Assembly (NCBI GenBank): GCA_903862465.1
Contig: CAIOYH010000124.1
Span: 1 to 61,795 of the forward strand
Origin: an uncultured bacterium
GTDB lineage: Bacteria; Bacteroidota; Bacteroidia; Bacteroidales; CAIWKO01
Length of the DNA: 61,795 nucleotides
Reading direction: 5' to 3'
Shown here: piece after piece, positions 1 to 61,795 of the stretch
How the letters are laid out: the number at the start of each line of letters is the position of its first letter
Numbering within the stretch: the stretch's first letter is position 1
Notes under the pieces: model-generated
Told to the model about the DNA's origin: nothing
Databases searched by the model: none
The model's input: only the letters and a program-made list of their open reading frames with translations
Program-made: the position numbers and the translations under genes

Positions 1-750
1 ATCAAATAAAGTAGGCTTATTGCCAAGGTCAGTATAGCTGCCACTAGTGGCTACGGTTGCCAAAGTAGGTTTGTTTAATAAAACACCTGTACCAGTTGCA
101 GCATTCCAATCTGTTTGAACTTGGGCAGCAGGTATGGTAGGCTGGTTGCTAAGGTCGGTATAACTACCACTTGTTGCTACGGTAGCAAAAGTTGGTTTCG
201 ACGTTATTTCTAACCATGTAGGCACGTAAGTGATAGGACGATACAATCCGGCATGATTTCCCCAACCATACGCCGTATTCCAGTTAGTGATATTTGGTGA
301 TGTTATTCCGTAAGATGGACTGTCAGTCCAAAGCGGGTCAGTTTCTGTGTAACTTGTAAGATACCCTGCTGAGGCATGATTGCCCCACCCATAAGCAGTG
401 TTCCAATAAGCAATATTGCTGCTTGTAATGCCGTAAGCTGATGAAGCCGTAAAAACCGGATCGCTTTCCGCACCGCCATATATTTTAACCCATAGTGCAC
501 CATTATAATAATAGTATCCCGCGGGCGCTCCTGTTTGATACACCAAAAGTCCGGTAGCCGGCTCGGTTACGTTGGCTGTTAACGTAACGCGCGGAGGTAG
601 GAAGCCTTTGGTTGAAGATTTAACATCCAACATAGCGCTGCCATCGGGCGAAGAACCATCGTTGTTGATACCCACACTTTGGGCAAAGCTTGGCATACTT
701 CCTACGGTAAAAAATGCCAAAAGTAAAAGGAAAGTAATTTGTTTTTTCAT
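1..750 (-). CDS. Secreted tail-fibre-like repeat protein, 5' part only (runs off left edge; absent from ORF track)
   Basis: ATG at 750 (minus). Read manually as MKKQITFLLLLAFFTVGSMPSFAQSVGINNDGSSPDGSAMLDVKSSTKGFLPPRV..., then two ETDP..WNTAYGWGNHA repeats and two ATVATSGSYTDL.N.PT repeats. No stop before position 1. Signal peptide ends at SFA-Q. Confidence 0.85.
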   Translation of the reverse strand, partial: MKKQITFLLLLAFFTVGSMPSFAQSVGINNDGSSPDGSAMLDVKSSTKGFLPPRVTLTANVTEPATGLLVYQTGAPAGYYYYNGALWVKIYGGAESDPVFTASSAYGITSSNIAYWNTAYGWGNHASAGYLTSYTETDPLWTDSPSYGITSPNITNWNTAYGWGNHAGLYRPITYVPTWLEITSKPTFATVATSGSYTDLSNQPTIPAAQVQTDWNAATGTGVLLNKPTLATVATSGSYTDLGNKPTLFD

Positions 751-824
751 ACAAATAAAGTATTTTAAAGTTCCTACTCTGAAGGCTTTTCGGATACCGC
801 CCCCGACAATAACCTTGTCGGGAC
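751..824 (-). promoter_or_regulatory. Conserved 5' leader (candidate structured cis-regulatory RNA), copy 1
   Basis: 784..824 matches 23446..23486 at 38/41 nt. Both copies also share AGAGTAGGAA and AATACTTTATTTGT immediately before the ATG. Confidence 0.6.
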
Positions 825-904
825 AAGCCCCAATGAAAGATGCCTGTATGGGTCAGGTTTGTTTTTTTAGGTGGTTATGCTCGTCCACGTCGATGTATTT
901 AAAA

Positions 905-953
905 GCTCATCCGACGACTTTGTTTCTTTTTGGGAGTCTGTCGTCGGATGAGT
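905..953 (-). terminator. Intrinsic terminator-like hairpin after the 243-aa gene, copy 1
   Basis: Arms CTCATCCGACGAC / GTCGTCGGATGAG followed by TTTT on the minus strand, 7 nt after the stop. Same arms occur at 23623..23659. Confidence 0.65.
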
Positions 954-960
954 TGGAGCC

Positions 961-1692
961 CTACCCAATGGTATGGGTATGAGGTCCGCTCCAGGGTCCT
1001 GCCAAATTTCTGTGGCTTGCCAAGGTCCAGCGAATCCAGAATTTGAAATCGAATCCGGCAAACTTCGGGTCAACGTTAACCAAAAATTTAGCAGTAGTTA
1101 ATAATTCTTTATTGTTAGTATCTGCCCAACTGTCGCACACTTTCAACACTTTCTTGTCGGTAGTTTCGTCAACTTTGCGTTTGCCTTCAATCACGGCATA
1201 CATAATTTCGACCATATCAGCTGTTTCGGGAATCGCATAATGTTTTTTATCGAATCGCGAACGGGTGCTGATAGAAAACTGTCCATTGGTGAGCGAAACG
1301 GTGTCGGGAATACAAACTTCAACTATCGGAGCTGTAGGAGTTTCTTTTGGTTTTACTAATCCTGTTTTGCGGTTTAAGGTTTCGCGGTCCGATGAGGTCC
1401 ATTTGCTGGCGGGTATGTCGTTATAAATTTCGCTCAACGCTTTCCGCATCTCTTTTGATTTTTGGCGTAAGCCGGCTTTCACCAATCTAGTGCGGCTTCC
1501 GGTGGCGTCGTCCCATAGGGTTTTAAAATACAGGTAGGTGTCGGGGATGTCCACATCGCCATATATGGCGGCTAATGCGGTTAGTTTTGCAGATGCAATG
1601 CCCAAACGAGTGGCATTGGCAGTTAAATAAGCCATTACGGCTACCAAATAGAGGAAAAATCCTAAAATTGTGGTTGGATATACGCTTCTCAT
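961..1692 (-). CDS. 243-aa hypothetical protein (helical N-terminal part, beta-rich C-terminal part ending in RW...GPWS); paralog of 23667..24398
   Basis: ATG-initiated ORF that aligns without gaps to 23667..24398 (roughly 60% identity by eye; shared YNDIPASKWT, LNRKTG, TRSRFDKKHYA, DETTDKKVLK). Confidence 0.9.
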   Translation of the reverse strand: MRSVYPTTILGFFLYLVAVMAYLTANATRLGIASAKLTALAAIYGDVDIPDTYLYFKTLWDDATGSRTRLVKAGLRQKSKEMRKALSEIYNDIPASKWTSSDRETLNRKTGLVKPKETPTAPIVEVCIPDTVSLTNGQFSISTRSRFDKKHYAIPETADMVEIMYAVIEGKRKVDETTDKKVLKVCDSWADTNNKELLTTAKFLVNVDPKFAGFDFKFWIRWTLASHRNLAGPWSGPHTHTIG

Positions 1693-1783
1693 ACTATTTA
1701 ATTTTTTTATGATTGTTTTTAATTTTGTTGATATTTATATGGATAAATGAAAATGGTTTTTAGCGATTATTTCTCTGATTACT

Positions 1784-2488
1784 TCATGAAAAACCTGTAT
1801 AGAATATGGGTTGACCCGATTTGTTGTAAAAATCATAGAGTTTGCTATAGAATTGAATAAAAATTTTACAGTTTTGTTTGTAATCAATAAACATACACAC
1901 ACATTTTGCGTAAATGTGCTTGCCTGTAAATGACTTGTACAAGCGTTTAATTGCGTTGTGCATATAATTTAAAATGCTGTGTATATAATTAAAAGTGTAG
2001 TGCGTATGTGCACAAATGCTGTGTGTATGTGCGCAAGTGCTGTGCGTATGTACACAAGTGCTGTGCGTATGTGCACAAGTGCTGTGTGTATGTACACAAG
2101 TGCTGTGCGTATGTACACAAGTGCTGTACGTATGTACACAAGTGTTGTACGTATGTACACAAGTGCTGTGCGTATGTACACAAGTGCTGTACGTATGTAC
2201 ACAAGTGTTGTACACGTGATTTAAAGTGTGTAAATCATGATTTATAATACGTAAATCATGATTTAAAAACCGGAAACTAAGTTTACATGGCTTGTCCTTG
2301 AGTTTTATTTGTAGATAATCAGATAGATAGGAAAAGAAGGCACAGATACTTTGTTTTAAACCATTCCACATTATTGAAAATCCAAATTGACCAGAGATAA
2401 ACTTGGTAAAAAAAGAGTTTATGCCACAGACTAAAGTCTGCATCATTGCAGTCGTATTTTTATGTATATATAGATTCCCCAAAATCAT
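1784..2488 (-). CDS. Possible heptad-repeat (HTHSTCV) protein; paralogous frame to 24490..25131; start uncertain
   Basis: Shares FSYLSDYLQIK and the C-terminus (KSGQPIFYTGFS* vs KSGKPFSYSGFT*) in the same frame as 24490..25131. Could instead be a non-coding element. Confidence 0.4.
   Translation of the reverse strand: MILGNLYIHKNTTAMMQTLVCGINSFFTKFISGQFGFSIMWNGLKQSICAFFSYLSDYLQIKLKDKPCKLSFRFLNHDLRIINHDLHTLNHVYNTCVHTYSTCVHTHSTCVHTYNTCVHTYSTCVHTHSTCVHTHSTCAHTHSTCVHTHSTCAHTHSICAHTHYTFNYIHSILNYMHNAIKRLYKSFTGKHIYAKCVCMFIDYKQNCKIFIQFYSKLYDFYNKSGQPIFYTGFS
1994..2268. repeat. 21-bp tandem array (unit ~GTACACAAGTGCTGTGCGTAT), ~10 well-conserved units plus 2-3 AAATCATGATTT-type units
   Basis: Directly visible 21-nt period; all six frames are open across it. 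Confidence 0.95.
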
Positions 2489-2580
2489 GTCTTCTTATTT
2501 TTTTTCGACCTATTCAATTAGTATAATTTCTTATGTAGCATGTTTATTTTTTATTTTAAGCTGATTACAATTTTAAAATG

Positions 2581-2642
2581 CAAAATTATATCAGTCACTA
2601 AAACAATCTGTCCTGAATTATATAATTTGCTAATTCAGGACA
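2581..2642 (-). promoter_or_regulatory. Bacteroidota -7 element (TAATTTTG, 2581..2588) with upstream inverted repeat TGTCCTGAATTA..TAATTCAGGACA (2609..2642); putative AraC operator
   Basis: Motif and 12-bp perfect arms are visible. An analogous arrangement exists at 25299..25380. Function is inferred. Confidence 0.45.
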
Positions 2643-3123
2643 AAATAATTTTCGTCGGCAGCCTGTAGATTTGCCTTATAAGATATTTTTGTCAATTATA
2701 ACTCACTCACGTGTAGGTTTTAGCTGATAGATAGTGTAGTAAATATCTGACAAGAAAAAAATGAAAATATTTTTTCTAAATGATGAAGAAAGGAAGGATA
2801 ATTCCGAAAAAAAGTGTCTAGTTTGAAACTAAAAATGAAGCGTTTTAGACTTTTTATGCTGAAAATCTATAGAGTTTTTCCTGAATTCAAGTTCCGAATG
2901 ATGCCATTATGAGAAGCAATGGTAAGATCTTTTTTTGTTTTTTTAGAACCGTAAAGTATGCGGTCTAATTCTTTTTTACACCATCATCATCCCACAGAAG
3001 TGGTGCAAAGTTCACAATAACTCATAGCTTTTTGATGATGATAGCTTGTGATTTTAATTTCAGCTATCCGCCTGCAACTTAAAGAGATTCTCAGAATCTT
3101 CTCCCTAGAGTCGCGTGAGGCTA

Positions 3124-4995
3124 TTATGCTTCATCATTGGATTTGTTCGTGGATTCCAGATTAGTTTTTCGAAAATCAACAGGATTCATTCCGGTGTATT
3201 TTTTAAAAGAGACATAAAATGCTGAGCGGGAATTAAAACCGCAATTTTCCATAATTTCATCAACGCTTAATGTTTTGTAATTAGCTTCAGTGAGCATGCG
3301 ACAGGATTCCTTAATCCGAAGTTGGTTGATATATTGATTAAAATTGCTCCTATGCTGCTCACGAATCAAAGCCGACACGTAGGTATGATTGGTGCGGAGC
3401 AAGCTTGCCAAATCGTCCAAACTAAAATTTTTCCTTAGATACGGTTTTTCATCCTGCATAATTTTCCCCAAATCGAAAATTAATTGTTGACGCACCTCTT
3501 CTGCTATAATTTTCTTTTCTGCTTGTCCCGCGTCTTTCATAAGCGACTGCCGAATTTTGTGTGTCACACCCTTATAGGCATCACGCAATTTTTGAAAACG
3601 CTTATACAAAAGAAATAAAGCTAAAAGAATGACCAACGAAATGATAGACACGAACCAAATTATTTGGTTTTTATGCTGTATGACATCGTTTTGAACTGCT
3701 TTTTTTTCGTTCAAATCCTGTATCGCTTGTTCGGATGCCACAGAGGAAATAAGTATTTGACTTTCGATAAAATCTAGGGAGGCTTTTTGTTTGATAATGC
3801 TATCGCGCAATAGCTGACCGAGCAAAGCATATTTGGTTTCGAGCAATGCGACATGCCTTTTCCCAAAAACAGAAGTAAGCGTATCGCAGAACGTTTTATA
3901 TACATACATGTCGTTTAATTTCGAAACCAATTGTATGGCTGTGTCGGCATTACGGGTACTTTCCTGCAAATCGCCGTTTCTATAATATAGGGCTAAGTTC
4001 AAAAACACATTGGCTTGCAACTCCTTAGTACCCGAAGCTTTAGCATACAGAGATGCGCGCGCAAAATGATAATCAGCACTGTCATTTTGTTGGAGAAGAT
4101 TAAAATATAAACCTAAATTTGTATGCGCTTTCGATTTGAATTCGTTCCATTGAAAATAATAAGTGCATTTTTTACTTGCTGCAGTCCTAAAGTTGTTTTT
4201 ATAGTAATTATTCAACACTTCTATACTTCGGTTGGCAAGGGCTTTTACGTAACGCGTGTCGCGGCAAATCACCAATACTCTCGCTATATAATTATAGCTT
4301 AGCGCTTTTCTTGGATCTGATGGATCGACAATATGCTGATTTGCATATAAAAAACACTGCAAAGCTTTGTGGTAGTAACCTTGATTTTGATACGCTAAGC
4401 CAATATTGTTAAGAGCCAAAGCCTGCGCATGAACACTTGGATTCTGTTTGCCTACTTCAAATGCGATTTGATAGAATTTGATGGCTTGCTTGAATAAATG
4501 AAAATGATAAAACACATTGCCGATGTCCACAAAAAAATAGGGATTGGAAGCATAAGGTTCGGGATTGGCAATAAAAATTTCTACAGCCTTCAAAAGACTC
4601 TTTAGCGCTTTGAGATTATCGGGTTTGTAATTTTGATAAAACTCCACAATTTCCCTATAGGTGTCTAATTTCTTCTGTGTAGCCTTCATCGAATCCTGAA
4701 AACGTATAGAGTAGAGGAGGGTTATTTCGCAAGAATCATGATTTAGAATTGAATAACGCTTAGCTACCAAAGCAATAGAATCAATACGTCGTGCTATAGC
4801 TGGATTGATTGGTTGGTCATTAGTACTATTAATTTCACCAGACTTTTTGCAAGATAAATAATACATCCATAGCAAGGGGCTTAATAATACGATAATCAAA
4901 AACAGCCTGCGAAGTTGTATTAACTTCCTTTGGCTTTCCTTCTCTAGGATGTCAACTGTAGAGTCAACTTCGTCGTTCAAAATATCGGTACTCAT
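3124..4995 (-). CDS. Membrane-anchored TPR-containing AraC-family transcriptional regulator
   Basis: N-terminal TM, TPR motifs (ALALNNIGLAYQNQGYYHKALQCF), second TM (IIWFVSIISLVILLALFLLY), C-terminal AraC HTH (GFNSRSAFYVSFKKYTGMNP). Confidence 0.9.
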   Translation of the reverse strand: MSTDILNDEVDSTVDILEKESQRKLIQLRRLFLIIVLLSPLLWMYYLSCKKSGEINSTNDQPINPAIARRIDSIALVAKRYSILNHDSCEITLLYSIRFQDSMKATQKKLDTYREIVEFYQNYKPDNLKALKSLLKAVEIFIANPEPYASNPYFFVDIGNVFYHFHLFKQAIKFYQIAFEVGKQNPSVHAQALALNNIGLAYQNQGYYHKALQCFLYANQHIVDPSDPRKALSYNYIARVLVICRDTRYVKALANRSIEVLNNYYKNNFRTAASKKCTYYFQWNEFKSKAHTNLGLYFNLLQQNDSADYHFARASLYAKASGTKELQANVFLNLALYYRNGDLQESTRNADTAIQLVSKLNDMYVYKTFCDTLTSVFGKRHVALLETKYALLGQLLRDSIIKQKASLDFIESQILISSVASEQAIQDLNEKKAVQNDVIQHKNQIIWFVSIISLVILLALFLLYKRFQKLRDAYKGVTHKIRQSLMKDAGQAEKKIIAEEVRQQLIFDLGKIMQDEKPYLRKNFSLDDLASLLRTNHTYVSALIREQHRSNFNQYINQLRIKESCRMLTEANYKTLSVDEIMENCGFNSRSAFYVSFKKYTGMNPVDFRKTNLESTNKSNDEA

Positions 4996-5365
4996 TCTTA
5001 GCGGTAATAAATATTTAATTTATTTTTATAGAGTTACTAAATACTATCGCTTTGTTTACTTATTTCTATAGGAGAAAAGCTATTACACATAGATGCCAGA
5101 CGATTAGCCCTGGTAAATATTGGGGTTGCTTATTTGGCATTCTCACTTTCTTATTACACTATTAATAGGGTGCAAAAATAGACATATATTTTAATATCCA
5201 CACATTAATTAACATCAATTGTATATTTTTAAAGATATCGATGTAGTACTAATCCTAATTGAAAGATTTTGAAGGCAAAACACAAAGAGCAACAAAAGCA
5301 TCGAGAATCCAGCGTGCTAGGGGCAATAAGAGGTAATGTTAATACGAATACGATGAAGCACTATT

Positions 5366-5394
5366 AACGACAAATTAATGACTATAAATGACCA
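5366..5394 (+). repeat. Short phased AATGAC array (3 units)
   Basis: AACGAC/AATGAC at 5366, 5377, 5387. Positions 5373..5394 are identical to 26779..26800. Confidence 0.7.
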
Positions 5395-5992
5395 ACGTAG
5401 CCCTAACCAACCTCGAACCCGAAAACTTAGTTGAAATGCAAGAGGCTATCACCTTATTCTATGATGAAAAGAAGCTCCTGAACTTGCCATTGATGAAAAA
5501 AAATCCGAAGGCACCGACAAAATTAATGAAATCCTTAACGATTTAGACACCGACACCGACCTTATCGGCAGCTTAATTCATTCCTTCACACTTCCTTTCG
5601 CTGACCTTTGGGACCAAGCACTCAAAGTTGGCACCCCTGAACGTGTTCGTCACGTATCTTGTATGATGAAATTTAACGATTCCATCACTGTCACTCCTGT
5701 TGTCAAAGTAAAAACAACAGCCTCTAACGGAATAGTAGAAACCGTCGGATATTCCTCTAAAAGTGGAAATACCCGTTTCTTTGGATTAGACACTTGCAAT
5801 TGGACCTTCCATTCCGAAGCCGAAACCTATATTTTCGACTACAAATCCAACGTCCCCATTGATGACGACCACACCGTTCACTTCCAAATCAAACTCGTCA
5901 AAATCCAACCCCCTCCCCCCTCAGAGGAAGACACCCCTCCCGTCACAACATCCCCGCCAACCGACCAAAACCCCTCCCAACTCAACACCTAA
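5388..5992 (+). pseudogene. Frameshifted (or -1 recoded) ~201-aa hypothetical gene; the ORF track shows only its 3' part 5663..5992
   Basis: ATG at 5388 gives MTNVALTNLEPENLVEMQEAITLFYDEK. The 5663 frame is open from 5468 (EAPELAIDEKKSEGTDKINEILND...). One extra A at GAAAAG (5466..5471) would join the two. Confidence 0.55.
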
Positions 5993-6018
5993 ATAAATAC
6001 ATTATAACATATATCAAC

Positions 6019-6048
6019 AAAAAGGCTTGCCAATAAGCAAGCCTTTTT
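6019..6048. terminator. Bidirectional terminator-like hairpin AAAAAGGCTTGC..GCAAGCCTTTTT
   Basis: Perfect arms with A/T tracts, downstream of the 5992 stop. Confidence 0.75.
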
Positions 6049-6171
6049 CAATTTATAACTCTTGGCAGTCATCAGATGGCTATCAACCTGTCCCGTACAC
6101 GCAGTGTCGGGATGACCACCTTTCTGTCCCGCACACTCACCTGTCCCAATACGCAGTGTCGGGGGTGTCGG

Positions 6172-6229
6172 GCTGACCACCAAATGACCATCAATGACCA
6201 AGAATGACTACTATATGATCAGTAATGTT
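6172..6229 (+). repeat. Phased AATGAC array (3 exact plus degenerate units)
   Basis: AATGAC at 6183, 6193, 6203; degenerate units at 6172, 6214, 6224. Confidence 0.7.
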
Positions 6230-6260
6230 AAAAAGTGGTGGAGGTTGTCATAGCAAAAAT

Positions 6261-6289
6261 AAAAGGCTTGCCATCGCGGCAAGCCTTTT
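6261..6289. terminator. Terminator of the giant gene, AAAAGGCTTGCC..GGCAAGCCTTTT
   Basis: Perfect 12-bp arms just downstream of the 6318 stop. Confidence 0.8.
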
Positions 6290-6317
6290 ATTCGTTTAAA
6301 TCATATATGGTTGCTGT

Positions 6318-9300
6318 TTATTCCCAACTCACCTTCACATTCTTAGTAGCAAGTGAAGTCTTCACTTTAACCAAATAGATAGCTGAAGATAAATTCAAGG
6401 TCGCGCTAAACACATTGCTACTGTTTGGAGTGGCTTTGAAAACACAAGCACCCGTGAGTGTAAACACTTCCACTTCTTGAATTTCTTCACCTGTCTGAGC
6501 GATGATGTTCAGCTTTTGACTCGTTTCAAACACATTGAAATTGGATGCAGTCAATGGAGCATTGCTGTTGTTGAATCGGATGAAGAATCTTCCGTTAACT
6601 TCGTCTGCTAGGAATTCAAAACTATAGGATGAATTCTCCGACAAATTAGTTATTTTACCTTTCAAACGGTCTTCAAGATACACAGGAAGGCTGCTCTCTA
6701 AATCGAAGGCGGTAATCTTAGCTTTGTCGCCGGCGTTACCCATTATCGTAAGCGGAATAATAGTGTTGATATCATTGATGGTGTTGATAACTAGTTTTTC
6801 ACCGGAAGCTGCTAATGAAAACATGCCAACGGGCAATCCATCGAACATTTTTTCTGAATCGTAGTCCTCGTAGGTAAGCTTTGCATCAGGGTTTTTACAA
6901 ATCACCATTTCGTCCATACCCATTTCGGTTTCTGTTTTTAGGCGCACAAGGATTTCTGTATTGTTGGATTCTTTATAGAAAGTACTAGTGCTATGTGTGC
7001 GAGCAGAAAGAGGTAGTGTGATTTTAGGGTTCGTGTAAATTGCTCGAACAAAGAATCCCTGTAGAGGAGCAATGTATGGTTTTGTGCTAGCAGGAACACC
7101 AACTCCATTAGCCGAATTATAGACTGAGAAATAGGATGTGTTAGTTACGGGAGGTCCAATAACAGCAGGGTTCCAATAATACAAGCTTGTGGATAAATTT
7201 GTTTTGCCTAGAGCATTCCAATACAAATAGGATGGGAAAGGATTTGCTAACAGGTTCCAACTTTGAGTTGCGGCGGTGCCATTATAAGTCAAAGGAATAG
7301 AGTAATCGCAAGGAGCAGCTAAACCATTGAAGAGATTACCGCTTAAAGATGCCGTTACAGTAGTACTTGGACAAACGGCATATCCAACCGTAGGTTGTAA
7401 GAAATACAATGGTGAAGTTACATTTGCCAACCAATTGGTTCCATTGGTGTAAGGTTTTAATTGCACTGTGCCAACCCCAGTATTAATGTTAGAAAGTGTG
7501 GCTCCCATACTTTGTTGGAATGGAGAACCAAACAGATGCCATGCATTGCTAAGTACTCTCTTTGCCGTTGCAGGTAAATTCGTGGTGTTTTGAATAAACG
7601 AAGCTCCTGATGCAATAACTATACCGGAAACTCCTGCATTGTTAACAATAGAACCTAACACGGAAACTTTACTTCCGCTTGCCAACGTTAGCGTATGACC
7701 AGCGTTTATGACAATATTATTCATGCTGCCGCTTATAGAGATTCCATACGTGTGATTACTATTATTAAACGTTATAGTATTATCAATGTTTAGCGGTACT
7801 GTTGTTAGCGTGATAATTTGATTGTCAATAGATGGATCAAAGTTGATAGTTCCATTATTACAGACATGATTAATGGCATATCTTAATGAACCAATGCCAT
7901 TGTTAAGTGTGTTGGTTACAGTATATGTTGGATTGCAAACAAAGATTTCAAGTGTGCCATTGTTATAAGTGATAGCATAATTGCTTGAGGTCTGTCCGCT
8001 TGGCGTGATTGTATAAAAACCAAGACTTGTTGCTGTTATGGCAGTGCCACTAAATGTCAACGAGCCTCCCAATGAAGTATAGGTATCCCCAAGAACGAAA
8101 CCACTATAGCTTACAGTATATCCTGTATAAACTGTGCCATCATAATTCTTAAATTTATCGTCAGCCGTTATGCTTAAAGGCTTAGGATTAACGATCAAAC
8201 AAAATACATTTGAATATACAGAGACACAACCATCATTTTTCACTACGGCTCTGTAAGACCAAGAACCTGCAGCAGTAGGATATTCAGAATACGTAGCACT
8301 AGTATTTGCAATAGTTGTCCAATTGCCGGAATTTAGCTTTTTCTCCCAATTTAAGATAGAACCAACATAAGAACTAAGCGTTAATGTTCCAGTTGAACCA
8401 CCATAGGTAATAGGACTTGATCCGGAGATACTTCCACCAATTGAAGCCGAACTTACGGTAAATGCCCCTGAAATTGCACTTGTTACATCCGAACCACAAC
8501 TACTGTGAACAACACAATAATAATACAATGTGCCGACAGTTGCTGTTGATGGTATATAAGAATTGGTTTGCGCACCATTAGCCGAACCTAATGAAGTTCC
8601 TCCATTATTGCTAGCAACGGTATTTTTATACCATTGATACGTTATTGTACCTGTTCCGCTTGCCATAACAATTATAGGGGTAAAGGATCCATTAAAACAT
8701 TGTGCTTGTGATGCTGTGGACTGACTATTGATTGTCGTAGCAGGATTCACAGTAAATGCTCCTGATATCTGACTAGTTACGTCATTTCCACAATCTCCAT
8801 GCACCACACAATAATAATACAATGTGCCGACAGTAGTAGCCGATGGAGTGTAACTATTGGAATTTGCCCCAACAACATTGCCACCAGATGTAATTTGATC
8901 AGCTTTGCTGAACCAATGATATACTAAATTAGTTCCTGTAGCTGCGATGCTTATCGCTGTAAATGATTCGCCAAAACACTTTGTTTGAGTTGTGGTGGAT
9001 TGGCTTGTAATACTCGGATTAATACACGATGGTATAATTACGGTTATAGCTAACCTGCTGCTTTCACATCCATTTATTGTCTGGCTAGCATAGTAAGTAG
9101 TTCCATCTATTAAAACATCCGAGGATAAAAGAAGATCGCCACCAGTCGAAGCATTATACCACTTGATATCCGTGCCAGTAACTGATATATCAGATATCTT
9201 TGAAGTGGGAATCAATGTTTGAGGAGTCGTTCCACTTGGAGGTGAAGGTATAGGATTCACCGTAAGGTTTATCGTGTTGGAAGTCTCTTGGATTCCTGAA

Positions 9301-12300
9301 ACACAAGCTGCGTTTGAAGTCATTATACAATACACACTTTCGGATGCCCCATTGTATTGAAAAGAAGCCGAATGTTCCGATTGCGGGACACCGCCAACAT
9401 ACCAATTATACATAGGAGCCAAACCTCCATTCGTTGGAGTTGCAGTAAAAGTAATATTGTCATTCTGGCATACTGAAGTGAATGGGGTTGAGATGCTTAC
9501 TCCAACAACAAGTGCGGCAGGTGCTGTAATGATTACATTCCCTGAGGAAGTTAATCCATCAACATCTGTAACAGTAACAGAGTAGCTTCCTGCAACTGCT
9601 GCAATTGAATTGACATTATATCCATTACTCCATAAATATGAATAAGGTGCTTGACCTCCCGAAGACACAGTTACTGTGGCAACTCCATCAGCAGAACTAT
9701 GGCATAAAGCAGGAGTTGTGGTAAAAGCCAAATTTAAGTTTGCTCCAATATCCAGACTGAATTCGTTATCTGTTATATTGTATTCCATAGGATTTCCGTC
9801 ACTGATTCGTCCAATTAAAGTAGTTCTTGTATCAACAACGGTCCAAGGGATTGAAATGGGAATACTTTCGTCAACATCAAGCGAGATGAATTGCTGTCCA
9901 ACCAATACTTCATTGCCTTGGTTATCTAAATAATATACTCTATAGGTGGCATCACAAATTTCATAACCAATATTTTGGATAGTAGCATCAATAGATATTT
10001 GAGCACCATCAGGGGGAAGGCTATTGCTTACGCTATGAGCAATAAAAACTAAATTGGGTGCTTTGCCTACTATTACTGCACGAGTTGCTTCGTTATTCAG
10101 TTCGTCATTTTCCGAAATTTGGTTATCGTGATCAATAAAAGTTCTAATGATATGAATACCACGGATATTTGAAGACCAAGGAGTAACTAAATGAATCGTA
10201 TTGAATGTTCCTTGCATTAATCCCGGAACAATTTGTTCCTCTAATGGAGTATTGTCCACCTGAGTAAATAGTTTGATATCTTGAGTGCTCGACATACCAA
10301 TATTCTCATACGTAATATCAATATCAATTGGCACATTCAAATCAGGATTCAATAAAGAAGGCGCAATATACTGCGACAAAACCCTATACTCCGGCTTGTC
10401 GCTAACCAAAACTTCAACAATAAGTTCATTATTAAAATCATCACATTCGATATAGGCATTATGAGGATCTGCTATCATCTTCACCTGATAGGTGCCGTTA
10501 CTTTGAAATGCATATTGCGGAGCGCCTTCTAATCTAAATGGACAGCTACAGACCGTGGTGCCGCAAAAGGTTTGTGCTGTAGCATCCGGCAAAGCTCCCC
10601 ATGCAGGGTAGATACCTCCCACCTTAGGACCTCTTACATAAAAATGAACATCTAAATTTGAGGCTTTATATATACCTAAATTATTTACACCAACATCTAA
10701 TGTAACAGGTGTGTTTTTTATTTGAGTATAATTCCAAAAGGCTCCATTTCCGCAAAGATCCGTTAAATAGAAATCCCAACACAACGAAGCTGTTGCAACA
10801 TTGTTGAATTCGTTTGATTCATCAATGTCACCTTGAGGATCGACTGGATCAATAGTAACAGTTAAAACTTTATTACCAAAAGCAGGAGTAGGAACTGTAA
10901 TTTGAATTTGTCGAGATTGACCGATTAATAAGCCAAGCTGATTGGAAATAGTAGGATTTCCATCCACCATGAATTCTACATCAAATGGTCCTGAATCTTC
11001 TAAACCAATGTTCGCTACTGTTGCAGAAATAATAATATCTCCTGCTGGAGGACCACCCACAATAGGATCAACAGGATTAACTATTAAATTAGAGCAACCA
11101 TAAACTGTTAAGTCTGGTTTACATGCAATCAATGTCGTGGTAACGGTTACAGCATTGTTTAATTCGCTAATCTCAGCAACCACTCCCCCAAGTGGTAATG
11201 GAGGTAAACAATCAGCATGAAATTCAAAAGAATAATTTCCAGGATCATGATGTTGGTTCCAAGGGAAAGTTACGGAAGTGCACGTAAGTGCAGGTATATT
11301 ATTAACCAAGACATTTGGCAAGTGTATAACTGCCCCACCAAGAGGAGTAATATCTAAACTACAAGCGAAATTACCTCCAACAGGACCAGTAGCAACCCCA
11401 CCTTGATTATCAAGCCAAAATGTGATACTGTTGAATTGACATTCATAATATGGACTTCCAAGATTTCCGGAAGCTATAATATCAGGTAGAGTGGGATGAA
11501 CCATTATGCACACGGAGTTGTTATTATTTCCTTCGGAACATTCATCTATTTCACTATCAAAATCCACTGTTGTAGAAAAGTACGTTCCACCTAAATTAAT
11601 AAAGGTCATGGCAGGTATGATTATATTAAACGAAGCCCCAGGTGCCAAAGCGGGAATAGGATAATTACCGCTAGGATTTGGATTACCATCGGGAGATTGT
11701 ATATGCAATTCAGATGCCAAACTAGCTCCAAGACCTTGATTCGTTACGGTTACTGAGCCTGCTAATGCTTGCCCTTGCAGAATATTTATGCAATTGTTCC
11801 CATGGCAATTTCCGGGAGTAACCGTTTGAGTTCCTAAATCTATAGTAGCAACTAAATCCGGTAGCAAGCAAGGAGGTGGTGCAATAATTTCAAAAGAAGT
11901 AGAAACATCCCCATCCAACGTAAAATCTGTAATATGCACATTCACATGATAAATTCCAACTGGAAAGGGTGCATAAATACCGAAACAATAATTACCTAAG
12001 GAATTGGAATAGGTACTTCCTGTTTGTCCGGTTTCTACAACAGTGTAAGTTACCGTTGCTCCAGCGCAAGAAGGATCCAACAGCACAACAGAAGTACCTA
12101 CATACCACGCACTGCCGCATACATTAATCGTAGAGTTAGAATATGCAACAGGAGGTGTAGCAGTAGCTGTGATTTCTATATGTCCTGGTAAAACAAAATT
12201 CCCATTAATAAACGGACGAATCGCTTGATTGTCCAATTCATTAGGCTCTACTAAAGCATTGTTACAGTCAATTATTACCTGCATCGGACACCACGCCGGT

Positions 12301-15300
12301 TGGTCTGGAGTTTGAATGTCCCAGGAAACTGTTGTTGAACTATACGCCGCTATTTGAGCAATAGGTTTAGGATCCGGAAGAATAACAACATCTGGAGCAA
12401 ATTGATTTACCAGGCGAACTTCAAAATTATTTGCAGGGCTTCCTGAATAGTTATGAATAACGGCACTAACTGTGATATGGTCACCGGGGTTAGGATGCGA
12501 GTTGGAGAACGTTATATCATTTGCAAAGATGGAAACATCAGCTGCTGTAAGCACGTCAGGTTCTGCTTCCGGTCCTAATACCACCGAGAAGTTACCATCA
12601 TCAACTGCTGTTATGGAAGTTTTCCACTGGTTCGACTCAGGAAGAGAGGAAGCTATATAGTAATAATCTTTCCCATTTGAGACATCTACATCTAGCGGAT
12701 CTATCTCCATCATAAAATATAATCTATCGTTCGCATCTGAAGTTGCTGGATTTCCATCAAAATCTAGTTTAAGTCGGGGATAGGTTGCTGCCGGTAAATC
12801 ACCATCTGCGTCTGTATATCGAACTTCAAAACGATACTCATCATTAGGAGTGCCATTTGCTGGACTTACTACATGATTCACAAATCCAATATTATTGGTA
12901 TAGTTTAAGGTTGGAGGATGATTGAGTGGCGGGTCAATTGCTTTTTCGGGCGAACAGTCTGAGGTATTACAGCTACCTTCTGCTCGTACATAATAAGTTG
13001 TGTTTGTTACCGGATTAACATTAATGGAAGTTCCTACATCCACAAATACCCCTATTTCTCCACACGCACCGAAATACCATTTATAGGAAGCTCCTGTGCC
13101 AAGAGATCCACCGACAACGGTAAGAGTTGTAGGAACACCTATCCACACAGATGCTGTTCCGCTGATAGATATAGGAGCTATAGACAATGTATTTACTGTT
13201 ACTGTTGCGCTAGCACAAGAAGAAGTATTACACGTTCCTTCTGCACGAACATAATACGTGGTATTAACTGCGGGATTAACATCAATTGTTGCTCCTGTTT
13301 CTACAAATGTGCCACCACAGCTTCCTGAATACCAATGCCAAGAAGCATCCGTTCCAAGTGAGCCTCCTACAATTGAAAGTGTTGTATGTTCGCCTGCACA
13401 AATTGTAGTGGTGCCGCCAAACGAGGTTGGAGCAACAGATATCTCGTTTACTGTAATGTCAACATTTGCGCATGCTGTGGTGTTACAAGCATTTTCTGCT
13501 CTTATGTAATATGTTCTGGAACTTGATGGACTCAGCGTAGCAGATGGTCCAATAGCTACTAGTGCGCCTCCACAATTGGTTTCATACCAATGCCAAGAAG
13601 CCCCTGCTCCGAGGCTGCCATCAGCAACCGAGAGCATAGTGGAAGTTCCGTTACATATAACAGCCGTTCCGTTAATACTGGTTGGAACAGTGGAGGGAGT
13701 GTGTATTGTAGCAGTTACATCTAATAGATTGCTACTTTCGCAACCATCCACAGTTTGACTTGCATAATAATGTGTGCCACTGACCAAAGCACTGCTTCCT
13801 ACTAATAGATTTCCTGCACTTGAAGCATCATACCATTTTACATCGGTGCCGATTGCTGCTAAACTTGCAACAGTAGGCGATGCTGTTGAACAGAACGATT
13901 GAGCTGCCGTTCCCGTTGGAGCGGCTGTTGTGTTTACAGTGGCTGTTACCCCTAATCTGTCTGAACTTTCGCAACTATATAGAGTCTGGCTTGCATAATA
14001 CCGAGTGCCATGCACTAAAACTGTAGAAGTGGCTAATGCACTTCCTCCGCTTTCATAAGCATACCATTGAATTGTGGTTCCCGTTGCTGCTAAATTAGCG
14101 ACGGTAGCACCTGAACAAAATGTTTGTGCTGCAATTCCTGTTGGAGCATCCGGTGTTATATTAACCGTAGCAGCCACTGTTAACCTTGTTGAACTTTCGC
14201 AACCGGCTACAGTTTGCGTTGCATAATAATTGCTTCCGGAATATAATGGAAATGTGCCCGAACATGTTGATTGACCGAATGGAGTAGAATACCATTTGAT
14301 ATTACTACCTGATACCACTAAATCTGCTACCTTAGGAGAATTCCCTGAGCAGAAAGATTGAGGTGATGAACCTGTTGGAGCATCAGGAGTGGAATTAACT
14401 ACAAACGCTCCCGAAATCAAACTCGTTTGTGGACTGCCGCAATCGCCTGTAACGACACAATAATAATATAAGGTGCCTATATCAATTGCTTGTGGTGTAT
14501 AACTATTTGTTTGTGCTCCATTTTCATAATCAAGTGATGTTCCTCCGCTATTGCTTTCAATGGTATTACTATACCATTGATACGACAAATTCGTTCCGGT
14601 GGCAATTACGCTAATTGCAGAACAAGTTTCTCCAACGCAGTATGAATGTGATGCGGTTGATTGGTTGGTTATTGAAGTTACAGGATTCACAATAAATGCC
14701 CCCGAAACCTCGCTGACAACTGTTCCACAGGAACCTGTAACACCACAATAATAATATAAGGTACCTTCTGTGGTGGCTTCCGGAGTATAACTTTCTGTTT
14801 GTGCTCCGTTATCTGAACCCAAAGAGATTCCTCCGCTATTACTTGCCACAGTATTTTTATACCATTGATACGTTAAGGTGCCGGTTCCGCTTGCTGTAAC
14901 ACTTATAGGTGTAAAGGTTCCATTGATGCATTGCGTTTGCGTGGCTGTTGATTGGCTACTTATGTATATTGTACATTGTTTTAAAACCGATACTGTGCTA
15001 CTGAATCTATCAGCTACCGTCAAATCTGGTTTTCCATCCCCATCTATATCTCCAATACAAACTGAATAAGGATAAGTGCCTGTAGTAAAATCCGCTTTGC
15101 TTGCAAAACTAACTGAACCTGAAGTGGAGGTGTTTCGTAATATAGAAACAGTGTTACTACCAGAATTAGGGACAGCCAAATCTGGTTTTCCATCCCCATC
15201 TATATCTCCTATACAAACTGTATAAGGAGTAGAGCCTGTTGTAAAATCTACTTTACTCGCAAAACTGACTGAACCAGAAGATGATGTGTTACGTAATACA

Positions 15301-18300
15301 GATAGCGTATTGCTGGAAATGTTTGGCACAGCCAAATCTGGTTTGCCATCCCCATCTATATCTCCAATTCTTAACGTTCCGGGTCCAATACCAGTTGTGA
15401 AATCAACTTTTGCAGATAAACTAATTGCACCTAAGGTGGAAGTGTTGCGAAATACCGATACCGTATTGCTGCTATAATTATTAACCGCCAAATCTGGTTT
15501 GCCATCTCCATCTATATCACCGATACTTGCTGAAAACGGAACGGAGCCTGTCGTGAAATCTATTTTAGTTGCAAAACTAATTGTTCCTAGAGAGGAAGTA
15601 TTACATAAAACAGATACAGTGTTACTTCCGGTATTAGCTACAACCAAATCGGGTTTACCGTCACCATTTAGGTCACCAATATTTATTGTTTCAGGCAAGC
15701 TGCCAGTTGTAAAATCTACATTAGTTGCAAAACTAATACTTCCAGGAGTGGATGTATTGAGATAAACAGATACTTTGCTACTATTATTAATAGCAACCGC
15801 CAAATCGGGTTTGCCATCGCCATCTAAATCTCCAATACTTACAGAAGAAGGACCTGAACCCGTTGTAAAATTTACGTTGTAGGCAAAACTAAGATTCCCT
15901 GAAATGGACATGTTGCGAAATACCCATATCATATTGTTACCATAATTAGCTACCACCAAATCAGATTTTCCATCACCATCTATATCTCCAATACTCACTG
16001 AAGGATCATAGCCTCCTGTAGAAAATTGTTCTTTTGCAAAAGCAATATTTCCTGCTAAAGTAACAATAAATGGGCTTGCCGAATATGCCGTTAAATTCAA
16101 TGCCAAATTGGTAACAGAGATATATTGATAGGTAACTCCCACAGGTACCGTTACTGTTAAACTAGTAGAGGTAGCTTCCGTCACCATGGCTTGAGTTGCG
16201 CCAAAGAACACAATGTTTTGTGCGACTGTAGTATTAAAATTAGTACCCGTAATGGTAACACTACTCCCAATAGCACCACTAGCGGGGGTGAAGTAGGTGA
16301 TGGTAGGGGGTGGAGGATTTACAAAAAATGCACCTGAAATAGCACTTGTAACATCAGCACCACAATCACTATGAACAACGCAGTAGTAATATAGCGTACC
16401 GATGGTTGTAGCTAGAGGCGTGTAGGTGTTTGAATTTGTTCCTATAACAATTCCTCCCGAGGTATTTGCAGATGTATTGCTGAACCATTGATAACTTAAC
16501 GTCCCCGAGCCGTTAGCAGCTATGCTTATAGATGTAAATGTACCATTGATGTATTGTGTTTGGGTGGCTGTGGATTGACTAGTAATAGTTGTGGCTGGAT
16601 TCACAACAAATGCACCTGATACAGTACTTGTTGCTGTTCCGCAAGAGCCCGTTACCATACAATAATAAAATAATGTTCCGGCAACAGTCGTTGATGGGGT
16701 GTAGGTATTGGAGTTTGCTCCAACAGCAGTTCCGCCTGAAGTACTTGCCACAGTATTTTTATACCATTGATACGTTAAAGTGCCGATTCCGCTTGCTGTA
16801 ACACTTATAGGCGTAAAGGTTCCATGAATGCATTGTGTTTGTCCTTCTGTTGATTGGCTACCGATACTAGTAACAGCATTAACGGCTACACTCACAGTAT
16901 TGCTTGATGCACATCCGGTACTAGTAGCGGTAGAGGTTACTGTATAAGTTGTATTTGCCACCGGTAAGGCATATACCGTAGTAGTAGAACTGCCAATATA
17001 AGGTAAAGTAGCACCAACATTAGTGAATAAACCTGTTTGTGGTGACCATGTGGTTTGAGCAGGACCAATTCCAGTAATACTTACATTATCAATACCCCAA
17101 AAAAACCTCCAAACTCCATCATATTTAAAGCGAATATATACAATAGATTGATTTAGAAATGGAGCTGTTAAAGCAATATTTGCATTAACGAAATCACTTA
17201 CTGCACCTTGAGTAGAGTTGTAGGTTTGCAAAGAAGTCCATGTTGTACCACTTAATGAAACTTCAACCTTTCCGGTAGAGGAAGCTGTTGTAGGTTCGTA
17301 AAAATAATGCCAAAAACTTATATTCACCTGCGTGAACCCAACTGTGCTAATTGATGGAGATTGTAGTATGGTTGCAGTAGTACCGCCAGTACCTTGTACA
17401 TCACTATTTGACATGTAAAATTTTGAATTATCATTACTATGCCAAGTTCCATAAGTAGTATAAACATAAGCATCCGGTTCTAATGTCCATGCTGCTAATG
17501 CGGGAGTTCCATTTGTTGAATTATTAAGTTTTGTCCAATTATTAGTTCCACCATTAAAGGTTTCACTTAATATTGTTACTCCACTAATTGTTCCTCCGCT
17601 TGCCGTTAATAATTGAGTATTACCACCCGGACAAACTGTTGCACTTGAAGGAGTAACAGTAATTGCCGAAGGCGTTTGATTAACAACAACACTAATAGAA
17701 CTTACTAAAGAAACACATCCATCTAAGATAGCCGAAATTGAATAGGTGCCACTTGCAGCAATTGTTGCAGCAGGAATCGTTGGGCTTAGACTTGATGATG
17801 TAAATCCGTCAGGTCCTGTCCAACTAAATGTACTGCCAATATCATTTGTACCTATAAGATTTAATGTCGAACCCGCACATATCGGCGAATTGCTTGAAGC
17901 ACTTATTGTCGGGACAGGCTTTACCGTTAGTGCCGCTGCATCACTCGTCACAGGCAATCCACAATCAGCACTCATTACTACGGAGTAATCACCCGCATCT
18001 AATGCTGTTACATTATTTAATGTCAGAGATGCTGTGGCAGCACTTGGATTTGCTATCGGGTCAATAGGAATAGTATTTTTCTGCCAAGTATAAATCAAAT
18101 TTGGTCCACTTGCGGCAACAATAAATGTTGCAGTTTGTCCCAGACATTTTATAGCAGGAGCAGGTTGTGTTATAATGCTTGCTTCCAAAACAGCGGCAAC
18201 TGTTGTGCTAGCTGTAGCCACACATCCATAATCGTTTTGTGCTGTAACGGTGTACTCGGTATTTACAATTTGAGACACATTGGTGGGATTTTGCTCGGAT

Positions 18301-21300
18301 GAAGTAAATCCGGTAGGGCTTGATGTCCATGAAAAGGAACATGGATTCAATTCACCTCCTGTTATGGAAATATCATCAACAACTAATGTATGCATGTTAG
18401 CAGCAGAGTAACAATTCCAAGCAAAATAATACATACTGGTCGTCATAGGTGTGAAAGTGGGATTAGCTTGTAACCAAGAAGTATTTACAATCCCAGCACC
18501 TGTCCATAATATTGTTGTTTGAGCTGCAACCGTGGGTGCATTTCCAACTGTAACTTTAAGGTTTTCCGGATAAGAAGTTCCGAAAGGAAGAACATACCAA
18601 AAAGAAATAGTATATGTAATGCCTGCGTTTAAGTTAAAGCCTTGTGTTATTCCCCAGCAATTTGCAGCATTATTCAAATTAAACGTCAAACTCATTGATT
18701 TTGTACCACTATGGTAATTTGATGTGTTGGAAGCCCACTGATTACCCAAGCCTGCATTTATAAAAGTCCAGTTTGCTGGGGGCCACGTTTCAAAACCTTC
18801 AGAATAATTAACCAAAGATCCAGCGTTCGATGATGAATTCAAGTTAAAAGACCCTCCAACACATACTGTTGGCATACTTGCAGTGGCTGTTACATTTGTT
18901 GGTATTGGATTAACAACAACGCTCACTGTAGCCGTTGATGCACATCCACCATAAGGACCTCCGGTATAATCATTTGCAGATACGGTATAAACTGTGGTTG
19001 CAATTGGTGAGGCAGTAACAACAGCACCCGAAGAAGGTGTAGTTGTCGGTGACCATGTGTACGTATAATCCGGGTTGCTACTTGTTGCTGTTAATGTTGA
19101 AGATGTCCCTTGGCAAATTGTAGTAGGGTTGGCGGTTGCACTTAAAGTAGGTGCTGTATTTACGGTTGCTGTAACGGCACTACGCGGATTGGAACAAACG
19201 CTTTGACCTGCAAATATCATATTTGGTCTTGCAGTAGATATTGTTGCAGAAGTAGAAAGTGGACACTGTGCACTATTATCAGCCACTAAGTATGCAACAC
19301 TATTAAAAGCAGTTGTTGTTCTATTCATGACAGCATTAGCAGTATAAAAAATACCTGAGCTTGTTGCATCATTTGTAAAGCAAACTTCCACAATAATATT
19401 TGAACTACCATCCCAATAAAAAGGATTAGAAAAAGTATGCGTATTTAAACCGGCAATAGGCTGATAATTTACCGGACCAAATACTGTGGTAAATCCGGTA
19501 GTTTGTAAAGTTGCCGTAAGTATATTTAATGGAGTATTTGCTATGCTAATTGTAAATGCTTTATGTACACCTGAAGTTCCAAGACTAGCCACATCAAATT
19601 TTAAAGAAGATAAATTGCCAGCACTTAAACCAGCAGCCGATAATTCCGAACCCAAAATCAAAATATGATGTTTGCCATTTTCATCCCAATTACCATAAGG
19701 GGCAGGATAGGTTTGGGTGGTATTTTGATTTGTTGTGCTTGTTCCAATAGTGGCATTCACTTGAACACCTGTTTCTGCTGCTACATAATAGGTTGTTGTT
19801 GCATTTATTATTGGTGTGGTCCAAGGTGAGCCTGAGACGGGCAAAGGAACACCACCTGTTGCAGCAGTGTACCAATTTAACGTTCCACCTGATCCTATGG
19901 CACTAAGAGATACGGTACCTATTCCGCATCGTGAGCCTGGAGTGGTTGAAGTAATGTTATTGTTAAAGGTTATATGAATTGGGGTTGAAGTGGCGGATGT
20001 AGGTCCATTCAAACATGTAACAATACATTGATAATAAAGTGGTGCATCGGGCACTACCGTATAAATGGATGATGTTGCATCAGATATATTGCTATATGCT
20101 ATCCCATCTGTTGACGATTGCCATTGATATGAAACTCCTAATCCAGTTGTAGCATTTTGCAATGAAAGAGTAATACTTTGTCCATTGCATAGTGGATTAG
20201 CTGTTGATAGCGTGTTGCCCGGTGTTGGCGTGGCGGAACACGGCGGTTGTGGTTGCATCACCAATTGAATATTTGGACGATTATATGTTCTACTTGTTGC
20301 AGTTGGCGGTGATGCAGGATTGGGATTGGTAGTGTTGTTATAATGATATAAAGTGCGGTAATTAGCTGATGTTGAAGTATATCTCCATGATGCAGCAGTC
20401 CCGACACCTGCCACGTTCTCATCTATAGCAACCACCAAGTTTGTCCCATCCCATATATAGGGTGTGGTTAATGTTATGGTCATCCATCCGGCAGCACCCG
20501 GTAAAGCGACGGCTCCATCGTAGCACGATGTTAATGAAGCTAAAGGAACCCAACTGGTGGTTGATGCAAAAGTTGCCGTTGCAGTGTTGCATAAATAAAC
20601 AACCCAAGAGTTAGTATTCGTTAAATTACCTGATCCAGCCCAATAAAACCTAATAGTTGTTATTTGCATACCTGCTACTCCTCCACCTGCAGAAATTTCT
20701 GATGCGGTATAAATTTGCTGCGTATAATTATAAGCGTACGCGCTATAAACCGGATTGTTCGCGGTTGTGGTTGTTGCAGTGCCGATGGTAACTGTAGGAT
20801 TAGCACTAAAAGTTGTAAAAGTTCCTTGTGTGGTATATACCGTACCACCACTATTAGTAGAAAAAGCCTTAAAATAATAAACTGTGGATGTTGTTAAACC
20901 GGTAACAGGTATAGTAAAACTTCCTGTTGAATAAGGACCCGGAGTTACAGATACTTTTGTTCCGGCTCCATCGGCAAATCCGTTTGTAGTGCTCCAATAG
21001 ATACCTCTTTCCGTAACCGGTGAGCACCCGGTGGCTGTAATATTACCTCCTAAAGTTGCTGTGGTCATTCCTATGCCTTGACTTGTGGGTGTAGTGATTG
21101 TTAGTGCAGGATTGATACCGGCTCCGGTAACGGAACGATTTACAGAAGCTGCTCCACCTCCACCAACGACAATATTACCACTATAGGATTGTACAGCAGT
21201 TGGCGAAAACTTTACATATACTATTTGTGAGAATGCACCGCCTGTTTGGGGTATAGTCAAACTAGAAGAATAGGTTGTGTTATCGATAGAATATGTAAAA

Positions 21301-23411
21301 CCACTTAATGCTGCTACTGTGATATCATCAGTTAATAAATCTGTTCCTGTAATAGTAAATGTATTAGGACCTGATGTTGTATTTATGCACACATTGCCAA
21401 AAGTTGTTATAGCACCAACAGTCAATGTAGGAGTAGCAGTAGTAAAAGTCCCCTGAGTAGAATATGATGAACCACTACTGTTAGTAGCAAATGCCTTAAA
21501 ATAATAAACTGTGGATGGTGTTAAGCCTGTTACAAGTATTGTGAAAGTTCCTGTTGAATAAGGTCCCGGTGTTTCTAAAACTTTTGTTCCGGCACCATCG
21601 GCAAATCCGTTCGTTGCACTCCAATAAATTCCTCTTTCAATAATATCTGAGCATCCAATAGCAGTTATATTACCTCCTAAAGTTGCAGTGGTTGAACCTG
21701 TAGCTGTGCTCGTAGGTGTGGTAATTGAAGGCGAACAATTTACATTAAAAGCCCCTGAAACTTCACTTGTTTGTGGAATTCCACAATCTCCACTAAGTAC
21801 ACAATAATAATATAATGTTCCCAAGGTTGTTGTTTGCGGAGTATAAGAATTGGTTTGAGCTCCATTATCTGATCCAAGAGATATGCCCCCAGTGTTGCTG
21901 CCAATTGTATTGCTGTACCATTGATAATTCAAGTTTGTTCCATTTGCTGTTATGCTAATAGGTGTGAAATTTCCATTTATCGATTGTGTTTGACTCGCAG
22001 TTAACTGGTAGCTAATTTCTGTGGCTGAATTTACTATAAATTCTCCTGAAACATTGCTTGTTTGTGGATTTCCGCAGTTTCCACTGACAATGCAATAATA
22101 ATATAATGTCCCTTCTGATGATGCTAAAGGCGTGTATATATTAGAATTAGAACCTATTACAGTTCCTTCCGAAGTATTTGCATTTGTATTTTTGTACCAT
22201 TGATAACTCAAATTTGTTCCAGAAGCACTTACACTAATAGCTGTGAAAGTTCCATTAATACACTGGGTTTGCGATGAAGTTGATTGACTGTTAATGATTG
22301 TTGGGTTGTTACAAGGAGATGATGGGTTGTATTTAAATACTGTCGCATTACCTGCTACACCACTATATGCCACAAAAGGGATACTGCTTGAATTTAAAGC
22401 AATAGAAGTAAATGCAGCTGATCCATTTGAAAACCCAATACCTCCAACGGCTACCCAATTGCTGCCATCATATTTCATAACCGTAACATTTGAATTGTTT
22501 CCGATATCCTCATAAGCAATATAAGGCGTTCCATTTCCATCTATTGCAATAGATGTATAACGAACCTCCCCAACCGAAAAGCCAGGGCTTCCAACCACGA
22601 CCCAGCTACTGCCATTATATTTCTTTACTGTTGCTTTCAGACTATTTCCACCATCCCTATATATCACATAAGGTGTCCCACTTCCATCAATGGCAATATC
22701 GGTATAAGCAGCATCTCCAGTTGAAAAAGCAGCATTTCCTACTGTTTCCCAACCACTACCATTAAATTTCTTGACGGTAGCTTTATAATTGTTTCCCGCA
22801 TCTCGATAGGCAATATAAGGTGTTCCGCCAAAAATAGCAATTGAGTTCCAAGAAGCATCTGCTGCTGAAATACCTGTACTACCTACAGCAACCCAACTAC
22901 TGCCATTATATTTCATTACTGTAGCTTTAAATCCTATTGTTTGATCCTCATAAACAATATAAGGTGCTCCGCTTGCATCAATTGCTAAATCAGTGAAATC
23001 GACTCTACCTGATGAAATTCCTGTAGATCCAACAGTTACCCAAGAACTTCCATTATATTTCATTACTGAAGCATTATAAGGGTAATCATAATTTGTATAA
23101 GCAACATAAGGAGTACCACTTCCATCTATGGCTATAGATGTGAAGGTAGCATGTCCGGAAGAAAACCCTTCAACTCCGACAGATTCCCAATAATTGCCAT
23201 TATATTTTTTTACCGAAGCTTTATAGGATTGCCCATAATCCGAATAAACCACATAAGGGATGTTGGTCGAACTAATTGCAATTGACGTATAAGTAGCCCC
23301 ATTTAGAGAAATATTATTTCCCAAAGGTTCCCATGATTGTGCCTGCACATTAAACAGACTCATTAGCAACGAAATGCTTAAAACAAGCATACATACGTAA
23401 AGTTTCTTCAT
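6318..23411 (-). CDS. Giant (5697 aa) multidomain T9SS-secreted adhesin-like surface protein
   Basis: Signal peptide; 7-repeat N-terminal propeller (TSIAIDGSGTPYVAY); eight Ig-like spacer modules; FN3-like pair; cleaved-adhesin-like domains; IPT/TIG plus 7 FG-GAP repeats (GDIDGDGKPDL); CARDB-like repeats (E..E.NN); SprB-like and MBG-like domains; T9SS type-A-like C-terminus (IYLVKVKT...KNVKV). Confidence 0.93.
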   Translation of the reverse strand: MKKLYVCMLVLSISLLMSLFNVQAQSWEPLGNNISLNGATYTSIAISSTNIPYVVYSDYGQSYKASVKKYNGNYWESVGVEGFSSGHATFTSIAIDGSGTPYVAYTNYDYPYNASVMKYNGSSWVTVGSTGISSGRVDFTDLAIDASGAPYIVYEDQTIGFKATVMKYNGSSWVAVGSTGISAADASWNSIAIFGGTPYIAYRDAGNNYKATVKKFNGSGWETVGNAAFSTGDAAYTDIAIDGSGTPYVIYRDGGNSLKATVKKYNGSSWVVVGSPGFSVGEVRYTSIAIDGNGTPYIAYEDIGNNSNVTVMKYDGSNWVAVGGIGFSNGSAAFTSIALNSSSIPFVAYSGVAGNATVFKYNPSSPCNNPTIINSQSTSSQTQCINGTFTAISVSASGTNLSYQWYKNTNANTSEGTVIGSNSNIYTPLASSEGTLYYYCIVSGNCGNPQTSNVSGEFIVNSATEISYQLTASQTQSINGNFTPISITANGTNLNYQWYSNTIGSNTGGISLGSDNGAQTNSYTPQTTTLGTLYYYCVLSGDCGIPQTSEVSGAFNVNCSPSITTPTSTATGSTTATLGGNITAIGCSDIIERGIYWSATNGFADGAGTKVLETPGPYSTGTFTILVTGLTPSTVYYFKAFATNSSGSSYSTQGTFTTATPTLTVGAITTFGNVCINTTSGPNTFTITGTDLLTDDITVAALSGFTYSIDNTTYSSSLTIPQTGGAFSQIVYVKFSPTAVQSYSGNIVVGGGGAASVNRSVTGAGINPALTITTPTSQGIGMTTATLGGNITATGCSPVTERGIYWSTTNGFADGAGTKVSVTPGPYSTGSFTIPVTGLTTSTVYYFKAFSTNSGGTVYTTQGTFTTFSANPTVTIGTATTTTANNPVYSAYAYNYTQQIYTASEISAGGGVAGMQITTIRFYWAGSGNLTNTNSWVVYLCNTATATFASTTSWVPLASLTSCYDGAVALPGAAGWMTITLTTPYIWDGTNLVVAIDENVAGVGTAASWRYTSTSANYRTLYHYNNTTNPNPASPPTATSRTYNRPNIQLVMQPQPPCSATPTPGNTLSTANPLCNGQSITLSLQNATTGLGVSYQWQSSTDGIAYSNISDATSSIYTVVPDAPLYYQCIVTCLNGPTSATSTPIHITFNNNITSTTPGSRCGIGTVSLSAIGSGGTLNWYTAATGGVPLPVSGSPWTTPIINATTTYYVAAETGVQVNATIGTSTTNQNTTQTYPAPYGNWDENGKHHILILGSELSAAGLSAGNLSSLKFDVASLGTSGVHKAFTISIANTPLNILTATLQTTGFTTVFGPVNYQPIAGLNTHTFSNPFYWDGSSNIIVEVCFTNDATSSGIFYTANAVMNRTTTAFNSVAYLVADNSAQCPLSTSATISTARPNMIFAGQSVCSNPRSAVTATVNTAPTLSATANPTTICQGTSSTLTATSSNPDYTYTWSPTTTPSSGAVVTASPIATTVYTVSANDYTGGPYGGCASTATVSVVVNPIPTNVTATASMPTVCVGGSFNLNSSSNAGSLVNYSEGFETWPPANWTFINAGLGNQWASNTSNYHSGTKSMSLTFNLNNAANCWGITQGFNLNAGITYTISFWYVLPFGTSYPENLKVTVGNAPTVAAQTTILWTGAGIVNTSWLQANPTFTPMTTSMYYFAWNCYSAANMHTLVVDDISITGGELNPCSFSWTSSPTGFTSSEQNPTNVSQIVNTEYTVTAQNDYGCVATASTTVAAVLEASIITQPAPAIKCLGQTATFIVAASGPNLIYTWQKNTIPIDPIANPSAATASLTLNNVTALDAGDYSVVMSADCGLPVTSDAAALTVKPVPTISASSNSPICAGSTLNLIGTNDIGSTFSWTGPDGFTSSSLSPTIPAATIAASGTYSISAILDGCVSLVSSISVVVNQTPSAITVTPSSATVCPGGNTQLLTASGGTISGVTILSETFNGGTNNWTKLNNSTNGTPALAAWTLEPDAYVYTTYGTWHSNDNSKFYMSNSDVQGTGGTTATILQSPSISTVGFTQVNISFWHYFYEPTTASSTGKVEVSLSGTTWTSLQTYNSTQGAVSDFVNANIALTAPFLNQSIVYIRFKYDGVWRFFWGIDNVSITGIGPAQTTWSPQTGLFTNVGATLPYIGSSTTTVYALPVANTTYTVTSTATSTGCASSNTVSVAVNAVTSIGSQSTEGQTQCIHGTFTPISVTASGIGTLTYQWYKNTVASTSGGTAVGANSNTYTPSTTVAGTLFYYCMVTGSCGTATSTVSGAFVVNPATTITSQSTATQTQYINGTFTSISIAANGSGTLSYQWFSNTSANTSGGIVIGTNSNTYTPLATTIGTLYYYCVVHSDCGADVTSAISGAFFVNPPPPTITYFTPASGAIGSSVTITGTNFNTTVAQNIVFFGATQAMVTEATSTSLTVTVPVGVTYQYISVTNLALNLTAYSASPFIVTLAGNIAFAKEQFSTGGYDPSVSIGDIDGDGKSDLVVANYGNNMIWVFRNMSISGNLSFAYNVNFTTGSGPSSVSIGDLDGDGKPDLAVAINNSSKVSVYLNTSTPGSISFATNVDFTTGSLPETINIGDLNGDGKPDLVVANTGSNTVSVLCNTSSLGTISFATKIDFTTGSVPFSASIGDIDGDGKPDLAVNNYSSNTVSVFRNTSTLGAISLSAKVDFTTGIGPGTLRIGDIDGDGKPDLAVPNISSNTLSVLRNTSSSGSVSFASKVDFTTGSTPYTVCIGDIDGDGKPDLAVPNSGSNTVSILRNTSTSGSVSFASKADFTTGTYPYSVCIGDIDGDGKPDLTVADRFSSTVSVLKQCTIYISSQSTATQTQCINGTFTPISVTASGTGTLTYQWYKNTVASNSGGISLGSDNGAQTESYTPEATTEGTLYYYCGVTGSCGTVVSEVSGAFIVNPVTSITNQSTASHSYCVGETCSAISVIATGTNLSYQWYSNTIESNSGGTSLDYENGAQTNSYTPQAIDIGTLYYYCVVTGDCGSPQTSLISGAFVVNSTPDAPTGSSPQSFCSGNSPKVADLVVSGSNIKWYSTPFGQSTCSGTFPLYSGSNYYATQTVAGCESSTRLTVAATVNITPDAPTGIAAQTFCSGATVANLAATGTTIQWYAYESGGSALATSTVLVHGTRYYASQTLYSCESSDRLGVTATVNTTAAPTGTAAQSFCSTASPTVASLAAIGTDVKWYDASSAGNLLVGSSALVSGTHYYASQTVDGCESSNLLDVTATIHTPSTVPTSINGTAVICNGTSTMLSVADGSLGAGASWHWYETNCGGALVAIGPSATLSPSSSRTYYIRAENACNTTACANVDITVNEISVAPTSFGGTTTICAGEHTTLSIVGGSLGTDASWHWYSGSCGGTFVETGATIDVNPAVNTTYYVRAEGTCNTSSCASATVTVNTLSIAPISISGTASVWIGVPTTLTVVGGSLGTGASYKWYFGACGEIGVFVDVGTSINVNPVTNTTYYVRAEGSCNTSDCSPEKAIDPPLNHPPTLNYTNNIGFVNHVVSPANGTPNDEYRFEVRYTDADGDLPAATYPRLKLDFDGNPATSDANDRLYFMMEIDPLDVDVSNGKDYYYIASSLPESNQWKTSITAVDDGNFSVVLGPEAEPDVLTAADVSIFANDITFSNSHPNPGDHITVSAVIHNYSGSPANNFEVRLVNQFAPDVVILPDPKPIAQIAAYSSTTVSWDIQTPDQPAWCPMQVIIDCNNALVEPNELDNQAIRPFINGNFVLPGHIEITATATPPVAYSNSTINVCGSAWYVGTSVVLLDPSCAGATVTYTVVETGQTGSTYSNSLGNYCFGIYAPFPVGIYHVNVHITDFTLDGDVSTSFEIIAPPPCLLPDLVATIDLGTQTVTPGNCHGNNCINILQGQALAGSVTVTNQGLGASLASELHIQSPDGNPNPSGNYPIPALAPGASFNIIIPAMTFINLGGTYFSTTVDFDSEIDECSEGNNNNSVCIMVHPTLPDIIASGNLGSPYYECQFNSITFWLDNQGGVATGPVGGNFACSLDITPLGGAVIHLPNVLVNNIPALTCTSVTFPWNQHHDPGNYSFEFHADCLPPLPLGGVVAEISELNNAVTVTTTLIACKPDLTVYGCSNLIVNPVDPIVGGPPAGDIIISATVANIGLEDSGPFDVEFMVDGNPTISNQLGLLIGQSRQIQITVPTPAFGNKVLTVTIDPVDPQGDIDESNEFNNVATASLCWDFYLTDLCGNGAFWNYTQIKNTPVTLDVGVNNLGIYKASNLDVHFYVRGPKVGGIYPAWGALPDATAQTFCGTTVCSCPFRLEGAPQYAFQSNGTYQVKMIADPHNAYIECDDFNNELIVEVLVSDKPEYRVLSQYIAPSLLNPDLNVPIDIDITYENIGMSSTQDIKLFTQVDNTPLEEQIVPGLMQGTFNTIHLVTPWSSNIRGIHIIRTFIDHDNQISENDELNNEATRAVIVGKAPNLVFIAHSVSNSLPPDGAQISIDATIQNIGYEICDATYRVYYLDNQGNEVLVGQQFISLDVDESIPISIPWTVVDTRTTLIGRISDGNPMEYNITDNEFSLDIGANLNLAFTTTPALCHSSADGVATVTVSSGGQAPYSYLWSNGYNVNSIAAVAGSYSVTVTDVDGLTSSGNVIITAPAALVVGVSISTPFTSVCQNDNITFTATPTNGGLAPMYNWYVGGVPQSEHSASFQYNGASESVYCIMTSNAACVSGIQETSNTINLTVNPIPSPPSGTTPQTLIPTSKISDISVTGTDIKWYNASTGGDLLLSSDVLIDGTTYYASQTINGCESSRLAITVIIPSCINPSITSQSTTTQTKCFGESFTAISIAATGTNLVYHWFSKADQITSGGNVVGANSNSYTPSATTVGTLYYYCVVHGDCGNDVTSQISGAFTVNPATTINSQSTASQAQCFNGSFTPIIVMASGTGTITYQWYKNTVASNNGGTSLGSANGAQTNSYIPSTATVGTLYYYCVVHSSCGSDVTSAISGAFTVSSASIGGSISGSSPITYGGSTGTLTLSSYVGSILNWEKKLNSGNWTTIANTSATYSEYPTAAGSWSYRAVVKNDGCVSVYSNVFCLIVNPKPLSITADDKFKNYDGTVYTGYTVSYSGFVLGDTYTSLGGSLTFSGTAITATSLGFYTITPSGQTSSNYAITYNNGTLEIFVCNPTYTVTNTLNNGIGSLRYAINHVCNNGTINFDPSIDNQIITLTTVPLNIDNTITFNNSNHTYGISISGSMNNIVINAGHTLTLASGSKVSVLGSIVNNAGVSGIVIASGASFIQNTTNLPATAKRVLSNAWHLFGSPFQQSMGATLSNINTGVGTVQLKPYTNGTNWLANVTSPLYFLQPTVGYAVCPSTTVTASLSGNLFNGLAAPCDYSIPLTYNGTAATQSWNLLANPFPSYLYWNALGKTNLSTSLYYWNPAVIGPPVTNTSYFSVYNSANGVGVPASTKPYIAPLQGFFVRAIYTNPKITLPLSARTHSTSTFYKESNNTEILVRLKTETEMGMDEMVICKNPDAKLTYEDYDSEKMFDGLPVGMFSLAASGEKLVINTINDINTIIPLTIMGNAGDKAKITAFDLESSLPVYLEDRLKGKITNLSENSSYSFEFLADEVNGRFFIRFNNSNAPLTASNFNVFETSQKLNIIAQTGEEIQEVEVFTLTGACVFKATPNSSNVFSATLNLSSAIYLVKVKTSLATKNVKVSWE

Positions 23412-23486
23412 ACAAATAAAGTATTATTGTTTTCCTACTCTATTTGGCTTTTCGGATACTGCCCCCGACAATTGCCTTGTCGGGAC
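23412..23486 (-). promoter_or_regulatory. Conserved 5' leader (candidate structured cis-regulatory RNA), copy 2
   Basis: Near-identical to 751..824. Minus strand reads GTCCCGACAAGGCAATTGTCGGGGGCAGTATCCGAAAAGCCAAATAGAGTAGGAA. Confidence 0.6.
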
Positions 23487-23622
23487 GGACCCCGAAAACT
23501 ACCTTATCGGGAAAGGTCCCAATTTAGAATGCCTCTATTGGGAGAGGCATATAGGTCAAATCTGTTGAATGGTATCCAAGGGGCTTAAGTTGTTTCTTTT
23601 TTTCAATGTAATATCAAAGAAA

Positions 23623-23659
23623 ACTCATCCGACAACAGGAGGTTTGTCGTCGGATGAGT
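23623..23659 (-). terminator. Intrinsic terminator-like hairpin after the 243-aa gene, copy 2
   Basis: ACTCATCCGACGAC..GTTGTCGGATGAGT followed by TTTCTTT on the minus strand, 7 nt after the stop. Confidence 0.7.
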
Positions 23660-23666
23660 CGGAGCG

Positions 23667-24398
23667 CTACGCTATGGTTAGCGTAAACGGTCCGTTCCAA
23701 TCGCCAGCCAAATGCTTGTGGTGGGTGTTGGTCCAACGTACAAAATACTTCACGTCGAATCCTGCCAAACTCGGGTCAATGTTCAATTTGAATTTTGCAG
23801 TTGTAGAGGAATCATGGCAGTTTGTTTCCGAAGGAATGCTGCATGATTTCAACACTTTTTTGTCGGTAGTTTCGTCAATTTTGCGTCTGCCTTCCACCAC
23901 AGCATACGCGATTTCGACCATATTAGCAGTATCCGGAACTGCATAATGTTTTTTGTCGAAGCGCGAACGAGTGCCAAAATGAAAAATACCCAATGGAAGC
24001 ACCGTAGCGTCGGGAATGCATGGGTCGCTAATTTGTTCCGTTGGTACTGTTTTAGATGCTTTTATTCCGGTTTTGCGATTTAGTTTGTCGCGGTCATTGT
24101 CGGTCCATTTGCTGGCAGGGATGTCATTATACGTTATGCTCAACTCTGCTTGCAGCTCTTTTGTTTTTTTACGTAAACCTCTTTTTACAGCTTTGGTGCG
24201 TGCGCCCGATTCGTCGTCCCAAAGTGCTTTGTAATACAAATAGGTGTCAACCGTGTCCACATCTCCATATAGGGCTCCTAAAATCAGAAGGCGAGCCGGA
24301 CTAACGCCTAATCGTGTGGCGTTTATGGTTATATAGGGCATTGCTATAATAATATAGGTGAAGAATCCTAAAATTGTTCCTGGATATACTGATGGCAT
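23667..24398 (-). CDS. 243-aa hypothetical protein; paralog of 961..1692
   Basis: Same length as 961..1692 and aligns to it without gaps. Confidence 0.9.
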   Translation of the reverse strand: MPSVYPGTILGFFTYIIIAMPYITINATRLGVSPARLLILGALYGDVDTVDTYLYYKALWDDESGARTKAVKRGLRKKTKELQAELSITYNDIPASKWTDNDRDKLNRKTGIKASKTVPTEQISDPCIPDATVLPLGIFHFGTRSRFDKKHYAVPDTANMVEIAYAVVEGRRKIDETTDKKVLKSCSIPSETNCHDSSTTAKFKLNIDPSLAGFDVKYFVRWTNTHHKHLAGDWNGPFTLTIA

Positions 24399-24489
24399 AT
24401 TATTTAAGTATTTATTGATTATTATTTATAAATTTGAAATGATTATTGAATTTTTAAAGTATAGAAAATGATTTTTTTCTTTAATTAAT

Positions 24490-25131
24490 TCATGTAAAAC
24501 CTGAATAGGAAAATGGTTTCCCTGATTTACTGACACTGCCTATACGGTTACAATTGTTGAAACTGTGGTTGCAAAAGCAATAGGTATGTTTTAAGATGAA
24601 ACGCATAAGGTTTACAGTTTTTGAACCACGGAAAAAAGTGTAGCAACCTCGGAAAAAAGTCCGGCAACCTCGGAAAAAAGTGTAGCAACCTCGGAAATAA
24701 TTCCAGCAACCTCGGAAAAAAGTCCGGCAACCTCGGAAAAAAGTCCGGCAACCATGGTTAAAAGTGCAGCAACCATGGTTAAAAGTGCAGCAACCATGGT
24801 TAAAAATCGCAAAAATCGGCTTAAAATGCGTGTGCTTGCGTTTTATTTGTAGATAATCAGATAGATACGAAAAACAAGCAGAGATGACTGCCATGGAAGT
24901 GCTCATAATCCCCCAAAATATATGATACACTACTATGATATGTCCTACGGCATTGTTTGGCATAAAATAAAACGACGAGCACGTTTGAGCGGGTGTGGAA
25001 TGAAAAGAGTTTTTTGTAATGTGCAAGCCGGCGTTCGTGCCGAATTTGGCGCAGCCTGTTGCCATTCTCCTGTTCTTTAAGGAGACTTGAGCCGCAAAAC
25101 CAAAACAAGCGATATCGAACCAAGGTTTCAT
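24490..25131 (-). CDS. Possible heptad-repeat (RTFFRGC / CTFNHGC) protein; paralogous frame to 1784..2488; start uncertain
   Basis: Shares the FSYLSDYLQIK and KSG.P..Y.GF.* anchors. N-termini are not similar. Confidence 0.4.
   Translation of the reverse strand: MKPWFDIACFGFAAQVSLKNRRMATGCAKFGTNAGLHITKNSFHSTPAQTCSSFYFMPNNAVGHIIVVYHIFWGIMSTSMAVISACFSYLSDYLQIKRKHTHFKPIFAIFNHGCCTFNHGCCTFNHGCRTFFRGCRTFFRGCWNYFRGCYTFFRGCRTFFRGCYTFFRGSKTVNLMRFILKHTYCFCNHSFNNCNRIGSVSKSGKPFSYSGFT
24622..24810. repeat. 21-bp tandem array, 9 units of two types (GCAACCTCGGAAAAAAGTCCG x6, GCAACCATGGTTAAAAGTGCA x3)
   Basis: Directly visible 21-nt period. Confidence 0.95.
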
Positions 25132-25298
25132 TCCTGAGTATTTTTTTTATTTACATAAATATAGAATCAGCTAAAGAGAAGTCTGTAGTCAACGCTTTTT
25201 TATTCACATTTTTTCTCCTTTGAGCATTTAATGAATCGGACAGCACTGTATAAAATAATTTCTTCATGAGCTTTCTATTCTAAAAATATAGTTATTGG

Positions 25299-25380
25299 CA
25301 AAGATAAGCTGAAAAGATTTTTTCTTTAATTTTCCGAACGAAAACTTAGTCCTAAATTTTAAAAATTAGGACTAAGTTTT
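25299..25380 (-). promoter_or_regulatory. Bacteroidota -7 element (TATCTTTG, 25299..25306) with upstream palindrome AAAACTTAGTCCTAA..TTAGGACTAAGTTTT (25341..25380); operator and/or terminator
   Basis: 15-bp perfect arms 8 nt past the AraC stop, with the same GTCC..GGAC core as 2609..2642. Confidence 0.5.
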
Positions 25381-25388
25381 TTGGGGAA

Positions 25389-26585
25389 TTAGGAAGGTAA
25401 TTTGGCGGCGTAAGCTCCTGGGGTGATGCCTTCAAATTTCTTAAAGGCGGTGAAAAAGGAATTTTTTGAGGAGAAGCCCGATTCTATGCCTAAAGCTTCG
25501 AGGGTATGTTTGCTTGTCCATTCTTTATCCATCAGCTTCTTGGCATAGTTCACGCGCCATTCATTGCAGCAATCATGGAAATGCCGCTTTTTCTCATTCT
25601 TGAAATAATAGGCAAGATGATGTATAGGTATCTGCGTGAGAATTGAAATATGAGCGATAGTGCATTTAGGATTTAAGAAAGGGCGTTGTTTGCGAACACA
25701 CGAATCTACTTTTTTTTGTATGAGTTTTAGATAGCCCGCCTCTAGAATTGCATCATGTTTTTCAGGTTCAATAGCTATAATTTCAATTTCTGTAGGGTTT
25801 GCCAACACCCTAGAGGTTGAGTTGGGCAGTTGCGGCAACCCATATAAAATGGCAGGAAATAAAAAAGGAGATATCAACAAACCTGTAATGCCTATTGCTG
25901 AAAAGACTCGTAAGGTATGGAGTGTGTTGAATAGCCTGATGTCATTATGTTGGATGGATTCTATCAGCATTAAGGTATGACTACATAGCAAAATGAACAA
26001 ACATAGCAGCAACATGACAATCCATTTAGTCATAAATTGCTGTCGCACGAAAACCGATTCTATTTTCTTTTGTTTTCGATAATGAAATAATAAAATAACC
26101 GACCAAAACAGGTAAGCCAAAATGAATAGAGAGCGGCTCAAAAAAACAATGAAAGCGGGGAAATTATGAAATTCGACGAACTGATGTGTCCACATATAGT
26201 TGGCATCTGCCACTATTTTTATAGCAATGTCCACTTTGTGTTCCCAAGGAGAAATAATATGCGTAAAAGACGCAATGAGGAAAAGCGCCATAGGAAGCAA
26301 ATGCCAAATATCCCTTCGTTTTAGATGAAAATTATCCGTCAAAATACTCCGAACGTACCAAAACAACATAGGACCTATCAGAAAAGACAGAAACCCTAAA
26401 TTTAAAAACACCACACTCACCAGAAACACCGATTTGGAATCCAACATAACATACTGCTGAAAACTACTGATGCTTATCAACAAAAAGAAAATTGCCAAAT
26501 AATTGGCAGATGTGTTTTTTCTTACATTGAAAAGCAGCAATAGTACAGACAGAAACATACCTAATATGGATAATGCTAGCAACAC
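25389..26585 (-). CDS. Polytopic membrane AraC-family transcriptional regulator
   Basis: About seven hydrophobic segments (GPMLFWYV, HLLP motifs), then an AraC HTH (GFSSKNSFFTAFKKFEGITP). GTG start. Confidence 0.9.
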   Translation of the reverse strand: MLLALSILGMFLSVLLLLFNVRKNTSANYLAIFFLLISISSFQQYVMLDSKSVFLVSVVFLNLGFLSFLIGPMLFWYVRSILTDNFHLKRRDIWHLLPMALFLIASFTHIISPWEHKVDIAIKIVADANYMWTHQFVEFHNFPAFIVFLSRSLFILAYLFWSVILLFHYRKQKKIESVFVRQQFMTKWIVMLLLCLFILLCSHTLMLIESIQHNDIRLFNTLHTLRVFSAIGITGLLISPFLFPAILYGLPQLPNSTSRVLANPTEIEIIAIEPEKHDAILEAGYLKLIQKKVDSCVRKQRPFLNPKCTIAHISILTQIPIHHLAYYFKNEKKRHFHDCCNEWRVNYAKKLMDKEWTSKHTLEALGIESGFSSKNSFFTAFKKFEGITPGAYAAKLPS

Positions 26586-26730
26586 TTCTTACATGTATTA
26601 TAGTGTGAATTTATGAGTGGTTAATTTTCTGCAAAACTACAATAATATTATAAATCGCAAAGAAGAATTTTTTATTTTTTTTACTTCACTTTCGTGGATA
26701 CTAAAAGTAAGCTACTTGAATCAATGCCTT

Positions 26731-26819
26731 AATGACCAGGAATGACCACCTAATGACAATAAATGACCCCCCAATGACAATTAATGACTATAAATGACCA
26801 CCTAATGACTACAACTGAC
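26731..26819 (+). repeat. Helically phased AATGAC array, 9 units
   Basis: Units at 26731, 26741, 26752, 26762, 26773, 26783, 26793, 26804, 26814 (spacing 10/11). Confidence 0.85.
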
Positions 26820-28475
26820 CTAACCCCCTAACAACTCCCTAGCCGTAACCATAGCAGCCTCAGTGATGTTGCTGCCACTCACCATTTCGGCGATGGCTTC
26901 TACCCTACCCTGCGCTTCGAGGGTTCTAATCTTCACGAAAGTGGACTGCTTATCGCTTACTTTATACACCTGAAAGTGTGTAGTGCCTTTGGCGGCAATT
27001 TGGGGCAGATGAGTGATGGCTATCACCTGCATACCTGTAGCCAACTTTTTCATTATCGAACCTGTTTGCGCAGCCACTTCGCCCGAAACGCCGGAATCTA
27101 TCTCATCAAAAATAATGGTTGGCAAGAGTTTCTTTTCGGAAATCAGCGACTTAAAGGCCAACATCAAGCGCGACAATTCCCCACCCGACGCCACTTTATC
27201 TATGGCTTTCATCTCCGAACCTTTGTTAGCCGAAAAGGTGAAAACAATGTCGTCCAAACCATGCTCTTTCATCACTACAGAGCGATTATTTTCGGCTTTC
27301 ACCCTCACATTGGGCATCCCCAACTTGATTAAAATCTGAACTGCTTTCTGTTCAATCTCTGCAAAAACCTTCTTACGCTTCTGCGAAAGCGTCTCTGCCG
27401 TAGCCAATAATTCCTTCTCCTTGATTTGTATAGCTTTTTCTACAGCTTTGATTTTAGCTTCCAAAGAAGCAATATCTTGTATCTTATTGTCCAAATCGGT
27501 GCGGATGTCCAAGAGTTCTTTCACCGTACTGACGCGATGTTTTTGCTGCAAGCGATACAGTTCGTTCAAACGCAAATTGATGTTCTCGCTGCGTTCGGGA
27601 TTAAATAAGGTGCGCTCTTCAATGCGCTCCAACTCGGCAGTGATATCTTTCAACTCAATGTTGAGCGAATGGATGCGCTGCGCATTTTCTTCAAGTTCTT
27701 TATCAAAGGAAGCTAGTTGGGCTATTTGATTTTGGATAACTACAGTTTGTTGCAGGATGTTGTTCTCGGAATTATTCAAGGCATAGAGCGCTTTGTTGAG
27801 CGTTGATTTTATCAACTCCACATGATTCAGCAAATCGAGTTCTTGCTCCAAATCTGTCTGCTCATGCTCAATCAAATTAGCCGATTCGAGTTCGCTATAT
27901 AAAAAGGTATAATAATCGTTATCAGCACTAGCTTTCGCTTCGGTATCCTTCAATTGCTGCAACGCTTTCTTTTGTTCCCTTATGTGAATGAATTCGCTCC
28001 TATAAGCCTTCACCTCATCTAAAATCCCTGCATAACTGTCAATCACATACAGTTGAAACTCTGTTTCATTTATTTGCAGCGTCTTGTGTTGCGAATGAAT
28101 ATCAATCAGCTTATCGCCCAATTCTTTTAACTGCGATACGTTGACGGGTGTATCATTGATAAATGCCCGCGACTTGCCTTCAGGATTAATCTCTCTTCGT
28201 ATCAACAGGGTCGCATCAAAATCCAATTCATTTCTTTTGAAGAAATCCGAAAGATTGTAGTTAGTAATATCAAAACAAGCTTCGATGACGCACTTCTTTG
28301 TTTTATCGAGCAGCACATGGGCTTCGGCACGTTGACCAATGATAAGGGATAGAGCATCCAAAATGATTGATTTGCCTGCTCCTGTTTCGCCGGTGACGGT
28401 AGTAAATCCTGCTGAAAAGTCTATATCAAGCGCATCAATTAGAGCATAATTGCGGATTGAAAGATTTTTGAGCAT
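26820..28475 (-). CDS. recN: DNA repair protein RecN
   Basis: Walker A TGETGAGKS, signature ASGGELSR, Walker B IIFDEID, ITHLPQIAA. Confidence 0.97.
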   Translation of the reverse strand: MLKNLSIRNYALIDALDIDFSAGFTTVTGETGAGKSIILDALSLIIGQRAEAHVLLDKTKKCVIEACFDITNYNLSDFFKRNELDFDATLLIRREINPEGKSRAFINDTPVNVSQLKELGDKLIDIHSQHKTLQINETEFQLYVIDSYAGILDEVKAYRSEFIHIREQKKALQQLKDTEAKASADNDYYTFLYSELESANLIEHEQTDLEQELDLLNHVELIKSTLNKALYALNNSENNILQQTVVIQNQIAQLASFDKELEENAQRIHSLNIELKDITAELERIEERTLFNPERSENINLRLNELYRLQQKHRVSTVKELLDIRTDLDNKIQDIASLEAKIKAVEKAIQIKEKELLATAETLSQKRKKVFAEIEQKAVQILIKLGMPNVRVKAENNRSVVMKEHGLDDIVFTFSANKGSEMKAIDKVASGGELSRLMLAFKSLISEKKLLPTIIFDEIDSGVSGEVAAQTGSIMKKLATGMQVIAITHLPQIAAKGTTHFQVYKVSDKQSTFVKIRTLEAQGRVEAIAEMVSGSNITEAAMVTARELLGG

Positions 28476-28487
28476 AACGAAAGGAGA

Positions 28488-29393
28488 TTACTTTGCGTTC
28501 AGAATTTTAGTATTGAAATCATTGGAATGTGCAGGCTCTATATCTTTCAACATATTCACCACACGTGGTCTGTCGGATATAGGTGCTTGCGAAAAAACAT
28601 TGATAATCTCATCGCGTTTGGTATCCATAAAAACAGTAACCAAATACAGATTTGGAGTTTGTTTCGCTACATATTGCAGCTTTTCTATGCCGGTGGTTAT
28701 GGCAGCTCTACCCTGCATCATATCGTCTTTCAACACGTCAAAACCCTTCAAGTGGTAATAATACATACATTCTCGTATGCCGCCGTAGGAATCGTTTAAT
28801 AAGTTCTCAACTAACCAATAGCGATTCTTCTTACTTTCAAAAGACTTCCAACCTTTTTCGCCACCATTCTGCGATAGATTCACCAAGGTCTGAGCCTTGG
28901 TATAAAACTGCGATCCCCCTTTAAGCGAAAACGAATCGAAATCCATGCCTATGATGATATAGGCATAATACCCCAAAACGGCAGTCAGATTGGAGTAGAT
29001 GTTGTTATCATCATACTCCAAAGCTTGTTTTTGAATATATTTAAAAGAAAGGTCTTTGTCAATCAAATTAATCAAGGGTGAGAAATAAGAAGTACCAAAC
29101 ACCGGACGACGCGATTGCACCTGAATAGTTCCTTTAAATTCTTGATCCGAAACGCGCTCGGTGATATTGATAAATATATTACAATCAATTTTTTCTTCTG
29201 TACTATAAGTATAATTGGTCCATTTACGAGTATTCATAAACTCCTTAATAGCAGTTTGCAAATCCTCATACACCGATTTATCGCTTCCGCTGATTTGAGT
29301 AGAATTAACCGTTACAGTACACAACAACTCCTGTGCATGCGTATTTACAGCAGCAACAAGAATAACAATTAATACATAGAATACTTTTTTCAT
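28488..29393 (-). CDS. porD: DUF4835 family / type IX secretion protein PorD-like
   Basis: Signal peptide then QELLCTVTVN, FMNTRKWT, NRYWLVENL. Canonical position between coaBC and recN in Bacteroidota. Confidence 0.75.
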   Translation of the reverse strand: MKKVFYVLIVILVAAVNTHAQELLCTVTVNSTQISGSDKSVYEDLQTAIKEFMNTRKWTNYTYSTEEKIDCNIFINITERVSDQEFKGTIQVQSRRPVFGTSYFSPLINLIDKDLSFKYIQKQALEYDDNNIYSNLTAVLGYYAYIIIGMDFDSFSLKGGSQFYTKAQTLVNLSQNGGEKGWKSFESKKNRYWLVENLLNDSYGGIRECMYYYHLKGFDVLKDDMMQGRAAITTGIEKLQYVAKQTPNLYLVTVFMDTKRDEIINVFSQAPISDRPRVVNMLKDIEPAHSNDFNTKILNAK

Positions 29394-29396
29394 ATC

Positions 29397-30605
29397 TTAT
29401 TTTTTATAAGTAGCAATAATTTCATTGACGATATCAACGGCTACTTTGCTCTTTGGTTTCAAGTCAAAAACTTTCAAAGAGAAGTGTTTGTTGATTATGG
29501 TGATTTTATTTGTAAGGTGCTTAAATCCGGCACCTTTATCTCGCAAAGAATTAAGAACGATGAAATCGAGGTTTTTATTTTTCACTTTCAATTTAGCATT
29601 ATTCAATTCGTTGTCAGTTTCCAAAGCGAAACCTACTAGCATTTGGTCGTTACGTTTCTTTTTACCCAATTCTTCAAGAATATCAGGTGTCTTGACCAAT
29701 TTAATAGAGATTTTATCGGGTTGTTTTTTTATTTTCTTTGCAGAAATATCTTCAGACATATAGTCGGCAACCGCAGCAGCCATAATCGTGATATCATTAT
29801 GTTCGAAATGCTCTAAGCAGACAGTTCTCATTTGATTTGCAGTAACCACATTAATGCGATTTACAGTGGGCATTGCGATAGATAAATTGACGGGACCTGC
29901 TATCAGCGTTACATGAGCACCTCGTTCCGCACAGATGCGTGCCATTTCAAATCCCATCAAACCCGACGAATGATTGGTGATGAAACGAACGGGGTCAATG
30001 CTTTCCTGTGTGGGACCTGCGGTGATTAGAATCTTTCTATTTTTTAAATCTTGCCCCCTATTTACGTATTCCAAGAGTGCTCCAACAATTTTTTCAGGCT
30101 CTTCCATCCTTCCGTCGCCAACGGTGCCACAAGCTAAATCACCATAAGCAGGTGCCATGAACGAAATTCCATTTGATTCTAGATATTTGATATTTTTTTG
30201 AACAGGAAAACTGTTATACATCCCTGTATTCATGGCAGGAGCAATAAAAACTTTTTTGGTGAAAGCCAACAGCAAGGTGGAAAGAACATCGTCGGCAATA
30301 CCATTGGCATATTTTCCAATGATATTAGCACTTGCCGGAGCAATCAGCAGCACATCACCCCATTCTGCCATGCTGATATGTTCGGTGGAATAATCATTAT
30401 CTTTATCGAAAACATCGTAATACAACTTGTTTTTCGATAGGGTTTCTAAGGTCATCTTAGTAACAAACTCCAAGGCGTTTTTTGTAGCTACTATCTTCAC
30501 CTCCGCCCCTTCTTTAATCAAAGAACGAATCAGTATGGGTATTTTGTAGGCTGCAATACTCCCTGTAATTCCAATAATGATTTTTTTGCCTTTAAGCATA
30601 CCCAA
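29397..30605 (-). CDS. coaBC: Bifunctional phosphopantothenoylcysteine decarboxylase/synthase
   Basis: TGSIAAYK, APAMN, LACG, ITAGPT.E.IDPVRFITNHSSG, GFALET motifs. Confidence 0.97.
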   Translation of the reverse strand: MGMLKGKKIIIGITGSIAAYKIPILIRSLIKEGAEVKIVATKNALEFVTKMTLETLSKNKLYYDVFDKDNDYSTEHISMAEWGDVLLIAPASANIIGKYANGIADDVLSTLLLAFTKKVFIAPAMNTGMYNSFPVQKNIKYLESNGISFMAPAYGDLACGTVGDGRMEEPEKIVGALLEYVNRGQDLKNRKILITAGPTQESIDPVRFITNHSSGLMGFEMARICAERGAHVTLIAGPVNLSIAMPTVNRINVVTANQMRTVCLEHFEHNDITIMAAAVADYMSEDISAKKIKKQPDKISIKLVKTPDILEELGKKKRNDQMLVGFALETDNELNNAKLKVKNKNLDFIVLNSLRDKGAGFKHLTNKITIINKHFSLKVFDLKPKSKVAVDIVNEIIATYKK

Positions 30606-30608
30606 ATA

Positions 30609-30968
30609 TTAAAAGTCTGTAGGGTTTTCTTTTGCCGGATTGTGAAAATATAATTTCCCTGTGAGATATTCTTGAATCGCCATCAAAGTAGATTTTGGTA
30701 AGCGTTCGTAATATTTTGCGATTTCAATCTGTTCGCGATTTTCAAAGATTTCTTCTAAATTGTCGGCAGGGATTCCAAATTCTTCTGTTTTCGATGTCAA
30801 CTCTTCTTTCAACTCCGTCGAGATTTTGTTGGCACGATTCGACAAGATCACCAATGTTTCATAAATGTTTCCGGTCCCCTTTCGGAAATCACTTATGTTT
30901 CTAGTAATGGCAAGTGTCCCTGTCTTAATTTTCTTATTATCCATGATGGCGGCTTTAGTTGTTTTCAT
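30609..30968 (-). CDS. rpoZ: RNA polymerase omega subunit (Bacteroidota type); start possibly 30944
   Basis: TGNIYE, EEIFENREQIEI..YYERLPK motifs; lies between bamD and coaBC. Confidence 0.88.
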   Translation of the reverse strand: MKTTKAAIMDNKKIKTGTLAITRNISDFRKGTGNIYETLVILSNRANKISTELKEELTSKTEEFGIPADNLEEIFENREQIEIAKYYERLPKSTLMAIQEYLTGKLYFHNPAKENPTDF

Positions 30969-31823
30969 TTAAATTTTACTTGGTTTTTTTGATTCGATAA
31001 TTTGTTTTTGTTTGTCAGATATCTTGGTTAATTCTTTTTCAACATTTTTCATTATATTCTTTGCATCCTTCTCAAAGGTTGTTTGTGGATAGGCAGCAAA
31101 CAAAGAGCTATACGCATCTTTAGCATTCATCAATCGTTCATTCTTTTTCGTTTCAATACTATTCATTGCATAATAATAATTCGAAACTAGGATATAATAA
31201 TACGCATCCTCTTTGTATTTGGTATCGGGAAAATCCTTTAGCAAGTTCTTAAATGCAATGGAAGCCGATTGATAGTTTTCGATCTTATAATACAGTTTCG
31301 CCGTTTCATAGGATTTTCTTTCAAGTTTTTCTCTCAATTCATCTATCAGCTCATTGCACTTATCTATACGCTTACTTTTCGGATAGGCATTTATAAAAAG
31401 CTGAAACTGTTTAATCGCATCCACAGAAATTGTTTGATCGAGACTATATTTCGGTGTAAACATATACTGACAATAGGCTGACATATACTGACATTCTTCT
31501 GCGTACTTACTCGTGGGGAAAGTTGAAGTGAATTTTGTAAAATAATATCCTGATTGCAGAAAATCGCCTTCACCAAAATAACAATAGGCAAAGTAATAAT
31601 TGATTTTCTCAGAAGTATCTGTTCCTCTATAGTAAATCAGCAATTCATCAAACAAAGTCATAGCACGATGAAAGTCATCTTTCTCATATAAAGCTACAGC
31701 AGTTGCATACTTTTGATTGATATTCGTACCTTTTAGAACCTTGCGATATTCGCTACAAGAATACATCAAAATCCCTGATAACAGGGCTAAAATAACTACT
31801 ATGACTCGGGTATTTTTAAACAT
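30969..31823 (-). CDS. bamD: Outer membrane protein assembly factor BamD lipoprotein
   Basis: Lipobox (YSC), TPR helices, YSLDQT, FQLFINAYP.S motifs; operon context. Confidence 0.92.
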   Translation of the reverse strand: MFKNTRVIVVILALLSGILMYSCSEYRKVLKGTNINQKYATAVALYEKDDFHRAMTLFDELLIYYRGTDTSEKINYYFAYCYFGEGDFLQSGYYFTKFTSTFPTSKYAEECQYMSAYCQYMFTPKYSLDQTISVDAIKQFQLFINAYPKSKRIDKCNELIDELREKLERKSYETAKLYYKIENYQSASIAFKNLLKDFPDTKYKEDAYYYILVSNYYYAMNSIETKKNERLMNAKDAYSSLFAAYPQTTFEKDAKNIMKNVEKELTKISDKQKQIIESKKPSKI

Positions 31824-31930
31824 GTTGCAAAATTAGTGTTTTTTTGATTATAAATAACTATTTTCAACAAATATTATTGCTCAGAAGTCATTCTTGAAGG
31901 ATAAATATACTATTCTTTTCTAGTGATAAA

Positions 31931-33838
31931 TTAATAATCCATGTAATCTTGAAACACACATTGCATGTAGGATTTAGCCTGTTTTTCCAAAATAGATTGT
32001 GTGATGTGTGTGGTTGAATCTATTCGTAACAAGCCTGTGCTATTGCTTCGCACATCAAAGAGATAAGTCGCTCCGGGCACAACCAACCCAAAAGCATTGT
32101 AATAATCATAAAAAGCAAATTGAGAACAATCGGGTTGTAACAAATCTTTACTCCACACAAACTCCTCATGCTTCAATCCCATCTGACCGAGTAGTGTAGC
32201 AGCCAAATCCACTTGCGAACCAATATTCTCTACCTTTTTCCCTTTAAATTCATCTTTAATAACATTGCCCGCCATCAAGAAAACTATTTTATGATACTCG
32301 GGCGTACAAAAATCATAATTGGGATAGGAACTATGTCCATGGTCTGATATCAAAATAAAGAGCGTATTGTCATACCAAGCTTGTTTCTGTGCTTCAACAA
32401 AAAAGTTTCGCAGGCAATTGTCCGAATAATAGGCTGAGTTCACATACTTTGTTTCAAATTGGGTCCAATGTATCTTTTCTTGCATATCAAAATCATAAGG
32501 TGAATGAGTGCTCATGGTGAAGATGGAAGAAAAGAAAGGTTGTTTTTGCATACCGAGTTCATTCATGAAATATGGGAAGGTATATTCATCATGAATTCCA
32601 AGTTTGCCATGCGGAAGTGAAGAGGGGAAATTATTGCCCTCAACGATTTTATCCATTTCGTTAAAAGATAAATAGCTTTTTATGTTTCCATAAATTAGTT
32701 GTCCACCAAAATAATACGAAGAGTAATATCCCTGCGCTTTTATTTTCTTATTTAGGCTAGGCAGTTTGCTGTATTTCTCAGGTTCCTGCGCAATGGTGGT
32801 GATAGTTTGGGCGGGAAAGCCACTAAAAATGGCTGCCATCCCCTCTTGCGAACGTGTTCCGCTTGAATAGATATTCGTAAACATCAATCCATTTTTCTCC
32901 AATTCGTGAAAGAATGGCGTGATTTCCTTGTCCCCTTGGCTCTCTACAAGCGATGCAGACCATCCCTCCAAAATAAACATTACGATGTTCGGACGCTGCG
33001 TCTTTACTACAAGTGTGGTGCTGTCGTTTTTAACATTGAAGAGTTCTTTCACGGTTCGCCTTGAATCCTTCAAATCATAATATTGATAAGGATTTTTACC
33101 CAACAAATCGTAATTTTGTCCAATACTACTTATAATATTCCATCCTGAATTCACAGAGGTGAGGTTCAATATGTCATGGTTTGAATAATAGGATTGGCTT
33201 TGGTTGATGGGGATTTGATGGAAACCTCCGCGCATCCCCAAAAATAGCAGGGCAGGCATCAGAATAACATAAGCTCCTGCAAAAATATAATTCCGCTTAT
33301 GTATCACAATTTTCTGAAAGACAAACTTCAAATACAGCCAAAAATACATAACAACTTGTATCAAGAAAAATAATATAAATACTATTAACTGCCATGTTGG
33401 TGCGGTAGATAATATCTCGGAGGGGTGCATAATATACAACAAGGCTTTGTAATGCAATTTGGTTTTCCATTCGTCATACACTGCAATTTCGGTTGTTGTT
33501 ATCATCAGAATAACGAGCAGCATCAGCAATACATAAATTTTATGAACGATGTCGAGTATCTTATGCGTAAAGAAATTCTGAATAAATAAAATTAAAAATG
33601 GAAACCACATCAGATAACAAATGGTGGACTGATCCAAAGGAAAGGAATACCAAAAAACGCCTAGAACATTCCAAAAGGAAATTCCTGTTAGATATTTCAA
33701 ATTAAAAAGCAAAAAAACAATGCGATTGCAGTCGAAAAACAGTAACCAAAACAGCATTTGTTTGAAAAAAGATATAATAATTTGCTTAGGCAAAATTGTC
33801 ATTTTTAATATTTGTGCAAAAGTATTATTTATCTTCAT
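31931..33838 (-). CDS. LTA synthase family / sulfatase-like membrane protein; start possibly 33802
   Basis: About five TM helices, then PNIVMFILEGW, SGTRS, STHSPYD, ISDHG alkaline-phosphatase-superfamily motifs. Confidence 0.88.
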   Translation of the reverse strand: MKINNTFAQILKMTILPKQIIISFFKQMLFWLLFFDCNRIVFLLFNLKYLTGISFWNVLGVFWYSFPLDQSTICYLMWFPFLILFIQNFFTHKILDIVHKIYVLLMLLVILMITTTEIAVYDEWKTKLHYKALLYIMHPSEILSTAPTWQLIVFILFFLIQVVMYFWLYLKFVFQKIVIHKRNYIFAGAYVILMPALLFLGMRGGFHQIPINQSQSYYSNHDILNLTSVNSGWNIISSIGQNYDLLGKNPYQYYDLKDSRRTVKELFNVKNDSTTLVVKTQRPNIVMFILEGWSASLVESQGDKEITPFFHELEKNGLMFTNIYSSGTRSQEGMAAIFSGFPAQTITTIAQEPEKYSKLPSLNKKIKAQGYYSSYYFGGQLIYGNIKSYLSFNEMDKIVEGNNFPSSLPHGKLGIHDEYTFPYFMNELGMQKQPFFSSIFTMSTHSPYDFDMQEKIHWTQFETKYVNSAYYSDNCLRNFFVEAQKQAWYDNTLFILISDHGHSSYPNYDFCTPEYHKIVFLMAGNVIKDEFKGKKVENIGSQVDLAATLLGQMGLKHEEFVWSKDLLQPDCSQFAFYDYYNAFGLVVPGATYLFDVRSNSTGLLRIDSTTHITQSILEKQAKSYMQCVFQDYMDY

Positions 33839-33914
33839 ACAAATAAAATATTTTCATGTCAAAAATAATTAGTAATTTTATACCCTCAAATTATTAATCA
33901 TAAAAACAGGTACC

Positions 33915-36900
33915 ATGAAAAAAATTAGATTACTCTTTTTACCCCTCATTCTACTCGCATTAGCACAAAGCAGCTTGGCGCAAATCAGTAGCAAAATCAC
34001 ACAAATTGCGACAGTTAAAAATCAATCAGGTTGGGTTGAATTCAAATCAAATCTCACGATTGACCCTGCAACAATCTTCACTACACAGAAAGAATTGTTC
34101 GGGTTGAATACTGCCGATATGATGAAAGTTTATCGTTCGGAAAGCGATAAAATTGGTTATACACATTATCGTTACCAACAATTTTATCAAAATATCCCTA
34201 TTGAAGGTGCCGAATATCTAATTCACAGCATCGGCAACAAGTCAATTAGTGGCAATGGTAACATTATTTCGGGCATCACGAAAGATATTACGCCTGCTAT
34301 TTCGGCTCAAAGCGCCATCAGCAAAGCAATCAAATATGTGAATGCTGCGAAATATATGTGGGAAATTCCTGCCAACGAACAATTCATCAAAATGGCAAAG
34401 AAAGATGCTTCGGCAAGCTATTATCCAAAAGCAACTTTAGTTTTGATAGATAAAAAGTTCGGCAAAAATGCCGCTAACTATGTATTGGCTTATAAAGTGG
34501 ATGTTTATGCTGCTTCACCTGTTTCCTATAGAAACATTTATGTGAATGCAAAAACAGGCGAAATTTATCACACGATGAATTTGCTTCGCGATACGGACGT
34601 ACCGGGCACTGCCACGACCAAATACAGTGGTGTGCAACCCATCACAACAGATTCAACGGCTCCGGGAGCTTACCGATTGAGAGAAACAGATCGCTGCGGC
34701 ATCGAAACCTATAATATGTTAGCTGGAACGGATTATGGCGTTGCTGTTGATTTTACTGATACGGACAATAATTGGAACAACGTGAACGCTCAGCAAGACG
34801 AAGTGGCTACTGATGCACATTTCGGAGCTGAAAAAACATACGATTATTATCTGGAGAAATTCGGCAGACAAAGTTATGACAACCTCAACTCGCCTTTATT
34901 AAGCTATGTACATTATGATGTTGACTACGCCAATGCATATTGGGACGGACTGCGCATGACATACGGTGATGGCGACGGAACAACCAACGGACCTTTGACT
35001 TCTTTGGATGTGTGCGGTCATGAAATCACACACGGTGTTACGGAACATTCTTGCAATCTTGTGTATCAAGATGAACCCGGCGGATTGAACGAAGCTTTCA
35101 GCGATATCTTCGGAGCTGCTATTGAATTTTACGCTTCGCCCGCTACAGGAGATTGGTTTGTTGGTGAAGATTTCGATTTGACAGGCGGTCATGGATTCCG
35201 CAACATGTCGAATCCTGCCGAATTTCAACAGCCTGATACCTATTTGGGAACCTATTGGTATGTGGGCGTGATGGACAATGGCGGTGTTCACACCAACAGC
35301 GGTGTAGCAAACTATTGGTTCTATCTGTTATCGGATGGCGGCAGCGGCACCAACGATATCGGCAGTGTTTATACTGTGGCAGGTATTGGCATTGACAAAG
35401 CTGCTCAGATTGCCTATCGCACCTTGACGAATTATTTGACAAGCACTTCCAATTATGTTGACACTCGTGTAGCTTCACTCCAAGCAGCTATTGACTTATA
35501 TGGTCCTTGCTCCAACGAAGCGATACAAACCGCCAATGCTTGGTTTGCTGTTGGTGTGGGACAAGCGGTTGCCGACAATGACGTGTATATTGCCGCCGTG
35601 TTAACCCCAAAAACAGATTGTGGCTTGACTTCAGAAATCGTTAGCGTGCGTATGATTTATAACGGATGCAACACCCCCATAAATGCAGGACAGACCATAC
35701 ATTTCTTTTATAAAGCGGATGGCGGCACCACAGTGGCTGACAGCTTGACTTTGGCAGCAAACCTCAACGGTGGCGACACCATTGACTTTTCATTTGCAAC
35801 ACCCACCGATGTGCATTTGTTAGGAAACCATACCATAGATTGTTGGGTAAATTATGCCGGCGACACGGTGGCTACCAACGACACCTTGGCTACCTATACT
35901 TTTACTAATAGACTCTATCAAAACAGCGATGTAGGCGTTTCGGCTATTGTGGCTCCCGTTTCGGAATGTCACATGGCGAATATCGAAAATGTTACCGTCG
36001 CGGTGAAATTCTATGGCTGCGAATTTCTGGCTGCCGGAAGTAAAATTCCTTTGGCATATACCGTCAACGGTGGTGCTGCTGTGATTGATACCCTTGTCAC
36101 CCCTTATGACATGACGCCCGATTCGGTGTTTTTACATACCTTCGCCACCCCCGCCAATCTATCAAATGTGGGAACCTATACTTTCACAGCACGGACAAAT
36201 TTCGGCATTGACAGCTTGCATACCAATGATGCTTTCAACGGTTATCTCGTAAAAAATCCATTTGCATTGAGAGATACTATCATCACATTTGAAGAAGCCA
36301 ACACAGCGAATAATTTCTTGGTAACAACAGGCGTTTATGCGCATGCTATGGTTTCTACGGCTGCTCACAACACGGGGGCTAAAGGTTTTCAGATGACCGG
36401 TGGCAATGTGATTTCCTATATGGCACAATTGGAATTTCCCGATGGCAACAACAACTGGACTATCAACGACTTTTTGTCGGCTAAGATTAAATTTTGTGTG
36501 GATGCTACCTCTTGGACCACTGCCACGATGCGTTTCGACCTGAAACAAACCTATGGACAGGTGGCTTATGAAATGTATTTAGGCGCAGGCAATGATTACA
36601 CCCAAGCGAGCAATTGCCGCGTGTTGGTGAACGATGTCATCCCCGTGAGTCCTACCTATAACCCCACCACAGGCAACACCGACCCGTTTGAAACCAAATT
36701 TATCAGCTTAGATGCTTACGCAGGCACCAAATTTACGGTGACCATCGAAACTCGTAATATCAGTAAAGACACTAACTATATCGTATTACTCGTGATGGAC
36801 AATGCCTACGTGGACAATGTGAAGTTTATGAAGAACTCCGACATTGGCATTGACGAAAGCAATTTGAAGGATAATATAAAGGTATATCCTAACCCTGTTA

Positions 36901-37118
36901 CGGATCAACTGAACGTGAATTTCTTTGCCAACTCGGCACAACAAATCAAGGTGGAAGTGCTCGACCTGCAAGGCAAAATGATACAACAACGCCAATCAGA
37001 TGCCGCCATCGGACAAAATAGCTACCAATTCGACATGAGCAACGACCCGTCAGGTATCTATTTTATCAGAATAACGATGGATAAGGGAGTGTATAATAAT
37101 AAGGTCGTGAAACAATAA
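33915..37118 (+). CDS. M4 (thermolysin-family) metallopeptidase with T9SS C-terminal domain
   Basis: FTP/PepSY propeptide, NAYW, HEITH, GGLNEAFSD, DNGGVHTNS, and a C-terminal VYPNP...GIYFIRI...KVVK. Confidence 0.95.
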   Translation: MKKIRLLFLPLILLALAQSSLAQISSKITQIATVKNQSGWVEFKSNLTIDPATIFTTQKELFGLNTADMMKVYRSESDKIGYTHYRYQQFYQNIPIEGAEYLIHSIGNKSISGNGNIISGITKDITPAISAQSAISKAIKYVNAAKYMWEIPANEQFIKMAKKDASASYYPKATLVLIDKKFGKNAANYVLAYKVDVYAASPVSYRNIYVNAKTGEIYHTMNLLRDTDVPGTATTKYSGVQPITTDSTAPGAYRLRETDRCGIETYNMLAGTDYGVAVDFTDTDNNWNNVNAQQDEVATDAHFGAEKTYDYYLEKFGRQSYDNLNSPLLSYVHYDVDYANAYWDGLRMTYGDGDGTTNGPLTSLDVCGHEITHGVTEHSCNLVYQDEPGGLNEAFSDIFGAAIEFYASPATGDWFVGEDFDLTGGHGFRNMSNPAEFQQPDTYLGTYWYVGVMDNGGVHTNSGVANYWFYLLSDGGSGTNDIGSVYTVAGIGIDKAAQIAYRTLTNYLTSTSNYVDTRVASLQAAIDLYGPCSNEAIQTANAWFAVGVGQAVADNDVYIAAVLTPKTDCGLTSEIVSVRMIYNGCNTPINAGQTIHFFYKADGGTTVADSLTLAANLNGGDTIDFSFATPTDVHLLGNHTIDCWVNYAGDTVATNDTLATYTFTNRLYQNSDVGVSAIVAPVSECHMANIENVTVAVKFYGCEFLAAGSKIPLAYTVNGGAAVIDTLVTPYDMTPDSVFLHTFATPANLSNVGTYTFTARTNFGIDSLHTNDAFNGYLVKNPFALRDTIITFEEANTANNFLVTTGVYAHAMVSTAAHNTGAKGFQMTGGNVISYMAQLEFPDGNNNWTINDFLSAKIKFCVDATSWTTATMRFDLKQTYGQVAYEMYLGAGNDYTQASNCRVLVNDVIPVSPTYNPTTGNTDPFETKFISLDAYAGTKFTVTIETRNISKDTNYIVLLVMDNAYVDNVKFMKNSDIGIDESNLKDNIKVYPNPVTDQLNVNFFANSAQQIKVEVLDLQGKMIQQRQSDAAIGQNSYQFDMSNDPSGIYFIRITMDKGVYNNKVVKQ

Positions 37119-37120
37119 GA

Positions 37121-37200
37121 TCCAAATACCAAATTCCAAATACCAAATACCAAGAAACCAAGGATTAGATATTAAATCTTAAATCAAAAATCTAAAATCT
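37121..37200. repeat. 7-bp tandem repeats (CCAAATA, then AAATCTA-like) between convergent genes
   Basis: Visible 7-nt period. Confidence 0.7.
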
Positions 37201-37607
37201 CACTTCGGTCGTATGAGACTCCAAGTTGAGTTAAAGAAATCCTGAATCATTTGGGGAGGCATGTTTTTCGTGTCTCCCCATTTTATTTCGTAGGTTTTGT
37301 TGTTGATGTCGCAGCGGATATAGGAGGTGATGTTGCCCGGATGCGAGAAATTCATCTTCGCGATGTTCAATTTCTCTAAGCCTTGGAAGATAGCTTTGAT
37401 TTGGTCTTTGCCCAATTGGATGAAATGTGTAGGTTCTTGTTTGTTGCTGATGTTAAGCACTTCGCCGGTGCTTTTCACTAGATATTCATCATATTTTCCG
37501 GTGAATCCGCCCCCTTTGCCGATGCAAAAAGAGCGTTCGGGGGCAATGGTTTTGCACGAAACCATCAACAGTAGTGCAGCCCATAAGAGCGATATATATT
37601 TTTTCAT
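37200..37607 (-). CDS. Small hypothetical lipoprotein
   Basis: The better start is ATG 37607 (MKKYISLLWAALLLMVSC, lipobox). GGGFTG motif. Confidence 0.75.
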   Translation of the reverse strand: MKKYISLLWAALLLMVSCKTIAPERSFCIGKGGGFTGKYDEYLVKSTGEVLNISNKQEPTHFIQLGKDQIKAIFQGLEKLNIAKMNFSHPGNITSYIRCDINNKTYEIKWGDTKNMPPQMIQDFFNSTWSLIRPK

Positions 37608-37809
37608 AAATAAAACGTATAAATATTTCTGTTCAAAATTAGATAAATTTTCGGATATGGAAGGAAAAATCACCACATAGACATATAGACACATAGGGAA
37701 TTTTAGATTTGAGATTTGAGATTTGGAACATTGTTTTTACCACATAGACACATAGAGCATATAGATAAATCTGAGGTCACTATAGAAACGCTGGTGGATG
37801 GTGAAAGTC

Positions 37810-38070
37810 ATTCGTGGGATATCAAAAGTCATTCGTGGATGTTTTTTTTGTTTTGGCAGGTCGTTTATCGGAATTCGTGGGTTGTAAATCCTCATTCGTG
37901 GGTTGTCAATCATTATTCGTGGATTGTAAATTCTTATTCGTAGGATGTAAATCCTTATTCGTTGAATGTAAATCCTTATTCGTTGAATGTAAATCCTTAT
38001 TCGTAGGATGTAAATCCTTATTCGTAGGATGTAAATCCTTATTCGTGGGATGTAAATCGGCATTCGTGAT
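37810..38070. repeat. 21-bp tandem array (unit ~ATTCGTAGGATGTAAATCCTT), 13 register positions, one degenerate
   Basis: ATTCGT recurs at 37810, 37831, 37873 ... 38062 (span 252 = 12 x 21). Confidence 0.95.
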
Positions 38071-38181
38071 GGTGAAAAAAGCATTTTTATTGTGTAATAA
38101 AATATTTCCAATCGCAACAATTTGCTTATTATTAGACTATTAAAATATAAAGAAGAAGAAGATTGTAATTTGAGTTCGCTT

Positions 38182-38492
38182 TTTGCTGAATTTGACAAAG
38201 TGTGATAAGAAAGTTTTTCATGCTTCGTTGAATTTGACAAAGCGTAGAAATAAAGTTTTTCATGTTTCGTTGAATTTGACAATGAGTGAAAAAAAAAGTT
38301 TTTGCTGCTTTGCTAAATTTGACTAGTAGTGGTAAAAAAGTTTTTCATGTCTTGCTGAATTTGACAATGAGTGGTAAAAAGGTTTTTCATGCCTTGCTAG
38401 ATTTAACAATGAATGGTAAAAATGTATTTTATGCTTTGCTGAATTTGACAAGGTATAGAAAAAAAGTTTTTCATGCTTTGCTGAATTTAACA
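38182..38492. repeat. 42-bp tandem array (~7.5 units, TTGCTGAATTTGACAA..AAAAAGTTTTTCATGC)
   Basis: Eight (G)AATTTGACA-like cores at ~42-nt spacing. Confidence 0.92.
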
Positions 38493-38748
38493 GAAAATCG
38501 AATCCTGCGTTTAGCCCCCATTACAGAGTGGTCAGAATAAAATCAGTATCTTGCAAAAAAAATATTTATGAATATCTAAAAATATGTATCTTTGTAAAAA
38601 TATTTGATTCACTATGGCAAGCCTAGCAATTGGAGCTTGACGTAAAAGTTACAATAATAATTGAGGCTATCGCGCTACAGAATTGTTGGCGGCAATAGTG
38701 CATCGATAAAAGACAGAAAATAATTAATTAAACATAAAAACCTATATT

Positions 38749-39516
38749 ATGCCACTAATACCCATCTTTGGAATTCTCATCGTGATACTTTTTTCAGGAC
38801 TTCGTATTGCACAAGAATATCAACGTTCAATAGTTTTCAGGCTTGGACGTTTTAAATCCATAAAAGGACCCGGACTTTATTGGATTATCCCATTTATTGA
38901 AACTCAGCAACGGGTGGATATAAGAACAAAAACCGTTGACCTCGAGCAACAAGAAACTATTACGAAAGATAGTGTGACTATTAAAGTGAATGCTGTGTTA
39001 TGGTTTAAAATAACAAATCCTGAAGATGCAATTATAAAAGTGGCGGATTATAATAAAGCTGTTTATCAGTTTTCGGTAACTGCACTGCGAAATATTATTG
39101 GACAGCATACGCTTGACGAAGTTTTGCGAGAAAGAGAGCAAATCAACGGAACACTTCAAAGCATTGTTGACACTGCAACAGAACCATGGGGCATCAAAAT
39201 TGAAATGGTTGAAATGAAAGATGTGGAAATTCCGGAAGCCATGCAAAGAGCCATGGCTCGTGAAGCAGAAGCCATTAGAGAAAAGAGAGCTAGGATTGTT
39301 AAAGCGGAGGCGGAATTAGAAGCTTCAATAAAATTGACGCAAGGTGCAAAAGAAATGGAAGGTAGTCCGATTGCATTAGAGCTAAGACGTATGCAAATGT
39401 TATCTGAGATTGGAATTGATAATAATACGACTACCATAATTCTTGTTCCTTCAGAATTTGCAAATGCGGCAAAGAGTTTTACCGAACTTGTTTCTAAGAA
39501 AAAGGATGCTGAATAA
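38749..39516 (+). CDS. SPFH/stomatin (slipin) family membrane protein
   Basis: FRLGRF..KGPGL, ITKDSVTIKVNAV, AMAREAEAIREKRA motifs. Confidence 0.93.
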   Translation: MPLIPIFGILIVILFSGLRIAQEYQRSIVFRLGRFKSIKGPGLYWIIPFIETQQRVDIRTKTVDLEQQETITKDSVTIKVNAVLWFKITNPEDAIIKVADYNKAVYQFSVTALRNIIGQHTLDEVLREREQINGTLQSIVDTATEPWGIKIEMVEMKDVEIPEAMQRAMAREAEAIREKRARIVKAEAELEASIKLTQGAKEMEGSPIALELRRMQMLSEIGIDNNTTTIILVPSEFANAAKSFTELVSKKKDAE

Positions 39517-39705
39517 CTTGTGCTGCCAACATAATTCATTGGCAACTGGGGGAACTCACTCTGATGAGGTAATGCCTAAGTTGAAGATATTCATTTAGGC
39601 TTTGGTTAAAACATAGTATAATAAAGAACTTGTGCATAATTTGCGATTGCACACCTCCTCCTAATCAACATAATCAACCAAAACAATCCATTTTCAAAAG
39701 ATACC

Positions 39706-40863
39706 ATGACCGAGCATATAAAACTTTCGGAACTTCTCGACCAAATTCAAGACACTATACAATCGCGTTTTGATGGGGAAGTGTATTGGGTGGATGCTCA
39801 AATCACGAATGTGAAAAAATATGAGTCAACCCGGCGCTGCTACTTTACTTTAGAAGAATATGAAAACGGAACCAAGACAGCGGAAGCCCGAGGCGTTTTT
39901 TGGGCAAACTATTACGGTCAGATAGAAAACTTTGAACAAGTTACCAAACAAATCTTTCGCGACGGCATCAAAATTATCTGTCAAGTAAAAGTCAGATATC
40001 ATAAAGTTTACGGATTGAATTTTGATGTCATGAAGATAGATGTGGCGCATTCCATCGGGACTTTAGAGTTGGAAAGACAACAGACGCTTGAACGCCTATT
40101 GAAGGAAAACCCCAAAACGATACAGTTGTTCGACGGCGTTTACAAAACATTCAACAACCGCTTGCCCATTCCGCTTGTTATTAAAAGAATCGCTTTAATA
40201 ACAGCACCAAACTCCGACGGACAACGGGATTTTCAGCAAGAAACAAAACAGAACAAACATCAATACACGTTTTCGGTAAGTGAGTTTCTCACCACGATTC
40301 AAGGCGACAATGCCCACAAACTTATTTTGGAACAACTCAAACTGATTGAAATGAGCCAAGAACATTTTGATGTAGTGGCTATTGTTCGTGGCGGTGGTTC
40401 TCAAACAGATTTCAAACCCTTTGATGATTATGAACTTGCCAATTGTGTCGCTAACTTCCCGATTCCTATCTTCACAGGCATCGGTCACGACAGAAACCAA
40501 AGCATCGTTGACCTCATGGCAAGAGAACAAAAAACACCCACAAAAGTGGCGTCCCTTTTTGTTGAACGTAACTTTGAATTTGAGAACAAACTCATTGACT
40601 TGAAAACACATCTTTTTGATTTAGTCAATAAACAACTTGAGAACGCAAAAGAAAAACTGAATAATGCGAAACGCATCGTCAGACTCTCAAGTCCTCAAGC
40701 CATCCTCGACAGAGGTTTTGCCATCATCACCATCAACAACAAAATAGTTACTGACCCCAAAGACATAAAAGAAAACTCAGAGTTGCAAACGCTGTTAAGA
40801 AACGAAACAATTTATAGCACCGTAATAAAAAAGACAAACAATGAAAAAGGAAACGACCTATAG
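39706..40863 (+). CDS. xseA: Exodeoxyribonuclease VII large subunit (short form)
   Basis: N-terminal OB-fold, VRGGGS..D, TGIGHD, KTPT, LDRGFAI motifs. Confidence 0.9.
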   Translation: MTEHIKLSELLDQIQDTIQSRFDGEVYWVDAQITNVKKYESTRRCYFTLEEYENGTKTAEARGVFWANYYGQIENFEQVTKQIFRDGIKIICQVKVRYHKVYGLNFDVMKIDVAHSIGTLELERQQTLERLLKENPKTIQLFDGVYKTFNNRLPIPLVIKRIALITAPNSDGQRDFQQETKQNKHQYTFSVSEFLTTIQGDNAHKLILEQLKLIEMSQEHFDVVAIVRGGGSQTDFKPFDDYELANCVANFPIPIFTGIGHDRNQSIVDLMAREQKTPTKVASLFVERNFEFENKLIDLKTHLFDLVNKQLENAKEKLNNAKRIVRLSSPQAILDRGFAIITINNKIVTDPKDIKENSELQTLLRNETIYSTVIKKTNNEKGNDL

Positions 40864-41038
40864 CGAAGCATTTTCGCAGCTTGAAGAACTTGTTGACCAA
40901 TTGGATGACGGCAACATTCAATTGGAAGAACTTGCCACGAAAGTAAAACAAGCACACGAATTAATCGTCATCTGCGAAAGCAAACTTCGGAATATCGAAG
41001 GGGATATTAAAGATGTTACGAAACCCGATAATGTGTAA
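40841..41038 (+). CDS. xseB: Exodeoxyribonuclease VII small subunit
   Basis: YSEAFSQLEELV..L..G.I.LEEL....C..KL pattern; overlaps the xseA end. Confidence 0.9.
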   Translation: MKKETTYSEAFSQLEELVDQLDDGNIQLEELATKVKQAHELIVICESKLRNIEGDIKDVTKPDNV

Positions 41039-41062
41039 GGACATGCCATGGCATGTCCCTAC
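41035..41062. repeat. REP-like palindrome GTAAGGACATGCCATGGCATGTCCCTAC
   Basis: Near-perfect palindrome with GTA(G)/CTAC ends, typical of REP elements. Confidence 0.6.
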
Positions 41063-41084
41063 GATTCAAATTTAATAACAGCTT

Positions 41085-41110
41085 TGTAACTTTTTGAAAC
41101 TTGTAGCGTC
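41085..41110 (+). promoter_or_regulatory. Putative ECF-sigma promoter TGTAAC-N16-CGTC
   Basis: AAC/CGT elements with 16-nt spacing, ~30 nt upstream of ATG 41139. Confidence 0.45.
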
Positions 41111-41138
41111 ATATAAGCAAACAAAAAACAAAACATTC

Positions 41139-43502
41139 ATGAAAAGAATCACACTTGCGCTCATCACCCTCTCGCTATTTTTGACGACAACAGCATTTTC
41201 TCAAGACAAAATTCAAATTACAGGACAGATAAAAGACAATCAAACAAAAGATAATTTGGAGTTTTGTAACGTCAGCGTTATCAACCAAAAAGATAGCCTC
41301 ATCACCATTGCCGCAACCAACCAAAATGGCTTTTTCACCTTATCACTTGATGGTGGAGCCTATCGGATTATCATCAGTATGATAGGTTACAAAACTGATA
41401 CCACGAAATTGTTTGGAGTGTCGCAAGACAAGTTTATAGGCGTTTTTCAGTTGAAACCCACTGTTGTCAATCTTTCTGAGGTTTCTGTTTCTGAAAGTTC
41501 CAAGGAAATCAAAACCGACAGAGACGTGCAAATCGTTACCGAAAAGATGAAATATGGTGCCACCAACACTCAGGATGTATTGGATAAAGTATCGGGTGTG
41601 GATATAGATAGATACAGCAACACCCTCAAAGTGGATAATGATGCCAAGGTGATTATCTTGGTGGATGGCATTGAAAAAGACCAACAATATATTAAGAACT
41701 TGTCGCCCGACCGTTTAAAAAAGATTGAAGTGATACGCGACCCAGGTGGCAGATATGCTTTGGAAGGCTATTCAGCAGTCATCAATATCATCTTGAAAAA
41801 AGATTATCAGGGCACTGAAATCTATGTTGACGACGAATTCCTTGCTGATCCCGATGCCATCAAAACAGAATATATTCCTGTATCAAACAGTATTTCGGCA
41901 ACTATCAATTATGTGTATAACAAAGTGAATGTGTATGCAAAATATAACAACAATATCGCCAAATTCAACTTCAATACTATAGATAAAAAGGAATATTACA
42001 ACGGATTGGTGATTGAGCGCAATGCGATTTCCAACACCGATTATAACACCAAATTCAAGCAGCTTTACCATAACTACACCCTCGGAACCGATTATTACAT
42101 CAATCCGAAACACACCTTGAGTTTCGAGACCAATTTATCTATGCAGCCCAAGAAACAAAATGGAAGCAATGAATTGTATAATGTGGTGAGCAGTTTGAAT
42201 GACAACATCCTTTCGAGCGACACATCCTTGACCCAAAATAGATCAAATAATACCAACTTTTATGCGTCTTTGTTCTATGAAGGAAACCTAGACGACAAGA
42301 ATGTTATCAACTCCAATTTCACATTTTCGAATTACAACAACTCCTATACCAATGAGTTCTCGCAACATGCTTATAGTTTAATTGAATCGGGCAACGATCA
42401 TAAGAACGCCACGAAATTCTATCTTGAATATACACATACCTTCAAAAACAAATCTTCCTTACAAGTGGGTTATGGCAATACATGGGAAGGACTCAACAGC
42501 AATTTTACTACTGACTCCACAAGTAAATTCACATATACTGACGTTCGCCATAAGCTGTATTCCTACTACAATTGGCAAATTGCGAAACGTTTGGGCATTA
42601 AAATTGGAATTGCAGGCGAAACAAGCAACCCCAATTCAGATGGATTTAAACGTTCCTATTTCATCCTTCAACCCTATCTTGATGTAAAGATTGAAGCCTC
42701 AAAGAATTTGGTTTTCAAAGCGAAATACAGGTCAGCCACTGCCTATCCCGACATAAGTCAAACCAATCCTTATGTTACCTTTGTGGATATGCAAAGCGTA
42801 AGAACAGGTAATCCGAGCCTGAAACCCGAATTGGTGAACAAAGTTTCGCTGCAAACCACCATCATGCAAGGCTTGATAACCATTGAACCCTATTACCATT
42901 TCTCCAATAATTATATTTCTGAAGTGGGGACATTTCGCTCAGATAGTATCATTGAATATTCGACGAACAATGCAGGCAAATACAGGAATTGCGGTGTGGA
43001 GGGAAGCGTAACAATTCCATTCGGTAAGAATCTTTTTCTACAAACGAGTGTTGATTTGTATTTCAGCAGGATAAGGTATCTTGATAAAACCAACAAAATA
43101 AACGATTGGTCAACAAGCACTCAATTGATTTATCAAAATATAAAATCTAAGACGATGTTGGGAATGCAATATCAGAAAGCTAACCAAAAGTATATTACCG
43201 CACAAGGGTATAGATCAGGAAACAATGATTTTTGGGTAGTGTTTGTGCGTCAACCATTTTTCAAAGACAGACTTGCGGTGCAATTTGTTTACATCACTCC
43301 CATCACTTTAGGAGTAAGTTATAAACAAGAGAATTATATTAAAACAGATTATTATTCAGAGAGCAGATATAATCATATTGATATTTTGAAAAACATTATG
43401 ATACTCGAACTTTCTTATCGGTTCAACAAAGGAAAATCCGTAAATAAAAAAGAAAAAGAGATAGAAAAGATTAACGAAAAGGGTAATAAAGGGTTGTTCT
43501 AA
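41139..43502 (+). CDS. TonB-dependent receptor-like / outer membrane beta-barrel protein with N-terminal carboxypeptidase-regulatory-like domain
   Basis: Signal peptide from ATG 41139 (MKRITL), plug motifs (IEVIRDP..RY..EG...VINIILKK), GNPSLKPE, terminal LSYRF. Confidence 0.85.
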   Translation: MKRITLALITLSLFLTTTAFSQDKIQITGQIKDNQTKDNLEFCNVSVINQKDSLITIAATNQNGFFTLSLDGGAYRIIISMIGYKTDTTKLFGVSQDKFIGVFQLKPTVVNLSEVSVSESSKEIKTDRDVQIVTEKMKYGATNTQDVLDKVSGVDIDRYSNTLKVDNDAKVIILVDGIEKDQQYIKNLSPDRLKKIEVIRDPGGRYALEGYSAVINIILKKDYQGTEIYVDDEFLADPDAIKTEYIPVSNSISATINYVYNKVNVYAKYNNNIAKFNFNTIDKKEYYNGLVIERNAISNTDYNTKFKQLYHNYTLGTDYYINPKHTLSFETNLSMQPKKQNGSNELYNVVSSLNDNILSSDTSLTQNRSNNTNFYASLFYEGNLDDKNVINSNFTFSNYNNSYTNEFSQHAYSLIESGNDHKNATKFYLEYTHTFKNKSSLQVGYGNTWEGLNSNFTTDSTSKFTYTDVRHKLYSYYNWQIAKRLGIKIGIAGETSNPNSDGFKRSYFILQPYLDVKIEASKNLVFKAKYRSATAYPDISQTNPYVTFVDMQSVRTGNPSLKPELVNKVSLQTTIMQGLITIEPYYHFSNNYISEVGTFRSDSIIEYSTNNAGKYRNCGVEGSVTIPFGKNLFLQTSVDLYFSRIRYLDKTNKINDWSTSTQLIYQNIKSKTMLGMQYQKANQKYITAQGYRSGNNDFWVVFVRQPFFKDRLAVQFVYITPITLGVSYKQENYIKTDYYSESRYNHIDILKNIMILELSYRFNKGKSVNKKEKEIEKINEKGNKGLF

Positions 43503-43568
43503 AAAAGATAGTAGGATGGCATAGCATCTCTAATGCTGATCTTAATACTCCCCCCAACTACATATAGT

Positions 43569-44480
43569 TTAAACAATTAACCCCCCAATAAGTTCTTTAA
43601 CAGCCCTTATACGATGATTGTCGCAATATGCATCCAATTGATGAACTATCTTTTCGCTGATGGCAGGATCAATAAAGTTGGCAGTTCCCACTTGAATGGC
43701 GGTGGCTCCTGCTAAAAGGAATTCGACAGCATCAGTAAAATTCATGATGCCACCCAATCCAATTACGGGGATTTTAACCGCCTGACTTACTTGCCACACC
43801 ATGCGCAAAGCAATGGGTTTTACACAAGGACCCGAAAGTCCACCCGTGATGGTTGAAAGAATAGGGCGACGAGATTCGGCATCAATAGCCATACCTAACA
43901 CTGTATTGATGAGCGACACACTATCGGCTCCTTCGTCTTCAACGGCTTTAGCAATTTCGGATATACTCGTAACGTTAGGCGATAATTTTACGATAAGCGT
44001 TTTATGGTATGCCGCCCTAACTGCCTTGGTAACTTCGGTTGCCGAAGCACAAGAAGTGCCAAAAGCCATACCGCCTTGTTTCACATTGGGGCACGAAATA
44101 TTGAGTTCGATGGCAGGAATATGCTCCAAATCGTTGAGCTTTTCGACCACGGTGACGTAATCTTCAAGTTTGGAGCCCGAAACATTGACGATGATATGAG
44201 TGTTATAATGCTTGATGTTAGGATAAATATCGTTGATAAAAGCATCAACTCCTTTGTTTTGAAGTCCGACAGCATTCAACATACCCGCAGGGGTTTCAGC
44301 CATGCGGGGATAAGCATTCCCTTGGCGAGCTTCCAATGTGGTACCTTTCACAATGATGCCACCTAAGCTGTCGATGTTAAGAAAGTCTTCGAATTCGGGA
44401 CCATAACCAAAGGTTCCTGATGCCGTAAGAACAGGGTTCTTAAATTCGAGAGCCCCGATTTTTACTTTTAAATCTGCCAT
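43569..44480 (-). CDS. pyrD: Dihydroorotate dehydrogenase B, catalytic subunit
   Basis: [34 protein letters not shown] motifs. Confidence 0.96.
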
Positions 44481-45241
44481 TTTAGTTGATTTATATTAAA
44501 CACAGGACCTTCGGTGCAAACACATTTGTTGCCTTTGTCGGTTTCGGCAACGCAACACAAACAAGCACCTATGCCACATGCCATGGTATTTTCGAGAGAC
44601 ACTTCGCAATCCACCTGTTGTTGTTTGGCAATAGCAGCAAACACTTTCATCATGGGTAAAGGTCCACAACAATACAAACGCTGAAAACTACTCAATTTCT
44701 TCATGATGGAATTGTTGGTGATGAATCCTTTTTCACCCATAGAACCATCATCTGTGGAGATAAATACATCGCCATATTTCTTAAACTCTTTCGCTTCCAA
44801 AATATCAATCATCGTTCTTCCCCCTAACAAAATAGTCGCTTTTATGTGTTTCTGATGAAGATGACGAGCCAAATAAAGCATGGGTGCAATGCCACAGCCA
44901 CCCCCTGCTAAGATCACATTGGTAACGCCATCCATGTTAAACGTATTGCCTAAAGGATAAACCAAATTGACAGTTTCGTTTACTTTTAGCGTGGACAGGG
45001 TTTGTGTGCCTTGCCCAACAATTTTCACCAGCATATAAAGCACATTCTTGGCATAATCCACATCATGAATAGAAATGGGACGGCGCAGAAAAACATTGGG
45101 GTTGTTGTCAACTTTTATTTCGGCAAATTGCCCGGGCAACATCTCGGGAAGTGCATTTGAAGATGTCAAACCTAAAATAAAATAATCATCGCTGAGTCGT
45201 CGGTTTGAGCAGACAGTTAAATCATTAATGTATTTTTTCAT
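44468..45241 (-). CDS. pyrK: Dihydroorotate dehydrogenase electron transfer subunit
   Basis: [26 protein letters not shown]...VCTEGPVF. Confidence 0.95.
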
Positions 45242-45285
45242 CGTTTTTATGTAAAAAAAAAGTCCGTAAACGGACCTTCAATCTA

Positions 45286-45813
45286 TTATTCAGTTTCCTT
45301 TTTTGCTTTTACGGTTTTCTTTGGAGTGACTGATTTGGGCTTATCCTCCGATTTTTTAACCTTCTTCGGTTTATCTTTTACAATTTCGTCTTTCACTACA
45401 GCCCCATCTTCAACAACTTCTTCCGCTTCTGTGAAATCAAGCATGTTATTTTCTTGAAGTTGATTATACCAGTAAAAAACTTTTTTTATGTCGGAAGTAT
45501 AAACTTGTTCTTTATCATAAGACGGCAGCACTTGCTCGAAATAGGCACGAATTTTTTTATCATCCTCTTTATGACTAATAGCTTTACCCCCATTTTCCTT
45601 TTCAGCAATTAATTTAAAGACCTTGATCAAAGGAACATCATCTTCAATGGCATAGATACTAATATCCTTCATCTTACTAATTTTATCAGAAGGATAAATC
45701 GGAATTCTTTTTTTATCAATGAGCGATTCAACGATCATTCCTGTTTTGATAGTAGAAATTATTTTGTACAAACCGGGCTTGCCAGTAACGGACAGTATCT
45801 CTTTTAAATCCAT
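45286..45813 (-). CDS. Conserved Bacteroidota protein, DUF5606-like
   Basis: ILSVTGKPGLYK, DISIY, VYTSDIKK..WYN.L pattern; Lys/Glu-rich tail. Confidence 0.75.
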   Translation of the reverse strand: MDLKEILSVTGKPGLYKIISTIKTGMIVESLIDKKRIPIYPSDKISKMKDISIYAIEDDVPLIKVFKLIAEKENGGKAISHKEDDKKIRAYFEQVLPSYDKEQVYTSDIKKVFYWYNQLQENNMLDFTEAEEVVEDGAVVKDEIVKDKPKKVKKSEDKPKSVTPKKTVKAKKETE

Positions 45814-45944
45814 AATAGTTTTTGTTTTTTTGCAAAATTAAATATTATTCTTCACAATGCGTAAAAAAACTGAATAATTCATTTGTTAATGAAAAATTGG
45901 TGGGTGAATAAATTTCATTACATTTGTGGTATCATTCAAAATTT

Positions 45945-47375
45945 ATGACAAACAATCTACAAGAAAAACTATTTGCACTGTTTCACAAACATTATGTTGC
46001 CTATCCGCAGGAGATGACAGAATTGGCTGCATCGGGCTCTAACCGTAAGTATTACAGACTTCGACTTGGCGACAAAACTACTATTGCAGCCTTTAATAAT
46101 GACGAAAAAGAGAATCAGGCTTTCGTAAGTTTCACGCAGCAATTCGCAAAGGCAGGCTTGCCTGTTCCTATTATTTTAGAAGAAAATTTAGCAGAAGACA
46201 TTTATTTAATCAATGATTTGGGCGATGAAACTTTGTTTTCTTATTTGGAAACGCATAGGCAAGAGGGATTTTCGGAGAAACAAATGGACTTATATAAAAA
46301 TGTCTTGGGAGATTTGTTGCGTTTTCAATTTGACACCTTAAACACCTTTGATTACACAGCTTGTTATCCGCGAGAAAGTTTTGATAAGCAATCTATGATG
46401 TGGGATTTGAATTATTTTAAATATTACTTTCTGAAGCTTGCAGGCATTCATTTCGATGAGCAAAAATTGGAAGATGATTTTATCACTTTTTCTGATTATC
46501 TATTACAAACGGATTGCAATTATTTTCTATATCGGGATTTTCAATCACGAAACATCATGATTCATGAAAATAAGTTGTATTATATAGATTATCAGGGAGG
46601 AAGGAAGGGTGCATTGCAGTATGATGTTTCTTCATTGCTCTACGATGCGAAAGCAGATATCCCGCAGGAAACACGTGAAAAATTGCTTGATTATTATATA
46701 GATTTATTACAGCAAAAAACCCGAATCAATGCGGAAGATTTCCGAAAGTACTATTATGGCTACGTGTTAATACGGATTATGCAAGCCATGGGAACTTATG
46801 GATTTAGAGGGTTCTATGAAAACAAAACGCATTTCTTGAAAAGTATTCCCTTTGCAGTAGCTAATTTGAAGTGGATAGTGCAACATAGTGAATTACCTGT
46901 GGAACTTCCAACATTGAAGGATGTTTTTTATCAAATTATATCTTCTGAAAAGCTTAAAAAATTCGACACGGTTACCGCAGAAACCATTACTGTTTTTGTA
47001 AACAGTTTCTCTTTCAAGAAAGGATATCCTGTTGATTCAAGTGGAAATGGCGGTGGTTTTGTTTTTGATTGCCGTGCCTTGCCAAATCCTGGGCGATATG
47101 AAGCGTATAAAAGTTTGACAGGGAAAGATGAAGCCGTGAAAGTTTATTTGGAGCAATATCCCGAAATAGAAACATTTTTTGAGAGTAGTAGTAATTTGGC
47201 ATGTCAATCTGTTGAAAATTATATAGAACGTGGCTTTACGAGCTTGATGATTTCCTATGGTTGTACGGGTGGACAGCATCGTTCTGTTTATTTTGCTGAG
47301 CGTTTGGGACGGCATATTCGCGAAAAATATAATATTAAAGTAAAAGTAATCCATAAAGAACAAACAGGAATCTGA
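45945..47375 (+). CDS. Aminoglycoside-phosphotransferase-family sugar kinase (AmgK-like) fused to a RapZ C-terminal-like domain
   Basis: GSNRKYYR, YRDFQSRNIM, IDYQG kinase motifs; C-terminal FVFDCRALPNP, GCTGGQHRSV. ATG 45945 follows a TACATTTG promoter motif. Confidence 0.85.
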   Translation: MTNNLQEKLFALFHKHYVAYPQEMTELAASGSNRKYYRLRLGDKTTIAAFNNDEKENQAFVSFTQQFAKAGLPVPIILEENLAEDIYLINDLGDETLFSYLETHRQEGFSEKQMDLYKNVLGDLLRFQFDTLNTFDYTACYPRESFDKQSMMWDLNYFKYYFLKLAGIHFDEQKLEDDFITFSDYLLQTDCNYFLYRDFQSRNIMIHENKLYYIDYQGGRKGALQYDVSSLLYDAKADIPQETREKLLDYYIDLLQQKTRINAEDFRKYYYGYVLIRIMQAMGTYGFRGFYENKTHFLKSIPFAVANLKWIVQHSELPVELPTLKDVFYQIISSEKLKKFDTVTAETITVFVNSFSFKKGYPVDSSGNGGGFVFDCRALPNPGRYEAYKSLTGKDEAVKVYLEQYPEIETFFESSSNLACQSVENYIERGFTSLMISYGCTGGQHRSVYFAERLGRHIREKYNIKVKVIHKEQTGI

Positions 47376-48094
47376 TGAAAGCGATGATATTTGCAGCAGG
47401 CATGGGAACACGCCTCGGAACCTTGACCGAATATAAGCCAAAAGCTTTGGTGGAAGTGAACGGGAAACCCATGTTGGAACATGTGGTTGATTATTTAAAA
47501 AGTTATTGCATCACGAATATCATCATTAACGTGCATCACTTTGCGGATATGATAGTTGATTTTGTGGCACTCAAAAACAATTTCGACATCAATATCGCCT
47601 TCTCTTATGAAAGCAAAGAGCTGTTGGATACCGGTGGCGGACTTGTGGAAGCTTCATGGTTTTTTGACAAAAAGGAACCTTTTATTGTGCATAATGTGGA
47701 TATACTTTCGAAAACCAATCTTCAGGAAGTTATTTTTCAGCATAAAAAACAGGAAACTTTGGCAACTTTAGTGGTAAAAAATAGAGAAACGGCACGATAT
47801 ATCCTCATTGATTCAGCAGGGGAATTATGCGGATGGCGCAACAAAAAAACAGGTGAAGAAATCATTGTTAGAGAATCAGAAACCTTGTTCGAAGCTGCTT
47901 ACAGCGGCATACAAGTGGTGGATCCGAAGATATTTTCTCTGAATAAAATGCATGGAAAATTCTCGATTACGCCTATGTATTTAGAATTAGCAAAGGAACA
48001 TAGAATTTCAACCTATTTAGATAAAGATTTATGGTTCGATTTAGGGAAACCTGAGAGTATTGCCGAAGCTGAACGTGTTTTTTTCAATAAATAA
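47375..48094 (+). CDS. Sugar-phosphate nucleotidyltransferase (MurU-like)
   Basis: MKAMIFAAGMGTRL..LT...PKAL, LLDTGGG, HNVD, WFDLGKP; translationally coupled to the kinase. Confidence 0.88.
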   Translation: MKAMIFAAGMGTRLGTLTEYKPKALVEVNGKPMLEHVVDYLKSYCITNIIINVHHFADMIVDFVALKNNFDINIAFSYESKELLDTGGGLVEASWFFDKKEPFIVHNVDILSKTNLQEVIFQHKKQETLATLVVKNRETARYILIDSAGELCGWRNKKTGEEIIVRESETLFEAAYSGIQVVDPKIFSLNKMHGKFSITPMYLELAKEHRISTYLDKDLWFDLGKPESIAEAERVFFNK

Positions 48095-48106
48095 TATTTT
48101 ATCATT

Positions 48107-50959
48107 ATGGAATTTTTAAAAAAAACAGCGCAACACCTTCTTAAATATGATACGGAAAAACTTATCAATTCGTGCGTTGTGTTGCCCAATAGACGAGCAG
48201 CGGTATTTCTAAAGAAATATATATCTTCTGATATTGAAAAGGCGATTTTTTTGCCTCGGATTACGTCCATACAGGATTTTGTTATCGAACTTTCAGGAAA
48301 AAGCATCCTTGATGAATATAGTGCTTTGGTTGCGTTATATAAAAGCTACACAACCGTCAAAACAAACGATACAGAAAGTTTTGATGATTTCCTAAAATGG
48401 GGAACTAAACTGCTGCACGATTTTGATGAGATAGACCAACAATTGGCTGATGCGCATTTTATTTTCACCTATCTAAAAGAAGATAAAAACTTGGTTTTAT
48501 GGTCGCTCGACAAGAAGCCTTTGAGTGAATTTCAACAGAATTATCTTAACTTCTATGAGATATTATACGACATTTACGCCAATTTCACCCAACGTATTGC
48601 AGAAAAAGGTTTTGCCAATTATGGTATGGCATGTAGAATTGCTGTTGAGAGATTGCAAAAAAAAGGATATGCAAACAAATATCAGAAGGTGATTTTTGCA
48701 GGACTTAATGCGCTCGGAACGGCTGAGAAGACGATTATTGAATATTATTTGCACAATGAAACTGCTGAGATTCTATGGGATGCAGATGCCTATTATATTG
48801 ATAATCCAAAACAAGAGGCAGGAAATTTTATCAGAAGTTATTTGAGTCAATGGCATCTGAAGGAGACCAATTGGATAGATACCAATTTAGCTTCGGACGA
48901 AAAAGAAATTCATATTGTGGGCATTGCAGGAAACATTGGGCAAGCAAAATATACAGCGGGTGAAATTGCCCATTTGCTCAGCAATGATTCGAAATCAGAG
49001 AATATCTCCATCATTTTGAATGAAGAAAGTTTGCTGATTCCTATGCTCAATTCGATACCCGATGGCATTGATAGATTTAATATCACCATGGGCTTTCCGA
49101 TGAAGCTTTCGCCTGTGTTCACCTTGTTTGAAATTATATTTACCCTGCACGAAAACTCGGAACGATTCAGAGACAGCAAGAAAGCTGCCGAACCCTTGTT
49201 TTATTTCCAAGATTTACAGAAGCTTTTTGGACATTCATTCTTCACGACCTTACTGAATTCTGAAACAAAGAACAAGTTGGTGGCGCAACTCATTGGTCAA
49301 GGAAAGATTTTTTACACGCGTGGCGAAGTTCTGTATTTGCTCTCGAATCATACAGAGAAAGTGCCTGAGTCGGTTCGCAATATTTTTGCATCGTGGTACT
49401 ATCAGAGCAAGAATGCCATCGTCAGTTTGATTTCATTGATACATGATATAAAAAATATCATGCCCATCAAACAAAGTATTGAGCAAGAATTTCTCTATGA
49501 GGCGCATAAAGTGCTGAATCAAATTAAGCAAAGCGAAGAAGAATCGGGCATCATGATGACGCCACGAACGCTTCACCAAATTTTTAAACAAGCGATTTCG
49601 CAAAGCACCATCCCCTTTGTGGGCGAGCCTTTGAATGGTTTGCAAATTATGGGTATGTTGGAAACGAGAGCATTGGATTTCGAAACGGTGTTCATGCTTT
49701 CGGTGAATGAGGGCGTTTTGCCCAAGGGGAAATCGAACGCTTCCTTCATTCCGCATGGCATCAGGCAAGATGCCGGGATGACCACTTATGTGCATAATGA
49801 ACATATTTTTGCTTATCATTTCTATCATGTGTTGCAACGCAGCAAAAAGATTTATTTGCTTTATAACACCCAAGCGGATGACTTTGGCGGTGGCGAAAAA
49901 AGCAGGTTTATCAACCAATTGATTTATGAACTGCCGAAATACAATCCGAAAATCAAGATTATTGAAGAGTTTGTCGCGCTGCTTCCCCTCAAAGATACGC
50001 GAAAAATGTTTGTCATTAAAAAAGATGACGCTATCATGGAAAAGTTGGACCGTATAGGCGCTAAAGGCGTCTCCCCTTCTGCCTTAAACATCTATCGCAA
50101 ATGCAAACTACAGTATTATTTTGGCTATATAGCGGGCATACGCGAAGCCGATGAATTGACAGAGATACTTGATAATAGGGAATTTGGAAATCAGATACAC
50201 GATGTATTGCAACATTTGTATGAAAGCATCATTGGGCAAGAATTGATGCCTGAAATTTTAGATAACTTTATCAAGATTTATGAAGATGTCTTGATGAAAA
50301 ACTTTCTACAGAACAAAAATGATATTGACCGTTTGAGTGGCAAGAATCTATTGATTTATAATGTAATAAAAGATTATGTTCGTGATTTTTTGGAACGCGA
50401 AAAAGAGACCGTAAAGGAAGAATGTGCTGCTCATATTTCCCATAGGGTGATGATGATAGAAGAAAAGCTTGATGCCGACTTCACTATTCCAATCGGAGGA
50501 AAACCCAAAACGATTCATTTGACGGGAAAGCTCGATCGCGTTGATAAAATTGGAGATAGGATAAACATAATTGACTATAAAACAGGAAATGTTTCGAATA
50601 AGGATTTCAATTTCCACAATCTTTTTTTAGATGATCAGAACAGCAAATTTGATTACGCTTTCCAATTGATGTGCTATGCATATTTGTTTACAAAAACTCG
50701 TAACATTGCGGCTCAGGAGGAGTTGAATTGCGGCGTTTGGAGTTTTAAAACCTTGGGCGAAGATCTTCGAAATGTTTTCTATTTGCCTAATCCTGAAAGC
50801 AAAGATAAAACTTATGACATTACGAAAGAAATTATTTCGCAATTTGAAGAAGTGTTGGCTGATTTGCTCCTACAATTGTTTGATCGAGACGATGATTTTG
50901 TGCAGACAGCAAACGTTGATAATTGCGAAAATTGTATTTATGCGAATTTCTGCGTATGA
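48107..50959 (+). CDS. AddB-like PD-(D/E)XK nuclease family protein
   Basis: VLPNRRA, LQIMGMLETRALDF, SPSAL..Y..C, GKLDRVD..IIDYKTG, C-terminal CxxC...C. Confidence 0.88.
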   Translation: MEFLKKTAQHLLKYDTEKLINSCVVLPNRRAAVFLKKYISSDIEKAIFLPRITSIQDFVIELSGKSILDEYSALVALYKSYTTVKTNDTESFDDFLKWGTKLLHDFDEIDQQLADAHFIFTYLKEDKNLVLWSLDKKPLSEFQQNYLNFYEILYDIYANFTQRIAEKGFANYGMACRIAVERLQKKGYANKYQKVIFAGLNALGTAEKTIIEYYLHNETAEILWDADAYYIDNPKQEAGNFIRSYLSQWHLKETNWIDTNLASDEKEIHIVGIAGNIGQAKYTAGEIAHLLSNDSKSENISIILNEESLLIPMLNSIPDGIDRFNITMGFPMKLSPVFTLFEIIFTLHENSERFRDSKKAAEPLFYFQDLQKLFGHSFFTTLLNSETKNKLVAQLIGQGKIFYTRGEVLYLLSNHTEKVPESVRNIFASWYYQSKNAIVSLISLIHDIKNIMPIKQSIEQEFLYEAHKVLNQIKQSEEESGIMMTPRTLHQIFKQAISQSTIPFVGEPLNGLQIMGMLETRALDFETVFMLSVNEGVLPKGKSNASFIPHGIRQDAGMTTYVHNEHIFAYHFYHVLQRSKKIYLLYNTQADDFGGGEKSRFINQLIYELPKYNPKIKIIEEFVALLPLKDTRKMFVIKKDDAIMEKLDRIGAKGVSPSALNIYRKCKLQYYFGYIAGIREADELTEILDNREFGNQIHDVLQHLYESIIGQELMPEILDNFIKIYEDVLMKNFLQNKNDIDRLSGKNLLIYNVIKDYVRDFLEREKETVKEECAAHISHRVMMIEEKLDADFTIPIGGKPKTIHLTGKLDRVDKIGDRINIIDYKTGNVSNKDFNFHNLFLDDQNSKFDYAFQLMCYAYLFTKTRNIAAQEELNCGVWSFKTLGEDLRNVFYLPNPESKDKTYDITKEIISQFEEVLADLLLQLFDRDDDFVQTANVDNCENCIYANFCV

Positions 50960-50977
50960 TTATTCTTTAGTACAAAT

Positions 50978-51061
50978 GATATGAATAACGTAACCTCTGA
51001 TATGAACCACGTGACCTCTGATATGAACCACGTAACCTCTGATATGAACGATGTAATCCGA
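50978..51061. repeat. 21-bp tandem array, 4 units (GATATGAACCACGTAACCTCT)
   Basis: Units start at 50978, 50999, 51020, 51041. Confidence 0.9.
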
Positions 51062-51307
51062 TGGAGAATTAAATCGTATGTGGATCAATATTCATACCGA
51101 TATTGTGTCCCTATGGGATAACGGATATGTGAAAACACTTGATCCAGTATGGATTAAATATTGATAGAAAAAGGAGTTGGGTTGAATTTAAGTTCCGTCA
51201 GTGACGACATGAAGATTAGTTAGACAACAATGATTATTTATCTATTCAATAAAATAAAAAAAAAATCAAAGGAAAGAGAAATATTTAGATTGGTATTCTA
51301 TATCCAT

Positions 51308-52252
51308 CTAAAAAATAATATCTTTCAACTCTTGTTGAGCTTGATGAAATTCATCAAGGATTTCTTGGAGGATGGTGGCAGCAGGTTTGATTTGATGAAT
51401 AAGACCTGAGATTTGACCTATTTCGAGTTCGCCTTCCTGCTCATTACCTTCGAACATGCCTTTTCGGGCACGCCCTTTGCCCAAATGCTCCGCAATTTGC
51501 TCAAGTGAAGCACCTTGGTTCTCAAGGTTCTCGATTTCATCATAGAATTTATTTTTAAGAAGTCGGACAGGCGTCAGGCGTTTCATCATAAGTTTGGTGT
51601 CGCCTTCGGTAGCCTGAAGGATTCTCAGCTTGAAACTATCGTGAGCAGAGGATTCGGGGGTGGCAACAAAGCGGCTGCCAATCTGCACAGCATCAGCTCC
51701 CAATGCGAAAGCAGCTAGCATACCTCTGCCTGTGGCGATGCCCCCTGCAGCAATAAGTGGGATGGAGATAGCTTCGCGAATCATGGGGATGAGCACCATG
51801 GAGGTGGTTTCTTCGCGCCCATTGTGACCGCCTGCTTCGAAACCTTCAGCAACAACAGCGTCCACACCTGCCTCTTCACATTTCTTGGCAAATTTTACGT
51901 TGGCAATGACATGCACCACACGAATACTATGGCTTTTGAGCAAGGGAGTCCATTTGGAAGGGTTTCCTGCGGAAGTAAATACGATAGGGATTTTTTCTTG
52001 GATAACGATGTTTATAAATTCCTCAGCGAAAGGAAAAATGAGGGGTATGTTGACTCCGAAAGGTTTGTAGGTGGCTTGTTTGCATTTGGTGATATGCTCG
52101 AGCAATATATCGGGATTCATCGAGCCTGAACCTATTAAACCCAAACCGCCTGCATTGCTTACGGCGGAAGCTAAACGCCAACCGCTGCACCATATCATGC
52201 CGGCTTGTATGATGGGGTATTTTATATCGAAAAGGGTGGTGATTTTGTTCAT
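51308..52252 (-). CDS. FabK-like enoyl-ACP reductase / nitronate monooxygenase family flavoprotein
   Basis: YPIIQAGM, AVSNAGGLG, EGFEAGGHNG, IAAGGI motifs. Confidence 0.88.
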   Translation of the reverse strand: MNKITTLFDIKYPIIQAGMIWCSGWRLASAVSNAGGLGLIGSGSMNPDILLEHITKCKQATYKPFGVNIPLIFPFAEEFINIVIQEKIPIVFTSAGNPSKWTPLLKSHSIRVVHVIANVKFAKKCEEAGVDAVVAEGFEAGGHNGREETTSMVLIPMIREAISIPLIAAGGIATGRGMLAAFALGADAVQIGSRFVATPESSAHDSFKLRILQATEGDTKLMMKRLTPVRLLKNKFYDEIENLENQGASLEQIAEHLGKGRARKGMFEGNEQEGELEIGQISGLIHQIKPAATILQEILDEFHQAQQELKDIIF

Positions 52253-52405
52253 GTTGGTTTATTGAATTTTAATACTAAAATATTGGGTACAGAAGAATGG
52301 CTATTTCGTACCTACGGCACTTTATTGGTTTTGGCAATCTGATTTTCTAAAAACATTTTGTGCCTATGGCACTTTTAAACATTTGTAATAAATTTAAAAT
52401 GAAAT

Positions 52406-52434
52406 AAAAAGCCCGCCCTTTTGAGGCAGGCTTT
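52406..52434 (-). terminator. Terminator-like hairpin after the thiolase
   Basis: AAAGCCTGCCTC..GGGCGGGCTTTTT on the minus strand. Confidence 0.65.
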
Positions 52435-52452
52435 CTTAAAATTACAAACGTA

Positions 52453-53697
52453 TTATTCTGCTTTTTTATACACAATAGAAACAAGGGTTTTGTCGTCGCC
52501 GCCCATGTTGATTGAAAGTCCGTAAGGACGATCAGGATGGATGGTGATTTGCGAATCGCCTGCTTGGTTGGTCAATTGTTCCCAAATGGTAACGGCTTGA
52601 TGCACACCTGTAGCGCCCGTTGGATGTCCCCAACCGATTAGTCCGCCTGTTGTGTTGAAAGGAACTTTTCCGTTGCGAGTTGTGTTGCCTGCAAGAACGA
52701 AATCGGTGCCTTTGCCATGTTCAGCAAAACCGATAGCTTCGGTAGCCATGATACCTGCAATGGTGAAACAATCGTGACATTCAACCGTTCCAATTTGATC
52801 TTTTGTGATGCCTGCAGAAGCTAATGCTTTACGGACAGCTTCTTTGGTAGTGGAAAGAACTGTTGGGTCAGCAGGCGGTTTTGTGATATCTTCTTCCGCT
52901 TGACCAAATCCGATGATTTCGATAGCATTTTCTTTGGCGATGCTGCAGCGTTTCAAACCCTCTTCGGAAACAACAGCAATAGCACTTGCTCCATCGGAAA
53001 CTTTTGAGCAATCGAAAATATTCAAGGAATCAACGAAACCTTTAGGATTAGGAGCATTCATACCACAAGCAATCAAATCTTTGGTTGTGTTGTGATATTC
53101 TTGCGCTGTTGGACATGTGCGAGCATTGTCAATAGCATTTTCGAACCATTTCGCCATGGCGCTTCTTGTTTTTTCTTTATCAAATTGAGCGGCATAAGCT
53201 TTGCTTCTATCGCTAAATTTACCCGGGAAGAAATAGGCATGACCATCTTTCCGTTCTTTTGCCCATCCGGCAGCAGCCAAAATATCAGCACCATAGATGG
53301 CTTTCACGGTGTTTTGAACTTCAATACCGAGCACGAGTACTACGTCGGCGGTTTCTGCCAAAACAGATTTGATACCCGAAACCAATGCCAAAGCACCTGT
53401 TCCGCAAGCACCTTCAACACGAGTGGCAGGTTTGTAACGCAAACCTTCATCAATGTAAGGCACGAAACCTGCCATGTTTGCCTGACGGTTGAAACGTGCG
53501 CCGATGAAGTTTCCGATGACAGCTTCATCCACATTTTGTGCGCCTCCAATTTGTTTTAATACACCCTGACCTGCTTCTTTAAAATAATCTTCCAAATCCG
53601 GACGTGGCTTTTTAGGACTGAATTCTTTACGACCGGTACCCATAGAAATGGTGTTGTAGCCGGCAATCATATATACTTTTTTACGCATTTTAATCAT
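52453..53697 (-). CDS. Thiolase (acetyl-CoA acyltransferase), HDCF / SCP2-thiolase-like type
   Basis: EGACGTG nucleophile motif, ECHDCF, GHPTGATG. Confidence 0.9.
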   Translation of the reverse strand: MIKMRKKVYMIAGYNTISMGTGRKEFSPKKPRPDLEDYFKEAGQGVLKQIGGAQNVDEAVIGNFIGARFNRQANMAGFVPYIDEGLRYKPATRVEGACGTGALALVSGIKSVLAETADVVLVLGIEVQNTVKAIYGADILAAAGWAKERKDGHAYFFPGKFSDRSKAYAAQFDKEKTRSAMAKWFENAIDNARTCPTAQEYHNTTKDLIACGMNAPNPKGFVDSLNIFDCSKVSDGASAIAVVSEEGLKRCSIAKENAIEIIGFGQAEEDITKPPADPTVLSTTKEAVRKALASAGITKDQIGTVECHDCFTIAGIMATEAIGFAEHGKGTDFVLAGNTTRNGKVPFNTTGGLIGWGHPTGATGVHQAVTIWEQLTNQAGDSQITIHPDRPYGLSINMGGDDKTLVSIVYKKAE

Positions 53698-53715
53698 TGT
53701 TTTTTCCTCCTTATA

Positions 53716-55050
53716 TTATAAATAATCATTGATAGGACCGTAAGCGTGGAAAAATCCGGTCAACAATACGGTGTTTACATCATTTTCGTTGTAGGCAACA
53801 TTGTCTAAAACAAGTTTTATACCTATTTCTTTGGACCGACGGGCATAATTGCGGGCGATTTCGGCTCCAAAAGATTCGTGAGTTTTCAATTCATTGAAAT
53901 AGGTTTTGAAGACTTCCTCTTTGTTTTTGTTTCCAACAACTGCTTTCCAAGGTTGGCAAGAAGCGGGAAGCACACCAAGTTTTTCGTCGCAAGCGGCTTG
54001 AATATCAGCGATAGGAACATAGGATTTTTTGTTGATGTCGTAGATGGCGACTACCCTACCCTTTTCGTATTTCAAGAAACCATCCTTTTGAGAACCGTCA
54101 GAATTTTGACCGCCACGTACATTCAACGCCAACATTTGGTCGAGGAGATGACTGTGAAGGTTTTCGTCAGGAAGATAAGGATTCATCACACTCATAATAT
54201 ATTGACATACATCTATCCCTACATAATCAATCAATTGAAAGATACCCATAGGGCGAATGAGGAAGTCTTGCGTGATGCGGTTAATCATATAAAGCGATTC
54301 TGCAAATGAATGATTGGCAGCAAGTTTTTCCACCTCATTGATGCCATGAAGTGCATCGCGCATAAAGTGACCGTTGCCGATGAAACCGGCGAAATCATTA
54401 GAAGGAACAAGCACCTTGCGTAAATTCTTAGATAACATATTTACAAATTCAACCAATTCGGGATCGGTTGCTTTCGTTTGGATAATCTCAACCAACTTCT
54501 GAACAGCCGGCGGATTGTAGAAGTGAACACCCAAAACACGTCCGTCCAAATTCGCATCTGTATCTAATAAACTGATAGGAATTGAAGATGTGTTGGTGCA
54601 AAACCAAGGAGATTTTTTGTTGTTCTGATTGATTTGATTGAAGATTTTTACTTTCAAAGCAGGATCTTCTTTGATAGCTTCGAAAATAACATTCGACTCA
54701 TAAGCAGCTTCGATGTTAGTAGTTGGACGAACGATAAAAAGTACATCCTCCACATATTGATCAATGATTTCGCTATTGTCAATCAGGTCAGCACGGTCGT
54801 GATAGACTTGACGCAAAGCAATTACCTTCTTCTCAGCAGCTTTCAGCACCTGTGTTTTCAGGTATTTCATGAGTCCCTTTAATGCCTCACTAGATGTGTC
54901 CATTGCATTAAGAATAAATAGCTTCCCTTTGTTTTCGGGTTTCAGGCTCAGGTCAGCCATTTCAAGCGCTGTCAATAGCAAGATACCGCTACCCATTTTT
55001 CCGGCGGCTCCTAGGACAGTAACATTTTGAAGTTTTTCGGTGTAATTCAT
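53716..55050 (-). CDS. 3-hydroxyacyl-CoA dehydrogenase family protein
   Basis: GAAGKMGSG, FEAIKE, TNTSS, GVHFYNPP, GFIGN, PMGIFQLIDYVGID. Confidence 0.9.
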   Translation of the reverse strand: MNYTEKLQNVTVLGAAGKMGSGILLLTALEMADLSLKPENKGKLFILNAMDTSSEALKGLMKYLKTQVLKAAEKKVIALRQVYHDRADLIDNSEIIDQYVEDVLFIVRPTTNIEAAYESNVIFEAIKEDPALKVKIFNQINQNNKKSPWFCTNTSSIPISLLDTDANLDGRVLGVHFYNPPAVQKLVEIIQTKATDPELVEFVNMLSKNLRKVLVPSNDFAGFIGNGHFMRDALHGINEVEKLAANHSFAESLYMINRITQDFLIRPMGIFQLIDYVGIDVCQYIMSVMNPYLPDENLHSHLLDQMLALNVRGGQNSDGSQKDGFLKYEKGRVVAIYDINKKSYVPIADIQAACDEKLGVLPASCQPWKAVVGNKNKEEVFKTYFNELKTHESFGAEIARNYARRSKEIGIKLVLDNVAYNENDVNTVLLTGFFHAYGPINDYL

Positions 55051-55116
55051 ATAATTAGTTTTTGTTATTAAATTAATACTGCAAAAATAGAAATAAATTC
55101 TGAGAAAATAAAACTT

Positions 55117-55884
55117 TTACCAATTAGGTTTTCTTTTTTCGAGAAATGCACGCATACCTTCTGCGCCTTCATTTCCAAAAAGAGAACCAAACTCTTTGGA
55201 TTCGAGTTCGCTACCGGAAGTAAAATCGGTTAACATACCCTGACGGGTAACATATTTTATTTTTTTAACTGCCTTGGGACCTTTGGAGGCTATTTTTGTT
55301 GCGATGGCAATGGCTTCGGGAATCAATTGGTCAGCTTCTACCACTTTTTGTACCAAACCGATACGCATAGCCTCATCGGCAGAAATCATATCGGCAGTGT
55401 AAAGCAAATAGAGTGCATTGGATAAACCCACCAAGCGTGCCAAACGTTGGGTGCCTGCATAGCCCGGAATCATGCCGAGGTTAACTTCAGGTTGTCCGAA
55501 TTTGGCAAAAGTGCTTGCAATGCGAATATCACATGACATTGCCAATTCACAGCCTCCGCCCAAAGCAAAACCATTGACAGCAGCGATAACAGGCATGTCA
55601 AGTTTTTCGATGGCATTAAAGGTGTTGTGTCCAACTTTAGAGAAATTGGAGCCTTGCTCTTCATTCATATCCACCATTTCGGCGATGTCGGCTCCTGCCA
55701 CAAATGCTTTACCATCACCGGTAAGGATCAACACTTTGATATCGTTTCGCTGCGACACATCCACAAGCATCTGATCCATTTCGGCAAAGAACTTTGAATT
55801 CAAAGCGTTCAGCGCTTGTGGACGACTGATGGTGACGATGCCAATGGCGTTTTGAACTTCTAGTTTTAAAATTTCGTAATTCAT
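55117..55884 (-). CDS. crt: Enoyl-CoA hydratase (crotonase)
   Basis: AFVAGADI, AVNGFALGGGCEL, FGQPEVNLG.IPG..GTQRL. Confidence 0.9.
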   Translation of the reverse strand: MNYEILKLEVQNAIGIVTISRPQALNALNSKFFAEMDQMLVDVSQRNDIKVLILTGDGKAFVAGADIAEMVDMNEEQGSNFSKVGHNTFNAIEKLDMPVIAAVNGFALGGGCELAMSCDIRIASTFAKFGQPEVNLGMIPGYAGTQRLARLVGLSNALYLLYTADMISADEAMRIGLVQKVVEADQLIPEAIAIATKIASKGPKAVKKIKYVTRQGMLTDFTSGSELESKEFGSLFGNEGAEGMRAFLEKRKPNW

Positions 55885-55914
55885 AATTAAAGTTTTTTAT
55901 ACATTTATATTTTG

Positions 55915-56988
55915 TTATACATATTCTTTCACTTCGATTTCATTGGTCAAAACCATGAAGCCATTCATGGCTAAGGCATCCATTTCGCTTCCGCCCGGGT
56001 AGGTTTTGACAGTGCCAAGATGTTTGACACGTTCGGTGATTTCATCTACGATAAAATTCCCGTACGCTAAACCACCTGTGAGAAGAATACCATCCACTTC
56101 ACCCTTTAGAACCGTACTCAAAGCACCGATTTCCTTTGCCACTTGATAGGTCAAAGCGGTATAAATCAACTTGGCATATTCGTCGCCTTGCTCGATACGT
56201 TTTTCAATTTCCAAGGCATCGTTTGTGCCCAAATAGGCAACAAAACCACCCTTACCTTTGAGTTTACGCATGATTTCTACGTAGCTATATTTACGAGAGA
56301 AACACATTTCCACCAACTGACCGGCAGGTACGCCGCCGCTACGCTCGGGAGACATAGGACCATCTCCATTCAGCCCATTGTTGACATCAATGATGCGTCC
56401 TTTGTAATGCGCACCCACAGAAATACCACCGCCCATGTGAACGACTATCAGGTTCAAATCTTCATATTTTTGATTGATTTCTTTGGCATATCTGCGAGCC
56501 ACTGCGCGTTGGTTTAGCGTATGGAGCAGGCTGCGTCGAGGCAATTCGGGCATGCCCGAGATGCGTGCAATTTCTTCCATCTCGTCAACACAAACGGGAT
56601 CTACAATGATGGCTTTGACGTGAGTACCAATTTCTTTAGCCATTTCAAAGGAAATTAAGCCACCCAAATTAGATTCATGTTCGCCCATGGGATGATGAAT
56701 GTCGCGCAGCATGGCTTCGTTCACACCATAAACGCCACCCGGAATAGGCTTAAGAAGCCCACCCCTACCGACAATAATTTTGATTCTTTTCAAGTCAATA
56801 CCGGCTTTCTCAAGTTCGGCTTTGATGGTATCTTTGCGATAATCATATTGATCAACAATACGATTGAAGGAAGCTAACATTTGCTGAGGATGCACTATAT
56901 TGACAAGAAAAATTCCTTTGCGCCCATCAAAAACAGCAATTTTTGTGGACGTAGAGCCGGGATTTATCACTAAAATCATTTTACTCAT
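55915..56988 (-). CDS. buk: Butyrate kinase
   Basis: INPGSTSTK, GRGGLLKP, H.SNLG, HMGGGISV, PERSG, LTGGLA. Confidence 0.95.
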   Translation of the reverse strand: MSKMILVINPGSTSTKIAVFDGRKGIFLVNIVHPQQMLASFNRIVDQYDYRKDTIKAELEKAGIDLKRIKIIVGRGGLLKPIPGGVYGVNEAMLRDIHHPMGEHESNLGGLISFEMAKEIGTHVKAIIVDPVCVDEMEEIARISGMPELPRRSLLHTLNQRAVARRYAKEINQKYEDLNLIVVHMGGGISVGAHYKGRIIDVNNGLNGDGPMSPERSGGVPAGQLVEMCFSRKYSYVEIMRKLKGKGGFVAYLGTNDALEIEKRIEQGDEYAKLIYTALTYQVAKEIGALSTVLKGEVDGILLTGGLAYGNFIVDEITERVKHLGTVKTYPGGSEMDALAMNGFMVLTNEIEVKEYV

Positions 56989-57289
56989 AGGACTATATCA
57001 TTAATTTATTTCTTTAGAAATCGTGAGCAAATGTAATATATTTTTAAATCATACAGTGCATGTTTATAAAATAAAATAAAAATATTTTTTTGCGGACGTA
57101 AATCTTTAATTTTTACAGTCTATTTTAGGTGTAAAAACATCATTCTTTTCCCCTTTTATTTAATATTTTTACTCATTATCATCATTTTTGAAGATAAGCA
57201 CTCTTGAATTCTCAAAGTTTTTGTACCTTTACACCCTCGCTTTTTTAGCATAAAAATCTAGCAGTAATTAATCAATATAATTGAAAATC

Positions 57290-60200
57290 ATGCAATCAAC
57301 ACAAATCTATTCCCCGAAAAATCACATCCGTATAGTCACTGCTGCTTCATTATTTGATGGACACGACGCTTCTATCAACGTAATGCGCAGAATAATTCAA
57401 TCCACCGGAGCCGAAGTTATCCATTTGGGACACAACCGTTCGGTGCAAGAAATTGTGGATTGTGCGGTGCAGGAAGATGCTCAAGCTATCGCCGTAACGT
57501 CCTATCAGGGTGGGCATATCGAGTTCTTTAAATATATGTATGATATGTTGAAAGAAAAAGGATTCGACGATGTAAAGATTTTTGGTGGTGGTGGCGGTGT
57601 CATCCTGCCCGAAGAAATTACAGAATTGGAAGCTTATGGTATCACAAAAATCTATTCGCCCGACGATGGACGCGAGATGGGTTTGCAAGGTATGATTAAT
57701 GACGTGATGGAGAAATCGGATTTTCCGCGTGGCAATGATGTGAACACTTCTTTGGTTGAAATTGAACAGCAGAACTACAAAGCTATCTCTAAGATGATTT
57801 CGGCAGTGGAAAACTATCCTGAAAAGATAGCCGATATGATGACGCAAATTGATGAAAAAGCAGCCAACTCTAACGTTCCTGTGTTGGGAATCACAGGCAC
57901 CGGTGGCTCCGGAAAATCTTCCTTGGTGGATGAGTTTATTCGCCGTTTTATACATGATTTCACGGATAAGAAAATCGCTATCGTGTGCGTGGATCCTTCA
58001 AAACGCAAGACGGGCGGCGCTCTGTTGGGCGACCGCATCCGCATGAATTCCATCAACAATCCAAGGGTATATGTGCGTTCGATGGCTACTCGTCAATCGA
58101 ATTTGGCTTTATCTAAATATGTGAAAGAAGCCATCAATATATTAAAGGTAGCAGGATTTGATTTGATAATATTGGAAACATCAGGTATTGGACAATCGGA
58201 CACGGAAATCGTTGACCATAGCAACTTATGTTTGTATGTTATGACCCCCGAATTTGGCGCACCATCGCAGTTGGAAAAGATTGACATGCTCGAATATGCC
58301 GACATCATCGCTCTCAACAAATTCGACAAACGCGGCGGCATGGATGCTTTGCGCGATGTAAAAAAACAATATCAACGCAATCATCTTCGCTTCGATGAAC
58401 AGCACGACGAAATGCCTGTGTATGGCACCATCGCTTCGCAGTTTAACGATGCTGGCGTCAATCAGTTTTACAAGGCTTTAATTGATATGCTCAATGCAAA
58501 ACTCCATCTCAATTTTATATCATCCAATGCGCTTGTAGGCGAAATACCCGATAAAATTTATATCATACCTCCACAACGGACACGCTATTTAGCGGAGATT
58601 TCCGAAACCGTTAAGAATTACAATCAATGGACCGACGAGCAAGGCGACATCGCACAAAAGCTTTTCGGTTTGCACGAATCTATCGAACTCCTTAAACAAG
58701 AAAATAATCCTATCAACGTCGAACTTATTGCAAAACTCGAAGCTATCTATACAGAACTGAACGAATCTCTTGATAAAAATAATCATACCATACTTAATAC
58801 TTGGCAACAAAAGATTAAATCCTACAAAGACGAATTCTATCTTTTTAAAGTTCGTGATAAAGAACTCAAAATAAAAACCCATACCGAAACCCTTTCACAT
58901 CTGCAGATTCCGAAGATATCTCTACCCAAATATACCGCTTGGGGCGACATTTTGAAATGGAACCTGAAAGAAAATGTACCCGGTGAGTTTCCCTACGTGG
59001 CAGGCGTATTCCCTTTTAAACGCGAAGGCGAAGACCCCACCCGCATGTTTGCAGGCGAAGGCGGACCCGAACGCACCAACAAACGTTTTCATTATCTGTC
59101 GAAAGGCTTGCCCGCCAAACGCCTCTCCACGGCTTTCGATTCAGTAACACTCTATGGCAACGATCCCGATTTGCGCCCCGACATCTATGGAAAAATCGGC
59201 AACTCCGGCGTGTCCATCTCTTGTTTGGACGATGCCAAAAAACTCTATTCGGGCTTCAACTTATCCGACCCAAGTACTTCGGTTTCTATGACCATCAACG
59301 GTCCCGCGCCTATTATGGTAGGCTATTTTATGAATGCAGCCATCGACCAACAGTGCGAAAACTTTATCCGTGAAAACGGTTTGGAACAAGAAGTGGAACA
59401 AAAAATCGAAGACATCTTCCGCAAAAAAGGCATCGCACGTCCCAAATATCAGGAAGAACTTCCCGACGGCAACAACGGACTTGGGTTGATGTTGCTTGGC
59501 GTTACGGGCGATCAGGTGTTGCCTGCCGAGGTGTATCACAACATAAAAATGTGTACTCTGGCATCCGTTCGCGGCACAGTGCAAGCAGACATCCTGAAAG
59601 AAGACCAAGGGCAAAACACCTGCATCTTCTCCACCGATTTCTCCCTAAAACTAATGGGCGACGTGCAGGAATATTTCATAAATAATAATGTGCGCAACTT
59701 CTATTCCGTGTCCATTTCGGGCTATCATATTGCCGAAGCAGGCGCCAATCCTATCTCGCAGTTGGCATTTACGCTTGCCAACGGCTTCACCTACGTGGAA
59801 TATTATCTGTCGCGCGGCATGCACATTGACAAGTTTGCGCCCAACCTCTCCTTTTTCTTTTCCAATGGGATAGACATCGAGTTTTCGGTGATTGGGCGCG
59901 TGGCACGTTCCATTTGGGCAAAAACCATGAAGCATAAATATAAAGGTAATGCCCGCTCCCAACAGTTGAAATATCACATCCAAACCTCCGGTCGTTCGCT
60001 ACATGCGCAGGAAATCGGCTTCAACGATATCCGCACCACGTTGCAGGCGCTCTATGCTATTTACGACAACTGCAATTCGCTACACACAAATGCTTACGAC
60101 GAAGCCATCACCACTCCTACCGAAGAATCGGTACGTCGTGCCATGGCAATTCAGATGATTATCAACCACGAGTTGGGTCTTGCCAAAAACCAAAATCCCA

Positions 60201-60670
60201 ATCAGGGTTCGTTCATCATAGAAGAACTGACCGAATTGGTGGAAGAAGCCGTAATGGCAGAGTTTGAGCGCATTTCCGAACGCGGCGGCGTGTTGGGCGC
60301 CATGGAAACTGCCTATCAGCGCAGCAAAATTCAAGACGAATCGCTCTACTACGAAACCCTGAAACACACAGGCGAACTCCCCATCATGGGCGTCAACACC
60401 TTTCTCTCGTCCGACGGCTCGCCCACCCTCATCCCCGGCGAAGTGATACGTTCAACCGAAACCGAGAAACAATATCAGATTTCGATGCTCGACCAATTGC
60501 ACAAACTTCATGAAGATAAACTCACACATATTCTGACCGACTTGAAACATGCCGCCTACAGCAACCAAAATGTGTTCGAAAAGATAATGGAGATTTCAAA
60601 ATACTGCTCCATCGGACAAATCACACATGCGCTGTATGAGGTGGGGGGGCAGTATAGGAGGAATATGTAA
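57290..60670 (+). CDS. icmF: Fused isobutyryl-CoA mutase / MeaB-like GTPase
   Basis: B12-binding domain (FDGHDAS), P-loop [12 protein letters not shown], mutase domain ([22 protein letters not shown]). ATG at 57290. Confidence 0.93.
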
Positions 60671-60778
60671 GTTCAGAGTTCGGAGTTTAGAGTTCAGAGT
60701 TTCGAGTTCGGAGCTTGGATAATGGAGCCTTAAACTTGGAACTAGAAACTATGAACTCAGAACTATGAACTCCGAACT
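60670..60778. repeat. Inverted pair of 7-bp arrays (GAGTTCA/G-like, then GAACTAT/CA-like) between convergent genes
   Basis: Visible 7-nt period; the two halves are approximate reverse complements. Confidence 0.75.
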
Positions 60779-60841
60779 ACTGAAAAATTACTTTCCGTAC
60801 CGCGCTTCCCGGCAGCGTTTTCACGTTGTGGAATTTTGTTT

Positions 60842-61591
60842 TTACTCATCTTTGCGGGATTGGAGGCGGAGTTCGTTGACGAGGCGTGTTATTAAGTCAA
60901 TAAACATTTCGTAGTTATCATCTATATCGGTAGATTCGTAACCGAGTTTCTTACGGGTTTTTGAATCACCGCTCACTTCTTCTATTACACCATCCAAAGT
61001 ATATTTCATTTTGCAGCCATTGGTGCAGGGTGTATAGTTCAGCACAAAGGTTCCTAAAACTTCTCCGCTTTTAGTATTTGTGATTTTGAAAATTGCTTGA
61101 GCACCGACGAAATAAAAGTATTTTTGCAGGGTGATTTCGTTGTCATTTCTTTGTTCATCAGGAATGACTTTGTTTGTATAATAATTGACGAGGCGGTTAT
61201 CAATCAATTCTAAAATTAAATCAGCAGAAGGGCTTGGGATGCTATCGGATGTAAACTGTTTCTCAAAAATTGAACGATCAATTACGTTAAAGTTACGCTG
61301 AAGAAGAATCTTTTCGATGGCAAAATAGAGGGTGCGATTGGAATAGCGTTCTTCTTCAACTATGCTATTTTTTTTGTCGGGGACACGCAGCACGAAAGAG
61401 CATTGCGGTTTTGTTTTAAGGAAGGATATTAATGTTGGTTTTAGTATTATTTCATCCGGCTTCTGTGCAAATTTGAATTTACCATATAAATATATAGGTG
61501 GCTTGGGAGTAATGCAAGAAGTAGAGAACATAATGATGAATAAAAAATAAAATGCATAGACAGCTTTTTGTTTATATTGAATTGTTTCCAT
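60842..61591 (-). CDS. Hypothetical lipoprotein
   Basis: 249-aa ORF with a hydrophobic leader ending FSTSC. Confidence 0.7.
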   Translation of the reverse strand: METIQYKQKAVYAFYFLFIIMFSTSCITPKPPIYLYGKFKFAQKPDEIILKPTLISFLKTKPQCSFVLRVPDKKNSIVEEERYSNRTLYFAIEKILLQRNFNVIDRSIFEKQFTSDSIPSPSADLILELIDNRLVNYYTNKVIPDEQRNDNEITLQKYFYFVGAQAIFKITNTKSGEVLGTFVLNYTPCTNGCKMKYTLDGVIEEVSGDSKTRKKLGYESTDIDDNYEMFIDLITRLVNELRLQSRKDE

Positions 61592-61795
61592 GGTGAATTA
61601 ATTTTATTTGCAAATTTATAAATAAAGAGTAAAAGTACGGAATATTTTTGAATTGGGATAAAAATATTATAGATTATCTGCAAAAAAACTGAAAGGTTCT
61701 AAGCCGAAACATAATCTCAGAAGCAAATCATTTGCACAAAGTCTCTATCCTTTTTCTAAAATAACAACTCCGCCTTTCAAGGCGGAGCCTGATGA

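What the first reader, a model, noticed from the sequence alone, without database searches (positions are those of the whole stretch)
750..26819. Tandemly repeated module: AraC, heptad array, 243-aa protein, terminator, conserved leader, variable secreted cargo
Seen: the same ordered parts occur twice on the minus strand. AATGAC array (5366 / 26731), membrane AraC (3124 / 25389), GTCC..GGAC palindrome with TAnnTTTG (2581 / 25299), 21-bp array ORF (1784 / 24490), 243-aa paralog (961 / 23667), hairpin (905 / 23623), leader (751 / 23412), secreted protein (ATG 750 / ATG 23411). The central parts are homologous. The two ends are not: a TPR-type vs a polytopic sensor, and a tail-fibre-repeat vs a 5697-aa cargo. 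Inference: a conserved expression chassis into which different sensors and different surface proteins are plugged. I know of no named system with this layout. It is the best candidate in the window for an undescribed system.
Basis: partly seen in the sequence, partly recalled or inferred. Interest (0 to 1): 0.85.

Follow-up and report, generated by a model that had tools for sequence, protein, structure and literature searches.

The report
Repeat-array cassette upstream of secreted proteins
Two diverged copies of a small cassette (a 21-base tandem repeat array plus an unknown 243-residue protein) sit between a regulator gene and a secreted surface-protein gene, and this cassette, along with hundreds of similar arrays, marks one freshwater bacterial lineage and has no described function.

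Summary
The repeated layout is real. It breaks down into parts that recur independently.

1. **Core cassette.** A 21-bp tandem array sits 85-430 nt upstream of a 243-aa protein (helical bundle plus FN3-like domain, no family match).
   - The array was present at 30 of 30 evaluable loci in 9 genomes, each with a different unit.
   - The next gene usually encodes a secreted protein (20 of 26), often T9SS cargo (7 of 18).
2. **AraC is not part of the cassette.** It is adjacent only at the two window copies. AraC followed by a leader and a secreted gene recurs elsewhere without the cassette.
3. **The "leader" is a known motif.** It matches the Rfam motif DUF805b, which has about 20 copies in this genome.
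4. **AATGAC arrays are generic**, with 57 in the genome.
5. **The 21-bp arrays are a lineage-wide class.**
   - There are 331 arrays, making up 1.8% of the genome.
   - None was seen in sampled relatives that lack the protein.
   - They are enriched upstream of T9SS cargo and of seven other unknown small-protein families.
   - Units change wholesale between close species while the flanks stay about 99% identical.
6. **Open frame at the 243-aa loci only.** One sense frame stays open about 150 codons beyond the array, yet shows no protein-level constraint.

No function is demonstrated and no RNA data exist. I found no description of this in print.

The parts
1..750 (-). Cargo 1: N-terminal 250 aa of a secreted protein (signal-peptide-like start, SGSYTDL repeats). 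The gene runs off the contig start.
   Evidence: no Pfam or NCBIfam match
751..905 (-). Leader 1. A hairpin (CCCGACAAGG..TTGTCGGG) abuts the DUF805b motif (771-803). The leader ends about 20 nt before the cargo ATG.
906..952 (-). Intrinsic terminator-like hairpin after 243-aa gene 1: 13-bp stem, then CTTTT.
   Evidence: -22.7 kcal/mol, z -5.3
961..1692 (-). 243-aa protein, paralog 1 (family F4): N-terminal helical bundle plus C-terminal FN3-like sandwich.
1784..2488 (-). Array ORF 1 (234 aa). This sense frame is kept open across and beyond the array.
1993..2267 (.). 21-bp tandem array 1: 10.4 copies plus 2.4 diverged copies.
2581..2641 (-). GTCCT..AGGAC palindrome (2610-2641) and promoter-like TAnnTTTG box (2581-2588) upstream of array ORF 1.
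3124..4995 (-). AraC-family regulator 1 (623 aa): TPR region, one hydrophobic segment, C-terminal HTH_18.
5366..5394 (.). Short AATGAC repeat upstream of AraC 1. A further one lies at 6174-6208.
6318..23411 (-). Cargo 2: 5697-aa SprB-like adhesin (SprB repeat, Ig_7, FG-GAP, CARDB) with a T9SS type A sorting domain.
23412..23621 (-). Leader 2: two hairpins of the same type, then the DUF805b motif (23432-23465).
23622..23660 (-). Intrinsic terminator after 243-aa gene 2: 16-bp stem, then TTTTCTTT.
23667..24398 (-). 243-aa protein, paralog 2 (60% identical to paralog 1).
24490..25131 (-). Array ORF 2 (213 aa).
24624..24826 (.). 21-bp tandem array 2 (8.2 copies, unit unrelated to array 1).
25299..25372 (-). 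Palindrome (25349-25372, directly after the AraC 2 stop codon) and TAnnTTTG box (25299-25306).
25389..26585 (-). AraC-family regulator 2 (398 aa): about seven hydrophobic segments by eye, plus HTH_18.
26731..26809 (.). AATGAC array (about 10-bp period) between recN and AraC 2.

Best explanation
**What is there (shown)**

The window holds two diverged copies, about 1.9 kb each (741-2641 and 23402-25372, minus strand), of one segment. In each case the segment lies between a non-homologous AraC-type regulator gene and a non-homologous gene for an exported protein.

The segment runs in this order:
1. a palindrome plus a Bacteroidota-type promoter-like box;
2. an open frame that carries a 21-bp tandem array;
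3. a 243-aa gene (helical bundle plus FN3-like domain, no signal peptide);
4. an intrinsic terminator;
5. a leader of about 190 nt that ends in the Rfam DUF805b motif just before the cargo ATG.

The conserved core is the array followed by the 243-aa gene. It is multi-copy, confined to one subclade of the genus, and usually followed by a gene for a secreted protein, often T9SS cargo. AraC followed by a DUF805b-led secreted gene is a second, separate recurrent pair. The window loci combine the two.

The arrays belong to a lineage-wide class. Their period is locked at 21 bp (or 42 or 63). Their unit sequence is free and turns over fast.

**How it most likely works (inferred)**
- The array ORF and the 243-aa gene form one transcript. 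It starts at the box upstream of the array and stops at the terminator.
- The cargo gene is expressed through its own DUF805b-type leader, probably under the neighbouring AraC regulator.
- The arrays act in cis through their period (two helical turns, so bending or spacing stays in phase), not through their sequence.
- Rapid changes in copy number and unit give heritable variation in expression of the cassette and the adjacent surface-protein gene.
- The 243-aa protein is a cytoplasmic accessory factor tied to the exported protein encoded downstream.
For: **Duplicated segment**
- Similarity covers the array flank, the 243-aa gene, the terminator and the leader.
- The palindromes sit at the same relative place in both copies, and are 2 of 6 in the genome.
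- The AraC genes share only the HTH.

**Core pair (array plus 243-aa gene)**
- There are 7 copies in this genome.
- It occurs in 8 of 17 congeners, with 2-12 copies each, and was found in 0 of 400 genomes drawn across the phylum.
- A period-21 array lies 85-430 nt upstream at 30 of 30 evaluable loci. Of the 35 loci fetched, I dropped 5: 2 duplicates, 1 without a hit, 1 distant homolog whose array lies 1355 nt upstream, and 1 cut at the gene start.
- Against a background of 250 of 3193 genes (7.8%) with an array within 600 nt upstream, the family scores 7 of 7.

**Cargo link**
- 20 of 26 loci have a secreted-looking next ORF, against a 28% background.
- 7 of 18 tested next ORFs carry a T9SS sorting domain.
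- The giant protein has a T9SS type A domain.

**Array class**
- 331 arrays of at least 100 bp total 75.8 kb.
- They fall into 214 sequence clusters.
- No array was seen in 350 kb sampled from five genomes without the 243-aa family (one carries only a weak, distant hit). By contrast, 12 were seen in 323 kb from four carriers.
- Families F2 and F1 show the same phyletic pattern.
- Arrays precede 21 of 47 T9SS-type proteins and most members of seven other small families without a Pfam match.

**Fast turnover**
- Between array and ATG, 132 of 133 nt are identical in two congeners, yet about 8-10 of 21 unit positions differ in every copy.
- Otherwise identical ORFs differ by exactly 3 and 6 units.

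**One transcript**
- TAnnTTTG lies between array and start in 0 of 7 F4 loci in this genome, and within 300 nt upstream of the array in 3 of 7. In the 28 upstream sequences of at least 600 nt from 9 genomes, I read 2 with a box between array and start and about 15 of 25 with one upstream of the array.
- The sense frame stays open a median of 151 codons beyond the array, against 16.5 genome-wide and 13 antisense.
- The array ORF ends 1-94 nt before the 243-aa ATG in the 22 loci where the longest sense frame spans the array.
- Terminators follow the 243-aa gene.

**AraC with leader, without the cassette**
Against: **No expression data.** No RNA run holds the locus. Transcript limits and any effect of the arrays are therefore inferred.

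**The open frame is not typical coding sequence.**
- The codon score is 0.024 per codon, against 0.19 for real genes.
- dN/dS of alignable flanks is 0.27-1.5.
- The flanks keep a weak lag-21 signal, so old degenerate repeats explain part of the openness.

**Most arrays elsewhere lie upstream of promoter-like boxes.** There are 180 boxes in 244 cases, 2.8 per kb against 0.8. The F4 loci may therefore work differently from the bulk.

**The cargo link is not general.** Across all eight small families, 27 of 83 have a secreted-looking gene within the next two, against 28% background.

**The signal-peptide rule is crude.** It scores an MscL-like protein as positive.

**One counter-example for the array.** A metagenome homolog (L123) has no TRF-detectable array in 962 nt upstream, only lag-21 autocorrelation of 0.356.

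**No promoter for the cargo.** I saw no promoter-like box between the terminator and the cargo ATG.

**Relatedness.** The carriers are related species, so the counts are not independent.

**Method limits.** Gene calls are my own crude ORF picks.
Confidence: 0.5

Rival explanations
1. **The reader's reading.** One fixed expression chassis (AATGAC array, AraC, palindrome, array ORF, 243-aa gene, terminator, leader), with AraC as an integral part into which sensors and cargo are plugged.
For: - Both window copies show the full order.
- The palindromes are nearly unique to the two modules.
- AATGAC arrays lie within 700 nt upstream of 3 of 10 AraC genes, against 58 of 3193 genes overall.
Against: - AraC is adjacent to none of the other roughly 68 homologs.
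- The 81% ortholog in G010:C13 has a non-AraC gene upstream.
- DUF805b follows only 5 of about 70 homologs.
- AraC plus leader plus secreted gene exists without the cassette.
Confidence: 0.08
2. **Neutral satellite.** The 21-bp arrays are fast-evolving junk DNA that this lineage tolerates in long intergenic regions. They sit upstream of gene families only because each family expanded by duplicating its upstream region too. On this view the module has no array-dependent function.
For: - Unit sequences are free and turn over by concerted evolution.
- Folding is no better than for shuffled units, and there is no strand bias.
- dN/dS is near 1 in three of five pairs.
- Array edges degenerate.
Against: - The period is locked at 21, 42 or 63 across 331 unrelated arrays.
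- Arrays persist at the same place in paralogs down to 24% identity.
- Eight families with little or no detectable relation, plus T9SS cargo, are enriched.
- The frame is kept open only at F4 loci.
Confidence: 0.2
3. **The array ORF is a true gene.** It encodes a hypervariable protein with 7-residue repeats that works together with the 243-aa protein, so the cassette is a two-protein system.
For: - One sense frame stays open 71-266 codons beyond the array at 7 of 7 loci, while the other frames close at once.
- The ORF ends 1-94 nt before the next ATG.
- Conserved SYLSDYLQIK and SGQPIxYTGF stretches occur in several loci.
- Length variants differ by whole units.
Against: - Codon usage is near neutral.
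- dN/dS reaches 1.5.
- The composition is odd: many C, F, H and K, few acidic residues.
- The open frames often run well upstream of any ATG.
- The family has no Pfam, NCBIfam or PADLOC match.
- Homolog L123 has no long upstream frame.
Confidence: 0.2
4. **Mobile cassette.** Array plus small gene is a selfish, mobile unit that inserts upstream of genes, preferentially surface-protein genes.
For: - It is patchy, multi-copy and lineage-restricted.
- AraC followed by leader exists with and without the cassette between them.
- The duplicated segment ends at the cargo ATG.
Against: - No transposase, integrase or terminal repeats were seen next to the seven copies. I did not make a systematic search.
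- The paralogs are old, at 24-60% identity.
Confidence: 0.1
5. **One-off duplication.** A single local segmental duplication with no wider pattern.
For: The two window copies are each other's closest paralogs. They alone share the palindrome, the array-flank motif and the leader.
Against: Five more copies in this genome and about 60 in eight congeners show the array, and mostly a secreted downstream gene.
Confidence: 0.03

Closest known systems
DUF805b RNA motif (Rfam RF02914, candidate cis-regulatory RNA from the 224-motif survey, PMC5737381)
   Same: - The last 33-35 nt of both leaders fit the covariance model: a short hairpin, then AGAGUAGG.
- The motif lies 20-30 nt before a start codon, as it does at about 20 other genes of this genome.
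   Different: - Here the motif precedes secreted, T9SS and assorted other genes. No DUF805 domain was found in the window's cargo.
- It is extended by one or two extra hairpins that recur at three giant or secreted genes.
- Its function is unknown. The paper's main text does not mention it and the supplements were closed.
Intergenic heptamer direct repeats (TAACTGA and related; STRR-like) of Cyanobacteria, Beggiatoaceae and a few Bacteroidetes (PMC4679880, passages read)
   Same: - Abundant, mostly intergenic tandem repeats with lengths based on 7.
- Patchy phyletic distribution and unknown function.
- Often upstream of start codons.
- This genome also has 338 period-7 and 262 period-14 TRF rows.
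   Different: - Here the dominant unit is a true 21-mer with no lag-7 sub-period.
- The unit sequence differs at nearly every locus.
- The arrays are tied to particular protein families.
Simple-sequence contingency loci (repeat tracts in promoters or 5' regions of surface-protein genes that change copy number). General knowledge; examples are quoted in the introduction of PMC4679880.
   Same: - Hypermutable tandem repeats next to surface or secreted protein genes.
- Copy-number variants of an otherwise identical locus.
   Different: - The units are 21 bp, not 1-7 bp.
- Changes keep both reading frame and helical phase, so a simple on/off switch is not expected.
- Whole units are replaced, not only their number.
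AraC/XylS-family hybrid regulators with sensor domains
   Same: Both regulators have the C-terminal HTH_18 domain and lie upstream of a secreted-protein gene. The same is true at other loci of the genus.
   Different: The N-terminal parts (TPR plus one hydrophobic segment, versus about seven hydrophobic segments) are unrelated to each other. No ligand or target is known.
SprB-type T9SS adhesin loci of gliding Bacteroidota (recalled)
   Same: The 5697-aa protein has SprB repeats, Ig_7 (CHU_C-associated) domains and a T9SS sorting domain.
   Different: - No sprC, sprD or sprF-like partners were looked for or seen.
- The upstream 243-aa gene has no counterpart that I know of in described spr operons.

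Membership tests
Rfam RF02914 DUF805b | Covariance-model score at or above the gathering score (35.6 bits) | tested here: met
   771-803 scores 35.8 bits. The second copy, 23432-23465, scores 34.9 bits, just below the threshold.
Rfam RF02914 DUF805b | Lies upstream of genes for DUF805 proteins (as the name says; recalled) | tested here: not met
   Pfam finds no DUF805 in cargo 1 or in the 5697-aa protein. The downstream genes of 21 genome hits are varied.
AraC/XylS transcription regulators | C-terminal double helix-turn-helix (Pfam HTH_18 / HTH_AraC) | tested here: met
   58.4 and 41.5 bits against a cut-off of 33.6.
T9SS cargo | C-terminal sorting domain plus N-terminal signal peptide | tested here: met
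   For the 5697-aa protein, TIGR04183 scores 25.6 bits against a cut-off of 23, and the N-terminus MKKLYVCMLVLSISLLMSLFNVQAQ is read by eye. Cargo 1 cannot be tested because its C-terminus lies off the contig.
Fibronectin type III fold (243-aa protein, residues 118-243) | Seven-strand beta sandwich that superposes on solved FN3 domains | tested here: met
   VIA Z 10.6, rmsd 2.0 over 91 residues. Foldseek E 3.8e-5 and many FN3 hits. The sequence model PF00041 is not matched.
Intrinsic (Rho-independent) terminator | GC-rich hairpin followed by a T run directly after a stop codon | tested here: met
Simple-sequence contingency locus | Copy number of the repeat varies within or between populations and changes expression | tested here: inconclusive
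   Identical ORFs differ by 3 and 6 units, but assembly collapse cannot be excluded. Contigs of public runs break at the array. Expression was not testable.
Iterons with a Rep initiator | 17-22-bp direct repeats next to a gene for a winged-helix initiator | tested here: inconclusive
   The repeats fit in length. The N-terminal domain is a generic helical bundle: best Z 8.2, which is below the level that means anything for helical folds, and Foldseek E > 2. With 331 chromosomal arrays, an origin role is implausible.
CRISPR array | Repeats separated by unique spacers, with cas genes nearby | tested here: not met
   The units are head to tail without spacers. PADLOC finds nothing in the cassette proteins.

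The most novel reading that the evidence does not exclude
The 21-bp arrays and at least eight lineage-restricted small-protein families (a helical N-terminal part plus a beta-sandwich C-terminal part) form one undescribed, lineage-specific system.

The helix-plus-sandwich build is modelled only for the 243-aa family. It has Pfam fn3 support in one member of a second family, and I read it by eye for the rest.

On this reading, the arrays are period-locked (two helical turns), sequence-free and actively renewed. They set or diversify the expression of the cell's T9SS surface repertoire. At the 243-aa loci they are also read through as an open frame, which may yield hypervariable heptad-repeat peptides. 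Wholesale replacement of the unit between near-identical loci would then reflect an active repeat-making mechanism, not ordinary slippage.
Probability: 0.2. Interest if true: 0.85.

Novelty: new variant of a known kind. Interest (0 to 1): 0.62.

Why it matters
Nearly 2% of this genome consists of tandem arrays with a fixed 21-bp period and free sequence. Their function is unknown.
- They are concentrated in front of secreted T9SS proteins and of eight multi-copy protein families. No Pfam match was found in representatives of any of the eight except one fn3 and one weak below-threshold hit. The other libraries were checked for some families only.
- They were not seen in sampled sister species that lack those families.

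If the arrays tune or diversify surface-protein expression, this would be a new route to surface variation in Bacteroidota. It would differ from invertible promoters and short-repeat slippage. It would also give a concrete handle on the old question of what heptamer-based intergenic repeats do.

Two further points follow:
- The data assign a recurring genomic context to an orphan Rfam motif (DUF805b): AraC-type regulators and secreted proteins.
- Tandem arrays of this kind break short-read assemblies.

Tried and rejected
**RNA structure in the arrays**
- Five-unit windows fold no better than tandem shuffled units (mean z -0.3 to -0.5), with no sense/antisense difference.
- Inverted repeats of at least 5 bp occur in 22.9% of 266 units, against 10.5% of shuffles. 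Hairpins are therefore not general.

**Heptamer origin of the 21-mers.** Cyclic lag-7 match is 0.278 against 0.261 expected.

**DNA-binding or known fold for the N-terminal domain.** Modelled alone it gives pLDDT 92.5, but only generic helical-bundle matches.

**Library searches for the 243-aa family.**
- Pfam, NCBIfam, PHROGs and PADLOC give nothing.
- The viral structure library gives only FN3 domains.
- The protein atlas gives only unnamed Bacteroidota clusters.

**Kinship between the small families.** hhalign is weak, except F3-F10 at 93.6% and F1-F5 at 56%.

**Expression.** No RNA holder is listed. Contigs of four DNA runs are short and break at the arrays, so they gave nothing on array variation.

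**Complex of the 243-aa protein with the array-ORF product.** No answer.

**Other dead ends.**
- Literature searches for DUF805b, for 21-bp or heptanucleotide repeats in Bacteroidetes, and for tandem repeats with T9SS found no description of such arrays or of the cassette.
- The main text of the 224-motif paper does not mention DUF805. Its supplements, which may describe the motif, were closed.
- PMC10392669 was read in passages and is not relevant.
- The metagenome scan with the alignment failed, and the scan with one protein gave only 3 loci.

Full report
**Observation**

The window is contig C124 of a 4.2-Mb, 230-contig Bacteroidota-type assembly. The proteins around the finding fit that assignment: RecN-like, T9SS cargo and SprB-like proteins.

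- The two 243-aa proteins are 60% identical.
- DNA similarity covers three stretches:
  - 936-1822 vs 23642-24528 (68%);
  - the last 85 nt before each cargo ATG (85%);
  - an 85-nt stretch just upstream of each array (79%).
- The arrays have a 21-bp period, with 10.4 and 8.2 copies. Their units are unrelated.
- Both 243-aa genes are followed by strong hairpins with T runs.
- The two AraC proteins share only the HTH, 16% identity over 93 aa. The two cargo genes have different products.
- GTCCT..AGGAC palindromes with arms of at least 9 nt occur 6 times in the genome. Two of them lie at the same relative place in the two modules.

The duplicated unit is therefore about 1.9 kb. It runs from the palindrome to the cargo ATG and excludes both the regulator and the cargo.

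**The leader is a known motif**

Rfam places both leaders in DUF805b (RF02914), a candidate cis-regulatory RNA (35.8 and 34.9 bits against a gathering score of 35.6).

- The genome has 20 hits at E <= 2e-4, of which 9 exceed the cut-off. Each lies 20-30 nt before a start codon, and the downstream genes are varied.
- A longer form of about 190 nt, with an extra hairpin, is shared by the two window leaders and by the leader of a 3202-aa secreted protein on C54. That gene follows a different small protein of 219 aa with an FN3-like C-terminus.

**The 243-aa family (F4)**

The family has no Pfam, NCBIfam, PHROG or PADLOC match.

- AlphaFold gives an N-terminal helical bundle and a C-terminal FN3-like sandwich (pLDDT 85).
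- The sandwich superposes on FN3 domains (Z 10.6).
- The bundle, modelled alone at pLDDT 92.5, has only generic matches.
- The hydrophobic first helix is part of the bundle in the model. It is not hydrophobic in several paralogs. I therefore read the protein as cytoplasmic, which is an inference.

The family is narrow:
- 27 clusters among 5.8 billion proteins, all unnamed;
- 480 representatives at E <= 1e-3 among 1.84 billion;
- 7 copies in this genome;
- 8 of 17 congeners, with 2-12 copies each;
- 2 weak hits among 39 other genomes of the order;
- 0 of 400 genomes drawn across the phylum.

**The array is the constant partner**

TRF finds a period-21 array starting 85-430 nt upstream of the gene at 30 of 30 evaluable loci. 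Of the 35 loci fetched, I dropped 2 duplicates, 1 without a hit, 1 distant homolog with its array 1355 nt upstream, and 1 cut at the gene start. Two of the 30 have only 2-4 copies. Each array has its own unit.

Of 3 metagenome loci, one has a 10-copy array 139 nt upstream and one has too little upstream sequence to tell. The third has no TRF array, but shows lag-21 autocorrelation of 0.356.

**AraC and the leader are not constant partners**

- HTH_18 genes share a contig with F4 genes only in the window.
- The 81% ortholog of paralog 1 in G010:C13 keeps the array and the DUF805b leader but has a non-AraC gene upstream.
- DUF805b follows F4 at 5 of about 70 loci: the two window copies, G010:C13, G011:C42 and G017:C2.
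- AraC genes directly followed by DUF805b-led genes, with no array or F4 between them, occur at several places:
  - G003:C374, a 53% homolog of AraC 1 followed by a secreted protein;
  - G010:C400;
  - G000:C35 and C51, with three led genes each;
  - G003:C323, in divergent orientation.

**Cargo**

- The next same-strand ORF within 700 nt has a signal-peptide-like start at 20 of 26 loci. One of the 20 is an MscL-like false positive. The background is 28% of all crude genes.
- Among 18 first downstream ORFs from other genomes, 7 carry Por_Secre_tail or CHU_C. Two loci were not tested.
- The window's giant protein has a T9SS type A domain.

**The arrays are a lineage-wide class**

- The genome gives 2820 TRF rows, of which 575 have period 21, 338 period 7, 262 period 14 and 174 period 42.
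- After merging there are 331 arrays of at least 100 bp, totalling 75.8 kb. They fall into 214 sequence clusters, of which 143 are singletons. Some pairs may be one array split over two contig ends.
- 250 of 3193 crude genes (7.8%) have an array within 600 nt upstream. The enriched groups are:

| Group | Genes with an array upstream |
|---|---|
| T9SS-type proteins | 21 of 47 |
| F1 | 13 of 26 |
| F2 | 13 of 17 |
| F3 | 7 of 9 |
| F4 | 7 of 7 |
| F5 | 5 of 13 |
| F6 | 4 of 4 |
| F8 | 3 of 3 |
| F10 | 3 of 4 |

- The small families are 200-330 aa. Representatives gave no Pfam match except one fn3 hit in F2 and one weak, below-threshold CarboxypepD_reg hit in F1. Sequence kinship between the families is mostly undetectable.
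- Random 20-kb samples gave these array counts:

| Genome | F4 status | Arrays found | Sequence sampled |
|---|---|---|---|
| G009 (same genus) | absent | 0 | 50.5 kb |
| G016 (same genus) | absent | 0 | 100 kb |
| G018 | absent | 0 | 100 kb |
| G020 | absent | 0 | 60 kb |
| G023 (other family) | weak distant hit only | 0 | 40 kb |
| G005 | present | 1 | 91 kb |
| G013 | present | 6 | 100 kb |
| G014 | present | 4 | 100 kb |
| G017 | present | 1 | 32 kb |

- F2 occurs in exactly the same 8 congeners as F4. F1 occurs in 6 of them.
- The carriers may form one clade, so these counts are not independent.

**Dynamics**

- Between G000:C199 and G010:C497, the 133 nt from array to ATG differ at one position. 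The unit differs at about 8-10 of 21 positions in every copy.
- Between G000 module 1 and G011:C42, 14 nt of the unit are shared and 7 are replaced.
- Two database ORFs are identical to array ORF 1 except for deletions of exactly 21 and 42 residues. Assembly collapse cannot be excluded.

**Coding or not**

- Genome-wide the arrays are non-coding. For 157 of 331 there is no covering ORF of at least 60 aa.
- Promoter-like TAnnTTTG boxes are enriched between array and gene, at 2.8 per kb against 0.8.
- The F4 loci differ.
  - No box lies between array and ATG in 0 of 7 loci in this genome, and a box lies within 300 nt upstream of the array in 3 of 7.
  - In the 28 upstream sequences of at least 600 nt from 9 genomes, I read 2 with a box between array and ATG and about 15 of 25 with one upstream of the array.
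  - One sense frame stays open a median of 151 codons beyond the array, and at least 100 codons in 6 of 7 loci. The genome-wide median is 16.5 and the antisense median is 13.
  - The frame ends 1-94 nt before the F4 ATG in the 22 loci where the longest sense frame spans the array.
- Yet the frame does not look like a normal gene.
  - Codon usage is near neutral, 0.024 against 0.19 per codon. The test favours any open frame.
  - dN/dS is 0.27-1.5.
  - The translations are odd in composition.
  - Part of the openness can come from old degenerate repeats, with lag-21 autocorrelation of 0.31-0.33 against about 0.275.

I conclude that the frame is probably read by ribosomes, or at least kept free of stops. 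Whether its product matters remains open.

**Mechanism**

- Shown: the anatomy, the associations, the phyletic pattern and the turnover.
- Inferred: an array-ORF plus F4 operon that ends at the hairpin; a cargo gene with a DUF805b leader under AraC control; arrays that act through their 21-bp period (two helical turns) and their variability; and F4 as an accessory factor of the exported neighbour.
- I put 0.5 on this composite reading. The rivals are listed separately.

**Comparison and novelty**

- The leader, the AraC domains, the FN3 fold, the T9SS cargo and the terminators are ordinary members of known kinds.
- Heptamer-based intergenic repeats are described in Cyanobacteria, Beggiatoaceae and a few Bacteroidetes, without a known function (PMC4679880; abstract and passages read).
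- I found no description of period-locked 21-bp arrays with locus-specific units, nor of their coupling to these protein families.
- I rate this as a new variant of a known kind, namely repeat-bearing upstream regions of surface-protein genes. There is a real chance that it is a distinct system.

Noticed in passing
window 37873-38058 and 38182-38492: Two more arrays (21 bp x 8.9 copies; 42 bp x 7.4 copies) lie between a 164-aa ORF without a Pfam match (37200-37694, minus strand) and an SPFH/Band 7 gene (38749-39516).
   Followed up: partly
window 37122-37200, 37700-37725, 60670-60784: Short heptamer arrays (CCAAATA, AAATCTA, ATTTGAG, AGTTCAG) lie in intergenic spaces. They belong to the 338 period-7 TRF rows of the genome.
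   Followed up: no
window 50977-51056: A 21-bp array of 3.8 copies lies directly after a PD-(D/E)XK nuclease-family gene (48107-50959).
   Followed up: no
G000:C35:12568-15244 and G000:C51:16997-18967: Two loci each have an AraC-family gene followed on the same strand by three genes that each carry their own DUF805b-type leader. Some of these leaders are doubled.
   Followed up: partly
G000:C54:354-10848: A third copy of the roughly 190-nt extended leader precedes a 3202-aa secreted protein. The gene upstream encodes a 219-aa protein outside F4 with an FN3-like C-terminus, which has one paralog on C187.
   Followed up: partly
window 5366-5394, 26731-26809; G000:C152:51445-51496: AATGAC repeats with a period of about 10 bp lie within 700 nt upstream of 3 of 10 AraC genes, against 58 of 3193 genes overall. 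Their orientation is not consistent.
   Followed up: partly
G000 contig ends (e.g. C2:1-362, C10:1-236, C15:1-212, C26:1-161, C29:1-140, C30:1-215): Many contigs begin or end inside a 21-bp array, so the arrays are a main cause of assembly breaks. Array counts and copy numbers are therefore lower bounds.
   Followed up: no
window 33915-37118: A thermolysin-like M4 peptidase gene with a T9SS sorting domain.
   Followed up: no
window 5663-5992 (+): A 109-aa ORF with a proline-rich tail and no Pfam or NCBIfam match lies between AraC 1 and the end of the 5697-aa gene.
   Followed up: no
L007 (G000:C18) vs L030 (G010:C302) and L035 (G011:C187): In the arrays of these orthologous loci, the unit keeps a central AAATG(G)ATTC. 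Its flanking inverted arms differ on both sides (GGCG..CGCC vs CTCCA..TGGAG). This is read by eye.
   Followed up: partly

Follow-up and report, generated by a model that had tools for sequence, protein, structure and literature searches.

Two copies of one leader in the window

The window, by which we mean the whole 61,795-nucleotide stretch of DNA analysed here, carries two copies of a short leader, both on the minus strand: copy 1 lies in the gap between the open reading frames (ORFs) at 1–750 (−) and 961–1692 (−), and copy 2 in the gap between those at 6318–23411 (−) and 23667–24398 (−). Positions 751–824 (−) are the leader of ORF 1–750, which runs off the window. Upstream of both copies are 243-aa paralogs sharing 60% protein identity, and an AraC-type regulator gene is found upstream in each of the two modules. 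The genes that follow the leaders and the elements in their flanks are, in window coordinates:

1..750 (−): gene after copy 1, running off the window; signal-peptide-like N-terminus; the 250 aa within the window match no Pfam family
6318..23411 (−): gene after copy 2, coding for a surface-adhesin-like protein of 5697 aa with SprB repeat, MBG_2, Ig_7 (CHU_C-associated) and Big_10 matches
906..952 (−): terminator-like hairpin and U-run after the upstream 243-aa gene in the copy 1 module (leader alignment)
23622–23660: homologue of the 906–952 hairpin in the copy 2 module (alignment and terminator scan)
861..888 (−): upstream module, GUGGA-N-ACCAC followed by CUAAAAAAAC, before copy 1 only

The terminator scan detected the hairpin of the copy 2 module; the loop of its homologue in the copy 1 module exceeds the length that the scan allows. 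The module at 861–888 is kin to a GTGGAGTTCAGAGACCAC-TTTAAAAAAC block that recurs at other places in the genome. Copy 1 is overlapped on the opposite strand by a TTG-led ORF of 136 aa (572–982, +); we take this ORF to be spurious because copy 2 has no counterpart.

The two copies are closely similar over a core of 41 nt, GTCCCGACAAGG..ATTGTCGGGGGC.GTATCCGAAAAGCC, in which the alignment has three differences, two of them in the hairpin loop. The stretch AGAGTAGGAA shows no difference between the copies, and the 19 nt that reach the start codon, AATACTTTATTTGTATGAA, are the same in both. A third copy of the leader, on another contig of the same genome (contig C54, locus L012), was included in the alignment. 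The first-pass annotation of this DNA, whose sequence strings are quoted correctly, had claimed 38/41 identity for the core with a 2-nt difference in the hairpin loop, and the alignment agrees. It had also called both the flanks and the downstream genes unrelated. For the downstream genes this stands, as pairwise comparison of the two proteins reveals no relatedness (best E 0.95); for the flanks it does not, since alignable sequence extends to the terminator-like hairpin and to some other intergenic blocks.

Both leaders match the DUF805b RNA family

A scan of the whole window against Rfam at gathering thresholds gave a single match, to the DUF805b RNA (RF02914) at 771–803 (−), which scores 35.8 bits, the gathering score being 35.6 bits. 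The match covers positions 1–35 of the 35 in the model, with an E of 1.1e-8 in the local search. Copy 2, found in a permissive scan (401-base search), scores 34.9 bits, i.e., 0.7 below the gathering score; it too is matched over the full length (1–35, E 2.4e-8), and both helices and all conserved bases are present in it. The cores, with the scores from a covariance model of our own (R1, described below), are:

771..803 (−): DUF805b core of copy 1; RF02914 35.8 bits, R1 39.6 bits
23432..23465 (−): DUF805b core of copy 2; RF02914 34.9 bits, R1 33.6 bits (E 1.6e-6)

When both leaders were searched by cmscan with E up to 10, DUF805b was the sole significant match, the rest being chance-level microRNA, snoRNA and sRNA families; riboswitch families (e.g., preQ1-I) gave no match on either leader. 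The parts of the family can be traced in both sequences. The hairpin reads GGGC / GGUAUCCGAAAA / GCC(U) in copy 1 and GGC / AGUAUCCGAAAA / GCC in copy 2, with a 12-nt loop ending in CCGAAAA; the single-stranded 3′ tail with AGAGUAGG is represented by AGAGUAGGAA in both; and each copy is co-oriented with a protein-coding gene and lies 21 nt before its ATG.

The family is multi-copy in the window's genome and widespread in the phylum. The nearest relatives of the CoaBC protein encoded in the window come from uncultured Bacteroidales assemblies, and 35 of 41 related genomes have an RF02914 match at E ≤ 0.001. The genome to which the window belongs (4.2 Mb in 230 contigs) has 24 matches at E ≤ 1, 20 of them below 1e-3 and 9 above the cut-off. 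In an even sample of the phylum, 45 of 151 genomes match at E ≤ 1e-4, mainly in the window's own class, and none of 14 control genomes has a match above the RF02914 cut-off. With E values of 1.1e-8 and 2.4e-8 and with empty controls, the match of both leaders to RF02914 is far beyond chance. Both are copies of a catalogued RNA, and the annotation that could name no Rfam family, and had proposed cmscan as the check, is superseded on this point; as members of a family already known, the two copies in the window are nothing new in kind.

DUF805b reportedly originates in the Weinberg et al. 2017 screen, which yielded 224 candidate RNAs. Rfam lists RF02914 as type Cis-reg, in clan CL00115. Our literature searches found no functional study of it, and the name "DUF805b" turned up only in an alignment-method paper; the word "DUF805" is absent from the main text of that screen's paper (PMC5737381), and the available portion of PMC9723704 makes no mention of the motif.

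The predicted fold is an H-type pseudoknot

For the analysis of the fold, motif instances were collected from fetched loci by a regular expression requiring a paired P1, and 49 of 51 were aligned (alignment A1). The covariance model R1, built from A1, encodes the hairpin P1 only and was searched against the window and 76 loci; its 93 matches, of which 85 are distinct, form alignment A2. In A2, P1 (4 bp) is paired in 89.4% of cells, with 4 to 6 pair types per position. A further helix of 3 bp, P2, joins NCC before GAAAA to GGN after GAGUA and is paired in 96.9% of 255 cells from the 85 distinct sequences. Its outer pair (columns 14–43) varies widely (GC 45, UA 18, CG 10, GU 3, AU 2, other 7), and its inner pair (16–41) is CG in 70, UG in 10, UA in 4 and other in 1. 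None of 500 shuffles attains the observed pairing or covariation score, slid controls are 11–49% paired, and the 49 sequences of A1 give the same covariation picture. P2 is encoded as a pair neither in R1 nor in the nested structure that cmscan prints for RF02914, so its pairing was not selected by the searches. A candidate fourth P2 pair, 5′ in the loop and 3′ in the tail, was rejected, 38 of 49 sequences being unpaired at that position.

In both window copies P2 is UCC/GGA. The elements of the fold, as placed by the helix columns of A2 and the conserved strings, are:

G801 G800 C799 with G786 C785 C784 (−): predicted P1 of copy 1; optional G802–U783
798–787 (−): 12-nt loop of copy 1
U794 C793 C792 with G774 G773 A772 (−): predicted pseudoknot helix P2 of copy 1
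791–787 (−): GAAAA, strongly conserved, copy 1
780–775 (−): AGAGUA, strongly conserved, copy 1
G23463 G23462 C23461 with G23448 C23447 C23446 (−): predicted P1 of copy 2
U23456 C23455 C23454 with G23435 G23434 A23433 (−): predicted P2 of copy 2

Because the covarying P2 joins the loop of P1 to the 3′ tail, the fold predicted by covariation is that of an H-type pseudoknot, with a 4-bp P1, a 12-nt loop, and the UCC of the loop paired to the GGA of the tail. A structured RNA leader and a UCC/GGA helix had both been proposed from the window alone; the alignments support the former through two covarying helices and make the latter a covarying 3-bp pseudoknot helix across the family.

Around P2 the sequence is close to invariant. 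GAGUA has no variant in the 85 distinct sequences, the GAA beside P2 has one (locus L044, with C for G), and GAAAA is varied in two, namely the same L044 site at its G and one L014 site at the last A. In the bulged-G (sarcin-ricin/loop-E) consensus, AGUA stands opposite GAA and a Watson-Crick pair closes the A–G end. DUF805b has the corresponding strings, with CC-GAA facing AGUA-GG and the CC/GG pairs supported by covariation, and GAA and AGUA may thus form a putative loop-E, or bulged-G, extension of the pseudoknot: the sequence fits, and the geometry itself carries no covariation signal because invariant bases give none. Mimicry of the loop E of the genome's own 5S rRNA was considered and rejected, as the 5S gene (contig C211) shares only the AGUA string and not the AGAGUAGG/CCGAAAA pair.

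A 5′ hairpin added in the genus

Directly adjoining P1 on its 5′ side, both copies have a further hairpin, P0, and copy 2 has a second one:

802..822 (−): P0 of copy 1, CCCGACAA-GGUUA-UUGUCGGG (sequence and RNAfold), directly adjoining P1
23464..23484 (−): P0 of copy 2, CCCGACAA-GGCAA-UUGUCGGG (sequence, alignment and RNAfold)
23491..23511 (−): second, degenerate P0-like hairpin 5′ of copy 2, CCCGAUAA-GGUAG-UUUUCGGG (sequence; paired in the RNAfold minimum-free-energy structure)

The tandem arrangement seen at copy 2 was found in one relative (L294). BLAST searches with the leader return P0 or other stems at the same place, mainly within the window's genus, and 26 genus-level leaders keep a hairpin there with differing sequences (CCUAAA/UUUAGG, CCCAAU/AUUGGG, CUCACU/AGUGGG). 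In these 26 leaders, which are close kin and from whose own alignment the structure was derived, 89.1% of the P0 cells pair, compared with 80.1% in shuffles, and compensatory changes occur in 3 of the 6 pairs. CCCGACA...TGTCGGG palindromes resembling P0 also occur elsewhere in the genome, apart from DUF805b, and the stem may be a general palindromic insert rather than a working part of the leader. The CCCGACAA/UUGUCGGG hairpin, with which the first-pass annotation had opened its description of the element, is present as drawn; it lies outside the RF02914 model and is a genus-level addition to the family rather than a part of it.

The element keeps its distance to the start codon

Downstream of 82 of the 85 distinct matches, a co-oriented, ATG-led ORF starts within 60 nt. 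Such a dependence on orientation is not that of a REP-like DNA repeat, which had been named at the outset as one of the outcomes that would overturn the idea of an RNA leader. Measured from the final base of the pseudoknot, the ATG follows after 19–22 nt in 46 of the 82, and after 21 nt in both window copies:

751..771 (−): spacer of copy 1, 21 nt, A/U-rich, from the last pseudoknot base A772 to the AUG (start codon 750–748)
23412..23432 (−): spacer of copy 2, 21 nt, from A23433 to the AUG of the 5697-aa gene (start codon 23411–23409)

A gap of 46–52 nt is seen in seven of the 82. In six of them the match is the leading unit of a tandem pair, and in the remaining one (L051) the ATG that comes first starts a frame of just 8 codons. 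The spacer is A/U-rich, and its pairing with the tail is at the level of shuffled sequences (mean z 0.04 over 75 leaders, with 2 of 75 below −2), on which ground we rejected the idea that the tail generally forms an alternative helix with the start region. Our terminator scans were negative for the stretch that leads from the element to the AUG.

The consensus of the Bacteroidota −7 promoter box is TAnnTTTG. Neither a sigma-70-type scan nor a search for this box found a promoter at a fixed distance: an exact TAnnTTTG occurs within 150 nt upstream in 19 of the 85, at distances scattered from 6 to 140 nt. With the spacing to the AUG narrow and the distances to candidate promoters scattered, the element is, as far as such spacings can tell, coupled to the start codon, and not to the promoter or to the 5′ end of the transcript. 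These properties tell against two of the functions first suggested for the leader: the roughly 21-nt, unstructured, A/U-rich spacer, in which no terminator was found, does not suit antitermination or attenuation, and a classical riboswitch platform would be expected to show the general alternative pairing with the start region that is missing here.

Copy 2 alone has a possible 11-bp helix between CAAAUAGAGUA (23436–23446) and UACUUUAUUUG (23413–23423), just before the AUG. If formed, this predicted helix would compete with the loop-E strand and would cover the start region, an arrangement that would suit a switch; it is not a trait of the family.

Downstream genes and viral copies

The genes that follow DUF805b are diverse. 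Pfam searches of two sets of downstream proteins (42 and 30) identify DUF805, which lent the family its name without defining it, in 0 of 42 and 1 of 30, i.e., in 1 of 72, and neither of the two genes in the window is a DUF805 gene. Peptidases (subtilase, papain-like and astacin) and envelope types (OMP beta-barrels, an OmpA-family protein and a protein with a T9SS sorting tail) are found in these sets, together with YceI, TerB, rhodopsin, small zinc-ribbon proteins and many proteins without an assignment; lipoproteins and giant adhesins also belong to the cargo of the family. By a crude heuristic, and with related genomes pooled, signal-peptide-like N-termini are found in 46 of the 82 downstream ORFs, compared with 26.5% of crude genome ORFs. 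The downstream ORFs are mostly short: the 69 of 82 whose end lies within 1.6 kb have a median of 172 aa, and 32 of the 69 are no longer than 150 aa. With downstream genes so diverse and for the most part short, the element has no specificity for long genes, and the description of it as a leader for very long genes does not hold; the giant gene of the window is not typical of the DUF805b family.

The element is also found in viruses. Viral contigs matched a 14-base pattern in more than 119 stretches; the full model, applied to 80 loci, found 31 sites in 29 of the 80, with the spacing and the outer-pair covariation of the cellular copies. At least 29 viral contigs thus carry DUF805b; in the remaining 51 loci, which the full model did not match, we take the 14-base pattern to have occurred by chance. 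Between 1 and 3 copies, placed before small genes of 56–151 aa, are present in each of five viral records, of which two have terminal repeats. Six viral downstream proteins were compared with PHROG: five have no match, and one belongs to a protease family.

A possible role in translation initiation, and its rivals

We propose that DUF805b leaders act in cis on translation initiation, as a docking site or enhancer that serves the 30S subunit, or a 30S-bound factor, and works independently of a Shine-Dalgarno sequence; we give this reading a probability of roughly 0.5. The compact knot would sit just outside the mRNA exit channel of the initiating 30S subunit, where the ribosome or a trans-acting protein would recognise it, and this recognition would set the translation level of the gene that follows. 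Both the sign of this effect and the partner that recognises the knot are pure conjecture. We have chosen enhancement rather than repression because the module is portable, because it is found on viral accessory genes and on envelope proteins, the latter assumed to be abundant, and because the mRNAs of the phylum appear to be largely without Shine-Dalgarno sequences, the available portion of PMC9723704 describing flavobacterial mRNAs as having none. The many copies per genome, the spread through the phylum and the presence on viral contigs would fit recognition by general host machinery. Several points weigh against a role in translation initiation. About 21 nt separate the 3′ end of the element from the AUG, a distance that a classical Shine-Dalgarno-like contact would not span; no complementarity argument was found that would link the element to rRNA; and tandem units and some ten strongly conserved bases would also be expected of a regulator that senses a ligand or a protein.

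That last point leads to the riboswitch-like sensor, a small H-type pseudoknot that binds a metabolite or second messenger, much as aptamers of preQ1-I size do, and alters translation through its folding state. A compact pseudoknot with about ten strongly conserved bases beside covarying helices is what one would look for in such a sensor, Rfam types the family as cis-regulatory, tandem pairs occur in six of 82 leaders as they do in some riboswitches, a signalling molecule would go with the mixed cargo of surface and accessory genes, and at copy 2 the 11-bp alternative helix would occlude positions −2 to −12. Yet the family has no general expression platform, given spacers as unstructured as shuffled ones and scans that show no terminator up to the AUG; the gene set is metabolically incoherent; no riboswitch family was matched by either leader in cmscan up to E 10; and the viral copies precede small genes mostly without an assigned function. 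We therefore hold a sensor of this kind to be unlikely. An element of mRNA stability or processing, in which the knot blocks 5′-to-3′ or 5′-end-dependent decay or labels a site of endonuclease cleavage, and thereby stabilises the downstream cistron or frees it from a polycistronic transcript, would account for the fact that genes in several multi-gene clusters have their own copy each (contigs C35, C51 and C85, and three beta-barrel paralogs in L047). Pseudoknots can resist exonucleases, and with no promoter at a fixed distance many copies may lie within longer transcripts. A stabiliser, however, needs neither some ten near-invariant bases nor a spacing of 19–22 nt to the AUG, and we consider this explanation distinctly improbable.

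Far less credible is an element that acts as DNA, be it a promoter, an operator or a REP-like palindromic repeat. It would agree with the intergenic, multi-copy occurrence, with the resemblance of the P0 stem to the scattered CCCGACA...TGTCGGG palindromes and with the AraC-type regulator gene upstream in each module, but the compensatory changes preserve two helices, one of them a pseudoknot, and so the folded single strand rather than a duplex bound by protein. The orientation of 82 of 85 matches towards an ATG-led ORF within 60 nt, and the lack of a fixed promoter in the sigma-70-type scan and the TAnnTTTG search, point the same way. We would give hardly any weight, too, to a processive antitermination leader for very long genes, the option raised by the first-pass annotation: copy 2 does precede a 17-kb gene, but most genes of the family are short (the median of 172 aa, with 32 of the 69 ORFs at or below 150 aa), the viral copies precede genes of 56–151 aa, and the spacing is fixed to the AUG and not to a promoter.

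Returning to translation initiation, a bolder and rather doubtful form of that proposal would make DUF805b a bacterial "mini-IRES", a portable pseudoknot with a loop-E module at its centre that docks ribosomes independently of a Shine-Dalgarno sequence and is placed about 20 nt before starts in Bacteroidota and their phages, where it would drive or gate envelope and accessory genes, among them the giant gliding-type adhesins of the window.

The family is of interest for what it combines, i.e., a tiny, strongly conserved pseudoknot, a fixed distance to starts, many copies per genome and an occurrence in both Bacteroidota and viruses. If it is indeed a translation-initiation module, it would account for the expression, in Bacteroidota, of a set of envelope, secreted and mobile genes, and it would offer a compact expression part for the engineering of these bacteria. 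For the annotation of the window, DUF805b indicates where the two adhesin-like genes truly start and sets them apart as translation units of their own.

Comparison with known systems

The nearest known system is the catalogued family itself. The window copies share with RF02914 a full-length match to the model (4-bp hairpin, 12-nt loop ending in CCGAAAA, tail with AGAGUAGG), the occurrence in Bacteroidota and the position upstream of genes; they differ in that the genes downstream are adhesin-like and not DUF805, that copy 2 falls 0.7 bits below the cut-off, and that the 5′ hairpin P0 of this genus is missing from the model. With the sarcin-ricin/loop-E motif the element shares AGUA opposite GAA and a Watson-Crick helix at the A–G end, here the covarying CC/GG of P2. 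Unlike the known motif, which is an internal loop, the DUF805b version would join a hairpin loop and a 3′ tail within a pseudoknot, and its S-turn (sheared A–G, reverse-Hoogsteen U–A and bulged G) is a prediction from the sequence.

In size and topology DUF805b is close to the preQ1-I aptamers, which are H-type pseudoknots of about 34 nt: both combine a short hairpin with an A-rich linker and with a 3′ tail whose pairing partner is the hairpin loop, and both lie in a 5′ leader. In contrast to preQ1-I, the 3′ strand of the predicted DUF805b pseudoknot does not overlap a ribosome-binding site, a coherent ligand-related regulon is lacking, and there is no similarity in sequence or model up to E 10. 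Finally, translational pseudoknots of the rpsO-leader type each serve the autoregulation of a single gene, and the ribosome-binding site lies within them. DUF805b resembles these operator or enhancer pseudoknots in being a 5′-leader pseudoknot placed relative to a start codon and, if our proposal is correct, in acting on the platform of the 30S subunit. It differs from them in being portable and multi-copy, in ending 21 nt before the AUG and in belonging to a phylum that, on the available portion of PMC9723704, is largely without Shine-Dalgarno sequences.

Gene order around the two leaders

Each of the window's two DUF805b leaders lies in a module with the same order in both cases. An AraC/HTH_18 regulator gene comes first, then a repeat array and a gene whose 243-aa product belongs to no known family; next is a terminator-like hairpin, and after it the leader with its adhesin-like gene. 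The common gene order suggests that a regulatory cassette for surface proteins has been duplicated. The regulators, one of which additionally carries TPR repeats, and the arrays are located in the window as follows:

3124–4995 (−), AraC/HTH_18 regulator gene, first in its module
25389–26585 (−), AraC/HTH_18 regulator gene, first in its module
1993–2211, 21-bp tandem repeat array, 10.4 copies
24624–24795, 21-bp tandem repeat array, 8.2 copies
1784–2488 (−), ORF called across the first array
24490–25131 (−), ORF called across the second array

The repeat units differ between the two arrays; within its own module, each array separates the AraC-type regulator gene from the gene for the 243-aa protein. 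The products of the array-spanning ORFs are low-complexity repeats, and these ORFs are probably not genes.

Sequence elements accompanying the leaders

One further element goes with each of the two copies:

861–888 (−), repeated block upstream of copy 1, GTGGAGTTCAGAGACCAC then TTTAAAAAAC
23413–23446 (−), possible 11-bp alternative helix in copy 2 only, CAAAUAGAGUA with UACUUUAUUUG

The block, a 10-nt loop on a 4-bp stem, occurs about 11 times in the same genome (further sites on contigs C6, C48, C53, C63, C75, C95, C176, C187, and C209) and is present in relatives as well. It sits 5′ of start codons, with or without a DUF805b element after it, and may represent either a promoter-proximal site or an additional leader hairpin. 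The alternative helix of copy 2 would mask positions −2 to −12 and compete with the pseudoknot tail; it has a fold z-score of −4.4 and, relative to shuffled spacers, a duplex z of −2.0.

Palindromes of the form CCCGACA...TGTCGGG are dispersed across the same genome (e.g., contigs C21, C23, C27, C28, and C29), and short ttggaatttggatcttgg-type tandem repeats come after several of them. They resemble a REP-like repeat family whose stem sequence is shared with P0, the accessory hairpin 5′ of the DUF805b core.

Double units and other downstream genes

DUF805b also occurs as tandem double units, in loci L005, L006, and L014 and in two stretches of the genome that the window comes from:

C35, 12568–14255, tandem double DUF805b units
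C51, 16997–18001, tandem double DUF805b units

Unit 1 is followed directly by a divergent unit 2 (GCGG...GAAAAGCG-AAUGAGUAGGU), which retains a loop–tail pairing of its own and the usual distance to the AUG, and in these clusters such a pair stands in front of each successive gene.

In other genomes, three consecutive outer-membrane beta-barrel paralogs each have their own DUF805b leader (locus L047; genome G029, contig C12). In a genome from the window's own class, the element (L059, 1120–1160) precedes a bacteriorhodopsin-family gene (L059, 1178–1924; Pfam E = 5e-45).

Follow-up and report, generated by a model that had tools for sequence, protein, structure and literature searches.

Two tandem arrays of 21-bp units in the 61,795-nt stretch of lake-bacterium DNA analysed here (the window) lie within open reading frames (ORFs) of the minus strand, and in these and in homologous loci the open frame is maintained across the array and its flanks, with a distance from a conserved anchor to the stop codon that changes by whole units only, save in one frameshifted ORF (P0025). 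On the basis of sequence comparisons, we give an even chance to the reading that such arrays are the in-frame repeat cores of unannotated, fast-evolving heptad-repeat protein genes, shaped by unit slippage and anchor exchange. These would form a gene family without a Pfam or NCBIfam model, in which frame, register, a 28-nt boundary and a C-terminal tail are kept and everything between is replaced, and would provide a natural case where the periodicity of a repeat protein, and not its sequence, persists.

Two arrays in a common register

Array ORF 1 (1784..2488, minus strand) comprises 234 codons from its first ATG, with an ATGATG at 2446 as a putative alternative start, and array ORF 2 (24490..25131, minus strand) comprises 213 codons. 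Both contain an exact copy of a 28-nt anchor (GTTTTATTTGTAGATAATCAGATAGATA; TATCTATCTGATTATCTACAAATAAAAC on the minus strand, read in the frame YLSDYLQIK), located at 2302-2329, where it is the module boundary of array ORF 1, and at 24840-24867, in each case on the minus strand; an exact 28-nt duplicate in 62 kb cannot be of chance origin. Two distal anchors (1783..1822 and 24489..24528, minus strand) hold the final 12 codons (KSGQPIFYTGFS in ORF 1, KSGKPFSYSGFT in ORF 2) and the TGA stop, the predicted products ending in NKSGQPIFYTGFS and SKSGKPFSYSGFT, respectively; they are identical at 30/40 positions (hand count) and differ mostly at third codon positions. Counted from the first base of the anchor through the end of the first in-frame stop, locus 1 spans 546 nt, or 26.0 units (26 heptads), and locus 2 spans 378 nt, or 18.0 units (18 heptads), a difference of 8 x 21 nt. 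An inverted 8-mer common to anchor and distal anchor was seen by eye at locus 1 only and is absent at locus 2 and in the orthologs.

The main array of locus 1 (1993..2211, minus strand; TRF: period 21, 10.4 copies, 90% matches) has the sense unit GTGTACATACGCACAGCACTT, which encodes HTHSTCV-type heptads, and its degenerate units stretch over 1930-2232 (repeat family D2). It is preceded by a proximal sub-array (2217..2267, minus strand; TRF: 2.4 copies) of units that begin with TAAATCATGATTTAC and encode LNHDLRI heptads, homologous to their proximal counterparts in locus 2 (2217-2347 vs. 24755-24885, ungapped, 72%; family D19). Array 2 (24624..24826, minus strand; TRF: 24624-24795, 8.2 copies; family D4) is made of RTFFRGC-type units at 24624-24749, then of three proximal units of the AACCATGGTT type (FNHGCCT) to about 24812. 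In minus-strand translation, both loci read FSYLSDYLQIK and later LNHDLRI, INHDLHT and LNHVYNT in locus 1 vs. FNHGCCT (twice) and FNHGCRT in locus 2, and after these NH heptads they pass to HTHSTCV-type and RTFFRGC-type heptads, respectively. The preliminary description of this DNA had reported the identical 28-bp anchor, a second anchor of about 30/40 nt with synonymous changes, anchor-to-stop lengths differing by 168 nt and a shared frame with NH heptads before the switch to unrelated units; all of these are recovered here, the lengths by inclusive count.

Array ORFs 1 and 2 each stop 91 nt upstream of paralogous 243-aa genes. The first of these (P0003; 961..1692, minus strand) encodes a protein with a predicted N-terminal hydrophobic helix and helical domain and a C-terminal FN3-like sandwich, and the second (P0004; 23667..24398, minus strand) is 60% identical to it. 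The AF2 model of P0003 has a pLDDT of 87, with FN3 and cytokine-receptor domains as best Foldseek matches; the protein has no family in Pfam or NCBIfam and no named family in the protein atlas, in which P0022 likewise had no usable match. All seven paralogs of the 243-aa gene in the genome have an array upstream, each a different one. In an hhalign comparison, the 243-aa family showed no significant similarity to a second small-protein family, whose genes follow other array ORFs. Upstream of cassette 1 stands a gene for an AraC-family HTH and TPR regulator (3124..4995, minus strand; Pfam HTH_18, 8.7e-16; TPR_12, 1e-9), and upstream of cassette 2 one for an AraC-family HTH regulator (25389..26585, minus strand; HTH_18, 1.6e-10). 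Downstream of cassette 2 lies the gene for a 5697-aa repeat-rich protein (6318..23411, minus strand; an ORF with internal repeats), which has a signal-peptide-like N-terminus by eye, Ig_7 as its only match, below threshold, and no family in its last 500 aa. Downstream of cassette 1, a gene for a large protein is present with its 5' part (1..750, minus strand) and runs off the window; its product has no Pfam family and, by eye, a signal-peptide-like N-terminus.

Two other species, with protein identities of 85% and 81%, have orthologous loci in which anchor, stop and 21-nt register are all preserved. The anchor-to-stop lengths there are 483 nt, or 23 units, and 525 nt, or 25 units, but the units themselves agree with the window unit at no more than about 15/21 and 14/21 positions (hand count), which supports the earlier proposal of a constant period and position with turnover of unit sequence. 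The anchor is exact in the genomes G011 (L027:1927) and G010 (L028:1882; L112), and it is unchanged even at synonymous positions in five loci; it was absent from the viral contig set. Database ORFs with the conserved tail contain 23 (P0019), 20 (P0020), 23 (P0022), 26 (P0024) and 14 heptads (P0026). In 9/10 complete ORFs, a count that leaves aside the truncated P0021, P0023 and P0057, the anchor-to-stop length is a multiple of 7 codons, the exception being P0025, whose tail is frameshifted (190 codons, 1 modulo 7). Frame preservation, which had been put forward as a check on orthologous arrays, holds in all but this one of the complete ORFs. The tails of G011 and ORF 1 differ in length by exactly 63 nt, and a Logan contig from one relative is longer by 63 nt around 1829-1835. 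The final 12 codons and the TGA stop are conserved, with third-position changes, in ORF 1, ORF 2, G011, G010, P0022, P0024 and P0026.

Frame maintenance and signs of selection

We compared 27 distinct homologous loci from nine genomes and five metagenome contigs. In 26/27 of them, the array ends 83-343 nt upstream of the 243-aa gene. The open sense frame runs past the array for a median of 91 codons vs. 15 in antisense, and is the longer of the two in 24/27 loci (Wilcoxon p=9e-5). It also exceeds dinucleotide shuffles of the flanks at p<=0.05 in 19/27 loci and at p<=0.01 in 13/27, although a combined p-value overstates the case because the loci are kin. In the window, the frame runs 162 codons past the array in ORF 1 vs. 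40.6 in shuffles and 160 codons vs. 43.7 in ORF 2 (p=0.003 each). Stop codons lie between 91 nt upstream of the estimated start of the downstream gene and a 5-nt overlap with it.

The 55-codon tail of ORF 1 shows signs of purifying selection relative to its G011 ortholog, the one informative pair (pS 0.48, pN 0.096, pN/pS 0.20), with differences distributed 5/6/16 over the three codon positions (binomial p=0.005); for the neighboring 243-aa gene, this pair gives a pN/pS of 0.26. Six other pairs gave values of 0.43-0.77, on biased or saturated alignments. Unit variants within array 1 are mostly non-synonymous by eye (H/Y, S/N, V/A), and the repeat peptide itself thus shows no purifying selection. 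Both array ORFs have atypical codon usage and are rejected by a crude coding score, and neither has a family in Pfam or NCBIfam.

Three options had been offered for the arrays: a Cys/His-rich heptad peptide, a repetitive RNA, or DNA sites co-evolving with the adjacent 243-aa protein. The sense bias, the excess over shuffles and the conserved tail make the peptide the best supported of the three; the Cys/His-rich label fits the window subfamily only, since other paralogs have very dissimilar heptads such as VRLVPVS, GNCGSFL and KSGFTAE, and no chemistry is common to the heptads of different paralogs. Co-evolving DNA sites are unlikely, as the predicted helix and FN3-like beta sandwich of the 243-aa protein do not point to a DNA binder. 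A coiled-coil heptad protein does not fit either, as many heptads contain Pro, Gly or Cys; ORF 1 is modeled by AF2 at a pLDDT of 37.9, which is no evidence on fold either way.

The conserved tail could also belong to a translated leader ORF, a reading that we hold to be unlikely but the most probable of the rivals. Ribosomes would have to pass through the region, and the C-terminal peptide near the stop would control the 243-aa gene 91 nt downstream, by coupling or nascent-peptide arrest. The repeat peptide would be functionless, encoded by a neutral passenger array that does no harm because a 21-nt unit, being divisible by 3, leaves the frame intact. Such a leader would account for a frame that is kept while the repeat sequence is unconstrained, and for a peptide conservation that peaks at the C-terminus, where the stop and the 91-nt spacing are both fixed in 4/4 close loci. 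However, the ORFs are long (102-304 codons across homologous loci), the signs of purifying selection extend over 55 tail codons and not over the last 12 alone, and N-terminal modules are conserved within types. Other subfamilies, moreover, differ in tail and in spacing to the next gene, and RNAalifold detected no covarying structure from the distal anchor to the start codon (10 pairs, 0 compensatory).

Second copies and a proposed mode of diversification

A further contig of this genome carries a third copy of the anchor, with two mismatches (C43:3862-3889). Homology with locus 1 begins at the anchor and runs onward at 95.2% identity over 315 nt, the flanks being unrelated; this copy stands in a convergent gap, after a terminator, and has a TAA within the anchor. 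The orthologous gap of G010 carries an exact anchor and an in-frame stop after 135 nt, and its units are nearer to those of G010's own expressed-type array (15/21 vs. 12/21, hand count). Both are promoterless, untranslatable partial copies that exist in addition to an expressed-type locus, the arrangement expected of silent cassettes, and for 4/7 expressed-type arrays a related second array occurs elsewhere in the genome. Upstream of the anchor, sequences cannot be aligned between orthologs. By eye, P0023 joins a G010-like N-terminus to ORF 1-like units, and P0022 and P0024 have a common N-terminus followed by G011-like and G010-like units, respectively. Mutagenesis of the DGR type was rejected, the differences between locus 1 and C43 being, by eye, transitions that are not adenine-specific.

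According to the reading that we favor, the heptad-repeat gene would open a conserved gene pair whose second member encodes a 243-aa FN3-like envelope protein, and in the window this pair would stand upstream of the gene for a very large secreted-type protein. Its layout would comprise a variable N-terminal module, the 28-nt anchor (FSYLSDYLQIK), a whole number of 21-nt units of seven codons and a conserved C-terminal tail ending in KSGxPxxYxGFS before the stop. Register would survive while sequence turns over because the repeat region presumably expands and contracts by slippage or unequal exchange, its units being homogenized within each array. The anchor may act as a recombination boundary, at which N-terminal modules and array types have been recombined, and the promoterless second copies, made of anchor and array, would trade sequence with the expressed locus. 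What the gene encodes would be a repeat protein of variable length and sequence, situated at the envelope together with its FN3-like neighbor, an assignment that is the weakest step of the proposal.

Gene conversion from silent cassettes is known from pilE/pilS and vlsE/vls. The present loci resemble these systems in having one expressed-type copy and promoterless partial copies, a conserved boundary and mosaic alleles; they differ in that each locus has one second copy or a few and no cassette bank, and in a product whose surface exposure is hypothetical, and the exchange is here inferred from similarity. In Mycoplasma, the Vsa and Vlp size variants arise from in-frame repeats in surface-protein genes, through whole-unit changes in copy number. 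Whole-unit length change and a fast repeat region between kept flanks are common to these genes and to the array ORFs, in which, unlike Vsa/Vlp, unit sequence is replaced between paralogs, the non-coding genome is filled with the same period, and the product is a candidate in which no lipoprotein or secretion signal was established. If exchange with silent copies does take place, the loci would form a diversification system in environmental Bacteroidota, of which we found none described.

Arrays of the same period across the genome

The genome holds at least 514 arrays with a period of 21 or a multiple of it, for a total of 86.8 kb or 2% of the genome; the period is sharp at 21 bp, its multiples being 42, 63 and 84. 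We regard it as exceptional for a bacterial genome to devote 2% of its DNA to over 500 arrays with a single sharp period, and a full-text literature search found no description of such a 21-bp array genome. Nearly all long arrays (320/329) lie outside crude gene calls, in every kind of gap, and arrays are present in 5.6-14.5% of gaps (12.9% for convergent gaps). Of the 236 arrays examined for coding, 45 are closed in all six frames and only 33 exceed shuffles; because most arrays are not in maintained ORFs, coding does not explain the 21-bp period. Units are held in common with another array by 148/274 arrays, which fall into 56 small families, and the other 126/274 have no partner array with a similar unit. 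Array edges are degenerate, no universal flank motif or anchor was found across arrays, and the 7-mers that are enriched come from a small number of minor families.

This abundance could reflect neutral or selfish minisatellites, a 21-bp family spreading in dispensable DNA with ORFs, anchors and register as by-products. The intergenic spread, the units in common, the degenerate edges and the many arrays outside ORFs are all consistent with it, and whole-unit indels would by themselves preserve register. We nevertheless consider this explanation very improbable, as it leaves unexplained the strand-specific open frames upstream of the 243-aa genes, the signs of purifying selection on the tail, the invariance of the anchor across three species and the presence of an array upstream of 7/7 paralogs, far above the share of gaps that contain one.

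Helically phased DNA looping between direct-repeat operators is well known for regulators of the AraC type, whose half-sites are spaced 21 bp apart. The 21-bp units, of two helical turns, might likewise be phased binding sites, or a phased spacer that separates the anchor from the promoter region of the 243-aa gene, read by the upstream AraC-type regulator, with an incidental frame; lengths in exact multiples of 21 and the adjacency of AraC-family genes to both cassettes point in this direction, and the invariance of the anchor at synonymous positions implies a nucleotide-level constraint. Furthermore, the motif TAnnTTTG, which we take to be a Bacteroidota promoter motif, points away from arrays in 254 cases genome-wide vs. 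164 into them. This non-coding element is improbable, though slightly less so than the neutral minisatellites. It explains neither the avoidance of stops in one frame of one strand nor the third-position substitution bias; two-component regulators take the place of AraC upstream of other loci, and arrays also lie in convergent gaps, far from promoters. AraC operators contain two units, whereas there are at least 10 here, with a coding signature and a sequence that differs at every locus, which argues against a single binding protein, and binding is hypothetical.

Least probable of all, and by our estimate highly so, is that the transcribed array acts as RNA, in the form of a string of short hairpins or of phased 21-nt products. 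Stems of at least 5 bp occur in 23% of units vs. 10% in shuffles, a modest enrichment, and the RNA of array 1 folds better than shuffles (z = -2.75). On the other hand, most units have no notable stem, a search of Rfam at gathering thresholds returned only a DUF805b motif and none on the arrays, compensatory pairs are lacking, and the frame-specific constraints are left unexplained.

A broader version of the heptad-repeat gene reading would make of the whole genome a 21-bp cassette system, in which hundreds of silent intergenic arrays are a reservoir of units. Recombination at short invariant anchors would copy these units into expressed heptad-repeat genes, at least a dozen in number, each paired with an FN3-like envelope protein. 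We think this improbable, less credible than the leader ORF and more so than phased binding sites. It would explain the sharing of units among arrays, and also why long 21-bp arrays were found only in congeners with the 243-aa family (samples of 10-150 kb); if true, repeat proteins would be diversified in sequence and length in part of an uncultured freshwater Bacteroidota genus.

Two types of intergenic repeats from the literature bear comparison with these arrays. The BrickBuilt minisatellite/MITE of Porphyromonas gingivalis, in so far as its report sets it out, has a 23-nt unit with one consensus, inverted-repeat ends and 19 copies, always intergenic (PMC4596501). It likewise belongs to Bacteroidota, occurs in many copies at tens to hundreds of nt from neighboring genes, and passes from a leader through a spacer-less tandem array of about 20-nt units to a tail; the present arrays differ from that account by their 21-nt unit, by a locus-specific sequence at almost every locus, by their number of more than 500, and by the location of the studied ones inside a maintained, unannotated ORF (PMC4596501). 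The arrays do not fit a BrickBuilt-type MITE in that the period is 21 and not 23 and no single consensus emerges, and terminal inverted repeats of that type conserved across loci were not seen. The heptamer repeats of Beggiatoaceae, Cyanobacteria and some Bacteroidetes, as portrayed in the corresponding article, repeat a single 7-nt word, TAACTGA, directly ahead of start codons (PMC4679880); they are similar in being abundant intergenic short tandem repeats of patchy taxonomic range, and dissimilar to the 21-nt period and locus-specific sequence found here. The present genome also holds 7- and 14-nt arrays.

In practice, a crude codon-usage score rejected both array ORFs, and 140/514 arrays stand at contig ends, which suggests that they may fragment short-read assemblies; Logan contigs from four DNA runs over 700-3200 of the window end at the array.

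Array frames in two copies of one cassette

The two array sites of the window belong to copies of one minus-strand cassette with the same gene order: an AraC-family regulator gene (3124–4995 and 25389–26585), a stretch of 0.26–0.64 kb without a called gene, an open frame with the anchor and the array (W1, 1784–2488, and W2, 24490–25131), a spacer of 91 nt, a 243-aa gene (961–1692 and 23667–24398, 60% identical to each other) and, last, a gene for a very large repeat-rich protein (1–750, running off the window, and 6318–23411, 5697 aa). The 28-bp anchor of the preliminary description is indeed exactly repeated at 2302–2329 and 24840–24867, and contig C43 of the same genome (G000) holds a third copy with two mismatches. 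TRF places period-21 arrays at 1993–2211 (10.4 copies), 2217–2267 and 24624–24795 (8.2 copies). Counting from the first base of the anchor up to and including the first in-frame stop gave 546 nt in W1 and 378 nt in W2, exactly 26 and 18 units, which agrees with the described spacing difference of 8 x 21 nt; the distal anchors are, also as described, identical at 30 of 40 positions (counted by hand). Minus-strand translations recover the YLQIK frame: both contain ...FSYLSDYLQIK and three NH-containing heptads, past which they diverge (HTHSTCV vs. RTFFRGC), to end in NKSGQPIFYTGFS and SKSGKPFSYSGFT, respectively, each followed by the stop.

The preliminary description had also considered the arrays as DNA sites for the 243-aa protein, a proposal that now seems unlikely. 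This protein belongs to no Pfam or NCBIfam family, and its AF2 model (pLDDT 87) comprises an N-terminal hydrophobic helix and a helical domain, then a beta sandwich whose top PDB matches are fibronectin-III and cytokine-receptor domains; such a modelled fold does not suggest a DNA binder. Between the 243-aa gene and the large protein gene, directly upstream of the start of the latter, an Rfam DUF805b cis-regulatory RNA motif scores just above its gathering score (771–803, minus strand; 35.8 vs. 35.6 bits), and a sequence resembling this site lies near 23440–23480.

Maintenance and coding signature of the frame

All seven 243-aa paralogs in G000 are preceded by a 21-bp array, different each time. 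We assembled 29 loci with sufficient upstream DNA (7 from G000, 15 from relatives and 7 of 12 metagenome loci), leaving out those with too short an upstream region (L015, L022, L033, L034, L098, L102, and L105), a 29%-identical match in a Woesebacteria-titled record (L035), a fragment (L036), and L100 and L104, whose statistics equal those of L099 and L103. As M097 and M103 are identical to G004_C40 and G003_C588, 27 loci are distinct. Every one of these has a 21-bp array, which ends 83–343 nt before the 243-aa gene in 26 of them. The frame preservation that the preliminary description had proposed to look for in relatives was found: the frame open across the array extends past it by a median of 91 codons in the sense direction vs. 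15 in the antisense direction (sense longer at 24/27 loci; Wilcoxon p=9e-5). When the flanks were shuffled with dinucleotides preserved and the extension was recomputed, the observed value was matched in at most 5% of shuffles at 19/27 loci and in at most 1% at 13/27 (observed vs. shuffled, 162 vs. 40.6 codons for W1 and 160 vs. 43.7 for W2). Stop positions range from 91 nt ahead of the estimated start of the 243-aa gene to an overlap of 5 nt. At 11 of the 29 loci, the 60 nt preceding the first start codon contain a TAnnTTTG box, which we take to be a promoter-type motif; no exact box was found upstream of W1 and W2. Beside the sense bias, a repetitive RNA as the functional product appears highly improbable, and translation of the array frame, taken by itself, is probable.

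Substitutions in the tail point the same way in the best pair. Between W1 and its ortholog in a relative's genome (G011), pS is 0.48 and pN 0.096 over the 55 aligned codons that follow the array (ratio 0.20; 0.26 for the 243-aa gene of the same pair), and differences fall at codon positions 1, 2, and 3 in 5, 6, and 16 cases (binomial p=0.005). Six other pairs have pN/pS ratios of 0.43–0.77, but from short, saturated or protein-guided alignments, and were counted neither for nor against coding. In the pair G014_C53/G004_C102, the N-terminal part has a pN of 0.19 vs. 0.028 for the neighbouring gene at equal pS and is therefore nearly unconstrained. Between G005_C20 and M107 it is conserved above the neighbouring gene. 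W1, W2, the G011 and G010 orthologs, and three database ORFs all keep the final 12 codons and the TGA stop, with changes that include TCG/TCA, GGT/GGA/GGG, and CCC/CCG/CCA; the synonymous changes noted earlier between the two distal anchors (TCG/TCA, GGT/GGG, CCC/CCA) are present. A translated regulatory leader, whose peptide would matter at its end alone, may be envisaged here, although we consider it unlikely.

Members of the array-ORF family have already been predicted by gene callers in other records, all of them unnamed and lacking Pfam domains. A number of observations speak against a folded, conserved protein: the odd composition, a crude codon score that rejects the ORFs, an AF2 pLDDT of 37.9, low language-model recognition, non-synonymous variants among units inside the array, and the lack of a common chemistry among the heptads of paralogs. 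In addition, the database ORF P0025 has a frameshifted tail (...INQENRFSSLAFHE), its distal anchor being translated in a different frame, as expected if 1 nt were deleted from its DNA or the assembly were wrong.

Whole-unit change and proposed exchange at the anchor

Both orthologs, in G011 and G010, retain the anchor unchanged and measure 483 nt (23 units) and 525 nt (25 units), respectively, from anchor to stop. Database ORFs ending in the conserved tail (P0019, P0020, P0022, P0024, and P0026) have 23, 20, 23, 26, and 14 heptads; the first two match W1 with three and six heptads removed, respectively, and could be collapsed assemblies. The preliminary description had set constancy of the period against indels of other lengths in orthologs: whole heptads are kept by nine of ten complete ORFs, the exception being the frameshifted P0025. 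The tails of G011 and W1 differ by one 63-nt block, and a relative's contig has 63 extra nt at the same position. Length change has therefore proceeded in whole units throughout, even in sequence that no longer looks repetitive. The simplest cause would be mutational, with slippage or unequal exchange among units, degenerate old units at the array edges, and selection for frame. No in-frame indels of 3 to 18 nt were found across the highly diverged tails, which hints at an added constraint on phase. A DNA element with phased sites for the neighbouring regulator may be considered in this connection; set beside the codon-position bias, it seems improbable. Neutral minisatellites would share the slippage, but alongside the maintained frame we hold them to be decidedly improbable.

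Upstream of the anchor, sequences cannot be aligned between orthologs. By eye, N-terminal types reappear in other assemblies with amino-acid substitutions and joined to differing array types: a G010-like N-terminus precedes W1-like units in P0023 and W2-like units in P0026, P0022 and P0024 have a common N-terminus followed by G011-like and G010-like units, respectively, and P0025 begins like W1 and continues like G011. The C43 copy is 95.2% identical to W1 along 315 nt that start at the anchor and run through the array; the flanks are unrelated. It lies after the terminator of an aminotransferase gene, facing a convergent HAD-hydrolase gene, and has a TAA inside the anchor. The orthologous gap in G010 contains an exact anchor and about five units, and its frame meets a stop after 135 nt; these units match the expressed G010 array at 15/21 and the window array at 12/21 positions (hand counts). 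A third G010 anchor copy (contig C169, L114) has the two substitutions of C43, including the in-frame TAA, in a different context and with a different unit, AAACATCTTTCAAGCTGCGTA. For four of the seven arrays of expressed type, G000 contains a related second array at another site (95%, 89%, 79%, and 75% identity). To judge from these similarities, this would be the pattern expected if an expressed copy exchanged sequence with silent ones. We give about even chances to a translated, rapidly evolving heptad-repeat gene, whose repeat region would change by whole units and through recombination at the anchor, and which would be paired with an FN3-like envelope protein.

Distribution of 21-bp arrays and related elements

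G000 (4.23 Mb, 230 contigs, 39.6% G+C), whose window DNA is found in lake and freshwater metagenomes, contains 1179 TRF repeat clusters, with a sharp peak at period 21 (325), then 42 (90), 63 (49), and 84 (20); periods 20 (23) and 22 (17) are rare. Merging gave 514 arrays of period 21 or a multiple (86.8 kb, 2% of the genome), 140 of which lie at contig ends, suggesting that short-read assembly breaks there. After removal of spurious ORFs built from the arrays themselves, arrays 105 bp or longer numbered 329 and were located in called genes (9), near contig ends (115), and in tandem (113), divergent (47), and convergent gaps (45), that is, in 5.6%, 14.5%, and 12.9% of such gaps. Units are shared (at least 17/21) with another array in 148 of 274 arrays of at least four copies (56 families), some of these matches possibly reflecting a single array cut in two at a contig break. 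The flanks of the G000 arrays yielded no motif shared by all. When the shuffle test was extended to every internal long array of G000 (236), 45 lacked an open frame in all six, and only 33 ran further than shuffles at p<=0.02, where 308 tests would give about 6 by chance; most G000 arrays are therefore non-coding and the 243-aa-linked ones belong to a special subset. None of the five readings explains the genome-wide preference for exactly 21 bp.

The 243-aa family is present in 10 of 31 genomes searched (G000, 8 of 17 congeners, and a weak match in another family). TRF on part of each genome's DNA, counting period-21 arrays of at least five copies, gave, for congeners with the family, four arrays in 100 kb each (G005 and G013), two in 60 kb (G014), one in 43.5 kb (G017), and none in 19.8 kb (G011). 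Congeners without it had none (G009, 150.5 kb; G016, 100 kb; G002 and G008, 60 kb each; G006, 40 kb; G007, 10.3 kb), nor had G018 (100 kb) and G021 (88.9 kb) from other genera; G019, also of another genus, had one in 100 kb, in a region picked for holding the weak homolog. Because samples are small and genomes related, this co-occurrence is a lead rather than a test.

VNTR surface-protein genes, silent-cassette systems, and AraC operators offer resemblances only. A literature search of full main texts returned no report of genome-wide 21-bp arrays or of the array-ORF family. The nearest described element is BrickBuilt of Porphyromonas gingivalis, a minisatellite/MITE of 19 intergenic copies, each built of a leader, an array of 23-nt units and a tail (PMC4596501); the present arrays share neither its defining unit nor its terminal inverted repeats. 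Heptamer repeats of Beggiatoaceae, Cyanobacteria, and Bacteroidetes are a 7-nt phenomenon and differ from 21-bp arrays (PMC4679880), yet G000 also has many arrays of period 14 (120 clusters) and 7 (55 clusters), reminiscent of those in some Bacteroidetes and Cyanobacteria, as are the heptamer and 14-mer tandem repeats (CCAAATA, AGTTCAG) at 37122–37153, 60670–60713, and 60739–60784 of the window.

Other arrays of the window include AATGAC(C) words every 10–11 bp at 26730–26809, 5354–5393, and 6160–6230, a 21-bp unit with a half-period found in six G000 arrays and, in similar form, upstream of the G010 ortholog. A short array of 3.8 copies (50977–51056), in the convergent gap after a PD-(D/E)XK nuclease-family gene, exemplifies the non-coding class. 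A third array frame of 191 codons (37737–38312, minus strand) spans a 21-bp array with RIRIYIL heptads and a 42-bp array (37873–38058 and 38182–38492) and stops 42 nt ahead of a gene whose 164-aa product matches no Pfam or NCBIfam family and, by eye, carries a lipoprotein-like signal. Further array frames on G000 contigs C166, C217, C68, C91, C89, and C129 (L116–L121) stop 6–123 nt before small proteins of 189–234 aa without a family, except that of C91, which has a C-terminal Pfam fn3 domain (1.8e-6). These may form a second family with the helical-plus-FN3 build of the 243-aa protein; a profile comparison of the two families was not significant. On G000 contig C5, an array frame (L127, 682–2034) is followed, after 38 nt, by a gene for a phage-integrase-family tyrosine recombinase.
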